The notes under the pieces: model-generated
Seen by the model: the letters and a program-made list of their open reading frames with translations, nothing else
Told to the model about the DNA's origin: nothing
Databases searched by the model: none
Shown here: one piece after another, positions 1 to 64,000 of the stretch
Position numbering within the stretch: position 1 is the stretch's first letter
Layout of the letters: every line of letters begins with the position of its first letter
Made by a program: the position numbers and the translations under genes
Assembly: GCA_024679065.1 (NCBI GenBank)
Contig: JAGIQG010000009.1
Coordinates: 90,520,001 to 90,584,000, forward strand
Direction of reading: 5' to 3'
DNA: 64,000 nucleotides
Source of the DNA: Sphyrna mokarran
Taxonomy: Eukaryota

Positions 1-394
1 ACCTCGCACAGGTGCTGCACCATGTCCTTGGAGAGCTGCAGCAGAGACAGCACACTGTCAACAAGAGGGCTTCAAATTAATTCTGAGGCCTGTACCTCCT
101 TAACCTTGACACCCTCTGCCTTCTCAGGAGCCTGCTTACCCACTTCCTGATTCTGAGCGGCAATCTCCTGCTCTCCATCCTGAGGGTCTGATATTGGCTG
201 CTTCTGTACTGGTGTCTCTATTCCCTCCATTTCCTGAGACGTCTCCTCCCCTCATCTGCCACTATAAAGTCCAGCTCCAAATCTATCAGTTCAAGATCCA
301 TTTGTACAGTGGTGTTTGGAAAGAGTATAGAATGACAGATTATTATCATTGGCACCACTCCTATCCATCACTTGGGCCACGAACCCACTTAATA

Positions 395-503
395 AATTCT
401 CCTTCAGTGTATCTGAACAGGCACCGGAGTGTGGCGACTAGAGGATTTTCACAATAACTTTGTCGTTTTGTTAATGTAAGCCTATTTGTGACTAAATAAA
501 CTT
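395..503 (+). mobile_element. SINE 3' fragment (gtggcgactagrggattttcacagtaacttc tail family)
   Basis: The same tail occurs at 7715-7860 and in the fuller tRNA-headed copy at 19609-19880. Confidence 0.6.
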
Positions 504-961
504 TGTGGGAGCTGGCAACACCATACAATGCCTAATCACACGTGGCCTGATTAGGATTGGGTGAGATTCCCGTCATGATAAATGTAGATTATGCTGGTTG
601 ATGTGCAGTGTGGGCAATGCTCACCCTTGAGCTATTGCTTTGAGTGCAAGTCAGCCTCTGTTACAGGCATGAGTTGCTGGTCTCTATCACAGGGCAGGAA
701 CAGGCTGCAGATCAGCACCATATGTGTGCCCGGTGACAGCAGATTCCAAATAGTTCATGTCTGAACTGGCCTGGAGCTACAGCTGCTTCATCTGGTTAGG
801 CCTCAGTCAGCACATGGTACACTCCTCCTCACCTTGGAACATCAGCACTCAGTGCAGTTCCTGACCACACCCTGTGGCAAGACAATGCCCTCGTGGGGAA
901 GGCTATAAGAAGTCTCACAACACCAAGTTAAAGTCCAATAGATTTATTTAGTAGCACAAGC

Positions 962-996
962 CATTAGCTTTCAGAGCACTGCCCCTTCATCAGGTG
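962..996 (-). ncRNA. Minimal type I hammerhead ribozyme motif (Penelope terminal repeat)
   Basis: cac-CTGATGA-aggggc agt gctct-GAAA-gc-TA-atg; core intact, stem I has one mismatch. Confidence 0.6.
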
Positions 997-2568
997 AGTG
1001 GGAGTTCTATTCACAAACAAGGCATACAAAGACACAAACTCAATTTACAAAATAATGGTTGGAATGCGAGTCTTTACAAGTAATCAAGTCTTAAAGATAC
1101 AGACAATGTGAGTGAAGAGAGAGTTAAGCACAGGTGTGGCACATCAGAAATTGGTGTACACAGCATTACAAGGGGACACTGTCCACCGTGTCACATGTTT
1201 GTTTTCTGAGGAGGTCGGTGCGGCTTTTTCCTGTGGCACATCAGAAATGTTGATCGACGAATCGAGCATCATATCCTGTTCTCATGAGGGCAACCTACAG
1301 CATTTGGAGGTATCTGTTGCAATCCTCCTCATCTGAGCAGATCTGTGTATACGGAGGGCTTGTCTGTAGGGGATGGCTTCTTTAACGTGTTCAGGTGGAA
1401 GCTGGAGAAGTGGAGCATCTTGAGGTTATCCGTGGGCTTGCGGTACAGTGAGGTGCTGAGGTCCTTAATGGAATGCGTGTGGCCAAGAATGCAACTGATT
1501 CCAGAGAATAGTCCATGGTGAGTCTGATAGTGGGGTGGAACTTGTTGATGTCATCATATAGTTGTTTCAGTGATTATTCGCATTGAGTCCAAAGAAAGAA
1601 AATGATCAAGGATCGCAACAAACACCTCCAGACGCTGAAAGATGCCCTCATAAAGATCAGGATATGGCACCCAACTCATCAATCGCCACTTCCGATGCCC
1701 CACAGCGAAAAACCACACCAATCTCCTCAGAAAACGAACAGAGTACAGAGTAACCTTTGTTGTCCAGTACTTCCCTGGAGTGGGGAAGCTACAACATCTT
1801 CTGTGAAGTCTTCCATGTATCATTGATGAAGATGAACATCTCACCAAGGCATTCCCATACCCGCTTATTGCCTTCAAACAACCACATGATCTCAAACAGA
1901 CCACTGTTCACAGCAAACTACTCAACCTTCAGGGGAACAGTGACAACAACAGCACAAAATCCTGCCACAGCAACCTCGCAAGACATGATGGATCTTCGAC
2001 ATGGATGCCATCATCTCACGTGAGAATACCATCCACTGGGTACACGGTGCATACTCTTGCAACTCAGCCAACATTGTCAACCTGATATACTGCAGGAAAG
2101 GATGTCCCTTGGTACATTGGGGAGACTATGCTGACACTACAACAGTGGATGAATGAACATCGCTTGACAATCACCAGACAAGAGTGTTCTCTTCCTATTG
2201 GGGAACACTTCAGCAGTCACAGGCACTCGGCTTCTGATTTTCAGGTAAACGTTCTCCACAACACACAACACAGAGTCGCTGAGCAAAGACTGATAGCCAA
2301 GTTCTGCACACAAGGGTGGCCTCAATCAGGATCTTGTGTTCATGTCACACTAACTGTAACCCCCACGACTTGTCTGGGCTTGCAAAATCTCACTAACTGT
2401 CCTGTCTGGAGACAATACACATTTCTTTAATCTGTGCTTAACCCTCTCTCCACTCACATTGTGTGTACCTTTAAAACTTGATTACCTGTAAGGACTCGGA
2501 TTCCAACCATTATTTTGTAAATTGAGTTTGTGTCTTTATATGCCCTGTTTGTGAACAGAACTCCCGCT

Positions 2569-2603
2569 TACCTGATGAAGAAGTAGCACTCTGAAAGCTA
2601 GTG
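2569..2603 (+). ncRNA. Minimal type I hammerhead ribozyme motif
   Basis: tac-CTGATGA-agaagt agc actct-GAAA-gc-TA-gtg; predicted cleavage after 2600; palindromic AGCT in place of helix III. Confidence 0.6.
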
Positions 2604-2682
2604 GCCTTTGCTACCAACTAAACCTGGTGTTGTGAGACTTCTTACTGTGTTTACCCAAGTCCAATGCCAATATCTCCACATC

Positions 2683-2900
2683 GGGGAAGGCTGAGCAGAA
2701 CTCCTTCAGAGAATCTCCCACGCTAAGCTACAGCACTACCCTGGAGAAGGCTCAGCAGAACTCCTTCAGAGAACCTCCCATACTGAACTACAGAGCTGCC
2801 CTGGGGGAGAAGGCTCAGCAGAACTCTTTCAGGTTCTCTCATCCACTGAGCTATAGTGCTGCCCTCAAGGGGAAGGCTGAGCAGCACTCCTTCAGGGACC
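2683..2900 (+). repeat. ~60-63 bp minisatellite, about 3.5 copies
   Basis: Recurring gg(g/a)gaaggct(g/c)agcagaactccttcag...gc(a/t)gccct units. Confidence 0.8.
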
Positions 2901-3539
2901 TGTCTCCGTAAATAGAAGCCTCACCCAAGATATTACTGGTCCACAGGCCAACAATGGACACAGCCAAGAGGAAGCCCACCAAGCATCTCCAGGATGCTGC
3001 CTGCGACATCCCCCGCACTCCTCTTGCTTCAGGCCCACAGCATTTATCTCTTCAAGGCTGCCACATCTTTGAGATCTTTATAAAACTTTGATTCGCACCA
3101 AAGTTAAGTCATGCCCAAAGAAGTGGGAGATGCTAATATGGGTCAAGATTGCTGTATCAGTCCAAAAAATGACAAGCTAAACTATGGGAAGTGATGCAAA
3201 TTAGTGGTAGGCCGGTTTTCAACACGGTCCCAATGGCACCATTTTTTTCTGTTTGGGGGATACATACAGGTTGTAAACACTTGCAGGATACTGCGGGATG
3301 GCTGACACATATCTCCCAACCTGACCCACCATTAAATTAGTGGGTCAGAAAGGAGAATCGCACCCTTGGATTTCTAGAGTTTTATAGCGCAAAGACTTTT
3401 TTTCAATGCTGCTTTAGTGAAGCAGAGAATAAGGTCACAAATGGCAATTGATGAAGAATTAAAGGTGGAATCATCAATAGGAGGAGGAAGAATCTGCCTA
3501 TTAGAATTGTAGAAGACTGAAAGAAACTGTGTCCTGAAG

Positions 3540-3834
3540 AAATGAAAATTAGATTTTTATTGCTTTATTTATAAGGCATTGACTGTACATAAACCATTAC
3601 ATTGGCCTGGTGCTTACTAACAAATATTTATTATTTTATTGTATAGGGACATTCCTAAAATGGAATTTCATGATCAGAGATTGCTCACGATCAGCAGACA
3701 GAAAGCTTACTGTAAAAGTTAGAAGATATGGGATACAAAGTTCTCTATGTAATATTGCTAAAGGCAGTTCTACCTGCAGCAGTGTAATGCAGTATACACC
3801 AATGACAGCTTTCCATCCAGCTCAGGCAACACGA
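3540..3834 (-). other. Candidate non-coding terminal (3'UTR) exon of the class II alpha gene
   Basis: Minus-strand acceptor cctttcatttcAG at 3836-3835, a non-repetitive body, and four AATAAA hexamers (plus-strand tttatt at 3556, 3564, 3627, 3635). A downstream exon is needed because a donor follows the stop codon. Confidence 0.4.
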
Positions 3835-4454
3835 CTGAAATGAAAGGTAAAACTTCTCAGAAGAGACTATTAGCTAAAGTCAAAACCCACAAGCTGAAGG
3901 TAAATTATTTCCCAGTTAGGAGGTGCTGAGTACCAGGAGAGAGAGAGAGAGTAGGGATATTTGAAAGGTTCTCCAATTAGAGAATTTGTCCCAGAAACAT
4001 CTGCTTTGGGGGTTCAATATTCACTTTACTCATTAAAGAGTTAGATGAGGGGATAGAAAACCACCTACCAAATTTGTTGATGACAAAAACAGGCAGCATA
4101 GTAAACTGTATAAATGGGAGTATAATTACAAAGAGATACTGATAGAGGGAGAAAAGGTTTCACATGGAGTGTGGTTAGGATTTGGAACGCACTGCTGACA
4201 ATATGGTGGAGGCAGGTGTAATTAATGTATTCAATAGCAAATTGAATTATTATCTGAAGAGGAAGAATGTGCAGGATTATGGAGACAAGGAATGGCTCTG
4301 GGTGAACTGTTCATTCAGGGGACCTGTCAATAGGCAAAACTGGAAAACAGATTTCAGTGTAGAAAAGTGCGAGGCCAACCACTTTGGAGCTGAAAAGAAG
4401 AGTAGAATATTTCACAAATGGTGAAAAAATAGGAAGAGTTGAGTTTCAAAGAGT

Positions 4455-7395
4455 AGAACGTAAAACATAGAACGTTGCAGCACAGTTCAGGCCCTTTGGC
4501 CCTCGATGTTGTGCTATGTCCAATCCCAAAATCAAGCTATCTCACTCTCTCTCATACTGGTGTGCTCCACTGCCTATCCAATAACCGCTTGAAAGTTCCT
4601 AAAGTGTCTGATTCCACTATCACAGCAGGCAGCGCATTTCACACTACAACCACCCTCTGAGTAAAGAATCTACCTCGGACATCCCTCCTATATCTCCCAC
4701 CATAAACTCTATAGTTATACCCCCTAGAAACAGCTACACCACCTGAGGAAATAGTCTCTGCACGTCCACTCTATCTATTCCCTTCATCATCTTATAAACC
4801 TCTATTAAGTCACCTCTCATCCTCCTCCGCTCTAAAGAGAAAAGGCCCAGCTCCCTCAACTTTTCCTCATAAGACCTACTCTACAAACCAAACAGCATCC
4901 TGGTAAATCTCCTCTGCACTCTCTCCAATGCTTCCATATTCTTCTTATAGTGAGGTGACCAGAACTGGACACAATATTCCAAATGTGGTCTCATCAACAT
5001 CTGATATAGTTGCAGCATAACCCCACGGCTCTTAAACTCAAACCCCCTGTTAGTACAAACATATTATAAGCCTTCTTCACAGCTCTATCCACCTAAGTGG
5101 CAACCTTCAGAGATCTGTGGATATGAACTCTAATCTCTCTGTTCCTCCATATTTCTCAGAACCCTGCCATTGACCTGTAATCTGCATTCAAGTTTGTCCT
5201 ACCAAAATGAATCACCTCACACTTATCAGAGTTAAACTCCATCTGCTACTTTTCTGCCCAGCTCTGCATCCTATCAATGTCTCTTCGTACCTACAAGAGC
5301 CCTCTATCTCATCCACTATTCCAGCAATCTTGGTGTCATCAGCAAATTTACTAATCCATCCTTTAGCCCCTTCTTCTAAGTCATTGACAAAAATCACAAA
5401 TAGCAGAGGATCCAGCACTGACCCCTGTGGTACACTGCTGGTAACTAGCCTCCAGTCTGAAAATTTTCCTTCCACCTACCACCCTCTGTCTTCGATGAGA
5501 TAACCAGTTACTGATCCAAATCGGCCAAATTTCCTTCTATCCCAAAGCTCCTTATCTTCTTCATGAGCCTACCATGGAGTACCTTAACAAATGCCTTACT
5601 AAAATCCATGTATACGACATCAACTGCTCTACCTTCATCTACAGACTTACTTACCTCCTCAAAGAATTCAATCAAATTTGTGAGGCAGGACTTACCCCTC
5701 ATGAAACCATGCTGACTATCCCGGATTAAACTGCATCTTTCCAAATGATCATAAATCGTATCTCTCAGGATCCTTTCTATTAATTTACCAATCATCTAAG
5801 TAAGACTAACTGGCCTATAATTACCGGGTCATTCCTATTTCCTTTCTTGAAGGGAGGAACAACATTTGCCACTCTTCAGTCCTCTGGCACAATCCCTGTG
5901 GACAATGAAGACCCAAAGATCAAAGCTAAAAGCTCCGCAATCTCATCCCTTGCCTTCCAAAGTATCCTAGGATGTATCCTATCTGGCCCACGAGACTTAT
6001 CAACCCTCAGGTTTTTTAAAATTGCTGATACATCTTCCCTCAGAACATCTGCCTCCTCCATCCTATCAGAAGGATAAGTATCACACACTCATCCTCAAAA
6101 ACATAGCCCCTCTCCTTAGTAAACATTGAAGAAAAGTATTCATTTCAACGCCTCACCTGACTCCATGCACAAGTTCCCATTACTATCCTTGACAGGCTCT
6201 AACCTCACTCTGGTCATTCTTTTATTTCTCACATAAAAATAAAAAGCCTTGAAGTTTTCTTTTATCTGACCCACCAAGGACTTCTCATGCTCCCTCTTAG
6301 CTCTCCTAAGCCCCTTCTTTAACTCATTCCTAGCTACCTTGTAACACTCAAGCGACCCAATTGAACCTTGTTTTTTCATCCTTACATATGCTTCCTTTTT
6401 CTTCTTGACAAGACATTCAACCTCCTTTGTGAACCATGGTTCTCTCACTTGGCCATTTCCTCCCTGTCTGCCAGGGAGATACCTATCAAGGACACGCAGT
6501 ATTTGTTCTTTGAGAAAGTTTCACTTTTCCTTTGTGCCCATACTTGAAGTTTCTGTTCCCATCTTATGCTCCCCAATTCTTGCCTAATCGCATCATAATT
6601 ACCCGTGCCCCAATTATAAACCTTGACCTGCCGTATGACCCTATCCCTCTCCATTGCAATAACGAAGGACACCAAATTGTGGTCACTATCTCTCTCACAA
6701 ACAAATCCAATACTTGGTCTGTTCATTACCCAGTACCAAATCCAATGTGGCCTCACCTTTTGTCAGTTTATTCGCATATTGTGTCAGGAAACCCTCCTGC
6801 ACACACTGTACAAAAAGTGTCCCATCCGAACTATTCAACCTATAAAGGTTCCAATCAATATTTGGAAAGTTAAAGTCACCCATGATAACTACTCTGTGAC
6901 CTCCATACTTATCCATAATCTGCTTTGCCATTTCCTCCTCCACATCTTTATTACTATTTAGGGGCCTAGAGAAAACTCCTAATAACATGACCACTCCTTT
7001 CCTATTTCTAACTTCAGCCCATATTATCTCAGTAGGCACATCGCCTTCCAAATGCCTTTCAACATCCGTTAAACTATCCTTGATTAACAATGCTACCCCT
7101 CCACCTCTTTTACTGCCTTCCCTACTCCTACTGAATCATCTATACACCGCAACTGCCAACAACCATTCTTGTCCCTGATCTAACCATGTCTTTGTTATGG
7201 CCACAACATCATAGTCCCAAGTACCAATCCACGCTCCAAGTTCACCTGCCTTATTCCTGATGCTCCTTGCATTGAGATACTTCAACGCATCATCCTGTCT
7301 GCCTGTACACTCCTGCAACTTTGATACTTCCCTCAGCACCTCAACACTGGCTTTTGAACTGCATCTCATTTTCTCATTCCCATGACAAATTGATT
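4455..7395 (-). mobile_element. CR1-clade (HER1-like) LINE, 5'-truncated ORF2 (endonuclease + RT), disrupted
   Basis: ORF fragments YLNARSI, MGDFNFP, LDLVLGN, DFSKAF, SVPQGSVL, KFADD; (catagaa)-type 3' tail near 4455. Nested in older plus-strand CR1 debris (3870-4450, 7410-8270). Confidence 0.9.
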
Positions 7396-8862
7396 TAAAA
7401 CCTCCCCCTCGCCTCGTGCCATATCTTGGAGACTGTGTACAGAAATCATTAAAATGCCATGAATTGTTGGAGAAAATAAACAGAAAGGTGAATGGAATGT
7501 TGGTTTAATTTCTGGAGGAAAAGAATCCAAAGAGATAGAAGAAATATTTCAGCTGTGGTTTGACCGTACCTGGGTTACTGGGAACAGTCCAGGTCCCTCG
7601 CAATACAAAGGATAGGCAGAAAGGCAGTGTAGATTGACGAGAATGATACCTGGACTCACAACAGTTAAATGATTAAGAGAGATTAGCGGGTTTAGTGAGA
7701 TAAATAGATTTTCTCTGGTTTCCTCCACATTCTGAAAGTCGTGCTGGTTAAGTGCATTGACCCGAAAAGGCTCCAGACTGTGGCGACTAGGGGAATTTCA
7801 CAGTAACTTCATTACAGTGAAAATGTAAGCTTTATTTGTGACTAATAGATAACTTTAACTTCACTTTAGATGAAAACAAGTGAGAGTTATATTCCCCAGA
7901 TTGTCAAAGGTTAAGAGATGAAATGATCAGATATTCAAGATATTATTGGGATAAGCTCGATAGCGAGAAATTATTTTCACCAATTGTTGAATCTAGGACT
8001 AAGTGACGTAGTTTAAAAATTAGAGTCAGACATTTTAGGAGTAAAACTTAAAAACACAACAAAGAACGGTACAAGTTTGGATCTCTCTTCCTCAAACAAC
8101 AAGCTAGATAAATTAATAATTTTACATCTGAGATTGATAGATTTTTATTATCCAAAGATATCAAGGGATGTGAAGCAGAGGCCAGTGGAGTTAGGTTGCA
8201 GGTCAATATGAGCTGATTGGATGATGGAATAAGAGCTTGGAGCTGAATGATTGACTCCTGTTCTTATGCAGACTGACACAAAGTATAGAGTATTTCTTGA
8301 TGATTGAGAAGATCTCATACATATTTTATGACTCTATCTTCACCCGTTATGTTGTTTTATACATTGCAATAGAGACCACACTTCAAAAATAATTTATTGC
8401 CTGTAAAACCTGTCTTGAGATATCCAATGCTTATGAGAGGTGCCACATGATTAAAAATATTTCATTTTCTTCTTTATTTAACTCTACATTTGAATAATTG
8501 AAATGTCACACCATCATCATTCTGTAACTTCTGTTTCTTTCTGTAATTTGTCTTCAGATCTGTTCCTCTAACTCCTTCCTACTATTTGATGGCCTTGAGC
8601 ATATACCCATATTTAATATTGTTCATCTTCTTTCATAATACAGAAATATTACTGTACATATGAAAAAGTGGAATAGGTCATTTGGCTCCTAGAGCATGCC
8701 CCACCATTCAATGGTGATTTGATCTGATCGTAATCTCAAATCCTCATTTCACTGATCCCATCTAACCTTTCACCCCCTTACTTGCCAAGAATCTATCTCC
8801 TCTACCTTAAAAATATTCACTTCTAAGGGTTAATGCATGGCCCGTAATACTGCCAATGGGAT

Positions 8863-9617
8863 GAATGTGCTCATGAGAAAGGCTTAAAAGATTATAAAGC
8901 TGGTTATTTTATAAGAACATAAGAGCTAGGAGCAGGAGTAGGCCATTTGGCCCCTCGGGCCTGCTCCGCCATTCAATACGATCATGACTCAGCTCCACTT
9001 ATCTGCCTGCTCACTATAGTCCCTAATTCCTTTACTGTTCAAAAATTTATTTATCCTTGCCTTGAAAACATTCAGTGAGGTAGCCTCAACTGCTTCACTG
9101 GGTGGGGAACTCCATAGATTCACAACACTTTGTGTGAAGAAGTTCCTCCACAACTCAGTCTAAATCTGCTTCCCCTTATTTTGAGGCCATGCCCCTTGGC
9201 CTCAAAAACATATAAAATTATGAAGGAAATAGATAAGATAGAAGTAGGGAAGTTGTTTCCACTGGCAGGTGAAACTAGAACCAAGGGGCATGGCCTCAAA
9301 ATAAGGGGAAGCAGATTTAGACTGAGTTGTGGAGGAACTTCTTCACACAAAGTGTTGTGAATCTATGGAGTTCCCCACCCAGTGAAGCAGTTGAGGCTAC
9401 CTCACTGAATGTTTTCAAGGCAAGGATAAATAAATTTTTGAACAGTAAAGGAATTAGGGACTATAGTGAGCAGGCAGATAAGTGGAGCTGAGTCATGATC
9501 GTATTGAATGGCGGAGCAGGCCCGAGGGGCCAAATGGCCTACTCCTGCTCCTAGCTCTTATGTTCTTATAAAATAACCAGCTTTATAATCTTTTAAGCCT
9601 TTCTCATGAGCACATTC
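8863..9617. repeat. Perfect inverted repeat: 337-bp arms (8863-9199 / 9281-9617), 81-bp spacer
   Basis: Arms read as exact reverse complements by eye; they include a CR1 3' end plus ~50 bp of non-CR1 flank. Confidence 0.95.
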
Positions 9618-10050
9618 TTCTGAATTCCAATGAGTATAGCCCCAGTCTATTAAATTCCTCCTCATAAGCTAACCCTCTCAACTCTGGAATCAACCTAGTG
9701 AATTTCCTCTGCAACCCCTCCAGTGCCAGTATATCCTTTTTTAAGTAAGGAGACCAAAACTGTACACAGTACTCTAGATGTAGCCTCACCAGCACCTATA
9801 CAGCTGCAACATAATCTCGCTGTTTTTAAACTCTATCCCTCTAACAATGAAGGACAAAATTCCATTTGCCTTCTTAATTACCTGCTGCACTTGCAAACCA
9901 ACTCTTTGTGATTCTTGCACAAGGACACCCAGATCCCTCTGCACAGCAGCATGCTGCAATTTTTTATCATTTAAATAGTAGTCCATTGCGCTGTTAATGC
10001 TACCAAAATGGATGACTCACATTTACCAACATTGTACTTCATCTGCATTA
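8912..10050 (-). mobile_element. CR1 LINE 3' portion rearranged by the inverted duplication
   Basis: [19 protein letters not shown] and YSLEFRRM fragments. Confidence 0.85.
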
Positions 10051-10434
10051 GTTATGGTGTAACTGGTAATGGGTAAGATGGGTTTAGAAGGATATAGCTA
10101 AACGTGGAATAGCTAAATATAGCAATTAGGACTAGCTTAATGGTAAAAACTGGGTGGCATGGATAATTGGGCCTGTTTCCAGGCTCAATAACTCTATGCG
10201 AAGTAAAATCAGAAAGGGAACGTGTTCCCCTCTCCTAAAGGTGCCAGCTCTTGAGAGAAATTATCCTGCATTTCATTAAAGAGTTCTTTCTGTACAAGAG
10301 TTAATTCACATCCATATTTTTGTGCATATTGCTGCAGAGGTTTACTGACTAACAATCAGAAAAAGGGACTTTGATTGACAGTCACTTCCAGGAATGTTAA
10401 TGATACACAGCTCATGCCCCACCTGTACTTACCT

Positions 10435-10580
10435 CTAAATACCGTGTTGCTGTGCTTGCAGCCTCTGTCTCTCTTTGATCAGTAGGATGATCCCTACAAC
10501 AGCACTGATGATTCCTAGGGCAAGTCCCAGAGCACAGATCACTGTCCCTGCACCCGATTTCTCCTCAGGAACTTCAGCTT
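10435..10580 (-). CDS. MHC class II alpha chain, exon 4 (connecting peptide, TM, cytoplasmic tail, stop)
   Basis: CAG acceptor; encodes EAEVPEEKSGAGTVICALGLALGIISAVVGIILLIKERQRLQAQQHGI-TAG with the class II alpha CALG..G TM motif. GTAAGT donor 2 nt after the stop. Not present in the supplied ORF track. Confidence 0.95.
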
Positions 10581-10938
10581 CTGTACAGGGAGAGGTAAGA
10601 AAGCAAAGAGTGTCTCAGTCAAACACACTGTGAACACTACAGAGCGGAGAGACCATTGAACAAATCTACAAACTGGTGGAGTTTCACTATGCAGACATGC
10701 ATATCAACAATCTGGATACTGGTCACAAATGTTCACAATAACGTGTGATGCAGTTACATTCACATACTCAAAAAATCCATAAGCTTGGTTCTATTGCTGG
10801 TGATAAGTTTGAACACAATATTAATATGTCCCTTTAGAGCAGCATCTATAGAGAAAGGATACTAATGTGCAGAAAGAGTAGTGTAAAGTCACCAGGATGT
10901 TATCAGGGATGGGAGATACTCAGAAACAAAGCAGAGAA

Positions 10939-11268
10939 GCATGGTGGCACAGTGCTTAGTACTACTGCCTCACAGCTCCAGGGATCTGGGTTCAATTCCT
11001 GGCTTGGGTCACTGTCTGTGTGGACTTTGCACATTTTTCCCCGTGTCTGTGTAGGTTTCCTTTGGGTGCTCTGGCTGCCTCCCACAGTCCATAGATGTGC
11101 AGATTCGATGGATTGGCCATGTTAAATTGCTCTTTAGTTTCCTGGGATGCGTAGGTTAGAGAGATTGGCAATAAATACAGGAGCAGGGCCTGGGTGATAT
11201 TGTGGTCAGTGAAGATTCGATGGGCTAAATGGCCTCTTCTGCATTGTAGGAATTCTGTGATTCTATGA
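10939..11268 (+). mobile_element. HE1-like tRNA-derived SINE
   Basis: A-box tggcacagtgc, B-box ggttcaattcc, conserved core tgtggactttgcacatt...ggtttcc, CR1-derived tail ending attctatga. Confidence 0.85.
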
Positions 11269-11769
11269 AGGCAGCCATTTGGTACCATATCATTGCAGAC
11301 TCTTTGAATGAGCTATCCAATTAACCTCCTTGCAATGTTCTTTGTCCCCTAACTTTGCAATATTTCCTCTTTGACTGTTTATACAACTTTCTTTGAAAGT
11401 CATAGTTCCAACTGCTTTCTGCACTGGTTTCCATAACAACTTGTATTAAAAAGAACTTCTGCATTCTTTGAAACACTCAAGAAACACATACCAACCGACT
11501 CAAGAACAGTTTCTTCCCTATTGTCATCAGACTTTTGAATGGACGTTCCTTGCATTAAGTTGATCTACTCCAGCTATGATTATAATGCTACATTCTGCAC
11601 CCACTCCTTTCCTTCTCCTCCATATACTCTATGAATGGTATGTTTTGTCTGTATAATGCAATATATGTAATGATACATGAAGGTAGCTGGAGAATGGAGA
11701 ATTCCACAGTACATCACAACATTGAATTTATATTTGATCAAGTATTAAAACAGGAAAAGAAACATGATT

Positions 11770-13950
11770 TTGAGGAGAGCACGGGACAGTGGGATTCAGG
11801 ACTATGTGGAGAGTTGGGGCAACGGGGTTAGTTTAGGATTTATACAGAACTATGGGGGGTTTGAGAATGGCTGTCAATAGGTTTTGTTTAGAAATGAGAA
11901 AGGATTATGGGCAGAGTTTGGGGAGTAGGTTTAGTCTGGGATAAAAGTGCATCATGGAGAGAATGCAAAGTGGTGTGATTAGTTTGGGATTGACACAGGC
12001 TTATGGGGGAGATTGGGGCAGTGGGATTAGTTTGAGATTGACAAAGGGAAATGGGGAATAGTGGGGAGATGTGATTAGATTAGGATTGACATAGGAGTAT
12101 GGGGAGAGTATGGGGCAGTGGGATTAGTTTGGGATTGACAGAGGGGTATTGGGGAGAGTGTGGCAATAGGATTAGATTGGGATCGATTTGATTTATTGTC
12201 ATATGTATTGAGATTCGGTAAAAAATACTGTTTCTTGTGCATTATACAAAGCATACAATTCATAGAGTATGTAGCAGAGAAGGAAGAGTGAGTTTGCAAA
12301 ATGTAGTGTTAGTGTCATAGTTAGGATAGATCAATTTAATGCAGAGCAGCAGGGGAGAAGCTGTTCTTGAGTTGGTTGGTACATGATCTCAGACTTTTGT
12401 CTCTTTTTTCGACGGAAGAAGGTGGAAGAGAATATGCCTGGGTTGCATAGGGTCTAATCACGTTGGCCGCTTTTCCAAGGCAGCAGGAAGTGTAGATGGA
12501 CTCAATGGATGGGAGACTGGTTAGCGTGGTCGATTGGGTTACTTTCACAGCGTTTTGTAGTTTCTTGCAGCGTTGGGCAGAGCAGGAATCATACCAAGCT
12601 GTGATACAATCAGAAAGAATGTTTTCTACGGTGTATCTGTAAAAGTTGGTAAGAGTTGTAACTGACATGTCAAATTTCCTTATCTTCTAAGAAAGTAAAA
12701 ATGTCCATGGGCCTTCATGTACCAACCAACTCAAAAACAGCTTCTTCCCTGCTGCCAATAGATTTTTGAGTGGACTTATCTTGCATTAAGTTGATCTTTC
12801 TCTACACCATAGCTATGACTGTAACACTGCATTCTGTAATCTCTTGTTTCCTTCTGCATGAATGTAGTGTTCTGTCTGTATAGCAAGCAAGAAACAGTAC
12901 TTTTCACTGTATACTAATTCAAGCAATAATACTAAATCAGATCAAATCAAATCACAATCAAATTCTTAAGTATAGTGTCAATATGGAGGAAACAGGATAC
13001 CTTGGAACTTGAAGCTCTTAATCATTTCTAATTCATCACTGTTAATGTAGATAGGGGCATGTCCTCCACTATACTTCCTTAAATTGATGATTATTTCCTT
13101 CGTTTTATTGACATTGAGGGACAGATTATTGTCATCACACCAGTTCATCAGATTCGTTATCTAATTCCTGTACTTAGTCTTGTCATTGTTTGAGATCCAA
13201 CCCACTAAGGTGGTGTTGTCAGCAAACTCAAAAATCAAACTGGAGGGGAATTTGGCCGCACTGTCATAGATGTATAAGGATTATAGTAAGGAGTTGAGAA
13301 AACAGTCCTGTGGAACACTAGTATTGAGGATGATTGTAGAAGAGGTGTTGTTGCCTATCCTTAGTGATTGTGGTCTGTATGTTAAGAAGTTTAAGATCCA
13401 GTCTCAAAGGGAGAAGCTGAGGCAAACAGACTATGGAATTTGGACATGAGTTTTGATGGAATAATGGTGTTGAAGGCTGAGTTGTAGTCAATAAATAGGA
13501 GCCTAATACAAGTAACTTTGTTATTCAGGAGTTCCAGGGTTGGGTGCAGGATCAGGGAGATGTCATCGGCTGTGGATACATTGCAGTGACAGTCAAACTG
13601 TACTGGATCGAGGCAGTCTTGGAGACCAGAGTACACTGACTAACCTGATACAGAGATATGGGGAGTGAATGGGATAGTTTGGTTAGATTGTGATTCACTG
13701 GATATAGGGAGAGAGTGGTGCAGTGGGATTAGTTTGGGGATTTACACAGGAATTTGGGGAGAATATGGAACACTGTGATTAGTTTGAGGCTGACACAGGA
13801 GTATGGGGACAGAGTGGAGTATTGGAATTATATTGGGAATGACACAAGCATATCAGAGAAGTTTGAAACAGTAGTATTAATTTGGAATCAATACAGGGAT
13901 ATGGGTAGAGAGGAGATTGGGGCAGCGTGATTAATTTGGGATTGATACAG
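11770..13950 (+). repeat. ~46-48 bp purine-rich tandem repeat, split by a LINE insertion (arrays 11770-12175 and 13640-13950)
   Basis: Recurring cagtgggattagtttgggattgacacagg...tatggggagag units on both sides of the Rex1-like insertion. Confidence 0.75.
12175..13640 (-). mobile_element. Rex1/Babar-type LINE remnant with a nested plus-strand 3' end (12715-12955)
   Basis: LFIDYNSAFNTIIP, TLTNFYRYTVENILSDCITAWY and LKNSFSPAA motifs; (aaatc)n tail. Another 3' fragment at 11485-11660. Confidence 0.8.
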
Positions 13951-14504
13951 ATGAAAAGATTTTCTCTTCATCACATTTGCTTCTTTTGTAAATCAGTTTC
14001 AATCTGTGCCCTCTGGTTCCTGGTTGTTTTATGAATGGGAACATTTCCTCTGTATATTCTCCTTCCAGTCCTCTTACGATTTTGAAAATCAAATCTCCTC
14101 TTAGCCGCCTTCTCTTCAGGCAGGACAGTCCCAAATTCTCCAATCTATCGTCATAACTGAAGATTCTCATTCTTGCAACAATTATTGTAAATGTTTTATG
14201 CAATGTCATCAATACATTCACGTCTTCCTAGTTGGCATCCAGAACTGTATACATTACTCCAATGGAAGTTAATTAGTGTCTTGCATAAGTTAAGCAGAAT
14301 CTCCTTGCTCTTGTACTCTGTGCTCCTATTAATAAAGTCCATTACATTATTTGCCTCAGTAACAGCTCTCCACCCATACTCCGCCACCTTCAATGATCTA
14401 TGCACAGATACATTCAGGCCTCTCTGCTTCTGCAGCCCTTAACAATTTTACCCTATACTTCATATTGTCTTCCATTTTATTTTATATTATCCCCAAGAGA
14501 TTGT

Positions 14505-14760
14505 TTCTGTTTGAGGGGTTGTGCCAAATTGAAGGCCTGGGCTTGGTAGAGGGTCTGCTTCAATTTGAGGGGTTATATTGGTTGGAGACTCTTATCAGTT
14601 TGAGGGGTTATATTGGTTGGACAGTCTGCATCAGTTGGATTCTGTGTATTTGTATATTTTGAGAAGCTGTATTGTTGGCATCATGTATTCATGTAAAGAA
14701 AGTATATTAGTGTAAGGTGCTAAATTAGTATAAGGTGCTGTATTAGTTTGAGATGCTGTG
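14505..14760 (+). repeat. Degenerate ~18/36-bp tandem repeat
   Basis: tttgaggggttatattggttgga... units, decaying to the right. Confidence 0.55.
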
Positions 14761-15059
14761 CTGAGAACAGATCTGTGAAGTAAACAGTTTTTAGCCACCC
14801 CTCAAGTGTTTCTTCCAGAAAGTAAGATTATTGTAAATGCTTCAGAGCATTGCCTCAGTATGTGCACTGATGTGCTAGACTCCTCTATCATTGAGGATGG
14901 AGATATTTGTGGTGCCTCCTTCTCCAGCAAGTTGTTTAATTGTCCAAAACCATTCACGACTAGATGTGGAAGGACTGCTTAGATCTGATCCATTGGCTGT
15001 GGAATCATTTAGCTCTATCTGCTGTTTTTGAGAATCTTGAACAATGACTCCCATTTAGA

Positions 15060-16730
15060 AAATGGTTTATGCCTCCATTTCTCCTCCCAAAGTGCATAAT
15101 CTCACACTTTTCCACATTGTATTCTATCTGCTACTTCTTTGCTCACTCTCCTAAACTGTCCAAGTCCTTCTGCAGCCCTCTGCTTCCTCAATATTACCTG
15201 TCCCTCTACATATCTTTGTATCACCTGCAAACTTAGCAAGAGTCCTTTCAGTTCCTTTCTACAAATTGTTAATGTATAATGTACACCACTAGTCACTGGT
15301 TGCCATTATGCTAACCCCACTCTCTGCCTTTTGCCAGTCAACCAATCCTCTATCCATGCGAGGGTCTTACACTTAACAACACTGGCACTTAACTTATTTA
15401 ACAGTCTCATATGCAGTGCCTTGTCAAAGGCCTTCTAGAAATATGAATGTTCACTAGCTCTCCTTTAACTTCCTTGTTACCTCCTCAAAGAACACTAACA
15501 GATTTGTCAGACATGGCCTCCCCTTGACAAAGCCAGGATGACTCAATCCTACTTTATCGTGAACTTCCAAGTACTCTGCCATCTCATCTTTAATAATGGA
15601 TTCTAAAATCTTGCCAATGAACGAAGTGAGGCTAACTGGCCTATAATTTTCCGTCTGCTGCCTCCCTCCCTTTTTATACAGCGATGTTATATTCACTGCT
15701 TTCAGTACTCTGGTACCCACCCTGCCATCAGAGATCCCTGAAAGATCACCACCAATGCCTCCACAATTTCTTCAGCTATTTCTTTTAGAATCCTGGAATG
15801 TAGTGTATCTGGTCCATGTGACTTATCCACCTTCCGAGCTTCAGTTTCCCCAGAATCTTCTTATGATGGCCACTACACTTACTTATTCCTTGACTCTCCT
15901 GGAGCTCTGGCATTCCGTTGCGTTGTCCACCATGAAGGCTGATGCAAAGTATCTATTCAATTCCTCTGTCATTGCTTTATTTCCTATTATTACTTTTCCA
16001 GCCTCATTTTCCAGCGGTCCAATGGCTATTTTTGCCTCTGTTATCTTTTATATATTGAAAAATACTCTTCCTATCCTCTTTGATATTAGTAGCTAGCTTA
16101 CACTCATATTTCATCTTCTCCCTCTCCCCCCCCACCCCGACCATTGCTTTTTTAGTTGTTCACTGCTCACTTTTAAAGGCTTCCCAATTCTCTGGCTTCC
16201 CACTTTTATGCTTTTTCTTTTGCTTTTATGCTGTCCTCGTCAGCCATGGATGCCTTGTACTCCCCTTAGCATGTTTTCTCCTCCTTGGGATGAATTTCTG
16301 TTGTGTCTCCCGAATAACTCTCAAAAACTCCTGCCTTTGCTGTTCCACTGTCTTCCCTACTGGCTCCCTTTCCAATCAACTCTGGCCAGCTCTTCCCTCA
16401 TGTCTTTGTAGTTACCTTTATTTAATTGTAACAACATTACATTCGATTCCAGCTTTGCCCTCTCAAACTGCAGGGTAAATTCTATCATATCGTGATCACT
16501 GCTCCCTAAGAATTTCTTCATCTTAAGTTTCCTAATCAAGTCTGCCTTATTATACATCATCAAATCCAGAATTGCCTGTTCCCCAGTAAGCTCTGTCACA
16601 AGCTGCTCCAAAACAAAACATCTCTTAAGACATTCCACAAGTTCTTTTTCTTGGGATTCACTATCTACCTGATTTTCCCAGTCCGCCTGCACATTGAAGG
16701 CCCCCATGATTGTTGTAATGTTGCCTTTTT
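15060..16730 (-). mobile_element. CR1 LINE ORF2 fragment, degenerate
   Basis: ENYRPVSLTS, CLTNLL, ILDLMM and SSDH motifs. Confidence 0.85.
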
Positions 16731-17703
16731 TATTACCCCCTTCTCAAGGGGGCAATCTGTGTGTGATGCCACAGGACAATGAAAGGGTGTTAAATGAATA
16801 TTTCCTATTGATCTTCACTCAGGAAAATGTGAATGTAGTACAGAGTTCAGGTAAAGGGATTGTGAGGAACTTGCATAGTTTGACATCAGAAATGAAGAGA
16901 TATTTGAGGCTCTGATGGGCTTAAAAGTGGACAGATCCCCGGGTATAGATGAATTTGCATCCCATTGGGAGGCAAAATAGGAAATTGCATGAGGCTCTGG
17001 CACAAATTTTTTATTCCTCTCTGGGGAAATACCAGAGGACTAGATATTAGGTAACATGGTTCCACTTTTTAGCAAGAGTATTAGAGATGAACCATAAAAT
17101 TACAGACCAGTGAGTCTCACGTCAGTGGTAGGGAAACTATTGGAGAAAATTCTTGAGATGATAATTAATCTCCACTTGGGGAAGCGTGGATTACTTAGGG
17201 ATAGTGAGCATGGCTTTGTCAGAGGAGGTCATGCCTAACAAATTGAGAGAATTTTTCAAAAATGTGATGGAGTGTGGGGATAAGGGAAGTGCAGCTAATA
17301 TAGTTTATATGAATTTTAGCATAGTCTTCCACACAATCTCCCATGGGAGACTGAGAAGTTTGAAGCATTTCAGGGGAACTTGGTGAGATGGATTAGAAGC
17401 TGGCTTAGGGATTGGTGGTAGAAGGTTGTTTTAGTGACTGGAAGCTGGTGTTCAGTGGCGTACCACAATATTCAGTGCTGGGACACTTTCTGTTTGTTAT
17501 ATACACAAATGGTATAGATGATCAAGTGGGAAGAATGATAGCAAGATTGCTGATGACACCAAGATTGATAAGATGGTTAATAGAGAAAAAGTCATAGGTT
17601 ACAGTAAGATATCGATGGGTTGGTCAGATGGGTAGAGCAATGGCAGATGGTATTTAACTAATAAACACGAGATGATGCATTTTGGAAGAAATAACAAGAC
17701 AAA

Positions 17704-18504
17704 TATGATGTTAGTGTATCTTTAAGAGATCTTTTCTTTAAAATCATGTTCTCTATAGTTCTCAGCTCTCATTGCTGCCGAGTTTTCTCTAGGAGTCCTT
17801 TTATTGCTACTTAAGTGAGGTTGTTTATTTTTACTTCGGGATCTTTTCTGAATCTGCGTTGTTAGGAAGAGGATCATAGGTTCTGGACAATTTTTTTTGC
17901 CTTCATAATGATTTTAAGGTTTCACTTTTTGTTTGGCTGTAGTTTGAGTTTTAGTTTTAGAAGGGATATCAAGCTGGAAATAAGTCTCTCTCTCTCTCTC
18001 TCTCTCCCTGGTTTTGGAAATTCTGCTGGTTAGCTGAAAGCAAGGCTTCTTGCCTTCCTGAAGGAAAGAATCTGCTATTGATGGTTTCGCCTAAAGTCTC
18101 TCTGATGTTCTAGGAAGCTGTTCAAGATATACCGAGAAGACTGCTAAAACTTACAAGACGGAGAGTTTTCAATTCTCCAACAAAAGGGCTCAGTTCCAGT
18201 ATCACATGAGCATCAGTCTATGCTGTGTTTACCTGTACAAAGAGTTTTGTATATAAAGGTTTTGATTTGATTGGAATATTTTAGATATATTTGTCAAGGG
18301 TATACATTATTGTGCTTGTTTTGTTTTTGTTTGTAAATGATAAAAGTTATTGCTAGTTTTATTTCCATACTTGTTATTTATATTCTTTAATAATCTGAAT
18401 CATCCTGAAGTGAAACATATCATGTTTATCCTCACCAAATACAAAACTAATGATCCACGCTGGCTCCAGAAAATACTTTGGAGTTTCTGACCTCAATCAT
18501 AACA
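17704..18504. mobile_element. Probable solo LTR inserted in CR1
   Basis: 800-bp non-coding insert with ends tatgat...ataaca (decayed TG..CA) and imperfect 4-bp flanks caaa/caag; CR1 is colinear on both sides. Confidence 0.45.
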
Positions 18505-19608
18505 CAAGGGAGTACTTAAAGAATGGCAGGATACTGGATAGCTCAGAAGAACAGATGCATTTTGGAGTACTTATTCACTGATCCCTAAAGGCAGCAGAGC
18601 AAGTGAATAGAGCTGCAAAATTGGGTAGAATAATTGTAGGTAAGTGCTTGTAAAATGCTAGGGAGAGTGCATTGTATGATCCCTTTTAAAAGGTGGTGTT
18701 TTTCTGTGTTACAAGAATTAAAAATGCACGTACATAGATACTCAAAATCAAACATTTATATCAAAAGGCCAAGCAGCAATGTTACCAAAACAACAAGCTT
18801 TTGAATTTAGCCTATTGGTTTGAATTGATACCAAAAACCTATTAAATTTAAATCTGATGGTTTTGACAACCCATGACCAATCCTATTGTGGAAAATATTC
18901 ATGTCATCACACGTATCAAAGAAGGGAGACAGTAAGACAAAAAGGGAAAGCAACTTCTGCAGATAACAGCTCATAGCACTCAAAGAGAGAGAATGATTTG
19001 CTGGCTATCATAGCTTCAGCTAGACCTTAGAAAAAGCACCATCTAAAAAACAAAGGTACAAAAGAAGAAAGAAGTTCCAGATATAAGAATCAATGAGAAA
19101 GCCCGGAATATTCCAGAAGACACAAAATCTGATTGTAATTTAGACAGTGACTAAATTCTACTATTTTGTTAATGAATGGAAATTGTATTTATTGGACAGC
19201 ATGCCATTAAAATCTTGTTTTATTCAGGACTAGTTAATGGTTAGAAGGGATTTATTCGGTTTGTGAATAGTTTAATTAATTTGTTCACTGTTAGGTAAAT
19301 AAACGCATTACATGTTGATTTTAGAGTGAATGTCAAGGATTCATTTCGTATTTAACCTCTAGAAGTTGCTGAAAAGCAGCTCACAGAACTTCACACACAC
19401 TTTTACAGATTATAAGGCAAGATATTCCTCTTTGGATGTTACGGTGTTAGTTCTCAGAGGAGGTGGGGAAATCAACCTCTGCTTTATAACATTAGGATAA
19501 TTAAGGAGGCATTTGGGATATTTAGGTCATTGAAATCCTACAGTGCAGAAGGCCATTTGGCCCATTGTTGCTTTTATCAGTTGGGGTATAAGAGTATAGG
19601 AGCAAAGA

Positions 19609-19880
19609 GGCTCAGTGGCACAGTGGTTAGCACTAGTGCTTCACACAGCAGGTTCAATTACTGGCTTGGGTCACTGACTGTGTGGGGTTTGCCCATTCTC
19701 CCCATATCTGCGTGAGTTTCCTCACAGTCCAAAAGACATGCTGGTTAGGTACATTGACCATGCTAAATTCTCCCTCAGTGTACCCAAACTGATGCCGAGT
19801 ATGGTGGCTAGAGGATTGTCACAGTAACTTCATTACACTGTTAACATAAGCCCACTTGTGACACTAATAAACTTTAAACT
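19609..19880 (+). mobile_element. tRNA-headed SINE with alternative tail
   Basis: gtggcacagtggttagcact...ggttcaatt head, HE1-like core, tail shared with 395-503 and 7715-7860. Confidence 0.75.
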
Positions 19881-20429
19881 TTAGCTGCACAGAACATTGG
19901 TTAGGCCACAGCTGGAGTACTGTGTGCAGTTCTGTCACTTCACCATCGGAAAGATGCGGTTGCACTATAGGATGTACATGGGGGGTGGGCAATGGGGGTG
20001 GGAAGGGGGGGAAAAAACAAAGACAGTGCATGGTAATCAGCAAGAGGTTTCCTTGCCCATGTGTAACTTGGTGCCATGAGACTTAAAAGGTCTAGAGTCA
20101 ATGTTGTGGACTCCTATAACAACACCCCTCCATATCCCATTATATCGCTGCCACCTCTGCTGGGAATGTCCTGCCTTTGGGGGTTATCTTTAAGGTATGA
20201 TTCTATGAGAAAGGCTATGCCAGGCTGTTGCTTGACTAGTCTGTGAGACAGCTCTCCCACTTTTGGCACAAGTCACCAGATGGTAGTAAGGAAGACTTTG
20301 CAAGGCCGACAGGGCTGTGTTTCGCATTGTCCATCTGGCTGCCTAGGTCAATACTGGGTGTTGTGTCTAATTTCATTTTTTTAATCCAATTTTCTGAAGT
20401 AATGTGACACAACTGAGTGCCTTGCTAGA

Positions 20430-20705
20430 CCATTTCAGGGTCAACCACACTGCCGTGGGTCTGAAATCATGTTTAGGTAAGGATGGCAGATTTTCTTCCC
20501 CGAGCATGTTAGTGAACCAAATGGGTTTTTACGACAATCAATAATGATCTTATTGTCATCATCAGACTCTTAATTCCAGATTTTTACTGAATTCAAACTT
20601 CACCATCTGATGTGATTGGATTCAAACCCTGATCCCCAGGGCATTACCTTGGATTACCCTGGTCTTTGGATTATTAGTCCAGTGACAAAAACACTGCCTC
20701 TCCGC
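20430..20705 (-). mobile_element. Second tRNA-derived SINE family (related copy at 51385-51540)
   Basis: Shared ttaattccagattttt...ggatt(t/c)(g/a)aaccc...cattacc(c/t)tgg...tggatta(c/t)tagtccag block, an antisense tRNA-like head. Confidence 0.6.
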
Positions 20706-21302
20706 ACCCAATCCAGAAATTGTTATCTTTGCGATTCACTGATGAAAGTAATCCAAACCAAATACTTCAAAGTATATAGAACATACAAGACAGAGAAGAA
20801 AAGTCCCAAAATATAATAAACACATATTGCACCTGGCCTGATACTGACTTTTATTCTGTTGTGCTACATACGTTTTCTGCACAACACAACGGAAATTCAA
20901 CACCGAACAGAGATTCATTGCTGACAATTACTCAATGAACCTCTTATTCTCATTCTCTGTATACCAAGGTTTGATTTAATTATAGATGTTGAGATATTTA
21001 TTAGATTTTAATTGTAAATGCAATCTAACATCCCTAATAACCATACCCACTCAACAGCCAGTTAAACTAATTAGCCACTTTTGAGGTGAAAAAGCATCAA
21101 TTGTAGCCTTTCGAGAATGAGGCAGGATTTTGTAGCCTCACTCATCCTGAGACTGTAAGATCGCGCCCGAGATCAACTGACCTTCCCATTCTCCACTGTG
21201 AACAGGGCAGTAACATTCTGGTGCTGAAGTCTGATTCTTACATAGCATCTTACTATAAACCAATTCTGAAACCAACTCCCAGATAATCAACTCCATACTA
21301 AC

Positions 21303-21584
21303 CCCAAAACACAGTTGCTGGCTCCTCCAGAGCCTCATGTTCCACATGACAGGAATACATGTCTCCAGGACTCGGTGTAAATTGCAGGTATGCGAATCTC
21401 TGGAAGGAATAATCCTTCTTTATATAATACTCTGTGATGTTAATACCATTTGTCAGTTCTTCATTGTTTCTCATAAACTTCATGCTGATACGTGGAGGGT
21501 AGAATCCATCAGCCAGACAGATCAATGCATTGGGCTGTCCCCATTCTACTGAGACTTCAGGGTACATGGCAGTCTGAGGGGCAA
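21303..21584 (-). CDS. MHC class II alpha chain, exon 3 (alpha2 Ig C1-set domain)
   Basis: 282 nt, the canonical size; CAG acceptor and GTTAGT donor. Contains GQPNALICLADGFYPP ... YSCHVEH ... VFW with both Ig cysteines. Confidence 0.97.
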
Positions 21585-21859
21585 CTGTGAACAGAGAAAG
21601 GAGACAGCATGGGTACAATTAACCAATGTGATTTAGCAGAATAAATAAAACATAAACAAATAGACTGCGTAGTATGGAAACTATACAATGAACAACTATA
21701 ATCAATTCCTAATCAGTAGAAGACTATCAGTTCAGATGAGAAATTAGGCTACTTCAGCATGCAGGGGAGAAATAACGAAAAAAAAGTTTACATTTATAAA
21801 GCTCTTGCCTCATGCTCGACACATCCTCACGTTCCTTATAAACAATGATTTCCAACTAT

Positions 21860-23390
21860 TATGAAAAGAACAAAGAAAGTTACAGCACAAGAACAAGCCC
21901 TTCAGCCCTCCAAGCCTACACCGGCCATGCTGTCTGAGTGAACTAAGATCCCCTACCCTTCTGGGGACCATTTCCCCCTATTCATGTATTTGTCAAGACC
22001 GCCCCCCCCTCCCCCAACCCCTTTATGTCACTATTATATCTACTCCCACTACATTCCCCGGCAGGGAGTTTCCAGGCACCCACGACCAGAATTGAACACT
22101 ATATTCCAAGTGTGCTCTAAAGTTCTATAGAGCTGCAATACAACTTGCCAATTTTTAAACTCAATGCTCCAGCCGATGAAGGCAAGCATGCCATATGTCT
22201 TCTTGACTACTTTTTCCACCTGTGTTGACACTTGCAGTGACCTGTGTTACTGTATACTCAGATCCCTTTGCCTGTCAGTACTCTTAAGGGTTCTGCCATT
22301 TACTGTATATTACCTATATGTATTAGACCTTCCAAAATGCATTACCTGATATTTGTCCAGATCAAATTCTATCTGCCATCTCTCCGCCCAAGTCTCCAAC
22401 TGATCTAGATCTTGCTGATGGTCCTCATCGCTATCCGAAAATCCGCCAATCTTTGTGCCATCCCCAAACTTACTAATCAAACCAGTTATATTTTCCTCCA
22501 AATCATTTATATATATTACAAACAGCAAAGGCCCCAGCACTGAACCCTGAGAGATGCCACTAGTCCCAGCCCTCCATTCAGAAATGTATCCTTCTACTGC
22601 TACCCTCTGTCTTCTATGACTAAGAAGTCTCACAACACCAGGTTAAAGTCTAACAGGTTTATTTGATAGCAAAAGCCACTAGCTTTCGGAGCACTGCCCC
22701 TTTGTTAGGTGAGTGGGAGTTCTGTTCACAAACAGGGCATATAAAGACACAAACTCAAGTTACAAAATAAGTCTCCACTTCTATGGCTGAGCCAGTTCTG
22801 TACCCATCTTGCCAACTCACCTTCATCTTCTGCACCAGTCTGCCATGAGGGATCTTGTCAAAGACCTTACTGAAGTCCATGTAGGCAACATCCACTGCCC
22901 TACCCTCATCAATCATCTTTGTCACTTCCTTGAAAAACTCAATCAACTTTATGGAGACACGACCTCCACTTCACAAAACCATATTGCCTCTTGATAATGT
23001 GTCCACTTATTTCCAAGTGGGAGTAAATCCTGTCTCGAAGAATCCTCTCCAATAATTTCCCTACCACTGATGTATGGCTCACCGGCCTGTAATTACCTGG
23101 ATTATTCTTGCTACCCTTCTTAAACAAAGGAACAACGTTGGCTATTTTCCAATCGTCTGGAACTTCCCATGTAGCCAGTGAAGATACAAAGATTTCTCTC
23201 AATGTCCCAGCCATTTCCTCCCTTGCTTCTCTCAGTATTCTGGGGTATATCCTATCAGGCTCTGGGGACTTGTCTACCTTAATGTTTCTCAACAATCCCA
23301 ATAACTCCTCCTTTTTGATCTCAACATGATCAAACCATCTACGCACACTTTCCCAGACTCATTATCCACCAAGTCCTTCTTTCTGGTGAA
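21860..23390 (-). mobile_element. CR1 LINE 3' half, disrupted
   Basis: GNYRPVS, MDFSKVFDKIPH and [11 protein letters not shown]; (gaacaaa) tail. Confidence 0.88.
22622..22777 (-). mobile_element. Short Penelope terminal-repeat insertion (internally deleted)
   Basis: Same terminus as 905; ends in a tctcca tail remnant; TSD cttctatgact / cttctatggct; hammerhead core decayed (CTAACAA). Confidence 0.8.
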
Positions 23391-25169
23391 GTGCAAGTGA
23401 AATTTCATCCCAGGCACACTAATGAAATGAAAATCCCGATTTCCATATTGTTATTAGTTCCTCACAAGCTGGAAATCTTAGGCTGGGAGTTGTGCAGAGG
23501 CTGTGACATCCAGAGGGAAGCCTGCAAAACTGGCTCCATTGATGTCTTCCTGCCCACTGTGTTGCTTGAGCAGTGCAGCAGACTGGGACAATCATACTCC
23601 TGATTGCAACCTCAATTCCTGCCTATTGCAATAACCTCTCAATATCTTGTTAATCAAGAATCTAATTCTGTTTCCACTGTCTTTTGAGGAAGAATCCCAG
23701 ACACACTCAGCCCTCAGGAAAAAAATTATCCTCATCTGTCTTAAATGAGTGACCCTTTATTTTTAAACAGTGATCCTCAATTCTTCGACAAGACATCCTT
23801 TCCACGTTCACCCCATCAGTCCCTTTCAGGAACTTAAGGTCTTTGATCAAGTCACCTAAACTTTTCTAAACTCCAGCATGATCTTTTCCTGTTACTAATC
23901 TTGTAAAACTCTTCTGAACAGCTTCCAAAACATTATAGGAAAGATATACATATTTTGGAAGCTGTTCAGAAATAAGGAAAGATATTGTCCACAATACTTC
24001 AGATGTGGTCTTGTGTATGGCCTGTACAACTGAGGCATAACATGATCAGAGTACTTCATGAATTGAAATTCTTGCATCCAATTTTTCTTTTTGAAAAGTG
24101 GATTTTGAATAAATATGGTTGTTAAATAGTTTATATATATATATGGTAATAGGGTTTGATCTCTGGGATCACTGTGGTAAAGACATCCCGCTAAAAATGA
24201 TCATTTTCAATATTCTACGAAAACCTGCTCTTAGTTACAAACTCCCAGTGGGATCAAGACCAGGATTCTTCCAAAGCACAACTAAGTGCCCAAAGGGCGG
24301 GAAACAAATGTATTTCCTATCTGTTTTTTGGATCATACTTGCCAGAACAAATCTCCAACACTGCATTGCAGAGGCTGCAGTTTTATTGACTCGCCCCACC
24401 CATCAATGGATGGAGCAAATCAGTAAAATCACACAAGAGCTAAGAAATCAGGATCACGCCCAATTTTCTCAGTTCTTGGGATTTTCCTGACACGATCAGC
24501 CTCGCGCCCATTTCCGACATGAGGTTGAATAATTATTTAAATATATTTGAGTAGTGTTTTGCATCTGTTTAATAAGCCTGGCATTCAATTGTCCAGGATC
24601 ACTTCATGGCTTTGCCAGAAGAGGTTCTCAGAGGAAAACACTGCTCTCAATCAATGGGGAACAGTAGTGTTGCCCTTACTGGCAGAACCAGAGGCTATTG
24701 ATCTGTGAAAGGAGGAAGGGAGGGTCTGCTGCTGCTTGTCAGAGGGTGGGTGTAAGATGGGGCAGCAAGGGCTATATTTACACATGGTGTGGGACTCGTG
24801 ATTGGTGCCAGCTGCAGCAACAGAGGGCTGATAGCTCCCCCTCTCTCTCTGTCAGGCCTCTGCTGTTGTAATTGCACACGTGCAGTCACAGAGGTCTGTA
24901 CTTATATAATAGCTCCCCCTGCTGCCTGAGCAGGCTGGCTGGCAATTTTAGGCCCACCCACCCCACTGCCTCCAGTAGCTAGAAACAGTCGAGCCCATTT
25001 TTTTCCAAGCACTATGTGCATAAAATTGACTGTAAAAACTCATCCAAAAACACAACAGCCCACTCTCCCATGTTCACGATAGTTGGACACAAATTTTCTT
25101 GCAAAATTCCACGCAGAATGTCTCAGGGGGATTTATGCCAGTAATTGGAGAAGGCTGGACCTCGTCCCA

Positions 25170-27100
25170 CTGGAGAGTCATAGAGGTTTACTGCATGAAA
25201 ACAGGCCCATTGGCACAACTTGTCCATGCCACTCAGTTTTCACTACTAAACTAGCCCCAATTGCCCACATTTGGCCTATATTACCTATCTATCTAAACCA
25301 TGTAACTGTCTAAATGCTTTTTAAAAGACAAAATTATATTTGCCTCCACTACTGCGTCTGGCACCCTGTTCCGGGAACTTAACACCCTCTCCGTGAAAAA
25401 ATTGCCCCTCTGGACCCTTTTGTATCTCTCCCCATAAACGTATGCCCTCTAGTTTTAGACTCCCCTACCTTTGGGAAAAGATATTGACTATCTATCTTGT
25501 CTTTGCCCTCAATATTTTATGGACCTCTATAAGAGCACCCCTAAGCCTCCTATGCTCCAAAGAACGGAGTCCCAGTCTATCCAACCTCTACTAATAACTC
25601 AAATCATCATTCGCAGTTGCACCCTGGTAAATCTTTCCTACATTCTTTCTAATTTAATAATATCCTTTCTATAAGAGGTGACCAGAACTATATAAATATT
25701 CCAAGTGTGACCTTACCAATATCTTCTACAACTTCAAGACATCCCAATTCCTGTATTCAATGTTCTGATCATTAAAACCAAGCATACTAAATGCCTCTTC
25801 ACCATCTTGTCCATCTGTGACTGCACTTCCAAGAAGCTATCAACCTGTACCCATAAAGCTCTGTTCTATAACTCTCCCCAGCATCTTGCCATTAACTGAG
25901 TAAGTCCTGTCCTGGTCCAGTCTACCAAAATAGATCACTATCTCACACTTATCCAAATTAAATGCCATCTGGCAGTCATCAGTCCACTGGCACAATGGAT
26001 CAAGATCCCGTTGCAATCCTAGATAACATTCTTCACTGTCCATTATGCCACCAATCCTGGAGTAATCTGCAAACTTATTAACCATGCTTCATATATTCTT
26101 ATCCAAATCAACATAAATGACAAATAATAGTGGGCCCAGCACCAATCCCTGAGGCGTGCCGCTGGTCAAGGCATCCGGTTTAATAAAAACTCTCTACAAT
26201 TATCTTCTGTATTCAAGCCAATGATTCTATCTAACGAATTAATGTTAACAGTAGCCCAGTTATTACATAGTGCCTTCTAAGGGCCCACAGAGACGCATAT
26301 CTCTGCCTTGACAATGTGCCTATGAGAAACGTTTAGCTATAGAAATGTAACAACATAGCAACCAGAAGATAGGCTTAGCCAAGTGGGAAGATGTCCAGAA
26401 TTAAATAGACAAATCAAATATCATTATTTCGAGCAGCATATTGCAATTGACTGAGAGAATCCGTATTGTATTGGATTGAAACGTTAACATTAAATAAAAT
26501 TGAATCTAAGTTAATGAAGTTTACCTTAAATAACAAAGTATAATTGTTCTGCAATTTGCTTGAGTGTGTCAGATCTTTGGAGTGGTCTCATAGTGCTGAA
26601 CTTAGGCTATCTGACCTTCTGAAGGCCTTCCACAGCCATAGGATAATGTATTGTCTATCTTGTATGATTTTCTTTTGTGTTTAAATAAATTTTGAATACA
26701 GACTTTGCTTTTTGCAAGTTTTTCAAATAGAATCTAAGTTTTTAGAAATCTGCCACCATTTTAAGAAAGAAATCCCCAATACAGTCCCTAATCAGTCCTT
26801 GCCTCTCTAAACACCTGTAAATCTTCTCAGCATACCTTCTAATAACTTACCCATTGAAATGTTAGGCTCATGGGCCTGTAGTTCCCAGGCTTCTCCCCAC
26901 AGCCATTCTTAAGCAAAGGCACAGCATTTGCTAGCATCCAATCTTCAGGCACCTTACCTGTGGCTGCTGATGATTCAAATATCTCTGCTCAGGGATCCAC
27001 AATTTCCTCCCTAACCTCACACAAAATCCTGGGATAATTTCATCAGGTTCCAGGGATTTATATACCTTGGGATGCTTTAAGATTCCCACATTTCTTTCTC
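25170..27100 (-). mobile_element. CR1 LINE fragments
   Basis: KFADYSRIGG, LQRDLD and YKSLEPDEI fragments, separated by an AT-rich insert (~26215-26690). Confidence 0.75.
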
Positions 27101-27684
27101 TATAAGGTTTGCAGTATAGCACTAAGTGGGCTACTGTGCATGAGCCAATCTCAGTGCAGAGAGTGGCGTACATGTACTGACCTCTTTCTTTTCCACCACC
27201 ACCCCCAACCCCCCAGTCGCTGGTCTCTAATCACTGGCCTTTCCCACAACCCCTGTATTGCCAGCCACCCCCACCTCTAACCAACTAACCATCTCCACTG
27301 GCCTGCCAGACTGCCCCTTTCACTCAGCCCTGACCTCAGTAAGCTCTGGTCCAACATCCTTGCCAATGTCCAGTGGTAGGATGGCACTGCCCAGGGGACA
27401 CCAACTTGCTCCTGACTTCATGGAGGAAGAACAGAGGGCCTCAATGGTCTACCTTTAGTCCCAGCCTTTAATGAGGAGCTGCTGTAAACCCTACTGGAGT
27501 GAAACACTGGGCTGGGTCTGGTATTGGTACTGAAATGCTGATTTCCATATTGTATCAGTGTTTGGGAGACTGGACTGTCTCCCGGCCAGGGGAGGAGCCG
27601 CGGGACTGAATCCAGTCCCGGTTTCCCCGGGGCTGCTCCTCACTCTCAGCCCGGGGCTCGGGGAGGGTGAACCCGGTCACTCAC

Positions 27685-27933
27685 CTCTCGGTTCCGCGGT
27701 TCCGTTTGACAGTTGCTTATAAACATTTAAATTGTTTTTCAGGATGGCGATTTGACCTGAGATTCCCTCCTCTCCTCCCTGTATTGTGAGGTGCTGGAAC
27801 TCGGGAATCCGCGCCACCTCTTTCTTCAGTTTAAAATCCATGTAGAAAATCTCATCCCCGTCCAACTCCAGATCCCACTGTTTATCCGGAAAACTGTCCT
27901 GAACCACACAGACCTGGAATTCCTGGTGAACAT
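27685..27933 (-). CDS. MHC class II alpha chain, exon 2 (alpha1 peptide-binding domain)
   Basis: 249 nt, CAG acceptor and GTGAGT donor. Encodes YVHQEFQVCVVQDSFPDKQWDLELDGDEIFYMDFKLKKEVARIPEF...AILKNNLNVYKQLSNGTAEPR, with the class II alpha DGDEIFY and PEF motifs. Confidence 0.96.
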
Positions 27934-27934
27934 C

Positions 27935-27957
27935 TGTGTGTGTGTGTGAGAGAGAGA
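27935..27957 (+). repeat. (TG)7(AG)n compound microsatellite forming the exon-2 acceptor tract
   Basis: tgtgtgtgtgtgtgagagagaga immediately adjacent to the exon 2 acceptor. Confidence 0.85.
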
Positions 27958-30900
27958 CAGGATTAAAATTAACAATATCTCACCCAGAGAAACTTAAACA
28001 TCACCCAACCCAAACAAACCCGAATAAACCGACTGAAACAATCATCCCAGAGCTGGAACACAAACCAGATTAAACTCATATTAATGAGCACATTTCCTCC
28101 TTTCATTAATAAATGATCCTTACTCAGGTTACCAGCTCCTTACTGTTTCCATGGCCGATCGGTTTGGATAGAAGCGGTTGAGGGACTTCACTTTGGGAGA
28201 AGTCAGACCAGCAACATCTACCGCAGAGGAGAAGACCTGGTGTCAAGCAGCGGTAAGCCTGAGACACTACATTAGCGTTTCCCTCCCTCACTCCTTCTCT
28301 AACCACTCAAGGCTGACCTGCTGCTCCTGAAGAGGTGTGGGATACCTCACTTTAACAGTTATAGGCTATGAAGAAGCAACTTCACCATCTCCAAAGTTAA
28401 GGAGACAGTGGGGAGGACGCCTACTCGTAGCAGACGTCACCTACAAGAACTGCTCTCTCTGGCTGATTAATGTGTATGTCCCTGTCATCAAGACCAAGCA
28501 ACTGTTAGTTTTAGAACAGATGCCACTGCTGCTCACCACTTCCACGCCATTCTGCATTATAGACACAGCTGGCCAATCTAACAGGGCTGAAAACAAACTG
28601 GATGCTGCGTGCAGACTCCTGTTGGAAATAGTTAAAGGTGCCAAGCTGCACAACGTCTTCAGTAACCAACGGACAGGGCGCAGTGTAGGTACATATGGTC
28701 GCGGCCAGACGGGTCCACTCCAAGATTGATTTCATGTTTGTATCCCATGTGCTCAGGGTCAGGTCCACCGACGTCAAGTCCGTGTTTTTTTCTGACCACT
28801 TCCTCCTGTTGGCCGACTGTCAGCTAGAGGAAAACCAAAAAGTGGGCAGGGGGTCCTCGAAGCTAAATGCAGAACTGTTGACCTCAGAGAACCTCAAGGA
28901 ACTCAAAAGGTTTACCATGGTTGGAGAACTGTGAAACCCTTCGTTGAGTTTCTATTGCTCTGGTGGGAAAGCTTCAAGGACAACATCAAGAAGTTATTCA
29001 TCACAAAGCGGTTCAGAAGGTCAGGGAGGGACGGGGAAAAACGTCCTGACTCCAGAAAAGCATGCAGGATCTATTCCAACTGCAGTGGATAGGGGTTGAT
29101 GTAAAGGAGGATCTCCGGGTGATGAACAGCCAGCAAGCCTCACTCTTTGCCTCGGAAGCCTCCAAGGTCATCTTCTGAAGCAGGGTCCACTCTGTGGAGC
29201 AGGACAAGACATGCTCACACTTCTTCTTCCAAAACGTGCTCAGAGAAACCTCTGTGATCAACAGCCTGAAGGAAGAAGACGGCTCAGTAAGGTCATCACA
29301 GTCTGACATTCTGACCATCTGCAAATCCTTCTATGCCGGACTGTATGACCTGAAGCCAACAGACTGCACGGCCTCCTAGTTTTTCCTATTGTCTATCACA
29401 CAGGTCTTAGACGACGGAGAGTAGGAGAGCCTGGACAGACCGGTATCTCTGGATGAGCTAACAAAGGTTGTCAAGTCCTTTCAGAAAGTTAAAACTCCCA
29501 GAAGCGATGGCTTACTGGCTGAGTTTTACTGAATGTTGTGGGACTTGATAGGCCTGGACTTGCTGGAAGTATACGAGAGTATGCTCCTGGAAAGCAGCTT
29601 GTCAGAATTCATGAGGAAAGACATCATTACCCTCATCTAAAGCAGAAGGGGAAAGGGAAGAAATTAGAAATTGGTGACCCATTTCACTATTGAACGTGGA
29701 TTATAAAATTCTAGCCAAGGTCATCGTCAACCGGGTCAAGGCTGCTCTGGGGTTAGTGACCCATCTTGATCAAACCTGTGCTGTACCCGGCAGGAAGATC
29801 TCTGACAGCTTAATGCTACTCAGGGATACGATCGCCTACGTGCAGGACAGGCGGGTGGATACGTGCCTCATCAGCCTAGACCAGGAGAAGGCGTTTGACA
29901 GAATATTGCACAGCTACAAGATGGATGTACTCTCCAAAATGGGCTTTAGGGAGGGAATCCACAATTGAATCCAACTGCTCTACACAGACATCAGTGGTGC
30001 AGTTTCAATCAACAGAAGGGAATCAGATAGGTTTCAGATTATTTCTGGGGAATCAGGCAGGGCTGCCCTCTTTCCTCCGTTGTTTGTCTGTTGCATTGAA
30101 CCCTTTGCCATGGCCCTCAGAAGTGTTCCCGGCATCAAAGGGGTGACAATTCCAGGCAGCGGAAGCACGCAGGTCAAAACCTCCCTGTACATGGATGACG
30201 TGGCTGTCTTCTGCTCAGACCCTCGTCTGTTCACAGGCTCTTCCAGGTTTGTGAGCAGTTCAAGCTGGCCTCGGGAGCCAAAGTCAATCAGGCCAAGAGC
30301 AAGGCCATGTTTTTTGGGAACTGAGCTGAGAGATCCTTTGTCCCCTTCACCATCAGGACAGATTACCTTAAGGTGTTGGGGATATGGTATGGAGTGGCAG
30401 GGGCATGCTTCAGAACTGGGAAGAGTGCATCGCAGAAGTGAGACAAAAATTGGGCTTGTGGGAACAACTCTCCCTCTCTATCATCAAAAAAAACCTGGTG
30501 ATCCGGTGCGAGGTGCTGTCCGTGTTGTTGTATGTGGCGCAGGTGTGGCCTATCCTTGCGCTGCAGCAGTGATCCAGGCCATCTTCAGATTTATCTGAAG
30601 ATTAAAGATGGATCATGTCCGAAGGGAAGCGATGCATAAATCTTCAGAGAATGGAAAGAAAATCATTCCTGCCGCCCTTATCCTGATGGCAACCTTTGTG
30701 TGCGGCTGCATCAAGCTATGTAGATCCTCGGTACACTAACAGCAAGTGCCACTATCTTTTGAGGTTCTACCTGTCTCAAGTGTTGCAGAGGATGGGTCTG
30801 GCCACACTGCCACAGAACACTCCAAGTAGTTGGACTGTACCGCAGCACTTGTCCTTCACGGAGAAATTTTTCCACGAGCACTCCATTGACCACATGGCGA

Positions 30901-31108
30901 TTAAGCAGTGGTCGGCACGTAACGTCCTTGAGGCCCTGAGAGAAAAGGAGATGGCGGATCCTGTCGGATGGTTCCCTGAGCAGACTGTCAGTGTCATCTG
31001 GCAAAATGCCTCATCATGTGGAGGTGCCAGCATTGGACTGGGGTAAACACATTAAGAAATCTCTCAACACCAGGTTAAAGTCCAACAGCTTTATTTGGTA
31101 GTAAACGC

Positions 31109-31143
31109 CACAAGCTTTCGGGGCTCTGCCCCTTCCTCAGGTG
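31109..31143 (-). ncRNA. Minimal type I hammerhead ribozyme motif, best-preserved copy
   Basis: cac-CTGAGGA-a-ggggc aga gcccc-GAAA-gc-TT-gtg: intact core, perfect 5-bp stem II, stem I cac/gtg, AAGCTT palindrome in place of helix III. Confidence 0.72.
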
Positions 31144-31171
31144 AATGTAGAACTCTCCACTGGTCTCCACT

Positions 31172-31206
31172 CACCTGATGAAGAGGCAGAAGCCCGAAAG
31201 CTTGTG
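31172..31206 (+). ncRNA. Minimal type I hammerhead ribozyme motif
   Basis: cac-CTGATGA-agaggc agaa gccc-GAAA-gc-TT-gtg; core intact, stem II weakened. Confidence 0.62.
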
Positions 31207-32024
31207 CTGTTTACTACCTAATAAACCTGTTGGACTTTAAACTGGTGTTGTAAGACTTCTTACTGAGAATGCCTCATCACCAAAACTACAAACAAGCACA
31301 AAGACCTGACTTGGCTGGTGATGAGAAGGCATTCCCCGTCAGATCCTTTATGCACACTCGAGGTCTCAACATCACTGCACGCTGCCTTCGAAGCAACTGT
31401 GGGGCTGATCAGATGGCCACACACCTTGTGGAATATGCCTTTGCAAAGAAGGTCTGGAGTGAGATGCAGTGGTATTTGTCGAGGTTTGTCCCGAGCAGCT
31501 CGGTGATGCAGGACTCTGTGCTCTATGGGCTGTTTCTGGGACGCACGCCGAGACAAATATCAACTGCTGGAGGGTCATCAACTTGGCAAAGGACGCAGTT
31601 TGGTCTGCCCGAAACTTGCTGATCTTCCAGTTGAAAGAACTGTCCTTGACCGAGTGTTGCAGACTAGCACATTCTAAGGTCCAGGACTATGGGCTGAGGG
31701 ACGCCCTGAAGGTTGGGGCAAATGCCACAAATGGGGAAAGGCCACACTATAAAACCTTTCAACTGAAGCAGACTGAGGGACCGGGAACTGTAGAAAACCC
31801 TCGGCCTGCATAATTGTGTGCCAATCTGAAAGATAACAGCACACAGTAAACTTACCAAATATATATAGTTTCAAGTACTGAAATGTAATCAGCCTTGCAA
31901 ATAAGCTTAGTAAAGTTTTGTAAAAATGACTATCTTTTTTGCACTGTTTGTAATTATCTGATCTATTGTTTTGCAAAGGCTTATTTGAGAGTATTTTTAT
32001 AAGGTATATTTTTGGAAAAAAAAA

Positions 32025-32208
32025 GGCCACTGTCTTGGGCTTGATCTACATAATCCAAGCTGATTGGAGTAGGCATTGCACCTCCTCCAAGACCAAGATG
32101 CCGCTTTTTAAAAATTGCTTCAAATGAAGCTGAAATATAACCTATTGACTTCAACCAACTACAGCATGTTGATACTACACTTGATCTTAGCCAAAAGGCC
32201 GAGTGGAT
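32025..32208 (-). mobile_element. U2 snRNA-headed SINE-like element
   Basis: 32203-32171 = CTCGGCCTTTTGGCTAAGATCAAGTGTAGTATC, matching vertebrate U2 nt 8-40 as recalled; followed by a non-U2 body sharing motifs with 38922-39140. Confidence 0.7.
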
Positions 32209-32209
32209 C

Positions 32210-35200
32210 GGGAATATCTCACTTGCTAACACTCTGAATTGGACTTTGATCGGATTGAATTGAACATTTAAACAAAAAAAAAGCCACCGTGAGAAGGTAA
32301 AAGTGAAGAGTTTTATAAATTTTCTCAAATAATTTAATTGGTTCTCAAAATGTCAATCAGTGAGGTTAAGTGCTGCACTTATGAGATGTGGGAGATCCAT
32401 GAAGCTTCTAATGTCTCGGACAACTACATCTGCAGGAAATGCACCCTGCATTTCCTGCAGATCCTTACAGAATGCATGGATAGGTTGGAGCAGCAGATGG
32501 ATGCGCTTAGGAGCATGAAGGAGGCAGAAGGTGTCACAGGTAGGAGCTTTGGAGACATGGTCACACCAAAGGTGCAGGTAGATAGATGGATAACCGTCAG
32601 AAGGAGCAGGTAGTCAGTGCAGAAACCCCCTGTGGTCATCCCCCTCTTTAACACGTATACTGTTTTGGGGGAGATGGCTTATCGGGATAACAGCAGCAGC
32701 AGCCAAACATAGAACACTACAGCACAAACAGGCCCTTCGGCCCACAAGTTGTGCCGATCATATCTATACTTACCAGGCCATAGAACTATCTGTAACTCTT
32801 AATCCCATTAAATCCCATATACTCATCCAGAAGTCTCTTAAAAGACTCCAGCGAGTTCACCTCTACCACCACTGATGGCAACCAATTCCATTCACTCACC
32901 ACCCTCTGAGTAAAAAACTTACCTCTAACATCCCCAGCACCTTAAATCTGTGTCCTCTCGTAGCGACCATTTCAGCCCTGGGAAATAGCCTCCGAGAATC
33001 CACCCTATCTAGTCCTCTCAACATCTTATAAACCAGGTTGCCTCTCAACCTTCATCTCTCCAGGGAGAAGAGACCTAGCTCTCTCAACCTATCCTCATAA
33101 GGCATGCCCCCCAATCCAGGTAACATCCTTGTAAATCTCCTCTGCACCCTCTCAATAGCTTCCACATCCTTCCTATAGTGAGGCGACCAGAACTGCACAC
33201 AATACTCCAAGTGGGGTCTGACAAGGGTCTTATAAAGCTGGCTCTGTTGTTAAGCACGGAGGAAAACGACGACTAGAGCAATAGTTATAGGGGAACTATA
33301 TAGATAGAGGTACAGATAGACATTTCAGTCGACGTGAAAGAGATTCCAGGATGGTATGTTGCCTCCCTGGTGCCAGGGTCCAGGATGTCTCTGAACAGAC
33401 AACATTCTGAAGGGAGAGGATGAACAGCCAGAGGTTGTGGTACATATTGGTACTAATGATATAGGGAGGAGGAGTGACAAGGCCCTGCAGCAGCAGTTTA
33501 GGGAGTTAAGTAGAAAGTTAAAAAGCAGGACCTATAGGCTTGTAATCTCAGGATTACTCCATGTACCATGTGCTAGTGAGGCTAGGAATAGTGAGGCTGA
33601 GATAATGCAACTCAACACATAGCTAAACAGCTGGTGTAGGAGGGAGGGTTTCAAATATTTGGACCAGTGAAGTCTCTTTCATAGCAGATGGGATCTGTAC
33701 AAGAAGGATGGGTTGCATCTAAACTGGAAGGGCACAAATATTCTATCTGGGAGATTTGCTAGTGTCACACTGGAGGATTTAAACTAGCTTGGCATGGGGG
33801 TGGGAACCAAAGCAAATGTGAATTAGCTGAAGGGGAACCAGAGAGTAGGACCAGTAAGACTCAGAGAAACAGCAGGCAGGGAGTGGGTTGTTAATCAAAG
33901 AGGGTCTGGTGACTGAAGTGCATTTGTTTCAATGCGAGAAGTGTAACACGTAAGGCAGATGAATTTAGAGCTTGGATTAGTACTAGGAACTACGATGTTG
34001 TTGCTATTACAGAGACTTGGTCAAGAGAAGGACAGGATTGGCAGCTTAATGTCCCAGATGTTTCGGGTGGGATAGAGGAGGATGTAAAAGAGATGGGGAA
34101 ATTGCACTGAGAATATCACAGCTGTATTCCAGGAGGACACATCAGAGGGCTCATACAGCGAGGCAATATGGGTAGAGCTCAGAGATAGGAAAGGTGTATT
34201 CACAATCTATAGGCTTTACTATAGGCCAGTAGGAGATAAAGGTACAGATGTGAGTAGCAGATTTGGCAAGGCACAAAAGTAACAAGATTGTTGTGAGGAA
34301 AATTTTTACTTCCCCTATATTGACTGGGACTCACTTAGCGCTAGAGGTGTGGATGGGGCAGAGTTTGTAAGGAGCATCCAGGAGGGCTTCCTGAAACAAT
34401 ATGTAGATAGTCCATACTGGACCAGATACTGGGGAATGAATCTGGCCAGGTGATCGATGTTTCAGTAGGGGAGCAGTCCGGGAACAATGACCATAATTCA
34501 GTAAGCTTTAAGGTACTGATGGATAAAGATAAGCATAGTCCTCAAGTTAAGGTGCTAAATTGGAGGGAAGGCTAATTACAACAGTACTAAACAGGAACTG
34601 AAGAATGTAGATTGGTGCAGATATTTGAGGGCAAATCAACATTTGGCATGTGGGAGGCTTTCAAGTGTAAGTTGATAGGGATTCAGGACTGACACATTTC
34701 TGTAGGGATGAAGGATAAGTATGGCAAGGTTTGGAAACCTTGGATAACAGGAGATATTGTGAGCCTAGTCAAAGAGATAAAGGAAGCATTTGTCAAGGCT
34801 GCGAACACACAAAGCAAGTGTGGAATACAATGAAAATAGAAAGAAACATAAGCAAGGAGTAAGGAAGGTTAAAAGTGGTCATAAAAAGCATTGGCCAGCA
34901 AGATAAAGAAAAATCCCAAGGCTTTTTATACATATGTATGGAGCAAGAGGATAGCCAGGAAGAGGGTTGGCCCACTCAAGGACAAGGGAGGGAAGCTATG
35001 CGTGGAGCCAGAGGAAATGGGCGAGGTAATTAAATGAGTACTTTGCGTCAGTATTCACCAAAGAGAAGGACTTGTTGGATGATGAGACTTGGAAAGGATG
35101 TGTAGATAATTTGAGCCATGTTGAGATCAAAAAGGAGGTGGTATTGGAGTTCTTGAAAAAAATTAATGGAGACAAGTTCCCAGGGCCTGACGAAATATAC

Positions 35201-38200
35201 CCCAGAATCGTGAGAGAGGCAAGGGAGGAAAGAAGGCATTTGTTAAGAAGGCATATGGAGTCTTAGCTTTTATTGGTAGGGGGATTGAATTTCGGAGCCG
35301 CAACGTCATGTTGCAACTGTACAAAACTCTAATGCAGCCGCACTTGGAGTATTGTGTACAGTTCTCGTCCCCACATTATAAGAAAAATGTGGAGGCATTG
35401 GAGAGGGTACAGAGGAGGTTTACCAGGATGTTGCCTGGTATGGAGGGCAGGTCTTATGAAGAGAGGCTGAGGGATTTGAGGTTGTTTTCGTTAGAAAGGA
35501 GGCGGCTAAGACGGGACCTAATCGAAACATATAAGATGATTAGAGGTTTAGATAGGGTGGACAGTGATAGCCTTTTTCCTAGGATGGAGAAAGCTAGCAC
35601 GAGGGAACACAGCTTTAAATTAAGGGGTGATAGTTATAGGACGGATATCAGAGGTAAGTTCTTTACCCAAAGGGTGGTTCGGGAGTGGAATGCCCTGCCT
35701 GCAGCAGTTGTAGATGCGCCAAGTTTGGTTGCGTTTAAGAGGTTAGTTGATAAATATATGGAAGAGAAGGGAATGGTTTAGTTTGGAGGGTCATTGCTTT
35801 TTATATTGGTCGGCGCAACATCGAAGGCCAAAGGGCCTGTTCTGTGCTGTAATGTTCTATGTTCTAACTGGGGGCCTGGAAAGAAATCTTTGTATCCTCA
35901 CAGGTTATTGCAGAGGTCCCAGAGGATTGGAGAATAGCCAGTGTTGTTCCTTTGTTTAAGTGTAACAAGAATAATCCAAGAAATTACAGGTCGGTGAGCC
36001 TTACACCAGTGATATGGAAATTATGGGAAAGGATTCTTCGAGACAGGATTTATTCCTATTTGGAAATAAGTGGATGTATTAGTGAGAGGCAATATGGTTT
36101 TGTGAAGGGGAGGTCGTGTCTCACGAACTTGATCAAGTTTTTCGATGAAGTGACAAGATGATTGAGGGTAGAACAGTGGATGTTGTCTATATGGACTTAA
36201 GTAAGGCCTTTGACAAAGTCCGTCATTGGCAGACTGATGCAGAAGGTGAAGTCACATGGGATTAGAAATGAGTTGGTAAGGTGGATACAAAACTGGTTCA
36301 GTCAAAGAACACAAAGAAATCCCACAACACCAGTTTAAAGCCCAAACAGGTTTATTTGTAGCAAAAGCCGCAAGCTTTTGGGACAGCCTGTCCCTTCATC
36401 AGGTAGCTGGGAGTTCTGGTCGTAAAAATGACACAAAGATACAAACTCAATTTACGTACATAATGATTGAAATGTAAGTCTTTACAGCTAATCGATTCTT
36501 AAAGGTACAGACAATGTGAGTAGAAAGAGTTTTAAGCACAGGTTAAAGAACTGTGTATTGTTTCCAGACAGGAAAGTTAGTGAGCATTTGCAAGTCCAGG
36601 CACATTGTGGGGGTTACAGATAGTGCAACATGAACCCAAAATCCTGGTTGAGGCCATTCTCAAGTGTGTGGAACTTGGCTATCAGTCTCTGTTCAGCAAC
36701 TTTGCGCTGTAGTATGTCCTGACGGCCAACTTGGAGAACACTTATCTGAAGATCAGAGGCCGAATGTCCATGACCACTGAAATGTTCACCAACAGGAAGA
36801 GAACAGTCTTGTCTGGTGATTGTTGAGCGGTGTTCATTCATCCGTTGTCTTAACATCTGCATGGTCTCCCAATATACTGCTCGACAATCACCAGGCAAGA
36901 CTGGTCGCTTCCTATTAAGGAACACTTCAGTGGTCATGGACATTCAGCTTCTGATCTTTGGATAAGTGTTCTCCAAGGTGGCCTTCAGGACACATGATAG
37001 CGCAGAGTCGCTGAGCAGAAACTGATAAGCCAAGTTCTGCACACATGGGAACAGCCTCAACTGGGATCTTGGGTTCATGTCACACTATCTGTAACCCACA
37101 CAACTTGTCTAGACTTGCAAAATCTCACTAACTTTCCTGTCTGGAAACAATACACATCTCTTTAACCAGTGCTTAAAGCTCTCTCCTCTCACATTGTCTG
37201 TACTTTTAAGAATCAATCAGCTGTAAAGACTCACATTCCAATCATTATGCATGTAAATTCAGTTTGTGTCTTTGTGTCATTTTTACAACCAGAACTCCCA
37301 GCCACCTAACAAAGGACAGGCTGTCCCAAAAGCTTGCGGCTTTTGCTACATATAAACCTGTTTGGACTTTAAACTGGTGTTGTGGGATTTCTTTGTGTTT
37401 TACCCCAGTCCAAAGCCGGCATGTCCACATCATGTCAATCAAAGAAGATAGAGGTTAGCTGTGGAAGGGCACGTTTCTGAATGGAGCGTTGTGACAACTT
37501 GCTTTCCTCAGGTTCAGAGCTAGGACATTTGCTGTTTGTAATATCTATAAGTGATTTGGAGGAAAATGGAACTGGTTTGCTTAGTAAGTTTGCGGATGAC
37601 ACAAAGGTTGGTGGATTTGCGGATAGCGACGAGAACCATAGAGCAGGATATAGATCAGCTGGAGACTTGGGCAGACAGATGACAGATGGAGTTTAATCCA
37701 GACAAATGTGAGGTAATGCATTTTGGAAAGCCTAATACAGATAAGAAATATACAATAAATGGCAGAACTCTTAAGAGTATTAATAGCAAAGGGATCTGGG
37801 TGTATAGGTACACAGGTCACTGAAAGTAGCAGTGCAGATTGAGAAAGTAATTAAGAAGGCATACAGCATGTTTGCCTTCATCGGCCAGGGCATTGAATTT
37901 AAAAATTGGCAAGTCATGTTACTTTATAGAATCTTATAGCTTTATAGAATCTTAGTTAGGCCGCACTTGGAATCTAGTGTTCAATTCTGGTCGCCATACT
38001 GCCAGAAGGGTGTGGACGCTTTGGAGAGGATACAGAAAAAATTTACCAGGACGTTGCCTGGTATGGAGGGCATTAGCTATGAGGAGAGGTTGGAGAAACT
38101 TAGTTTGTTCTCACTGGAACAACAGAGGTTGAGGGGAGACCTGATCGAAGTCTACAAGATTATGAAGGGCATGGTCAGAGTGGATAGTCAGAAGCTTTTT

Positions 38201-38490
38201 CCCAGGGTGGAAGAGTCAATTATTCGGAGGCACAGGTTTAAGATGTGAGGGGCAAGGTTTAAAGGAGATGTATGTGGCAGATTTTTTACACATGCCTGGA
38301 ACTTGTGGGAGGTAGTGGAAGCAGATACGAAAGTGACTTTTAAGGGACATCTTGACAAATACATGAATAGGATGGGAATAGAGGGACATGGCTGTGGAAG
38401 GGTATGGGATTTTATGTCAGTCGAGCAGCATGGTCAATCCAGGCTTGGAGGGCTGAAGGGTCTGTTCCGATGCTGTAATTTTCTTTGTTC
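32210..38490 (+). mobile_element. Near full-length CR1 LINE (ORF1 zinc-finger + SGNH/esterase domain, ORF2), disrupted, with nested insertions
   Basis: ORF1 CC..EMWE....YICRKC and VHIGTNDIG; ORF2 CFNARSV, RNYRSVSLT, KFADD, VQFWSPY. Nested: CR1 3' fragments (32708-33240 minus, ~35231-35866 plus) and a Penelope copy. Confidence 0.88.
36310..37434. mobile_element. Penelope-like element, nearly fully palindromic ~1.1-kb copy of a distinct subfamily
   Basis: Left half minus and right half plus GIY-YIG 3' region (RQRMNEHR..VGEHF..AEQRLIAKF..GLNQD); right-hand tail; TSD tcagtcaaagaa / tcaatcaaagaa; hammerhead stem II gggacag-g-ctgtccc. Confidence 0.85.
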
Positions 38491-38921
38491 TCTGTTAACC
38501 TCTGATTAAATTCCTGTCTGGATTTTTATTAGAGTGGGGATGTACATCATGGTGAACTTCCCATCTTGCTTTGTCCCTGAGTTTGGTTTATTTGGTTGGC
38601 ATGAAAAGAATTGCCAATTACTGGAAGGAAATGAGATATACGTCAGGGTCAAATCTAGAATTGTCCAGAACTCACCATCTAAACTGAGGATGGCAGGCAG
38701 GGCTCCTGGCACTGGAGGAACCCTCTTCCTCCACTGGCTGGGTGTGGCTGGGATTTGCCAATTTTGATTAAATGTATTACTGCAGGTTTCATTTCATTCC
38801 TAAGCTCCAATCAGCCAACACACCCATCTCTATGACCCACAGCCTTTCTACATCAATTGGAAAACAAAAAAAACTCATTACACAACTGGGATAATGCATG
38901 ATTGTCAGCCAAACAGCACTC

Positions 38922-39140
38922 ATGGTTTCTCAGCCTTTTGGCTGGGATCAGGTGTCAGATCAGGCCTAAGATAGGGTGCGATGCCTTATTTTTGTCAGTT
39001 TAGATCTTGTTTGTCTTTCTTGTGGGGATCATGAATTGGATTTTCAATTTGGTTTTGGAGCAAACAAGGAATGGATTTGGATCTGCCCGGTCCACTCTGA
39101 GCACTGGCTTTGTAACTTTAAAGATGGAAGAAAAAAAAGA
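38922..39140 (+). mobile_element. U2 snRNA-derived SINE-like element / retrocopy with A-rich tail
   Basis: atggtttctcagccttttggctgggatcaggtgt resembles the U2 5' end; ttttggagca...atgga..gga.ctgcccggtccactc resembles the U2 Sm site and stem III; ends gaaaaaaaaga. Confidence 0.65.
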
Positions 39141-39142
39141 TT

Positions 39143-39400
39143 CATAGAATCCTTGTAGCGCAGAAAGTGGCCATTTGGCCCATTAAGTCTGCACTGTCTC
39201 TCCAAAAGAGCATTTTATCCACGCTTGCCCTTCTCCCCCATCTCCTCTGCATTTAGCATCATTAATCTATCTAACCTATACATATCTGGAGGAAACCCAC
39301 ACAGACATGGGGAAAACATACAAATTCCGTACACAATCATCCAAGTCTGAAATCGAACCTGGGTCCTGACACTGTGAGGCAGCAGTGATAACCCACACCT
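39143..39400 (-). mobile_element. HE1-like SINE
   Basis: catagaatcc tail, gaggaaacccacacagac core, antisense B-box aatcgaacc. Confidence 0.8.
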
Positions 39401-39428
39401 CCTCTGTAAATATTTTTTAGCACAAGAC

Positions 39429-39590
39429 AAAAACTGAAAATGCTGTATGAACTTAGCATGTCTGACAGCATCTGTGGAAAAGCAGTTAATGTTTCAGATC
39501 CAAATGAATCTAAACTTTGTCCAGTTTATTATGGGTTTTTCTAGCATTTTCTGTTTTTATTTCAGATTTCCAGCATCTGCATCTGCAGTA
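39429..39590. mobile_element. Short inverted element of a second probable Penelope-like family (related fragments 59890-59990, 61800-61900)
   Basis: Inverted ends aaaactgaaaatgct / agcattttctgttttt plus a one-sided tail; shared cagcatctgtgga block; the 61868-61894 copy keeps CTGATGA..GAAA on the minus strand. Confidence 0.5.
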
Positions 39591-40045
39591 ATTAATCTTT
39601 TTTAATGTCTGGTAAGGAGAAACATTTTAACAATGTCCCTTATTTAATATCCTTATGATTTATCTGTACACAACAGCATTCTGTGGATTGATGTTCAATT
39701 CCCAGAGACTTCAGACCAATCCTGCAATTTGTCATTTTCATCATCCAGAATGCTGACCCCATCGCATACTCCACCCTCCCTAGCTATTCCCAACCCTACC
39801 TCCATCCCCATCTACTGCCAGGAAGCTGCCACCTTTGTATTTACAGTCACTGCGAGGGACAGGGAAAATGGCAGGAGAGGGTGGGTAAGTGGGAGTGTGG
39901 GGGTGAATGGAGGCAGGGGAGTGATGGGTAGAACATGATCTTTACAAACACCTTAACTGGCTTAATAAGTTACCTATTAAGTGAACGTGTTCTTATGATA
40001 GTTATTTGATTTATTATTGTCACATATATTGGTTTTTACACACTA

Positions 40046-41883
40046 GAAGTCACACAACACCAGGTTAAAGTCCAATTGGTTTGTCAGGTAAAATCCTTTG
40101 TCAAGTAAGCAGGAGTTCAGTTCACAAGCAGAACATATAAAGACACAAACTCAAATTACAAAATAATGGTTGGAATGCAAGTTTTTATAGCTAATCAAGT
40201 CTTAAAGGTACAGATAATTTGATTGGAGACACATTAAGCACAGGTTTAAGAGATGTGTATTATCTCCAGCCAGGACAATTAGTGACATTTTGCAAGCCCC
40301 ATGGGGGTTACAGATTGTGTAACATGAACCCAAAATCCCGGTTGAGGCCGTTCTCATGTGTGCAGAACTTGGCTATCAGTCTTTGCTCAGTGACTTTGCT
40401 CAATGAGTCATGCCGCCTTGGAAAACACTTAGCCGAAGATCAGAAGCTAAATGCCGTGAATGCTGAAGTGTTCGCAACAGGAAGGGAACAGTCTTGCCTA
40501 GTGATTGTCGAGCGATATTCATTCATCCATTGTCGTAGCGTCTGCATGGTCTCCCCAATGTACCATACCTCAGGACATCCTTTCCTGCAGCGTATTAGGT
40601 AGACAACGTTGGCCAACTTGCAAGTGTATGTACCAGGTATCTGGTGCACAGTGTTCTTAGGTGAGATGATGGCATTCATGTCAATGATCTGGCATGCCTT
40701 ACAGAGGTTGCTGTGATAGGGTTGTGTGATGTCTTGGTCACTGTTCCCCTGAAGGCTGTAGTTTGCTACGGACGTTGGTCTGTTTAAAGTCTTGCGGTTG
40801 TTTGAAGGCAAGAAGTAAGAACATGGGGATGGCCTTGGCAAGATGTTCATCTTCATCAATGACATGATGAAGGCTCTGGAGAAGATGTCATAGTTTGTCT
40901 GCTCTGGGGAAATACTGGACAACGAAAGGCAGCCGTGTCTGCTGTGTCCCGTGTTTGTGTTCTGAGGAGATTGGTGTGGTTTTCGCTATGGTGTATTGGA
41001 ATTGTCAATCGATGAGTCGAGTGCCAAACCCTATACTTACAGACTTAAGCGTCTATACTTAAAGATGCTTAAGATGCACCTTTAAGCATCTGGTGGTATC
41101 TGTTGCAATCCTCCTCATCTGCGCAGATTGTCAGCAGCAAACTACCCAGCCTTCAGGAGAACAGTGACCACGACACCACAACAACTTCTGCAAGACATGC
41201 CGGATCATTGACAAGATGGCATCATCTCACGTGAGAACACCATTCACAAGGTACATACTCTTGCAACTTGGCCAATGTTGTACACCTGATAACGCTGCAG
41301 GAAAGGATATCCTGAGACACTCGCTATGACAATGGATGAATGAGCACCGCTCAACAATCACCAGGCAAGAGCGTTCTTTTCCTGTTGGGAACACTTCAGC
41401 AGTCATGGGCATTCAGCCTCTGATTTTCAGGTAAGCATTCTCCAAGGCGGTCTTCACGACACATGACAACGCAGAGTCACTGAGCAGAGACTGATACATG
41501 AGAACGGCCTCAACCAGGATCTTGGGTTCATGTCATACTATCTCTAACCCTGACGACTTGTCTGGGCTTGCAAAATCTCACTAACTGTCCTGGCAGGAGA
41601 CAATATACATCTCTTTAACTTGTGCTTAACTCTCTCTCCACTCACATTCTCTGTACCTTCTAAGATTTGATTACCTGTAAAAGCTCGCATTCCAAACATT
41701 ATTTTGTAAATTAAGTTTATGTCTTTATATGCACTGTTTGTGAACAGAACTCCCACTTACCTGATAAAGGGGCAGCACTCCGAAAGCTAGTGGCTTTTGC
41801 TTCTAAATAAACCTGTTGGACTTTAACCTGGTGTTGTTAGACTTCTGTGCTTATCCCAGTCCAAAGCTGGCATTTTCACATCA
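40046..41883. mobile_element. Penelope-like element, inverted two-part copy
   Basis: GIY-YIG motif NVVYLIRCRKGCPEVWYIGET (ORF 40440-40922); inverted termini; right-hand tail; perfect TSD ttttacacacta (40034-40045 / 41884-41895); hammerhead at 41758-41792 with G8A. Confidence 0.9.
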
Positions 41884-41999
41884 TTTTACACACTATACAG
41901 ACAAATTGGGGAACATTGTCGGTGAGATCAGTCTAATTAGCCAAATATTAATCGGATCCAAGGCTATAATAATTAAAATCTCTTATCTATGTTTTTTTT

Positions 42000-42650
42000 T
42001 ATTCATTTGTGGCACATGGGTGTCACTGGCTGGTCAGCAATTATTACCCATCCCTTGTTGAGCTTAAGAAGGTGGTGGTGAGCTGCCTTTTTGAATCGCT
42101 GCAGTTCATGTTCTGTGGACTGACCCACAATGCTATTCAGGAGGGAATTCCAAGGTTTTGACCCAAGACAGTAAAGGAACAATGGATGTATTTCCAACTC
42201 AGGATGGTGAGTGGCTTGAAGGGGAACTTGAAGGTTTTGTTTTTCCCATATATTTGCTGCCCTTGTCCTTAGAGATGGAAGTGGTCGTGAGTTATGAAGG
42301 TGCTTTCTAAGAATCTTTGGTGAATTGCTGCAGTGCATCTTGTAGACAGTACACACTGCTGCTACTGAACATCAGTGGTGAAGGGAGTGAATGTTTGAAG
42401 ATGTGGTGTCAATCAAGTGGACTGCTTTGTCCTGGATGTTGTCAAACTACTTGAGTTTTGTTGAAGCTGCACCCATCCAGGCAAGTGGGGAGGAGTATTC
42501 CATCACTCTGCTGACTTGTAGCTTGTAGATGCTGGATAGATTTTGGGGAGTCAGGTGAGTTACTCACCACAGTATTCCCAGCCTCTGACCTGCTCTTGTC
42601 ACCACTTTATTTATGTGGTGAGTCCAGTTGAGTTTCTGGTCAATGCAGAA
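42000..42650 (-). mobile_element. 3' end of a divergent CR1/L2-group LINE (further pieces 47640-48330, 49090-50500, 14870-15020)
   Basis: YKMHCSNSP, LQRFKKAAHHHLLK and LSTIYKAQV..LDTIQ fragments repeated between copies; exact clade not determined. Confidence 0.65.
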
Positions 42651-43388
42651 ACAATGATCCAGACCATGCATGTTCACACGTGGGATTTTTGTCCCATCTT
42701 CTGAGTATAGACTGATTATTCTATTGAGACAAGACCAATTTTAAAACAACAAACTGGCTTAATCTCCAGTTACTAGTTAACGAATCTGTCCTCAGAGAAT
42801 GAAACTGAACCTTTGATATAGGCCTAGTTTTAAGTTAGTATTTGCTGAAGTAACTCTAATCTTAGTTCTATGATTAGGAAACAGATTGTTTACCTTCGGT
42901 AGGCGCATAAACTGGATCACAATATCAACAGTATTTAGGTGAAAAATGTTGAGCTTTACTTTAAGTTCAAAATGGAGCTGTACAATCTCCAATACAACAT
43001 AGCCTTGCTCACATGGGAATAGGCTAGTAGCCTCCAGCCAGCAGAGGGAGCAACTTTCCTTCTGTAGCTGCCAAAATCAAGATCATCATGTTGGAAGAAA
43101 TCTTTTGGCATGAAAATAAATTTGAATTTAATATAGGGTTATGGAGAGCACTGACAAGGGCTGTCACGATAGAAGCCACCTCTATATGAATAATAAATAT
43201 TTCTCATTTAAAACATGCATTCTGATTTCATAAAATGGATGTGATTTATTTTTCATGACATTTTGTGAAGCTTCAGTCAAAGATGAAATACAGCAGGCCC
43301 TACCAGGAGAGGTATTAAACAATAGTTCCACTGAGAGCAGTTATGTTATTGTAACATAATAAACGTAAAAAAATGAGAATTCCAAATG

Positions 43389-44335
43389 GTTTGATTTGAT
43401 TTATTGTCATATGTATTAGCATACAGTACTGTTTCTTGTGTAGGTACAGACAAAGCATACCATTTATAGAGAAGGAAATGAGACAGTGTAGAATGTAGTG
43501 TTACAGTCAAGGCTAAGTTGCAAGACAGATCCATTCAAAAGTCTGACAGCAGCAGGGAAGAAGCTGTTCTTCAGTCGGTTGGTACGCGACCTCAGACTTT
43601 TGTATCCTTTTCCTGACGGAAGAAGGTGGAAGAGGAAATGACCAGGTTGCATGCGGTCTTTAATTATGTTGCCTGCTTTGCTGGGGCAGTGGAAAGTGTA
43701 AAACTGAGTCAATGGACGGGAGGCTGATTTGAGTAATGGATTGGGCTACTTTCACGATCTTTTGTAGTTTTTTGTGGTCTTGGGCAGAGTAGGAGCCATA
43801 CTAAGCTGTGATACAACTGGAAAGAATGCTTTGTATGGTGCATCTGCGAAAGCTGGTGAGAGTCGCAGCTGACATGCCAAATTTCCTAAATCTTCTAAGA
43901 AAGTAGATGCATTGGTGGGCTTTCTTAACTATAATGTTGGCATAGGAAGACCAAGACAGGTTATTGGTGATCTCGACACCTAAAATCCTGAAGCTCTCAA
44001 GCATTTCTACTTCGTCCTTGTAGGTGTAGACAGGCATATTCTCCACTACGCTTCTTGAAGTTGATGATAATCTCCTTCGTTTTGTTGACATTGAGGGAGA
44101 GATTATTGTTGTTGCACCAGTTCATCACACTCTCTATTACTTTCCTGTATTCTGTCTTTGATTGAAATCTGACCCACTACGGTGGTGTCATCAGCAGATT
44201 TGAAAATCAGGTTGGATGATCGTGGAGGAAGTGTTGTTGCCTATCCCTACTGATTGTGGTCTGTGGGTTAGGAAATTCAGGATCCAGCTGCAGAGGGAGG
44301 AGCCAAGGCCCAGGCAATGGAGTTTGGAGATGAGT
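43389..44335 (-). mobile_element. Rex1/Babar-type LINE remnant
   Basis: FRILGVEITNNLSWS, KKAHQCIYFLRR and RLKNSFFPAAVRLLN; (aaatc)n tail. Confidence 0.85.
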
Positions 44336-44722
44336 TACGCAAACACTTTACAATGATCGACCACCTTCCAGGTATTGGGATTTATATCCAAAAACATTAG
44401 TATATGTCTTGAGGTATAAAATCTTTTTTTTAGCTGTTTCAGGCGATATATTTATGAAGTGGAGCTTAAAAAATAAGCTCTGAGGCTAGTGGTACATGTA
44501 GATTTTTAAAAACACTTAAGGGTGGGAGTTTCGCTTGCTATGTCAGCATTAATTGCCCATCCATACTTGTCCTTGAGAATCATAGAAAAAACAGTATCTA
44601 CAATGCAGAAGAGACCATTTGGCCCATTGAATCTGCATCTAGTCTCCAACAGAGCATCCTACCCAGGTCCTGTCCCTCTAACTCCATGCATATCTCACTA
44701 ATTCCCCTAACCTACACATTTT

Positions 44723-47461
44723 AGAACGTAGAACATAGAACATTACAGCACAGAACAGGCCCTTCGGCCTTCGATGTTGTGCCGACCAAAATAAAAAGCA
44801 ATGCCCCTCCAAACTAAACCATTCCCCTCTCTTCCATATACTTATCAATTAACCTCTTAAACGCCACCAAACTTGGCGCATCTACAACAGCTGCAGGCAG
44901 GGCATTCCACTCCCTAATCACTCTTTGAGTAAAGAACCTACCTCGGATATCCGTCCTATAACTCATACCCCTTAATTTAAAGCTGTGTCCCCTCGTGCTA
45001 GCTTTCTCCATCCTAGGAAAAAAGGCTATCACTGTCCACCCTATCTAAACCTCTAATCATCTTATATGTTTCGATTAGGTCCCCTCTTAGCCGCCTCCTT
45101 TCTAACGAAAACAACCTCAAATCCCTCAGCCTCTCTTCATAAGACCTGCCCTCCAGACCAGGCAACATCCTGGTAAACCTCCTCTGTACCCTCTCCAATG
45201 CCTCCACATCTTTCTTATAATGTGGGACCAGAACTGCACACAATACTCCAAGTGCGGCCGCACTAGAGTTTTGTACAGTTGCAACATGATGATGCGGCTC
45301 CTAAATTCAATCCCCCTACCAATAAAAGCTAAGACTCCATATGCCTTCTTAACAACTTTATCCACTTGACTGCCTACTTTCAGGGATCTATTGAAACATA
45401 CACCAAGATCCTTCTGTTCCTCAACACTATTAAGAGCCCTACCATTAGCCCTATACTCTACACATTTGTTATTTCTGCCAAAGTGCATTACCTCACACTT
45501 TTTCACATTAAACTCCATTTGCCACCTCTCGGCCCAGCTCTGCAACTTGTCCAAGTCACTCTGTAAACTATAACACCCTCTTCACTATCTACCACTCCAC
45601 CGACTTTAGTGTCATCTGCAAATTTACTGATCCATCCCTCAATACCCTCATCCAGATCATTTATAAAAATTACAAACAGCAGGGGCCCCAAAACAGACCC
45701 CTGAGGCACACCACTCGTCACCGAACTCCACGATGAATATCTCCCATCAACCACCACCGTCTGTCTTCTATCTGCCAGCCAATTCCTAATCCAATTAGCT
45801 AAATCAACCTCTATTCCACACATCTGCATTTTCTGTAGAAGTCTGCCATGGGCCACCTTATCAAACGCCTTACTAAAGTCCATATATACTACATCAACCG
45901 CCTTACCCCCATCCACCTCTTTGGTCACTTTCTCAAAAAACTCAATGAGGTTAGTAAGGCATGACCTACCCTTCACGAAAACATGCTGACTATCCCCAAT
46001 CAATTCATTTCTCTCTAAATAACTATAAATCCTATCCCTAATAATTCTCTCCAACACTTTGCCCACAACAGAAGTAAGACTCACTGCCTATAATTCCCTG
46101 GAAGGTCTCTCTTCCCCTTCTTGAACAACGGGACCACATTCGCTATCCTCCAGTCCTCCGGAACCACACCCATAACCAACGACGACCTGAAGATCAGAGC
46201 AGAGGCTCTGCAATCTCCTCTCTTGCCTCCCAGAGAATCCTAGGGTAAATCCCGTCCGGCCCAGGGGACTTATCCAACTTCACACCCTCGAGAATTTCTA
46301 GCACATCCTCCCTATCTACTACAATACTTCCCAATTTGCAACCCTGTACCTCAGTGTTCTCCATAGCTACATTTCCAGCACTCTGCGTGAATACCGAAGA
46401 GAAATATTTATTCAATGCCTCACCAATCTCTTCAGGCTCCACTCACAACTTTCCACTGCTGTCTATGACTGGCCCTAATCTTGCCCTACCCAATCTTCTA
46501 TTCTTAACATATCGAAAGAAAGCTTTAGGATTCTCCTTAATCCTATCAGCCAACATCTTCTCGTGTCCCCTCTTAGCTCTCCTCAATTCAGTTTTTACCT
46601 CCTTCCTGGCTAATCTATAGCTATCCATTGCACTATCTGAGCCTTCAAGCCTCATCCTAACATAAGCCTCCTTTTTCTTCTTAACCAGCAAATCAACTTT
46701 TTTCTTACACCAAGGCTCTCTTACTCGACCATTTCCTCCCTGCCTGACAGGGACATACTTATCAAGGACTCGCAGCAGCTGCTCCTTGAATAAGCACCAC
46801 ATTCCAGATGTTCCCAGTCCCTGTAGTTTCCTAGTCCAATCTATGCACCCTAATTCTCTCCTGATGGCCTCATAATTACCCTTCCCCAGCTATAACTACT
46901 GCCCCCAGCTTCATGCCTATCCCTATCCATCACTAAGGTGAACGTAACCGAATTGTGGTCACTATCACCAAAATGTTCACTAACTTCCAAGCCTAACACC
47001 TGGTCTGGCTCATTGCCCAGCACCAAATCCAATGTAGCCTCACCTCTAGTTGGCCTATCTACATACTGAGTCAAAAAACCTTCCTGCACACTCTGTACGA
47101 AAACTGACCCCTCTAACGAGCTAGAGCTATAGCTATTCCAATCAATATTAGCAAAGTTAAAGTCCCCCATCACAATTACCCTACCACTTTCACTCCTAAT
47201 CAGAATTGACTTTGCAATCCTTTCCTCAACCTCTCTAGAACTATAGGAGGTCTGTAAAAGACTCCCAACAGGGTGACCTCTCCTCTCCTGTTTCTAATCT
47301 CAGCCCATACTACCTCAACAGACAAGTCCTCATCAAACTTCTTTTCTATCACTGTGATACAGTCTTTGACCAATAATGCCACTCCTCCCCCCCTTCTACC
47401 TCCTTCTCTACTCCGACTAAAGCATTTGTACCCCAGAACCTGCAACATCCATTCCTGTCCC
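44723..47461 (-). mobile_element. Young CR1 LINE, 5'-truncated, inserted into an HE1-like SINE (SINE halves 44580-44722 and 47462-47632)
   Basis: Almost continuous EN+RT ORF2 with few frameshifts ([30 protein letters not shown]); SINE is colinear across the insertion. Confidence 0.92.
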
Positions 47462-48523
47462 TAGGTACTAAAGGACAATTAAGCATGGTCAATCAACTTA
47501 ATCTGCACAGCTTTTGTCCTGTGGGAGGAAACCCACACAGACACAGGTCAATGTGCAAACTCCACACACAGTCACCCAAAGCCACAATTAAACCTGGGTC
47601 CCTGGTGCTGTGAGACAACAGTGCTTACCACCGTTATGCTGAGTTGCTTTTTTGAATCACTGCAATCACTGAGGTGCAGGTGCACCCACAGTGCTAATAG
47701 GAAGGGAATTCCAGAATTCTGACCCAGCGACAATGGAAGAATAGTGACATATTTCCAAGCCTGGATGGTGAGTGGCTTGGAGGGAAATCTCTAGGTGGTA
47801 GTGTTCCCAGGTGGTGGTGTTCCTAAGTATCTGACGCCTTTGTCCTTGCAGATTATAATAACCATGGATTTGGGAAGTTCTACCTAAGGAACCTTGGTGA
47901 GTTCTTACAATGCATCTTGTAGATCGTACACACAGCTGTCACTATTCATTGGTGGTGGAGGGATTAGGTGTTTGTGGATAGGATAGCAATCAAGTGGGCT
48001 GCTTTGACCTGGATAGTGTCGAGCTTCTTGAGCGTTGTCAGAGCTGCACTCATCCAGGCAAGTGAAAAGTTTTCCACCAAATGCTTGACTTGTGCCTTGT
48101 AGATGGTGGACAGACTTTGGGAAGTAAGGAGGTGAGTATTTGCCACAGGATTCCCAGCCCTTGACCTGCTCTTGTAGCGCCAGTATTTATATGGATAGTT
48201 CAGTTTCTGGTCAATGATAACCCCCAAGATGTTGACAATGTTGTACTCAGTTATGGTAAAGCCATTGAATGTCAATGTGATGGTTAGATCCTTTCTTGTT
48301 GGAGATGGTCATTGCGTGATACTTGTGTGGCATAAGGGCTGTTGCTATAGAAGACACCTCTATATGAATAACAAATATTTCTCATTTAAAACATGTATTT
48401 TGAATTTATAAAATGGATGTGGTTATTTTTCATGACATTTTGAGAAGTTTCTGTCAATGACAAAATACAGCAGATTCTGATGGGAGAGGTGTTAAGAAAC
48501 AATAGTTCTACTGAGAGTAGTTA

Positions 48524-49088
48524 TGTTACGAGCAGTGGTTGGGAACAAGATGGTTGCCAATGCCATTTGATGAATAGAGTTATACAACTTCAAGTTGATT
48601 ATGCAGGTGGCAAGTAGACATAAGGGATTTCTCAGGGTCAGATGCAAGTCACGTGGGCTCAATTCAGTAGGATTCATCCTCCCATTTCATGTCTAGTGTC
48701 TAATGTTATGAAGCAGCCGGGGGGGGGAGTACATCTGTAATTAATAACAAATAAAATCCCATTATGTCATGATTGTATTGTTATTGGCTGGAGTTAATGA
48801 CAGGATGATTATTGACTGATTTGTATGAATGATTATTGGATAATGCTCACCACAAAGGTGGGCAACATAATTTGGTAAATGCATAACTGCCATCACGGAG
48901 GCATTGTTCTTCAGAATGATTGGGCTGCCTGCATTTTGTACTTTGAGTGCTGGGCTTTTTGTATCATTCTTCCATTCAATTGTTTGGTTAAATAAAGTTA
49001 TGTCTTAAAAATCAGTACACTGCGTTTCATGAATCTCTGAATTTAAGTAGCCTCAAGAGGAAAACCCTGTTTACACTTGCCCTTAACA
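48524..49088 (+). mobile_element. Possible solo LTR
   Basis: TGTTA...TAACA ends and an internal AATAAA; no TSD found. Confidence 0.3.
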
Positions 49089-50559
49089 GCCCGAGTACTA
49101 TCCAGGTCTTGCTGTATTTGAACAGGGACTACTTCAATATCTGAGGAGTCATGAATGGTGCTGAACATTGTGCAATCATTAGCGAACATCCCCACTTCTG
49201 ACAACATGATGGAAGGAAGATCATTGACGAAGCAGCTGAAGATTGTTGCACCTAGGACACTACCCTAGGAATTCCTGCAGTGATGTTCTGGAACTGAGAT
49301 GATTAGCCTCCAACCACTACAACCATCTTCCTTTGTGCCAATGATTCCAACCATGGGACGCTTTTCCTCCTGATTCCCATTGACTCCAGTCTGCTGCCAC
49401 ACTGTTAAATGCTGCCTTGATGTCAAGGGCAGATAACCATCTTGTAGCTGTACCGGAAGACTTTAATTAGAAGCATGGCATGTTCTGTAGCACAAATCTT
49501 TTGCCAGAATATTTTCAGGGCCCATAACCTTTGCAGTATCCAGTGCTTGCAGCCATTTTTGATATCACATGGAGTGAATGGAATTGGTTGGAGACTGACC
49601 CCTGTGATTCCGTGGATCTCTGGTGGAGGCTGAGTGAATCATCCATTCTGCACTTAGGGTTGAAGATTGTTGCAAATGCTTCAGCATTAAATTTTGCACT
49701 GATGTGCTGGGCTCCTTTCTGGAGCCTTCTCCTTCTCCAGTGAGTTGTTTAATTGTCCACCTCCATTCATGGCTGGATGCTGCAGTTACCCCATCTTGAG
49801 TTGCTCGATCGGTTTGAAGTCTAACCCATTTAGAACGATGGTAGTGCCGCACAACATTCTGGAGGGTATCCTCAATATGAAGATGTGACTTGATCTCCAC
49901 AAGGATTGTGCAGTGACCATTCTTATCAATACTGTCAGTGGCCAATTGCATCTGTGGCAGGCAGGTTGGTGAGGATGAGGTCAAGTATGTTTTTCCCTCT
50001 TGTTGGTTCTCTCACCACCTACTGAAGATCAGTCTAGCAGCTATATCCTTTAGGACTATAATATGATACCAAGCCACATTCTGCGTCCTTGTCACCATGG
50101 ATGAGAACTGTTTCAGCAGCTGGAAGTGGTATGATATATGTGACAATCAGCATGAGCTTTCCTTGCGCATGTTTGACCTTATGCCATGGCACCTCATGGG
50201 TTCCATTCACTTTGCCTCTATGGCATAAAGTCAAACATGACAACTTCCTCCCGACAATATACCCCCACGTTGCTAGCTCTACTGGGTGTGTGCTGCTGAT
50301 GAACATAACATGATGTCTTGCACATTATCTATGACTCTGTGAGTATGACTACTTTGAGACAGCTCGCCCAGTTTTGGCACAAGCCCACAGATGTTTGTTG
50401 TCATTGTCATTTCTCGTGCCCAGTCCAGTTTCACTCCAGTTGGTAGACTTTCTGTGGATGGATACAACTGAGTGTCTTGCTAGGCCATTTAAGAATTAAT
50501 CACAATTTCAGCCCTTACCTTGTCATCAGTTGGCAGGTTTCAGGGCATTAGTGACTTCA

Positions 50560-51385
50560 TAGAAACCTAGGAATTAGGAGCAAGATTAGGCTCCGCCATT
50601 CTACATAATTATGGCTGATCTTCAAGTCATCCTAACTCCACTTCCCTGCTTTTCCCATAACCCTTTATCCTGTTTTCGATCAAATATTTATCTATCTCTT
50701 TCTTGAACCTATGATTGATTCTGCATCTACTGCCCTCTTGGCAGTGAGTTCTATAGATTCACAACACTCTGTGAAAAGTAGATATTCCTTATCTCTGTCT
50801 TGAACCTCCCCTCTCTTAGTCTACAACTGTGACCTCTTGTCCTAGACTATTCTAGAAGGCAGAATATTTGGTTAATATTTACTTTATTCATCCTGTTGAG
50901 TACTTTATATACCTCAACAATTCCTCCGTCATTTTTTCATACTCCAGTGAATATAAGCCCAAGCCACACAACCATTTCTCATACCACAGCCCCTTCAAAC
51001 TTGTAATCAATGTTGTGAATCGCTTCTGAACAGCCTCCAGTACCACCACATCCTTCCTTAAAGAAGGTGACCAAAACTGAACACAGTACTTTAATTGTGG
51101 TCTCACCAATGCCTTATACAATTGTAACAACACTTCTCTATTTTTATATTCTACATCCTTTGCAGTAAACACCAAACTTCCATTTGCCGTCCTTATAACA
51201 TTTTGCACCTGCATACCCACTTTCTAAGACTCATGCACAAGGACACCCAGCTCCATCTGTACAGACACCTTTTGAATCTGTTTCCCATTTAAATAATAAT
51301 TTGCCCTTTTATTTTTCCAGCCAAAATGGATAAATGTGCATTTATCCACATTAAATTACATGTGCCAGATTCTGGTCTATTTGGC
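50560..51385 (-). mobile_element. Old CR1 3' fragment
   Basis: [21 protein letters not shown]. Confidence 0.8.
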
Positions 51386-51599
51386 AATGGTTTATGATCA
51401 CCTTTACATTTTTAATTCCAGATTTTTTTATTGAATTGAATTTATTAACTGCTGTCGTGGGATTTGAACCCAGTTTCCCAGACCATTACCCTGGGTCTAT
51501 GGATTACTAGTCCAGCAACAATACTATTGTGCCACCTTTGGGAAATGCTGGATGGCTGGCTAGGTGTAAAAGTCCAGTGATATAGGTTCAGGGTCCTGA

Positions 51600-52990
51600 G
51601 TTGGGGACTACAAGATTGGATCAGATGCCTGCATCAGATCAAGGCCTACATTGAGGACCAAAAGACTAGATAAGTGATAAAAACCAGACCAGATATCAAC
51701 ATCTCTGTATTGAGGGGAAGCTCAGGGACCTGTCCCAAAATCAGTGATGGGTACGATTGAGAGACCAACTGTAGGCTGTGAAGATTACATGATTGACCCT
51801 GTAACTGGCAGGATTGGAGCTGGTGTAGCCAACTCAGTCAGTATGTTAGGCATTCATAGGACAGGCCTGATGGATGGGAGCTTTCACTGTGGCTGATATA
51901 GTCAGACATGAAGCCGATCACAAATGAAGTGCAGGAGGGAAGGAACATTCAGATCTTTTGATTTGATAAGTTGTGCTATATAGCTGAGAACTAATAGACT
52001 TGTACATATTAGCCCAGCCATCATTGACAGAGGTAACCAAGTGATGGACCTGACTTGTTGTGGTCAGTTTAAAGGTAGACCAAATCATTAACATTAACCG
52101 AGGTGAGTGCTGGGTGACCTCCTAGAATGGGCCTTAAGTTTCTGATCACTGAGAGCTGATGCTGAGTCCCAACAACCTTATCATTAGACAAGGAAATCTG
52201 CTGATTGATGAACTTGATTCATTCTCTCCATAATTCTCTCACAGAAGGCCTTGGGAATGGAGATAGGATTTGAGCTGAGCAGCGGAGGTAGACAGAGCCA
52301 AAGGTGTGATAGCACCTCCATTCTTGACATAGAATCTCATCTTCCAATTCCCATACTGCAATCTCTGCTACTGGATTCTCATTGGGATTCTCTGGTTTCC
52401 CAAACTCAATTACCTTGTGGGGTTTCTGAAGCACCATGTCTCCTCAGACCATTCAGTAGATGAAAATCCAGTGCATAGTTGGAGGAGAGCATCCTTCCCA
52501 GGTTGTATTGTTCATTGATAATGTTGTAAATGAGACACTCTCGTATAACCAAAATGAGCATTGTTTCAGTGATGATAAGATTCCAAGCACCTCTGGAATC
52601 TCTGAGACTGAGGTACAATAGTCTGTGGTATGGTTTGGAGACCAGTGTGAATCTGTCACCCATTTGATGGAGGCAGCCGTATTGGCCACATAAAAATATT
52701 GGTGGGTACCAATCAGAGTAGATGACATGATGGGTGAGCTAGATGTAGTGGAGAGTCATAGTAAGACTGTGCAGAACAGTACATAGAATGATAATGCATT
52801 CTCATTATGCCACAGAATGAATAAACCATCTCGAGTAATGATGTTATGTTTGACACTGGGAATGTTGTTAAGCTGCTTTAAAGTACCAGTGCCTTGCAAT
52901 ACATGGACATGTGTGTAACAAGACAGGCAACTGTAGATCCAGACATGCCCATGGCAAATCGAGTGACAAAATCACCTTTGTAGGAAGTGA
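51600..52990 (-). mobile_element. LTR-retrotransposon (Gypsy-like) integrase remnant
   Basis: Across frameshifts: NPNENPVAEIAVWELEDEIL / NGGAITPLALS..AQL / VRELW..FINQQI / VNDLVYL, resembling an integrase core second helix and C-terminal region. Confidence 0.5.
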
Positions 52991-53001
52991 CCACTTCATT
53001 G

Positions 53002-53447
53002 AACATAGAACATAGAACATTACAGCGCAGTACAGGCCCTTCGGCCCTCGATGTTGCGCCGGCTAGTGGACCCTCTAACCTAAACTACTCCAATATCATC
53101 CATATGCCTATCCACCAAACATTTGAATGTCCCCAAACTAGGCGAGTCCACAACTGCTGCAGGCAGGGCATTCCATGCCCTCACCACCCTCTGTGTAAAG
53201 AACCTACCTCTGACATCCGTCCTATAACTACCACCTCTTAATTTAAAGTTATGTCCCCTCGTGTTGGTCATCACCATCCGAGGAAAAAGGCTCTCACTAT
53301 CCACCCTATCCAATCCCTTGATCATCTTATACGTCTCAATTAGGTCACCGCGTAACCTTCTTCTCTCTAATCAAAACAACCTCAGGTCCCTCAGCCTTTC
53401 CTCATAAGGCCTTCCCACCATACCAGGCAACATCCTGGTAAACCTCC
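53002..53447 (-). mobile_element. CR1 3' fragment
   Basis: TRGHNFKL..RFFTQRVVRAWNALP; (catagaa)n tail. Confidence 0.88.
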
Positions 53448-55594
53448 AGGTTTGGCTAATGAAAGCTGGTTATTTCCATCTCTTGAGTGGTGTGCTTGCA
53501 CAACGAAATCTTACAGAGTGGGGAAGAGCAATTTTACCAAAAAAAATCTAAGTATCTAACGTGTGGGAGCATGGGAGGTTTACGAGCCTGTTTTTTGGGT
53601 GAGCTGAGTTTCATGAATTTACAGCATTCTGTGCAATGCAGAGGCCACTTGTAGTGCAGGTGATGGAGCCTAAAACTGCTGGAGAGGCTGGCAGCAGAGT
53701 GCTCAGGGGTCTACATACTCCATCCACATGCCCCCCCCCCCACACTCCCAACAGCTGCCAGCCGCCCGGTGGCTGGGCCCCAACCTCCCATGACTGACTC
53801 CACCAATATCCTCCACCCCCTTCCCTCCATTCCCACCTTCCTGGGCACTGCCTAGTGGGCACTGCCAGTATGCCAGGCTGGCACTTCCAGGATCCCAGGC
53901 TGGTGGTGCCCAAGGGTCACTGCCCCTCAAACATGTCCCCAAACTCCCGGGTGGTAGCAATGCCTCCGGTCCCACCAGTGAGACCATATCTGGTCCCCAT
54001 AGCTGGGAACTAGCTATAATCCCCGCTGGTGTGGTCCTCGACTGGCGAGATTGGAGAGCCAAGTGTGCCCAAACAATAGCATCCAGAGCTCGCTAAAAGG
54101 ATTTAAATAAGATAATGCAAATGTAAACCAGCCTTGTGCTATTTTCTGGTGTGAGGCTGATTACACAAAACAAATGCTGGGGAGATTGGCAACCTGCTGG
54201 TCATTGGGCAGAAATTAGACCTTTAGGGTGGTTTTTTACCTTTTTTGTCTAAGTGCCAGGTGGACTTGAAACTGGAAGAGTTTCCAATCCATTTGTTTTG
54301 AGGCTCCCCCTCAGCTCCATGTGCACTCTGCCTACAAAATTTTGAGCGAGTCTGATTCTTGCGTAGAAACTTGTGGTTGGGGCTTAACGCACCCAAAACC
54401 CTGCAGCTCCAATGGGAGCCTCCAACTGCACACGCACAAAAAATAAAATATTGCAACTCCCCAGATCAATCCCTCCCAGGCCAGATAATGCCTCCCCCCA
54501 TTACCCACAGACATTGGACTTGCCCCCCAACATTGTTGACCTCCTTATCTCTCCCCCCCAATCACTGATCGCAGGCAGAGTGGCAGCGCTCTCCTCCCCA
54601 CTGCTGCCCATCAATGCAGCCTCCTCCCCAATCTTCCCCCAGTAACATGCACCAGAACTTATGCAGTAGTGACCAAATACACTGTTGTTTGAAAGGTCCT
54701 GATGCTCCAACACTGCTATTTCAAAGAGCTTCCAGCAGATCCCCACCTGGAAGAGTTCTGCGTGCACTAGGACCCAACGGCTTTCCCAAGACCACAGGTC
54801 AGTGCTGAGAACCGCGTCCATGCTGCAAATTGGACATCAGACACTGTGATCAGCAACAGCAGCCACCAACACCCCCACACGCTCGCAGGGCCCTCCCAAC
54901 CCAAAACGCAATATGGCCACCACAAGAAGGCCCCTTGTGAGTAGCACAGGGCCATCGGACACTAGGCACTTACCTTCTCACTAACCCTCACTGATGGAAT
55001 GTCAGAATCTAACTTTTAGAGAGCATGTTTGTTCCAGAATGATGCAGTGGTAAGGGGAGACATGCTGGTAAATTTTGATGTGCTGCCCGCTAATTAGATT
55101 GAAATGCATGCAAAAATATTTAAATTGATGTCACCCCCGATCATGTCGATTTTTTTTGACCTTGATAAAAAGGGAACTGACGTGAAAATAGACTCAGACC
55201 ACACTAATCTCTTCACGCCTAATTTTAACACTTTTTCATGCCAGAGTAGTGTAGTGGTAAAATCATGGCCAGCATTTGAGTCAATGAGTAAAGAGTAATA
55301 TTTGCAGCTTACTGTAGCGACCAATATCAGGACAGATGTGACAAGCTGAAGATCCTGTTTAACCTTTACACAGAAAGGTGATGATTCTGACATCTTCAGG
55401 CCAAGCAAAGACTCCAGGCTTTCAAGGATCTCAAATTTTTATTACAACTCCACAGATTTGTTCCTGACACACTGAGAGTAGTGATATTTCATTGTGTAAA
55501 TTGTACACGATCCACATTAACATCTCCTGATCTGGATTCCTTCTGCCACTTAGGATAATTCACTGAATCTCCATGACTCTGAAAATTCAGATCT

Positions 55595-55990
55595 TTGTGT
55601 CTCTCCCAGTCTCCACTTAACTGTATACTCCTCTCCCACTGTCCCTCCCTCTCCGCTTTTACTTTCTGTCCCTCTGTGACCCTCACTTCCTTTTACTCTC
55701 TGTTCCTCTCTGTCTCCTACCCTTCTTTCTGTCTGTCTCTCTCTGTACTCTCTGCTCCTCTCTCTAAGTCTCCCACTGCTCTTTATTGTCTGATCGTCTG
55801 TCTTCCTTTTTCTGTCTCTTGTATACTCTCTGCTCCCCTCTCTCTTCTCCTGCCCCAATCTCTTTTTTCCCTCTGGTTGTCTCTATCTATCCTACTGTCT
55901 GCTTTACTCTCCGCTCCTCTCTCTCTGACTCTCCTACTTTTCCTTTTATTCTCTGCTCCTCTCTGACTCTCCTATTCCCCACTTACTACC
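55595..55990 (+). repeat. CT-rich low-complexity tract
   Basis: Nearly pure pyrimidine with recurring ctctctgctcc. Confidence 0.8.
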
Positions 55991-56212
55991 GTCTTTAATA
56001 GCTGTTCCCCTCTGTCCCATTTCTGCTCACCATTTATTTGTTGTTTTTATTGCTCCGTGGAAATTGTGGTGTCCAATCCCCACATGATTTCCCAGTCTTT
56101 CTCCCATTCCCATCTACTTGTCAACTTTCCACTCAACCTCCCAACTCCCTTAAAACCTGACCTCCCAGTTCCCTGTAGTTCTGATCTCTGTGTCCCCTCC
56201 CCCCTGCTACTC

Positions 56213-56550
56213 CATAGAATCATAGAATCCCTAAAGTGCAGAAAGAGGCCATTTGGCCCATCGAGTTTGCACCGACTACAATCCCACCCATGCCTACCCC
56301 CATACCCCTACATATTTACCCACTAATCCCTTAACCTACACATCTCAGGACATTAAGGGCAATTTTTAAACATGGCTAATCAGCCTATCCTGCACATCTT
56401 TGGACTCTTTGGAGGAAACCAGAGCATCTGGAGGAAACCCATGCAGACACAGGGAGAATGTGCAAACTCCACACACATAGTGACCCAAGCCGGGAATCGA
56501 ACCCAGGTCCCTGGAGCTGTGAAGCAGCAGTGCTAACCACTGTGCCACCG
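56213..56550 (-). mobile_element. HE1-like SINE, well preserved
   Basis: Antisense ggtggcacagtggttagcactgctgc...gggttcgattcccggc head; CR1-derived tail (catagaat)2. Confidence 0.9.
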
Positions 56551-56839
56551 TCCCTGCACTCCACTCCACTGATGTTACAACTCAAAATACTCTTCTCCCC
56601 CACCCCAACCCTCTCCTCCTCCCACTGCATAACCCCTCCCCCCACATACCCCTCCCCCACAATCTCCCAACAGTCTCATTCTCCCTGACCTCCTGAATTT
56701 GCCAGATTTATGATTTTCCCACCCCAATCTCCTAACTTTTCCGAACTGTTTCACTTCTGCCTGAGTCTAATTGTAAATGTATCTTCAGGCTTGTTTTTTC
56801 TGCTGCAAACTTCTTAACTCTGTCACCCCGTCCCTCCCT

Positions 56840-58500
56840 GCCCACTCCCCCATCCCCAAGTCTCCTTCCCCCTCAGCTCCAACAAATGAGAAAAGTTTAT
56901 GGATTTCTTTGTCATTAAAATTATTACCTTCCCACCAGCTGCCCCTGCCATTTCTCGCCATCTCACTAGCTTGCCCAGATAAACTTCCATTAATGTTCCC
57001 TCCTGGCTGAGTCCTGAATTCACATCTTCTCTCCCATCTCCCCTCGTGCCCTCTCTGAGCTCATCTTCTCAATGAGACCCACCTCCTGTTCCCTCGACCC
57101 TATTGTCACTGAATCACCCAACTTCCTCTCCTGCTCCCCGTGTTTAATGATGTTGTTCACCATTCACTCTGTCCAGATGTTGTCCCTCTCTATTTAAATT
57201 ATGTCATCACCTTCAAAAAACATCCCCTGACCCTTTTCCAATCATGTTCTCTCAGAGTATTGAAATTACTGTTATCAAAGTCCACAAACAATATTGTATT
57301 TGACTCTGACAAAAATGAACTTTCCCTCCTCATGCTTCTCGGTGCTTCTGCTCTCTGTGGGGTTCCTGTCCCTCCCTGCTCACTTTCTCAATCCATGATT
57401 GATTAACACCACACCATCCTCTCCATTGTCACCCAGCTGGGTGTGACTGCTCTCAGCTGCTTCTATATTTAACTGTGAGCAGAACCCCTCATTGGATTCT
57501 CTCTCTGCTCTCACTGTTATCTAAGATGTGGCTGTAGTGAATGGTGTGGACGTATCTCAGGGAAGTTAGATATGGACATGATGGAAAAGGGATTTGAGAT
57601 GAGGAGATTGGTCTGAGGTGGAATATAAACACTGGATTATTCCGGTTTGCTGGAATGCCTGCATTCTGTGCTGTATTATTCTGTGTAATTCTATGGGATT
57701 TATTCTTGTCTTCCTCCTGTTTCACCTCCAAGCTCTGTGACATCATCCAAAATTCTGCTTTGAGTTTCCATCTCTATGTTAATAACACCAAGCTCTGCCT
57801 CGCCATCACATTTCTGACCCGTCCACTATCTGATCTGTCACATTGTCCAATATCCAGTGATATTTCCAAATAAATTTCCAAATAAATAAATAACACTTTC
57901 CAAATAAATATTCAGAAGATCAAACCATTGTCTTTAGTTTCCAGGTAACCATTCCATTTCCATCCCTGGTCACTCACTGAGATTGAACCAAACTGTTTAT
58001 AACCTCGGTGACCAGATGACCCGGAGGTGAATTCCCAACCCACTCGCCCTCCATCACTGAGATTGCCTACTTTAATCTCTGTGAAATCTCATGCTTCATG
58101 CTGTCTATTGCTGAATCTCTCCATCATTCATCAGTTACCCTTTGACTCGTCAGTTCTATTGCTTCCTTAACTAATCACCGATCTTCTACCCATCATTAAC
58201 TTGAAATCATCCAAAACTCTGCTATTTACATTCATACTCACACCCAGTCCTGTTTCTGTGCTCAACGATCTGTATTCACTCCCAATCTGGCAATGCCTCA
58301 AGTTTAAAATTCTCATCATGTTGAAATTTGTTTGTGGCCTCACTTTCCCAGGACAGTTTTACAGTCCTCTGAGCATTCTGCATTCCTCTGGTCTCACACG
58401 CCACCATTGGTGGGAAATGCCTTGAAATGTCTCGATTTTCAAACTTCCAAATTTTCTCTCTGAACTCTTCCCCCTTTAAGAAACTTATTTAAAATCAGTT
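56840..58500 (+). mobile_element. Highly degenerate L2-type LINE
   Basis: tcctgttccctcgaccctatt, LLMLL, FHLYVNNTKL (eroded YADDTQL) and LKFKILI motifs. Confidence 0.55.
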
Positions 58501-59013
58501 GCTTCAAGGGATGGCTTGCTTTGTGAAATAATTCCTTCATGGATCAGGTTTTATCTGATTAACCCCAAATAAAATGCTGTCAGACTTTTTTTGATGTAAT
58601 AGGCACTATATTAGTGCAAATTGTGCTTGTTGAAATATAAAATAAATGTAACACACAGTGTGCAGATTATAATTCAGGTCGCCAGGTGGTGAAGGATAGA
58701 ATTGAAGTAGAATTATTATTAATTTACAAGTTTTTATTGACTGAGGCACAAATTAGTTTTGTATATCCACTTACAATACCAACAACCTCATTCAGTCTGC
58801 TGCAATTTATGAAACGATTTATTAACAGAACTTTAGATCACAGAAATGTACCTGCTTCCTGCCTAACATAATGAGCACAAGTAAATCCCCAGTACCAAAA
58901 TTCAGTTAAACACCCAGTTAATGTACAATTAGCACATCCTGGAATAACACCACACGGAATCCAGTACGATCAGAGATTAATATTTATAAACTATTTACTA
59001 TTTCATAACTCAC

Positions 59014-59080
59014 ATTCTCCAGCCCAGGCTCCTTGAATCAAAACCAGCAGCATCACACTAAAGTATGTTCCAACTTCCAT
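59014..59080 (-). CDS. MHC class II alpha chain, exon 1 (signal peptide MEVGTYFSVMLLVLIQGAWAGE)
   Basis: ATG at 59080, 22 codons + 1 nt, then GTGAGT donor (59013-59008). Hydrophobic leader resembling the nurse shark class II alpha leader as recalled (MEARNYFSVLVLVLIQGGWAG). Phase 1 joins in frame to exon 2. X/Y promoter boxes lie 140-180 bp upstream. Confidence 0.88.
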
Positions 59081-59219
59081 TATAATCCTCTTGTTTCTCC
59101 CAGTTATGATTCCAGCTCCTCTCAGTTTGCTATCAGTATCTGTCTGAAGTCAAGTTTCTATCTCACTCACTTCTCTGAAATATCACTCTGTAATTGACAT
59201 GTGGTTTAGCATTAATAAA

Positions 59220-59260
59220 CCAATCAGGAATTCAGATTTCCTCCATCAGCTGTTTCTGGG
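59220..59260 (-). promoter_or_regulatory. MHC class II proximal promoter: X1 box (59247-59260) and Y box (59220-59227)
   Basis: Minus strand reads CCCAGAAACAGCTG, 19 bp, then CTGATTGG. Resembles the RFX X1 site (cf. CCTAGCAACAGATG) and the NF-Y inverted CCAAT, at the conserved 19-20 bp spacing. Confidence 0.85.
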
Positions 59261-59469
59261 TGAAATACAAGTCTGCTCGCAACTTCTCTGCGTGAACTTT
59301 GACTTTGTTGTATTTGTGAAAGATTTGCAGTGGGAGAAAGATTTTTGGAGGCGAAGAGGTTCTGAACTAAACAGTATTTGTTAGTACTTCAGTGTTTTCA
59401 GTGCCTCTTGCGCTCCCCCATGTCTTTTCCACATTCTCAGCTGAAAGACGCACTTCCATTTTAATCCTT

Positions 59470-59820
59470 AGAATAGAATTCCTACAGAACAGGAGACCAT
59501 TCGGCCCATCTGGTCTATACCAACGATCCAAAAAAGCATCCTGCCCAGTCCCACCGCCCTCCTCCCAGCCCCCGGGCCATTCTCATAACCTTACACCCTT
59601 CATATTGCCAATTCACCTAACCTACACATCTCTGTACACTAAAGAGCAATTTAGCATGGCCAATCCATAAAACCTGCATATCTTTGGAGGAGGCCAGAGT
59701 ACTCAGAGGAAACCCATACAGACACGGGGAGAATGTGTAAACTCCACAAGCCACCAAGGCCAGAATCAAACTTCTGTCCATGATGCTGTGAGGCAGCAGT
59801 GCTAACCATTGTGCTACTGT
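59470..59820 (-). mobile_element. HE1-like SINE ~200 bp upstream of the promoter boxes
   Basis: Same head, core and tail as 56213-56550. Confidence 0.8.
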
Positions 59821-60427
59821 GCTGGACTGCTGGCCAGTAGAGCGAGTAATTTTTCTTTACATATATTCTGCTTCGTATACCAGTATTTGTCAGAAATAGA
59901 AAATATTGGAAATATTCAAAAGGCCAGGCATCCTCTGTGGAGAGAGAAGCAGGATTAATGGTTTCTTTCATGATGACTTGTTATCAATATTGATCAGAAT
60001 CCCTCCTCAGGGGGTTCAGATAGCCAGGTTGCGGTGAGGAACCTAATTACAGAATCTCAAAGTGCTGAAGAGGCCCTTCGGCCCATCAAGTCTGCACTAA
60101 CATGTGAGATATACATTTATAAGTTTTTATTTACAAAGCTTATAATGTATATCGCTTATAAATCTATAAGCTTATATAGATTATAAATGTATAAGCTTAT
60201 AAATGTATGTATATAAAGGTTAGTACATGATATGTATATTACATATCGTGTACTTACCTATAATCTCAACAACCGCATTCAGTCTGCTCCTATATGTAAA
60301 ACTATTTATTTACAGAGCTATACATTGCAGACCTACCTCCTACCTGCTCAATGTATATTCTATGAGCACAGGTAAATCCCCAGTTAATACCCAGTACCAG
60401 AACTCAATTAAACAACAAGTAAACAAA

Positions 60428-60885
60428 TAGAACATAGACACTACAGCACAAACAGGCCCTTCGGCCCACAAGTTGCGCCGATCACATCTATACCTACCAA
60501 GCTATAGACCTATCTATATCCCCCAATCCCATTAGATCCCATGCACTCATCCAGAAATCTTTTAAAAGACCCCAGTGAGTTCGCCTCTACCACCACTGAC
60601 AGCAGCCGATTCCATTCACTCACCACCCTCTGAGTGAAAAACTTACCTCTAACATCCCCTCTGTACTTGCTTCCCTGCACCTTAAATCTGTGTCCTCTCG
60701 TAGCGACCATTTCAGCCCTGGGGAAATAGCCTCTGCGAATCCAGCCTATCTATTCCTCTCAACATTTTATAAACCTCTATCAGGTCGCCTCTCAACCTTC
60801 GTCTCTCCAGGGAGAAGAGACCTAGCTCCCTCAACCTATCTTCATAAGGCATGCCTCCCAATCCAGGCAACATCCTTGTAAATCT
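60428..60885 (-). mobile_element. CR1 3' fragment (same subfamily as 32708-33240)
   Basis: [21 protein letters not shown]; tail cactacagcacaaacaggcccttcggcccacaag shared with 32708. Confidence 0.88.
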
Positions 60886-61314
60886 ATCAATCAAATAATT
60901 GACACATCCTGTGGTATTGGGATAAAGATCATGATGGAATCCCAACAGATATTTGGAAATCTCTATTTTTGCCATTTTCTTCTTTTCCCTCTCCAGAAGG
61001 TGCTGTTGACAGAGGAATCAGGTTAAGACAAGAAGGGCAATGAAAATCTCAACCCACAAGGTGTTTAAAGTGATGCAGTTCTGTTCTGGGATTTTGCTTT
61101 TTTGTTTGATGGCCACTATCTCTGTCCCGAGGTCTTCACAAATCCCTCCTCTTTCTCAAATCAGGTCATAAATGTAAGGATACATGTTTATTTATCTTTT
61201 GATCTTGGCAATAAAAGTTTAGCAAATTGTTTATTGCCCTGTCTCATCAACAAAACTTGTCATTACTGTCACTCATTGGATCTACCAACAATCAGATCCC
61301 CCTCTACTGACCTC

Positions 61315-61558
61315 ATACCCAAAGGACAGGTATAGTACAGTTAGGTACAGAGTAAATTTTCCTCTATGCTGCCCCATCAAACATTCCCAGGACAGATACA
61401 ATATGGGGTTAGATACAGAGTAAAGCTCCCTCTATACTGTTCCCATCAAACATTCCAGAATAAGTACAGATATAGATACAGGGTAAAGCTCTCTCTATAC
61501 TGTTCTCATGTATACTTCCAGGACAGGTACAGCACTGGGTTAGATACAGCATAAAACT
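61315..61558 (+). repeat. ~60-68 bp tandem repeat, about 3.5 copies
   Basis: cccatcaaacattcc...tagatacagagtaaagctccctctatactgt units. Confidence 0.8.
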
Positions 61559-62795
61559 ACATTGATTAAATTGTCTAAAATTGGAAAATTACTCTGATTA
61601 TATATTTATAATGCTTTCTTCACAAACCAGAAATCATGGGCTAGATTTTTCTTGTTCACCCAAGAAGGAGCTTCACCTAAAGGGAATTACTACTGGAAAT
61701 GAGGATGCACTCCCCAACTTGTGCCTAAAATGTTAATAAGAAGTTCTGAAAGGAAAATGTGTGATTGGTGTCAATTTCCAATAATAAGATAAACTCCTTT
61801 ATTCTGAAATAAAAATAATGTTGGAAATAATCTGCAGGTTAGGCAGCATCTGTGGGGGGAAACAAAGTTTCAGATCAAGGTGAGCTTTCATCAGAAAGTC
61901 TTTAATCTGTTTGGATTGAATTGAGATTATCACTAACACTGAACTGGAACATTTTTCATGTTGTGAGAGTTGCGTTCAGAGTGCTCATCTGGAATAGACT
62001 CTGAAAGCTAACAGACTGAACAAACTTTCTACCTATTGGACAGGGTTGGAATAGAATCCCCATCCACAATACAGATGACTGGTATCTGACTAACCCACTC
62101 TAACCCCTGTACATCCAACAATTAATCATCCAACAATGGACTGAGAAATTATAAAACTATTTTAATGTGACTGAGTTTGTACAAGTAGTGGGTTGAGAGA
62201 ATCAGAATGATTTTGATTCTCATTTTTGGAAAAGGGATGTCAGTAAACTAGTCTGATCTGACCAGCTGGGCTAGATTGTGGGCAGTAAACATGTAGAAAT
62301 CTGCCTCAGGTGGGAATTTAAATGAACGATAGTAAATCGATAGCTTGTTTTACCCACTATCCCATCTCCTTTTTCACTGAGCTCAATAAGTCAAGTAAGT
62401 ACCGAAGTTCACCAGCTATTGTCCATTTTGCACAACTTTTGACAACTAATTAATATTTCAGTGAATGCTGAGAGTGACTGAGACTCAGACATTATTACAA
62501 TTCAATATGCAGTATCTTCCTGCAGCTTGTGACTGGGGAAGCCGGGCGTCTCTTTTACACTATGGGAATCTGCTTGAGTGAAGAGTCCAACGCCGGCAGC
62601 TCCATATCATAGTTACACTTGAACTAGCCCTGAATTGCTGTAAAATACAGAGTTCAAATTAGCCCATTAGCTAAACCTGAGCATAGCCTGACTGAGGACC
62701 TGCTTTAACTTTTAATCCAAAAAATAATTGAATTATTTCAATTCAAACCTGTGATAAACTTTACAATGTCTCCCCCTGTAGGAGAGAGAGATTTA

Positions 62796-63822
62796 CATAG
62801 AACATAGAACATTACAGCGCAGAACAGGCCCTTCGGCCTTCGATGTTGCGCTGACCAATTAGGAAAAAGCAATGACTCTCCATACTAAACCATTCCCTTT
62901 TCGTCCATAAACGTATCTATTAACCTCTTAAACGCCACCAAACTTGGCGCATCTACAACTGCCGCAGGCAGGGCATTCCATACCCTTACCACCCTCTGGG
63001 TAAAGAACCTACCTCTGACATCCGTCCTATAACTACCACCCCTTAATTTAAAGCTATGTCCCCTCGTTCTAGCTTTCTCCATCCTAGGAAAAAGGTTATC
63101 ACTGTCCACCCTATCTAAACCTCTAATCATCTTATATGTTTCAATAAGGTCTCCTCTTAGCCGCCTTCTTTCTAACGAAAACAACCTCAAATCCCTCAGC
63201 CTCTCTTCATAAGACCTGCCTTCCATACCAGGCAACATCCTGGTAAACCTCCTCTGTACCCTTTCCAATGCCTCCACATCTTTCTTATAATGCGGGGACC
63301 AGATCTGTACACAATACTCCAAGTGCGGCCACACTAGAGTTTTGTACAGTTGCAACATGACTTTGCGGCTCCGAAATTCAATCCCCCTACCAATAAAAGC
63401 TAAGACTCCGTATGCCTTCTTAACAATCTTATCGACTTGATTGCAAACTTTCAGGGATCTATGCACATATACACCAAGATCCCTCTGTTCATCAACACTA
63501 TTAAGAATCCTACCATTAGCCCTATACTCTACACATTTGTTATTCCTGCCAAAGTGAATTACCTCACACTTTTCCACATTAAACTCCATTTGCCACCTCT
63601 CGGCCCAGCTCTGCAACTTGTCCAAATCTCTCTGCAAACTATAACACCCCTCTTCACTATCTACCACTCCACCGACTTTAGTGTCATCTGCAAATTTACT
63701 AATCCATCCTTCAATACCCTCATCCAGATCATTTATAAAAATTACAAACAGCAGGGGCCCCAAAACAGATCCCTGAGGTACACCACTTGTAACCGAACTC
63801 CATGATGAATAATTTCCATCAA
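62796..63822 (-). mobile_element. Young CR1 LINE, 5'-truncated, open RT C-terminal ORF (292 aa)
   Basis: ORF 62885-63763 is uninterrupted and closely similar to 44723-45760 and 35231-35866. Confidence 0.93.
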
Positions 63823-64000
63823 CATTACATTCTCACATTAACCCAATGGCAGTGAGGGTGAAATTTCTTCTCAGTAACTTCAGAGTATGAACTCTGTCTT
63901 CTGCTTTGACCCCATTTCCATTCATTTTATTTCATTTTGTTTCTTTTTTTCATCTCATTCATCCATTTTTATCATCTTCTTTCTCACTCCCACTTTTCCA

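Follow-up and report, generated by a model that had tools for sequence, protein, structure and literature searches.

How does a retrotransposon come to lie in the genome as two head-to-head arms of which only one carries a tail? Five insertions in a 64,000-nucleotide stretch of shark DNA (the window) raise this question. They lie where a preliminary description had placed them, each between target site duplications (TSDs) that are exact or carry one mismatch (Table 1); an equivalent search, run at random positions of the window, yielded 1/600. Copies 1, 3, 4 and 5 are head-to-head, as that description had it, and one arm of each is tailed; the one-sided tail ascribed to all five is absent from copy 2, which is a single tail-less arm with 7 nt of filler.

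Table 1. Features of the five insertions, in window positions.
Feature	Position	Strand	Remarks
Copy 1 left TSD	895..904	.	10 bp exact; right copy 2683-2692
Copy 1 tail-less arm, 3' part (pLTR)	906..1135	-	Hammerhead core from 993, both boxes intact, first stem I pair broken
Copy 1 tail-less arm, upstream part (RT core end and thumb)	1170..1604	-	By blastn; tblastn to ORF residues 538-664
Copy 1 tailed arm	1609..2682	+	Broken thumb, Cys linker, GIY-YIG, 3' UTR, hammerhead 2572, tail ~2645-2682
Copy 2 left TSD	22611..22621	.	11 bp, 1 mismatch; right copy 22778-22788; empty site TG-N16-CA
Copy 2 single tail-less pLTR arm (22622-22770) and 7 nt filler	22622..22777	-	Hammerhead core decayed; no tail
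Copy 3 left TSD	31005..31016	.	12 bp exact; right copy 31268-31279
Copy 3 tailed arm	31017..31147	-	Best preserved hammerhead: core from 31140, stem I 4 bp, stem II 5 bp
Copy 3 tail-less arm	31167..31265	+	Hammerhead core 31175, intact boxes
Copy 4 left TSD	36298..36309	.	12 bp, 1 mismatch; right copy 37435-37446
Copy 4 tail-less arm	36310..36877	-	5' end 47 nt longer than tailed arm; hammerhead with G12 changed
Copy 4 tailed arm	36876..37434	+	Hammerhead decayed
Copy 5 left TSD	40034..40045	.	12 bp exact; right copy 41884-41895; empty site TG-N16-CA
Copy 5 tail-less arm	40046..41128	-	5' end 321 nt longer than tailed arm; hammerhead mostly deleted
Copy 5 tailed arm	41127..41883	+	GIY-YIG remnant, 3' UTR, hammerhead 41761 (G8 changed), tail

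The window copies are old, decayed, 5'-truncated insertions of an endonuclease-bearing (EN+) Penelope-like element (PLE) with a minimal hammerhead ribozyme motif, and they align to residues 538-893 of its open reading frame (ORF). In copy 1 an internal deletion of ~700 nt separates the two parts of the tail-less arm, which extends 287 nt further 5' than the tailed arm, and stem II of the right-arm hammerhead is broken. The arms of copy 3 are separated by a 19-nt spacer (31148-31166), and the copy 4 tail ends in ATG (37432-37434), the same ATG that opens the ORF in tandem copies. A covariance-model search, with a model built on 30 arms of which three came from the window, found exactly nine window arms, all within the five copies, in agreement with the preliminary assignment. 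Five copies in 64 kb is about the ordinary density, since 702 kb of fetched DNA held 82 arms lacking any search motif. The features that drew attention, the ribozyme motif and the mirror-image layout, are known biology: the preliminary reading as a PLE is supported, and its inverted arm, tail, pseudo-LTR (pLTR) and minimal hammerhead, the last with an AGCU palindrome, have been published before (PMC4209133, 10.1101/2021.04.23.441226 and PMC3846280). What the analysis adds concerns the origin of the inverted arms.

Copies elsewhere in the genome were gathered by motif searches, a 90-nt DNA query having returned nothing; they number in the tens of thousands, with thousands of young insertions. 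The unit of ~3.0 kb has a single 893-aa ORF with a reverse transcriptase (RT), a CX4CX2C linker and a GIY-YIG endonuclease with CCHH, and a young subfamily keeps this ORF intact (natural example L122:2868-5549). Pfam RVT_1 matches residues 430-559 (E 1e-9) and GIY-YIG matches residues 792-832 just below the cut-off (E 4e-4, score 21 vs 22.6). The linker C755-X4-C760-X2-C763 is kept in 50/50 aligned homologues and endonuclease residues C798, C802, H838 and H844 (also H822) in 49-50/50. The protein is 84-88% identical to shark proteins, residues 1-190 reached a pLDDT of 34 in a single-sequence structure prediction, and a phage search gave no match. A quick tree without clade-labelled references placed the RT near sea-turtle homologues, a position that does not name the clade. 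The hallmarks of EN+ PLEs are present: partial tandems forming pLTRs, an inverted 5'-truncated copy, a 30-40 bp tail and a TSD. The tail is the last 31-35 nt ahead of the ATG and ends at the ATG in tandem copies.

Judged by its sequence, the element is an EN+ PLE, probably of Neptune type. Such PLEs, as set out by Craig et al. 2021 (10.1101/2021.04.23.441226), likewise have a single ORF with RT, a CX2-5CxxC linker plus, at the C terminus, a GIY-YIG with CCHH, as well as partial-tandem pLTRs, an inverted 5'-truncated copy, a 30-40 bp tail at one end and a pLTR hammerhead. The same text gives the linker as common to Neptune and Nematis and absent in Penelope/Poseidon, and ties it to microsatellite targeting (Neptune, Naiad), whereas the shark element has a bipartite target and clear TSDs.

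The preliminary description placed a hammerhead in every repeat, intact or decayed. Both catalytic boxes are intact in four of the nine window arms (left and right in copies 1 and 3), while little of the motif survives in the left arm of copy 5. Across the genome, 393/464 arms parsed as hammerheads with up to two mismatches allowed per box. H17 was C, U or A in 383/393; letters that the parser itself looked for were found at similar rates, with A as the extra nucleotide before 10.1 in 378/393 and each position of the palindromic AGCU matched in 376-386/393. The core is nearly invariant across 60 young long arms; N7 takes all four bases, against 83-99% fixation at the remaining core positions, where most departures are of CpG type. 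Stem II has 3-6 bp, and the youngest subfamily has a stem I of only 2 bp and a G-U pair at 10.1-11.1. None of the 16 matches with E up to 10 in an Rfam scan of the window was to a hammerhead family, the outcome to be expected of a motif that lacks helix III. Minimum-energy folding gave z-scores of 0.0-0.6, and in a dimer calculation the active form did not stand out; neither result weighs on either side.

Stems I and II were paired in 91% of cells across subfamilies, with a covariation score of 0.588 that no shuffle reached (0/500; slid controls at most 0.21), in a set of 30 hand-picked rows (29 with intact cores); about 5-6 subfamily-level events underlie the covariation. Because both stems covary across subfamilies and only core position 7 varies freely, selection on the hammerhead fold in master elements is supported. 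The earlier claim of such selection therefore stands for subfamilies genome-wide and not for the window, where the covariation is not significant: ggggc/gcccc and ggggc/gctcc differ by a change of G-C to G-U on one side only, full pairing of gggacag/ctgtccc needs a 1-nt loop and so leaves 6 bp at most, and the score of the eight alignable window arms was reached by 153/500 shuffles.

It is doubtful, in our estimation, that the motif is kept instead as a protein-binding or RNA-pairing structure, or that its stem changes reflect hairpin-templated mutation, with no cleavage in vivo. The catalytic positions stay constant and the variation at N7 and H17 is of the kind that hammerhead chemistry permits, a pattern that hairpin-templated correction cannot produce, and stem I covaries as well as stem II. 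The anole element cleaves with protein help, although its cleavage is dispensable for insertion and unseen in RNA-seq (PMC11167929), and minimal hammerheads cleave poorly (PMC4209133, in part). The 2-bp stem I of the young subfamily favors a non-cleaving motif, as do the arm ends: at the predicted cut site (unit 2929/2930) 5' ends show no excess, with 2/154 arms ending within 1 nt, as in background, and densities of 0.68 per nt ahead of it and 0.87 per nt past it. Nor were arms bluntly joined at the cut in any of 44 near-symmetric loci, where 26 junctions fall at a GC microhomology including the cut position, 17 at the AGCT palindrome and one elsewhere; given this microhomology, such junctions are explicable without cleavage. 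Loci with 0-9 nt spacers numbered 200, of which the analysis covered 50.

Arm ends cluster further upstream, with 65/154 at unit 2878-2901 (2.7 per nt, against 0.3 per nt just upstream). Since short arms mostly extend past the cut site and stop ~50 nt upstream of it, most templates were probably uncleaved, and the RNA 5' end likely lies at unit 2878. A splice acceptor there is the weaker reading, as its YAG is not preserved in all subfamilies. Two raw RNA runs from a related species gave 0 reads, a result that carries no weight, and one RNA contig set covers the pLTR but neither shows ends nor proves transcription.

The insertions share a symmetric target. Among 78 sites with exact 11-15 bp TSDs, targets take the form (C)TG-N16-CA(G), with a TG..CA spacing of 16 in 45 (2.5 expected) and five or six of the six target positions matched in 53 (3.4 expected). 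TSDs are mostly 11-14 bp, and the modal layout is 2+12+2, in 15 of the 45 sites with spacing 16. Older copies of the window type have spacing 16 in 3/14 and 17 in 4/14 (p 0.009). In the window, empty sites of copies 2 and 5 read TG-N16-CA, and two of the five copies have no TG..CA pair.

We suggest, with a probability of roughly 0.7 drawn from sequence comparison, that the head-to-head form arises when the enzyme nicks both strands of this symmetric target and primes reverse transcription from each nick. Two endonuclease domains, probably in a dimer, would each read one half-site and nick ~2 nt inside it, placing the nicks 12 bp apart. One reverse transcription would start at the tail end and the other ~35 nt upstream, and the two like-sense cDNAs would be joined at their 3' ends by end joining through microhomology, short palindromes or small inserts. 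About half of the events would complete from one nick only and leave a single arm. In a positionally unbiased young set ~36 of ~71 insertions were inverted, although inverted ones have two chances of selection, so the earlier view of inversion as the normal product is about half true. Single-arm insertions often have no detectable TSD (one was found in 31/100), which, like the two window copies without a TG..CA pair, counts against dual priming. LINE-1 offers a parallel in twin priming, where both nicks prime reverse transcription and yield a 5' inversion joined by microhomology. Its pieces neighbor each other without overlap in one RNA, whereas in the shark element each arm begins no more than 35 nt from one common end and the overlap is nearly complete.

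Paired arms bear directly on this reading. Of 91 inverted pairs in young copies, 85 combine a tailed and a tail-less arm, six are doubly tail-less and none is doubly tailed. Leaving out one segmental duplicate and the six doubly tail-less pairs, the tail-less arm is longer in 30/84, the tailed in 26/84, and the two agree within 5 nt in 28/84; the youngest insertions (n=53) divide 16/17/20 in the same order. Junctions were scored in the 77 pairs that remained after seven without a TSD were dropped. Inserts occur at 34/77, and microhomology of at least 2 at 19 of the 43 insert-free junctions (6.7 expected).

A hybrid route seems improbable to us. In it priming would occur at both nicks, one of the cDNAs being just a short stub that provides its end, and the second arm would be mostly copied from the first cDNA after folding. 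Such a route would account for the concordance of arms (same subfamily in 66/69 pairs), for their correlated lengths (rho 0.64; 7 short-long pairs vs 32 expected) and for asymmetry in either direction. Concordance and correlation are also predicted by self-copying, and to that extent count against dual priming. The hybrid fails, however, at the 17/77 junctions that have no insert and a loop of less than 3 nt, where priming by a hairpin is impossible, and it also fails where linked variants upstream of the second start site distinguish the arms. One insertion, C1 near 42.64 Mb, combines two established variants five changes apart. Arms within one young insertion differ at 15/342 hypervariable ribozyme sites against 49/6540 other sites, a partly circular comparison, since these very copies served to define the hypervariable sites; the appearance of two templates could also stem from mutation hot spots or gene conversion.

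Pure self-priming, the fold-back mechanism of the preliminary description, fares marginally worse. One tailed cDNA would fold and be copied back short of its tail, later deletions at the palindrome center leaving unequal arms. Palindromes can lose their centers after insertion, which could create either arm asymmetry. Concordant subfamilies and lengths suit this route too, and it has been proposed for PLEs from palindromic junctions (PMC3846280, in part). In the older set the tailed arm is longer in 17/26 and the tail-less in 5/26, with 3/31 seemingly doubly tailed, although these copies were largely picked with tailed or RT queries and some of their junction inserts may be merely alignment ends. 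Against it, the tail-less arm reaches further 5' in three of the four inverted window copies, is the longer one as often among the youngest insertions as in the whole set, and is so by more than 1 kb in L112, L115, L121, L122, L124 and L125 and by at least 150 nt in L130. Only 26/77 junctions have a geometry that permits self-priming on the tailed strand, and of these only four show microhomology of at least 2 while 14 carry inserts. Loop-less junctions and discordant arms argue the same way, and the symmetric target and fixed second end point are left unexplained.

That the short inverted copies form a separate non-autonomous family, MITE-like or retrozyme-like, moving as a unit is very hard to sustain despite many 150-300 bp palindromes with TSDs: junctions and lengths vary from copy to copy, one exact junction recurs at only six loci genome-wide, lengths run continuously up to full ORFs, and a tandem-repeat scan of the window found no ribozyme array. 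A MITE or foldback DNA transposon, which would have symmetric fixed ends and an internal structure common to its copies, was rejected because the tail sets the two ends apart and junctions vary between copies, and a non-LTR retrozyme because the window has no ORF-less head-to-tail hammerhead array and its copies bear ORF remnants.

Dual priming can be set beside related systems. The Poseidon element of Anolis carolinensis, PAc, encodes a protein that in vitro nicks both strands and extends each of them (Frangieh et al. 2024, PMC11167929); two RT start sites bound its tail, a dimer is predicted, and hammerhead cleavage is unneeded for insertion in vitro. PAc belongs to a different clade without the Cys linker and prefers AT-rich ATT, and its ORF starts in hammerhead stem II with the tail inside the ORF, whereas the shark element has both hammerhead and tail upstream of its ATG. 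Searched by word, the main text of that study showed no treatment of TSDs or inverted insertions. The Adineta vaga Penelope (Arkhipova et al. 2013, PMC3846280, in part) shares the head-to-head inverted pLTR, one tailed arm and junction palindromes, with a 31-bp tail and 8-10 bp TSD. The model given there is self-priming on an antisense template, whereas two end-joined like-sense cDNAs would give head-to-head arms from sense RNA. For the tail, 10.1101/2021.04.23.441226 (in part) invokes endonuclease resolution, whereas the shark data fit a second RT start.

The motif itself matches the metazoan PLE minimal hammerheads of Cervera and De la Pena 2014 (PMC4209133): CUGANGA and GAAA boxes, an extra nucleotide between 9 and 10.1, a palindromic 15.2-16.2, a short helix I and high variability with compensatory changes. 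Stem II, at 7-8 bp, is longer there than in the shark. The paper reports such hammerheads in fish Xena, Poseidon and Neptune, and its results and discussion do not name sharks. Animal non-LTR retrozymes resemble the shark element in their type I hammerhead and relation to pLTRs, and occur in the one chondrichthyan sampled (10.64898/2026.07.22.740005, in part). They form ORF-less head-to-tail arrays, while the shark copies lie dispersed and are truncated forms, single or head-to-head, of an element with coding capacity.

The origin of tandem and inverted PLE structures is called undefined in 10.1101/2021.04.23.441226, the published model is antisense self-priming (PMC3846280, in part), and the single in vitro study of two-strand activity draws no link to inverted insertions (PMC11167929). 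Neither a target motif nor dual priming for PLEs was found in the literature covered, outside which lay most subscription papers, Repbase/Dfam entries and supplements. The fullest version of our reading stands at about even odds: a shark Neptune dimer would read the palindromic (C)TG-N16-CA(G) in the manner of a restriction enzyme, nick 12 bp apart and run two simultaneous reverse transcriptions from two fixed starts, sometimes on two RNAs; dual priming would generally give rise to the inverted arm of PLEs and to their tail at one end; and an intact copy, active until recently, would exist with which to reconstitute the system. Since this genome offers young insertions in the thousands, a symmetric target of defined form, two mapped starts and an intact natural ORF, the dual-priming model is directly testable, and a bipartite palindromic target in a retrotransposon is of interest to the field of target-primed integration.

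All five Penelope-like (PLE) insertions reported in the window are real, with target-site duplications (TSDs) of 10, 11, 12, 12 and 12 bp (two of the five with one mismatch); a comparable match arose at 1 of 600 random window positions. A covariance model of the terminal repeat matched nine arms, each an element end repeat with its upstream part, and every one lies inside these copies. Nine arms in 64 kb is an ordinary number: where no search motif guided the choice of arms, 702 kb contained 82. The preliminary description gave each insertion a tail at one end only, which holds for copies 1, 3, 4 and 5, where the arms are head-to-head and the other arm ends ~35 nt short, but not for copy 2, which maps on the family reference as a lone tail-less arm. 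In copies 1, 4 and 5 the tail-less arm is the longer one, by 287, 47 and 321 nt respectively. The window copies are broken and 81-92% identical to an older family reference, and the tail of copy 4 includes the ATG of the ORF. Copy 1 inserted at a minisatellite edge, because a tandem repeat starts in its right TSD; copies 2, 3 and 4 seem to lie within LINE remnants. Outside the PLE copies, the window holds an inverted repeat that presumably resembles a LINE 3' end (CR1-type) and is either a recent inverted duplication or an assembly artefact, and two U2 snRNA-like sequences that are probably pseudogenes.

Features of the window, with positions in nucleotides
Feature	Position	Strand	Remarks
PLE copy 1	905-2682
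PLE copy 2	22622-22777
PLE copy 3	31017-31267
PLE copy 4	36310-37434
PLE copy 5	40046-41883
Tandem repeat	2686-2901		60-63 bp period
Inverted repeat	8860-9199 / 9281-9620		340 nt, 100% complementary, 81-nt spacer
U2 snRNA-like, decayed	32057-32208	-	under Rfam gathering score
U2 snRNA-like, decayed	38922-39084	+	under Rfam gathering score
LINE-type reverse transcriptase fragments	29969-30598, 35191-35781, 44729-46087, 62864-63832

The family is abundant: a 19-mer taken from the window's subfamily has 31,764 exact matches in the genome, and one from a younger subfamily has 27,420 (reversed controls, 0 each). Two motif searches for young insertions gave about 4,900 and 3,500 hits. Young copies are 97-100% identical to their consensus, a unit of 3,024 nt whose positions are used below; the tail of tandem copies comprises the final 31-35 nt ahead of the ATG. 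By the definitions in the available text of Craig et al. (10.1101/2021.04.23.441226), the predicted protein points to Neptune and excludes Penelope and Poseidon, although Nematis shares its linker. The best-matching proteins, with 84-88% identity, come from sharks. Several young copies (the copy L391, and segments of C1 near 6.36 Mb and 7.84 Mb) lie within older members of the family. Among near-full-length young copies chosen for the 5' part of the ORF (L111-L130), the long arm mostly ends at the tail-less site, and L126 is the only one whose long arm is tailed and alone. L122 is a naturally intact copy.

Within the window, both catalytic boxes of the hammerhead motif are kept in four of nine arms, and the left arm of copy 5 is without most of the motif. 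The proposed stem II changes with retained pairing are weak examples here (one is a one-sided change, another needs a 1-nt loop), and the covariation score of the eight alignable window arms was reached by 153 of 500 shuffles. Genome-wide, the claim that the fold is under selection is supported. Anchoring downstream of the motif and allowing two mismatches per box, we parsed 393 of 464 arms. Position 7 held all four bases (140/125/91/37), H17 was C, U or A in 383 of the 393, and the remaining core positions were 83-99% fixed; where they departed, the change was mostly CpG-type. Pairs 10.2-11.2, 10.3-11.3, 10.4-11.4 and 2.2-1.2 scored above all 1,000 shuffles. For a hand-picked set of 30 arms, 29 of which have intact cores, 91% of cells were paired and the covariation score of 0.588 was reached by no shuffle and no slid control. 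On a tree that excludes the ribozyme, this covariation amounts to some five or six double changes at the level of subfamilies, such as stem I CAC/GUG to UGC/GCA, which together with the pairing argues for selection on the predicted fold; cleavage is putative. The available text of Cervera and De la Pena (PMC4209133) describes such motifs in fish Neptune elements, in agreement with selection on the shark fold.

The core hardly varies across 60 long arms of young copies, in which the most variable sites are N7, loop II and the 3' half of stem I. Stem I of the youngest subfamily is 2 bp, against 4-5 bp in old ribozymes. Minor fractions at unit 2904, 2913-2921 and 2932-2934 (N7, loop II and the stem I 3' strand) are 0.43, 0.09 and 0.21, far above the 0.014 at third positions of the ORF in copies otherwise 97-100% identical. 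Arm ends fall at unit 2878-2901 in 65 of 154 arms from inverted insertions, with fewer directly upstream, and these 154 arms show no step at the predicted cut, 2929/2930. The simplest reading is that the RNA would start near unit 2878 and be copied uncleaved from start sites within its 5' repeat. Microhomology accounts for the junctions that lie close to the cut genome-wide.

Inverted insertions make up about half of the young insertions, at ~36 of ~71 by our count among 100 motif hits taken without bias; the fold-back route proposed for them is doubtful. In 188 segments of young copies chosen by position, 91 head-to-head pairs comprised 85 tailed plus tail-less, six both tail-less and none both tailed; tail-less ends gather at unit 2985-2993 and tailed ends mostly at ~3021-3028. 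After removal of one duplicate and the six doubly tail-less pairs, 84 remained: 30 in which the tail-less arm was the longer by more than 5 nt, 26 in which the tailed arm was, and 28 with nearly equal arms (16, 17 and 20 in the youngest 53). A tail-less arm cannot template the tail and no arm can be copied from a shorter one; therefore both arms need the RNA in such cases, barring later trimming deletions. We favor, at a probability of roughly 70%, dual priming, in which both target strands would be nicked, reverse transcription would be primed at both nicks, one from each of two tail-bounding sites, and the two cDNAs would then be joined to give head-to-head arms. Twin priming is an L1 process. 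Differences between arms at hypervariable ribozyme sites (15/342 versus 49/6540 elsewhere, a partly circular comparison) and one short insertion carrying two established variants, one per arm, count for both arms coming from RNA. Counting against it, the arms of one insertion are from the same subfamily in 66 of 69, their lengths correlate, and the tailed arm is longer in 17 of 26 of an older, biased set. Most of the data fit a single RNA or source locus, mixed now and then.

A hybrid, in which both nicks prime but the second arm is mostly copied from the first cDNA after fold-back, is improbable. Among 77 junctions with TSDs, self-priming on a tailed strand is possible at 26; the asymmetry is reversed in 27, another 17 lack an insert and leave a loop below 3 nt, and seven are near-symmetric with an insert; inserts occur in 34 of the 77, and microhomology is enriched. 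Palindromes may lose their centers by deletion; pure self-priming with such later deletions is likewise improbable. Self-priming requires an antisense template (available text of PMC3846280) that dual priming dispenses with. Dual priming also agrees with the in vitro behavior of the Poseidon protein of an anole, for which cleavage and extension of both strands, two start sites bounding the tail and a predicted dimer are described (PMC11167929); a shark dimer is putative.

The tail can pair back with an upstream GTTGGAYT motif (unit 2954-2961; window 41810-41865), one pair reading C-G, U-G or U-A across subfamilies. Of the two start sites, the tail-less one lies within this stem-loop and the tailed one directly follows it, and a GCCGGC palindrome occurs in the tail of 83 of 219 parsed arms. 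The stem-loop or palindrome is possibly a protein-binding or RNA-pairing signal.

The initial observation is real and mostly as described, and element and ribozyme are of a known kind: the inverted copy, one-sided tail and hammerhead are typical of PLEs in the available text of 10.1101/2021.04.23.441226, PMC3846280 and PMC4209133. In the main texts of the open literature we found neither dual priming for PLEs nor a target motif like YTG-N16-CAR; shark ribozymes or insertion sites may be listed in supplements. Of 77 TSDs, 69 measure 11-14 bp. Among 78 empty sites that we rebuilt, 45 have TG and CA separated by 16 nt (2.5 expected) and 21 by 17 nt, and five or six positions of YTG-N16-CAR match in 53 (3.4 expected). 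In the commonest arrangement, TG and CA flank a 12-bp duplication, each at a distance of 2 nt. The older subfamily gives a weaker signal (spacing 16 or 17 in 7 of 14); window copies 2 and 5 fit TG..CA exactly and copies 1 and 4 do not. Judging from the rebuilt sites, we infer that such two-fold symmetry around a staggered cut would be expected from two endonuclease domains acting jointly, and it is this bipartite target, with the arm statistics, that is worth following.

Follow-up and report, generated by a model that had tools for sequence, protein, structure and literature searches.

The window, that is, the whole 64-kb stretch of shark DNA analysed here, contains an MHC class II alpha gene on its minus strand (59260-21300), recognized by its Pfam MHC_II_alpha and C1-set domains. 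Exons 1 to 3 of this gene are open, no exon 4 was located, and its long first intron is filled with repeats (Table 1). One of these, a 251-bp element at 31017-31267, is the subject of this work. It splits a decayed non-LTR retrotransposon, presumably Tx1/L1-like, whose reading frame can be followed across the insertion (...IWQNASS, the insert, then NASSPKL...). Since the host LINE frame resumes across the 12-nt repeat flanking the element, this repeat is a true TSD.

Other repeats of the window differ in age and kind. Younger LINE RT copies (44729-45355, 35240-35866 and 62795-63823) were 92-95% identical to one another, and a 315-aa frame was still open in the LINE copy at 62885-63832. A 340-nt inverted repeat (8860-9199 and 9281-9620) with 100% complementarity and an 81-nt spacer was unrelated to the PLE family described below; it presumably resembles the 3′-end of a CR1/L2-type LINE, and arose either by fold-back duplication, very recently, or as an artefact of the assembly or the reads.

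Table 1. Position of the features discussed in the text, numbered from the first nucleotide of the window
Feature	Position	Strand	Remarks
MHC class II alpha exon 1	59080-59014	-	X-Y-box-like promoter at about 59260
MHC class II alpha exons 2, 3	about 27930-27683, 21585-21304	-	
MHC intron 1	27934-59013	-	about 31 kb, repeat-filled; holds the 251-bp element and insertions C and D
Host non-LTR retrotransposon, decayed	28331-31810 (limits approximate)	+	the element splits it; matches RVT_1 at 29678-29965
Left TSD, 12 bp	31005-31016	+	perfect match to 31268-31279
PLE tail, 33 nt, at a single end	31017-31049	-	homologues in the tails of A, C and D
Tailed arm (3′ ~100 nt of the PLE pseudo-LTR)	31050-31151	-	minus is the element sense
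Minimal type I hammerhead	31108-31144	-	C3 at 31140; helices I and II of 4 and 5 bp
Loop at the inversion junction, 12 nt	31152-31163	+	
Inverted arm without tail (pseudo-LTR 3′-end, second copy)	31164-31267	+	plus is the element sense
Minimal type I hammerhead	31172-31206	+	C3 at 31175; intact core, 3-bp helix I and a bulge in helix II
Right TSD, 12 bp	31268-31279	+	perfect match to 31005-31016
Insertion A	905-2682	+	relics of RT and GIY-YIG between an inverted and a tailed end; TSD of 10 bp
Insertion B	22619-22777	-	single truncated PLE end of 159 bp, without tail; TSD of at least 8 bp
Insertion C	36311-37434 (about)	+	near-symmetrical palindrome (arms ~520 bp, loop 44-48 nt) with a tail; TSD of ~12 bp, imperfect
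Insertion D	40046-41883	+	GIY-YIG region between an inverted and a tailed end; TSD of 12 bp

The anatomy of the element can be read directly from its letters. The two arms (31050-31151 and 31164-31265) were identical at 87 of 102 positions and aligned without gaps. Judged from this alignment, the loop that joins them appears to extend the tailless arm in the upstream direction, with a short direct repeat, TCTCCACT. No coding sequence was found in 31017-31267, where stop-free frames reached at most 40 aa and those starting with Met at most 20 aa; lacking an RT or endonuclease ORF, the element is a fragment rather than an autonomous element. A search with a 40-aa frame spanning the junction returned two candidates, none at E ≤ 10. 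The eight matches to a 39-aa junction-spanning frame (35-41% identity, with three to eight repeated stretches each) were judged to be due to chance. The first-pass annotation had described inverted arms, a small loop, a tail of 33 nt, a perfect TSD of 12 bp and no coding capacity, and every one of these points was confirmed, the arms measuring 102 bp and the loop 12 nt. Each strand of the 251-nt element was predicted to fold as a rod, with an MFE of -146.9 kcal/mol (plus) or -155.1 kcal/mol (minus). The corresponding z values were -16.5 and -14.4, and none of 200 shuffled sequences folded equally well.

Hammerhead cores and their pairing within the rod

Each arm includes a minimal type I hammerhead core that fits the pattern CUGANGA-H-G...C-GAAA-GC-UH. 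In 100 simulated 64-kb sequences, the chance expectation was 0 strict and 0.01 relaxed core matches per window. When scored against the consensus for minimal PLE hammerheads, NNN CUGANGAH G...C GAAAN-palindrome-NUH NNN (PMC4209133), neither arm departed from it at any of the 18 scored positions. Both cores have an extra base between positions 9 and 10.1, a G10.1-C11.1 pair, a palindromic 15.2-16.2 segment and a short helix I, and both lack helix III. In each core, the palindrome AGCU, without a loop, takes the place of helix III. Cleavage of the minus core is predicted at 31112/31111, and that of the plus core between 31203 and 31204. The minus core was the sole strict minimal-hammerhead match in the 64-kb window. 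A comparison of the element with Rfam gave 18 matches at E ≤ 5, and the hammerhead family was absent from them. These matches, mostly to miRNA hairpins, all scored under their gathering thresholds and were dismissed as generic hairpins. The earlier description of complete hammerhead cores on both strands is therefore correct for the core nucleotides, but it does not extend to helix III, absent from both, or to an Rfam hammerhead match.

The MHC gene and the minus ribozyme share a strand, and the latter is thus in the sense orientation of the pre-mRNA. With the longer helix I and an unbulged helix II, this ribozyme is the better preserved of the two, in agreement with the proposal that the best-preserved ribozyme is sense to MHC intron 1. 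An AATAAA motif in the tailed arm (31095-31090, minus strand) is likewise sense to this intron, and lies within the stem of the rod.

A paper from 2017 reportedly described PLE hammerheads that cleave as dimers. According to PMC4209133, the lone minimal motif shows no cleavage and dimers cleave weakly. The ribozyme of an anole PLE was found to cut only when the protein was present (PMC11167929), while eight of nine Xenopus dimers assayed were inactive (10.64898/2026.07.22.740005). The dependence on dimers or protein considered here is taken from these papers.

In the computed rod, each ribozyme core pairs with the opposite arm. To hold the core open was calculated to cost 40.5 kcal/mol (minus strand) and 45.4 kcal/mol (plus strand) in the complete rod, versus 3.4 and 9.1 kcal/mol, respectively, in a single arm. 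The hairpin would thus most likely lock both ribozymes. On each strand, transcription reaches the antisense arm first and the ribozyme arm second. The former, being made first in the MHC pre-mRNA, would pair with the latter, so that intron 1 is most likely left uncut at the element in vivo. For both strands, two folded monomers were more stable than the modelled double hammerhead (-26.4 versus -22.9 for the minus strand, -24.6 versus -9.1 for the plus strand); pairing between two molecules would therefore be possible on paper, but not favoured. No intact partner core was found on the minus strand within the MHC gene, the cores of insertion B and of the inverted ends of C and D being broken.

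Related insertions and the origin of the element

Seven other PLE ends were observed in the window, with 69-87% identity to the arms and tail of the element in local matches. Insertions A, C and D account for six of them, and insertion B for the seventh. The three former insertions (about 1,780, 1,120 and 1,840 bp, respectively) share one plan, namely an inverted tailless end, a body, a tailed end and a TSD, as in the 251-bp element, which is the shortest of the four inverted insertions. Insertion C is a larger version of its palindrome: this PLE sequence of 1.1 kb is nearly perfectly palindromic, with 89% of it paired. Both ribozyme cores of insertion C are broken, and it is a stronger substrate for dsRNA formation or editing than the 251-bp element. 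Insertion B, in turn, indicates that very short PLE insertions are common in the window.

The PLE protein search gave 26 matches, mostly to named shark proteins. One of them, P0007 from Heptranchias, contains an RT, a CX4CxxC linker (CHSNLCKTC) and a GIY-YIG-type motif, and aligns to the bodies of A, C and D; relics of the linker are present in insertion D. Pfam searches with frameshifted PLE and LINE pieces were mostly empty (0/4 in one set, nothing significant in another), and the PLE identity was therefore taken from the shark protein matches. A Zn-finger-like CX2-5CxxC linker preceding the GIY-YIG domain is common to Neptune, Nematis and Naiad (PMC8557442). Judging from this linker, which was seen in a sister subfamily and not in the parent of the element, the family appears to be a shark Neptune-type PLE. 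The window includes no other copy of the element's subfamily, and neither the upstream sequence of its parent nor the true breakpoint is therefore visible. The shark protein isoforms P0008, P0011, P0021, P0022, P0023 and P0025 include sequence from the PLE GIY-YIG region, owing either to exonisation or to an annotation error.

The element is probably a one-off, dead-on-arrival insertion of this shark Neptune-type PLE in which both copied ends were only ~100-135 nt long. The first-pass annotation had offered extreme truncation of an inverted insertion as one of two readings, and it is well supported by insertions A, C and D, which have the same layout, other junctions and a similar arm divergence. 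Inversion junctions differed in all four inverted insertions, and the divergence between arms was 14.7% for the 251-bp element as compared with 11.3% (A), 12.3% (C) and 14.4% (D; Fisher p = 0.65).

Such an insertion would begin with the GIY-YIG endonuclease nicking the two DNA strands 12 nt apart, which would generate the TSD. The RT would then prime cDNA synthesis at both nicks, using a distal start on the RNA that includes the 33-nt tail and a proximal start that excludes it, and the two cDNAs would be joined head to head. For this last step, we infer either a microhomology of a few bases or a fold-back. The nicking of two strands and the two RT starts are taken from published work on an anole PLE, which belongs to the Poseidon clade and not to Neptune. 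Its protein makes a nick in each strand of the target and extends both; reverse transcription begins at two RNA sites close to each other, the distance between them being the tail, and the RNA used as the insertion template is uncut (PMC11167929). Self-priming has been proposed for such junctions (PMC3846280). Since the ribozyme lies ~65-125 nt from the element end, even the shortest product of this kind would have one per strand, and ribozymes in two polarities follow automatically from inversion of the end that bears them. The predicted cut sites are 95 and 64 nt from the ends of the element, and both arms span them. Both cDNAs thus extend beyond the cleavage site, and their templates were therefore uncut. 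The tailless arm reached further upstream than the tailed arm in all four inverted insertions (p = 0.125); if this bias is genome-wide, it would help to choose between dual priming and fold-back.

In favour of a one-off truncation, the 15 differences between the two arms were split between the left (8) and the right (7) arm. The two arms also clustered together with a support of 89/91, under the level starred by the tool, and had six changes in common that were absent from the arms of A, B and D. Against this reading, transversions accounted for 9 of the 15 differences, as compared with 52 of 177 in A, C and D taken together (p = 0.021; 0.038 when two slipped dinucleotides were treated as indels, and 0.093 against D alone), in tests that were post hoc, uncorrected and based on small numbers. 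CpG-type changes made up 1 of the 15 differences, and the CpG sites for a comparison of retention were only two. Under strict scoring, cores were intact in both arms of the element and in none of the seven others (p = 0.028); under lenient scoring, they were intact in two of two and two of seven, respectively (p = 0.17), both tests being post hoc. The probability that the 12 TSD positions had remained identical by chance at 14.7% divergence was 0.15. Taken together, the transversion-rich differences, the intact cores and the perfect TSD hint that the arms were already different at the time of insertion, as would be the case if two RNAs had been copied or if the source was a short master element.

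The second possibility, the other of the two readings offered earlier, corresponds to a short, non-autonomous palindromic family with a fixed junction, mobilised in trans by the PLE RT and endonuclease. A shark family of this kind, copied as a ~250-bp unit made of two PLE ends, would be a retrotransposon analogue of MITEs with an intact hammerhead on each strand and, if real, a new non-autonomous PLE form beside the tandem retrozymes. Each strand ends in the PLE RT start region so that, speculatively, complementary cDNAs could regenerate the whole unit. The hints from the arms, cores and TSD would fit a younger insertion of a pre-diverged master, and the element does represent a distinct subfamily. 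In addition, pLTR ends have been reported to allow mobilisation in trans on their own (PMC3846280), and animal retrozymes have been proposed to be non-autonomous PLE derivatives (10.64898/2026.07.22.740005). However, the junction was present once in the window, the other three inverted insertions each have a junction of their own, and the total divergence of the arms equals that of the long copies. Searches with junction-spanning translations yielded nothing related, although this is weak evidence. Further, the same hints would fit two cDNAs derived from two different RNAs, and the two arms of inverted PLE insertions may indeed be copied from two different RNA molecules, a milder version of the same idea. 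We therefore regard a fixed-junction family as unlikely. Only one copy of the 251-bp element was found in the 64-kb window. Searches with a 24-nt conserved motif against prokaryotic genomes and blastn searches against plasmids and phages gave no matches; these sets contain no shark DNA and are uninformative on copy number.

Two further explanations assign a function to the ribozymes. The host could have co-opted the element as an intronic ribozyme, or as a dsRNA hairpin, that tunes the expression of the MHC class II alpha gene. The sense orientation of the best-preserved ribozyme, its status as the only strict match in the window and the sense AATAAA in the tailed arm would agree with this. 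Against it, the core is sequestered in the rod, the minus strand of the gene offers no intact partner, the hairpin formed by insertion C in the same intron is much longer (1,124 nt), and the counts of G.U and A.C pairs in the rod show no significant strand bias (1 versus 5, p = 0.22), all of which makes co-option very improbable. The chance that a viroid-like RNA has integrated here, or that the element is a retrozyme unit which its own ribozymes free and close into a circle, is next to negligible. The element is indeed rod-like, non-coding and 251 nt long, with hammerheads in both polarities, but its halves are copies of one sequence and both derive from a PLE end. It has no tandem repeat and, with one cut site per strand, it would release no unit-length circle; the missing helix III and the modelled instability of the double hammerhead point in the same direction. 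The likeness to viroids and retrozymes noted in the first-pass annotation is thus geometric and lends no support to a shared mechanism, the ribozymes being of the dimer type, sequestered and one per strand.

Relation of the element to known systems

Hammerhead viroids and satellite RNAs are small rod-like RNAs with ribozymes in both polarities. The element resembles hammerhead viroids and viroid-like satellite RNAs in its size, its rod fold and the presence of ribozymes in both polarities that pair with their complements. Unlike them, it is a chromosomal insertion with a TSD, forms no multimer and lacks helix III. Where a viroid-like RNA would have a non-redundant rod and ribozymes that cut multimers, the element has duplicate halves and sequestered, dimer-type cores. 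MITEs, in turn, are short and non-coding, with inverted ends and a TSD. The element shares all these traits, but its ends derive from a retrotransposon and are asymmetric, since one of them has a tail, and they are not the terminal repeats of a DNA transposon.

The non-LTR retrozymes of metazoans consist of head-to-tail tandem units, each with a hammerhead, that release circles (PMC7229834; 10.64898/2026.07.22.740005). Like them, the element is short, non-coding and PLE-derived and has a type I hammerhead; unlike them, it has no tandem arrangement, its two halves forming one head-to-head palindrome in which each strand bears one ribozyme of the dimer type.

Pairs of minimal hammerheads on opposite strands, 100-700 bp apart, were described in 2014 in Schistosoma, and one was found in a bracovirus PLE (PMC4209133). 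The cores of the element are only ~35 bp apart, closer than this range. Sharks were absent from its supplementary alignment and table as far as these were accessible, and the accessible part of PMC6155905 added nothing on sharks. A literature search that reached few subscription papers and no repeat libraries found no paper on a palindromic PLE family in sharks. The supplementary tables of 10.64898/2026.07.22.740005 list retrozyme families of one chondrichthyan and may bear on novelty. The earlier suggestion that such an element is undescribed in sharks thus has to be qualified: no shark-specific description was found in the literature searched, in the parts available, but the layout itself is known from Schistosoma.

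The closest match is to the EN+ PLEs of the Neptune type, which share with the element an inverted, 5′-truncated end, a tail on one side, a TSD of ~10 bp and a pseudo-LTR hammerhead. PLE insertions typically include a truncated copy in inverted orientation and a tail of 30-40 bp (PMC8557442, legend to its Figure 2), and Pen2a_Av of Adineta has an inverted pLTR, a 31-bp tail and a 9-bp TSD (PMC3846280). Its relatives have an RT, a Cys linker and a GIY-YIG domain, whereas the element has no coding sequence; it also differs in its total length of 251 bp and in that both arms end within ~25 nt upstream of the ribozyme core. The presence of four inverted PLE insertions in 64 kb suggests that sharks contain very many of them. 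The sequence at 31017-31267 is an unusually short example of this already known insertion class, and its modest value is mechanistic, in what it can tell about how PLEs form inverted ends and tails.
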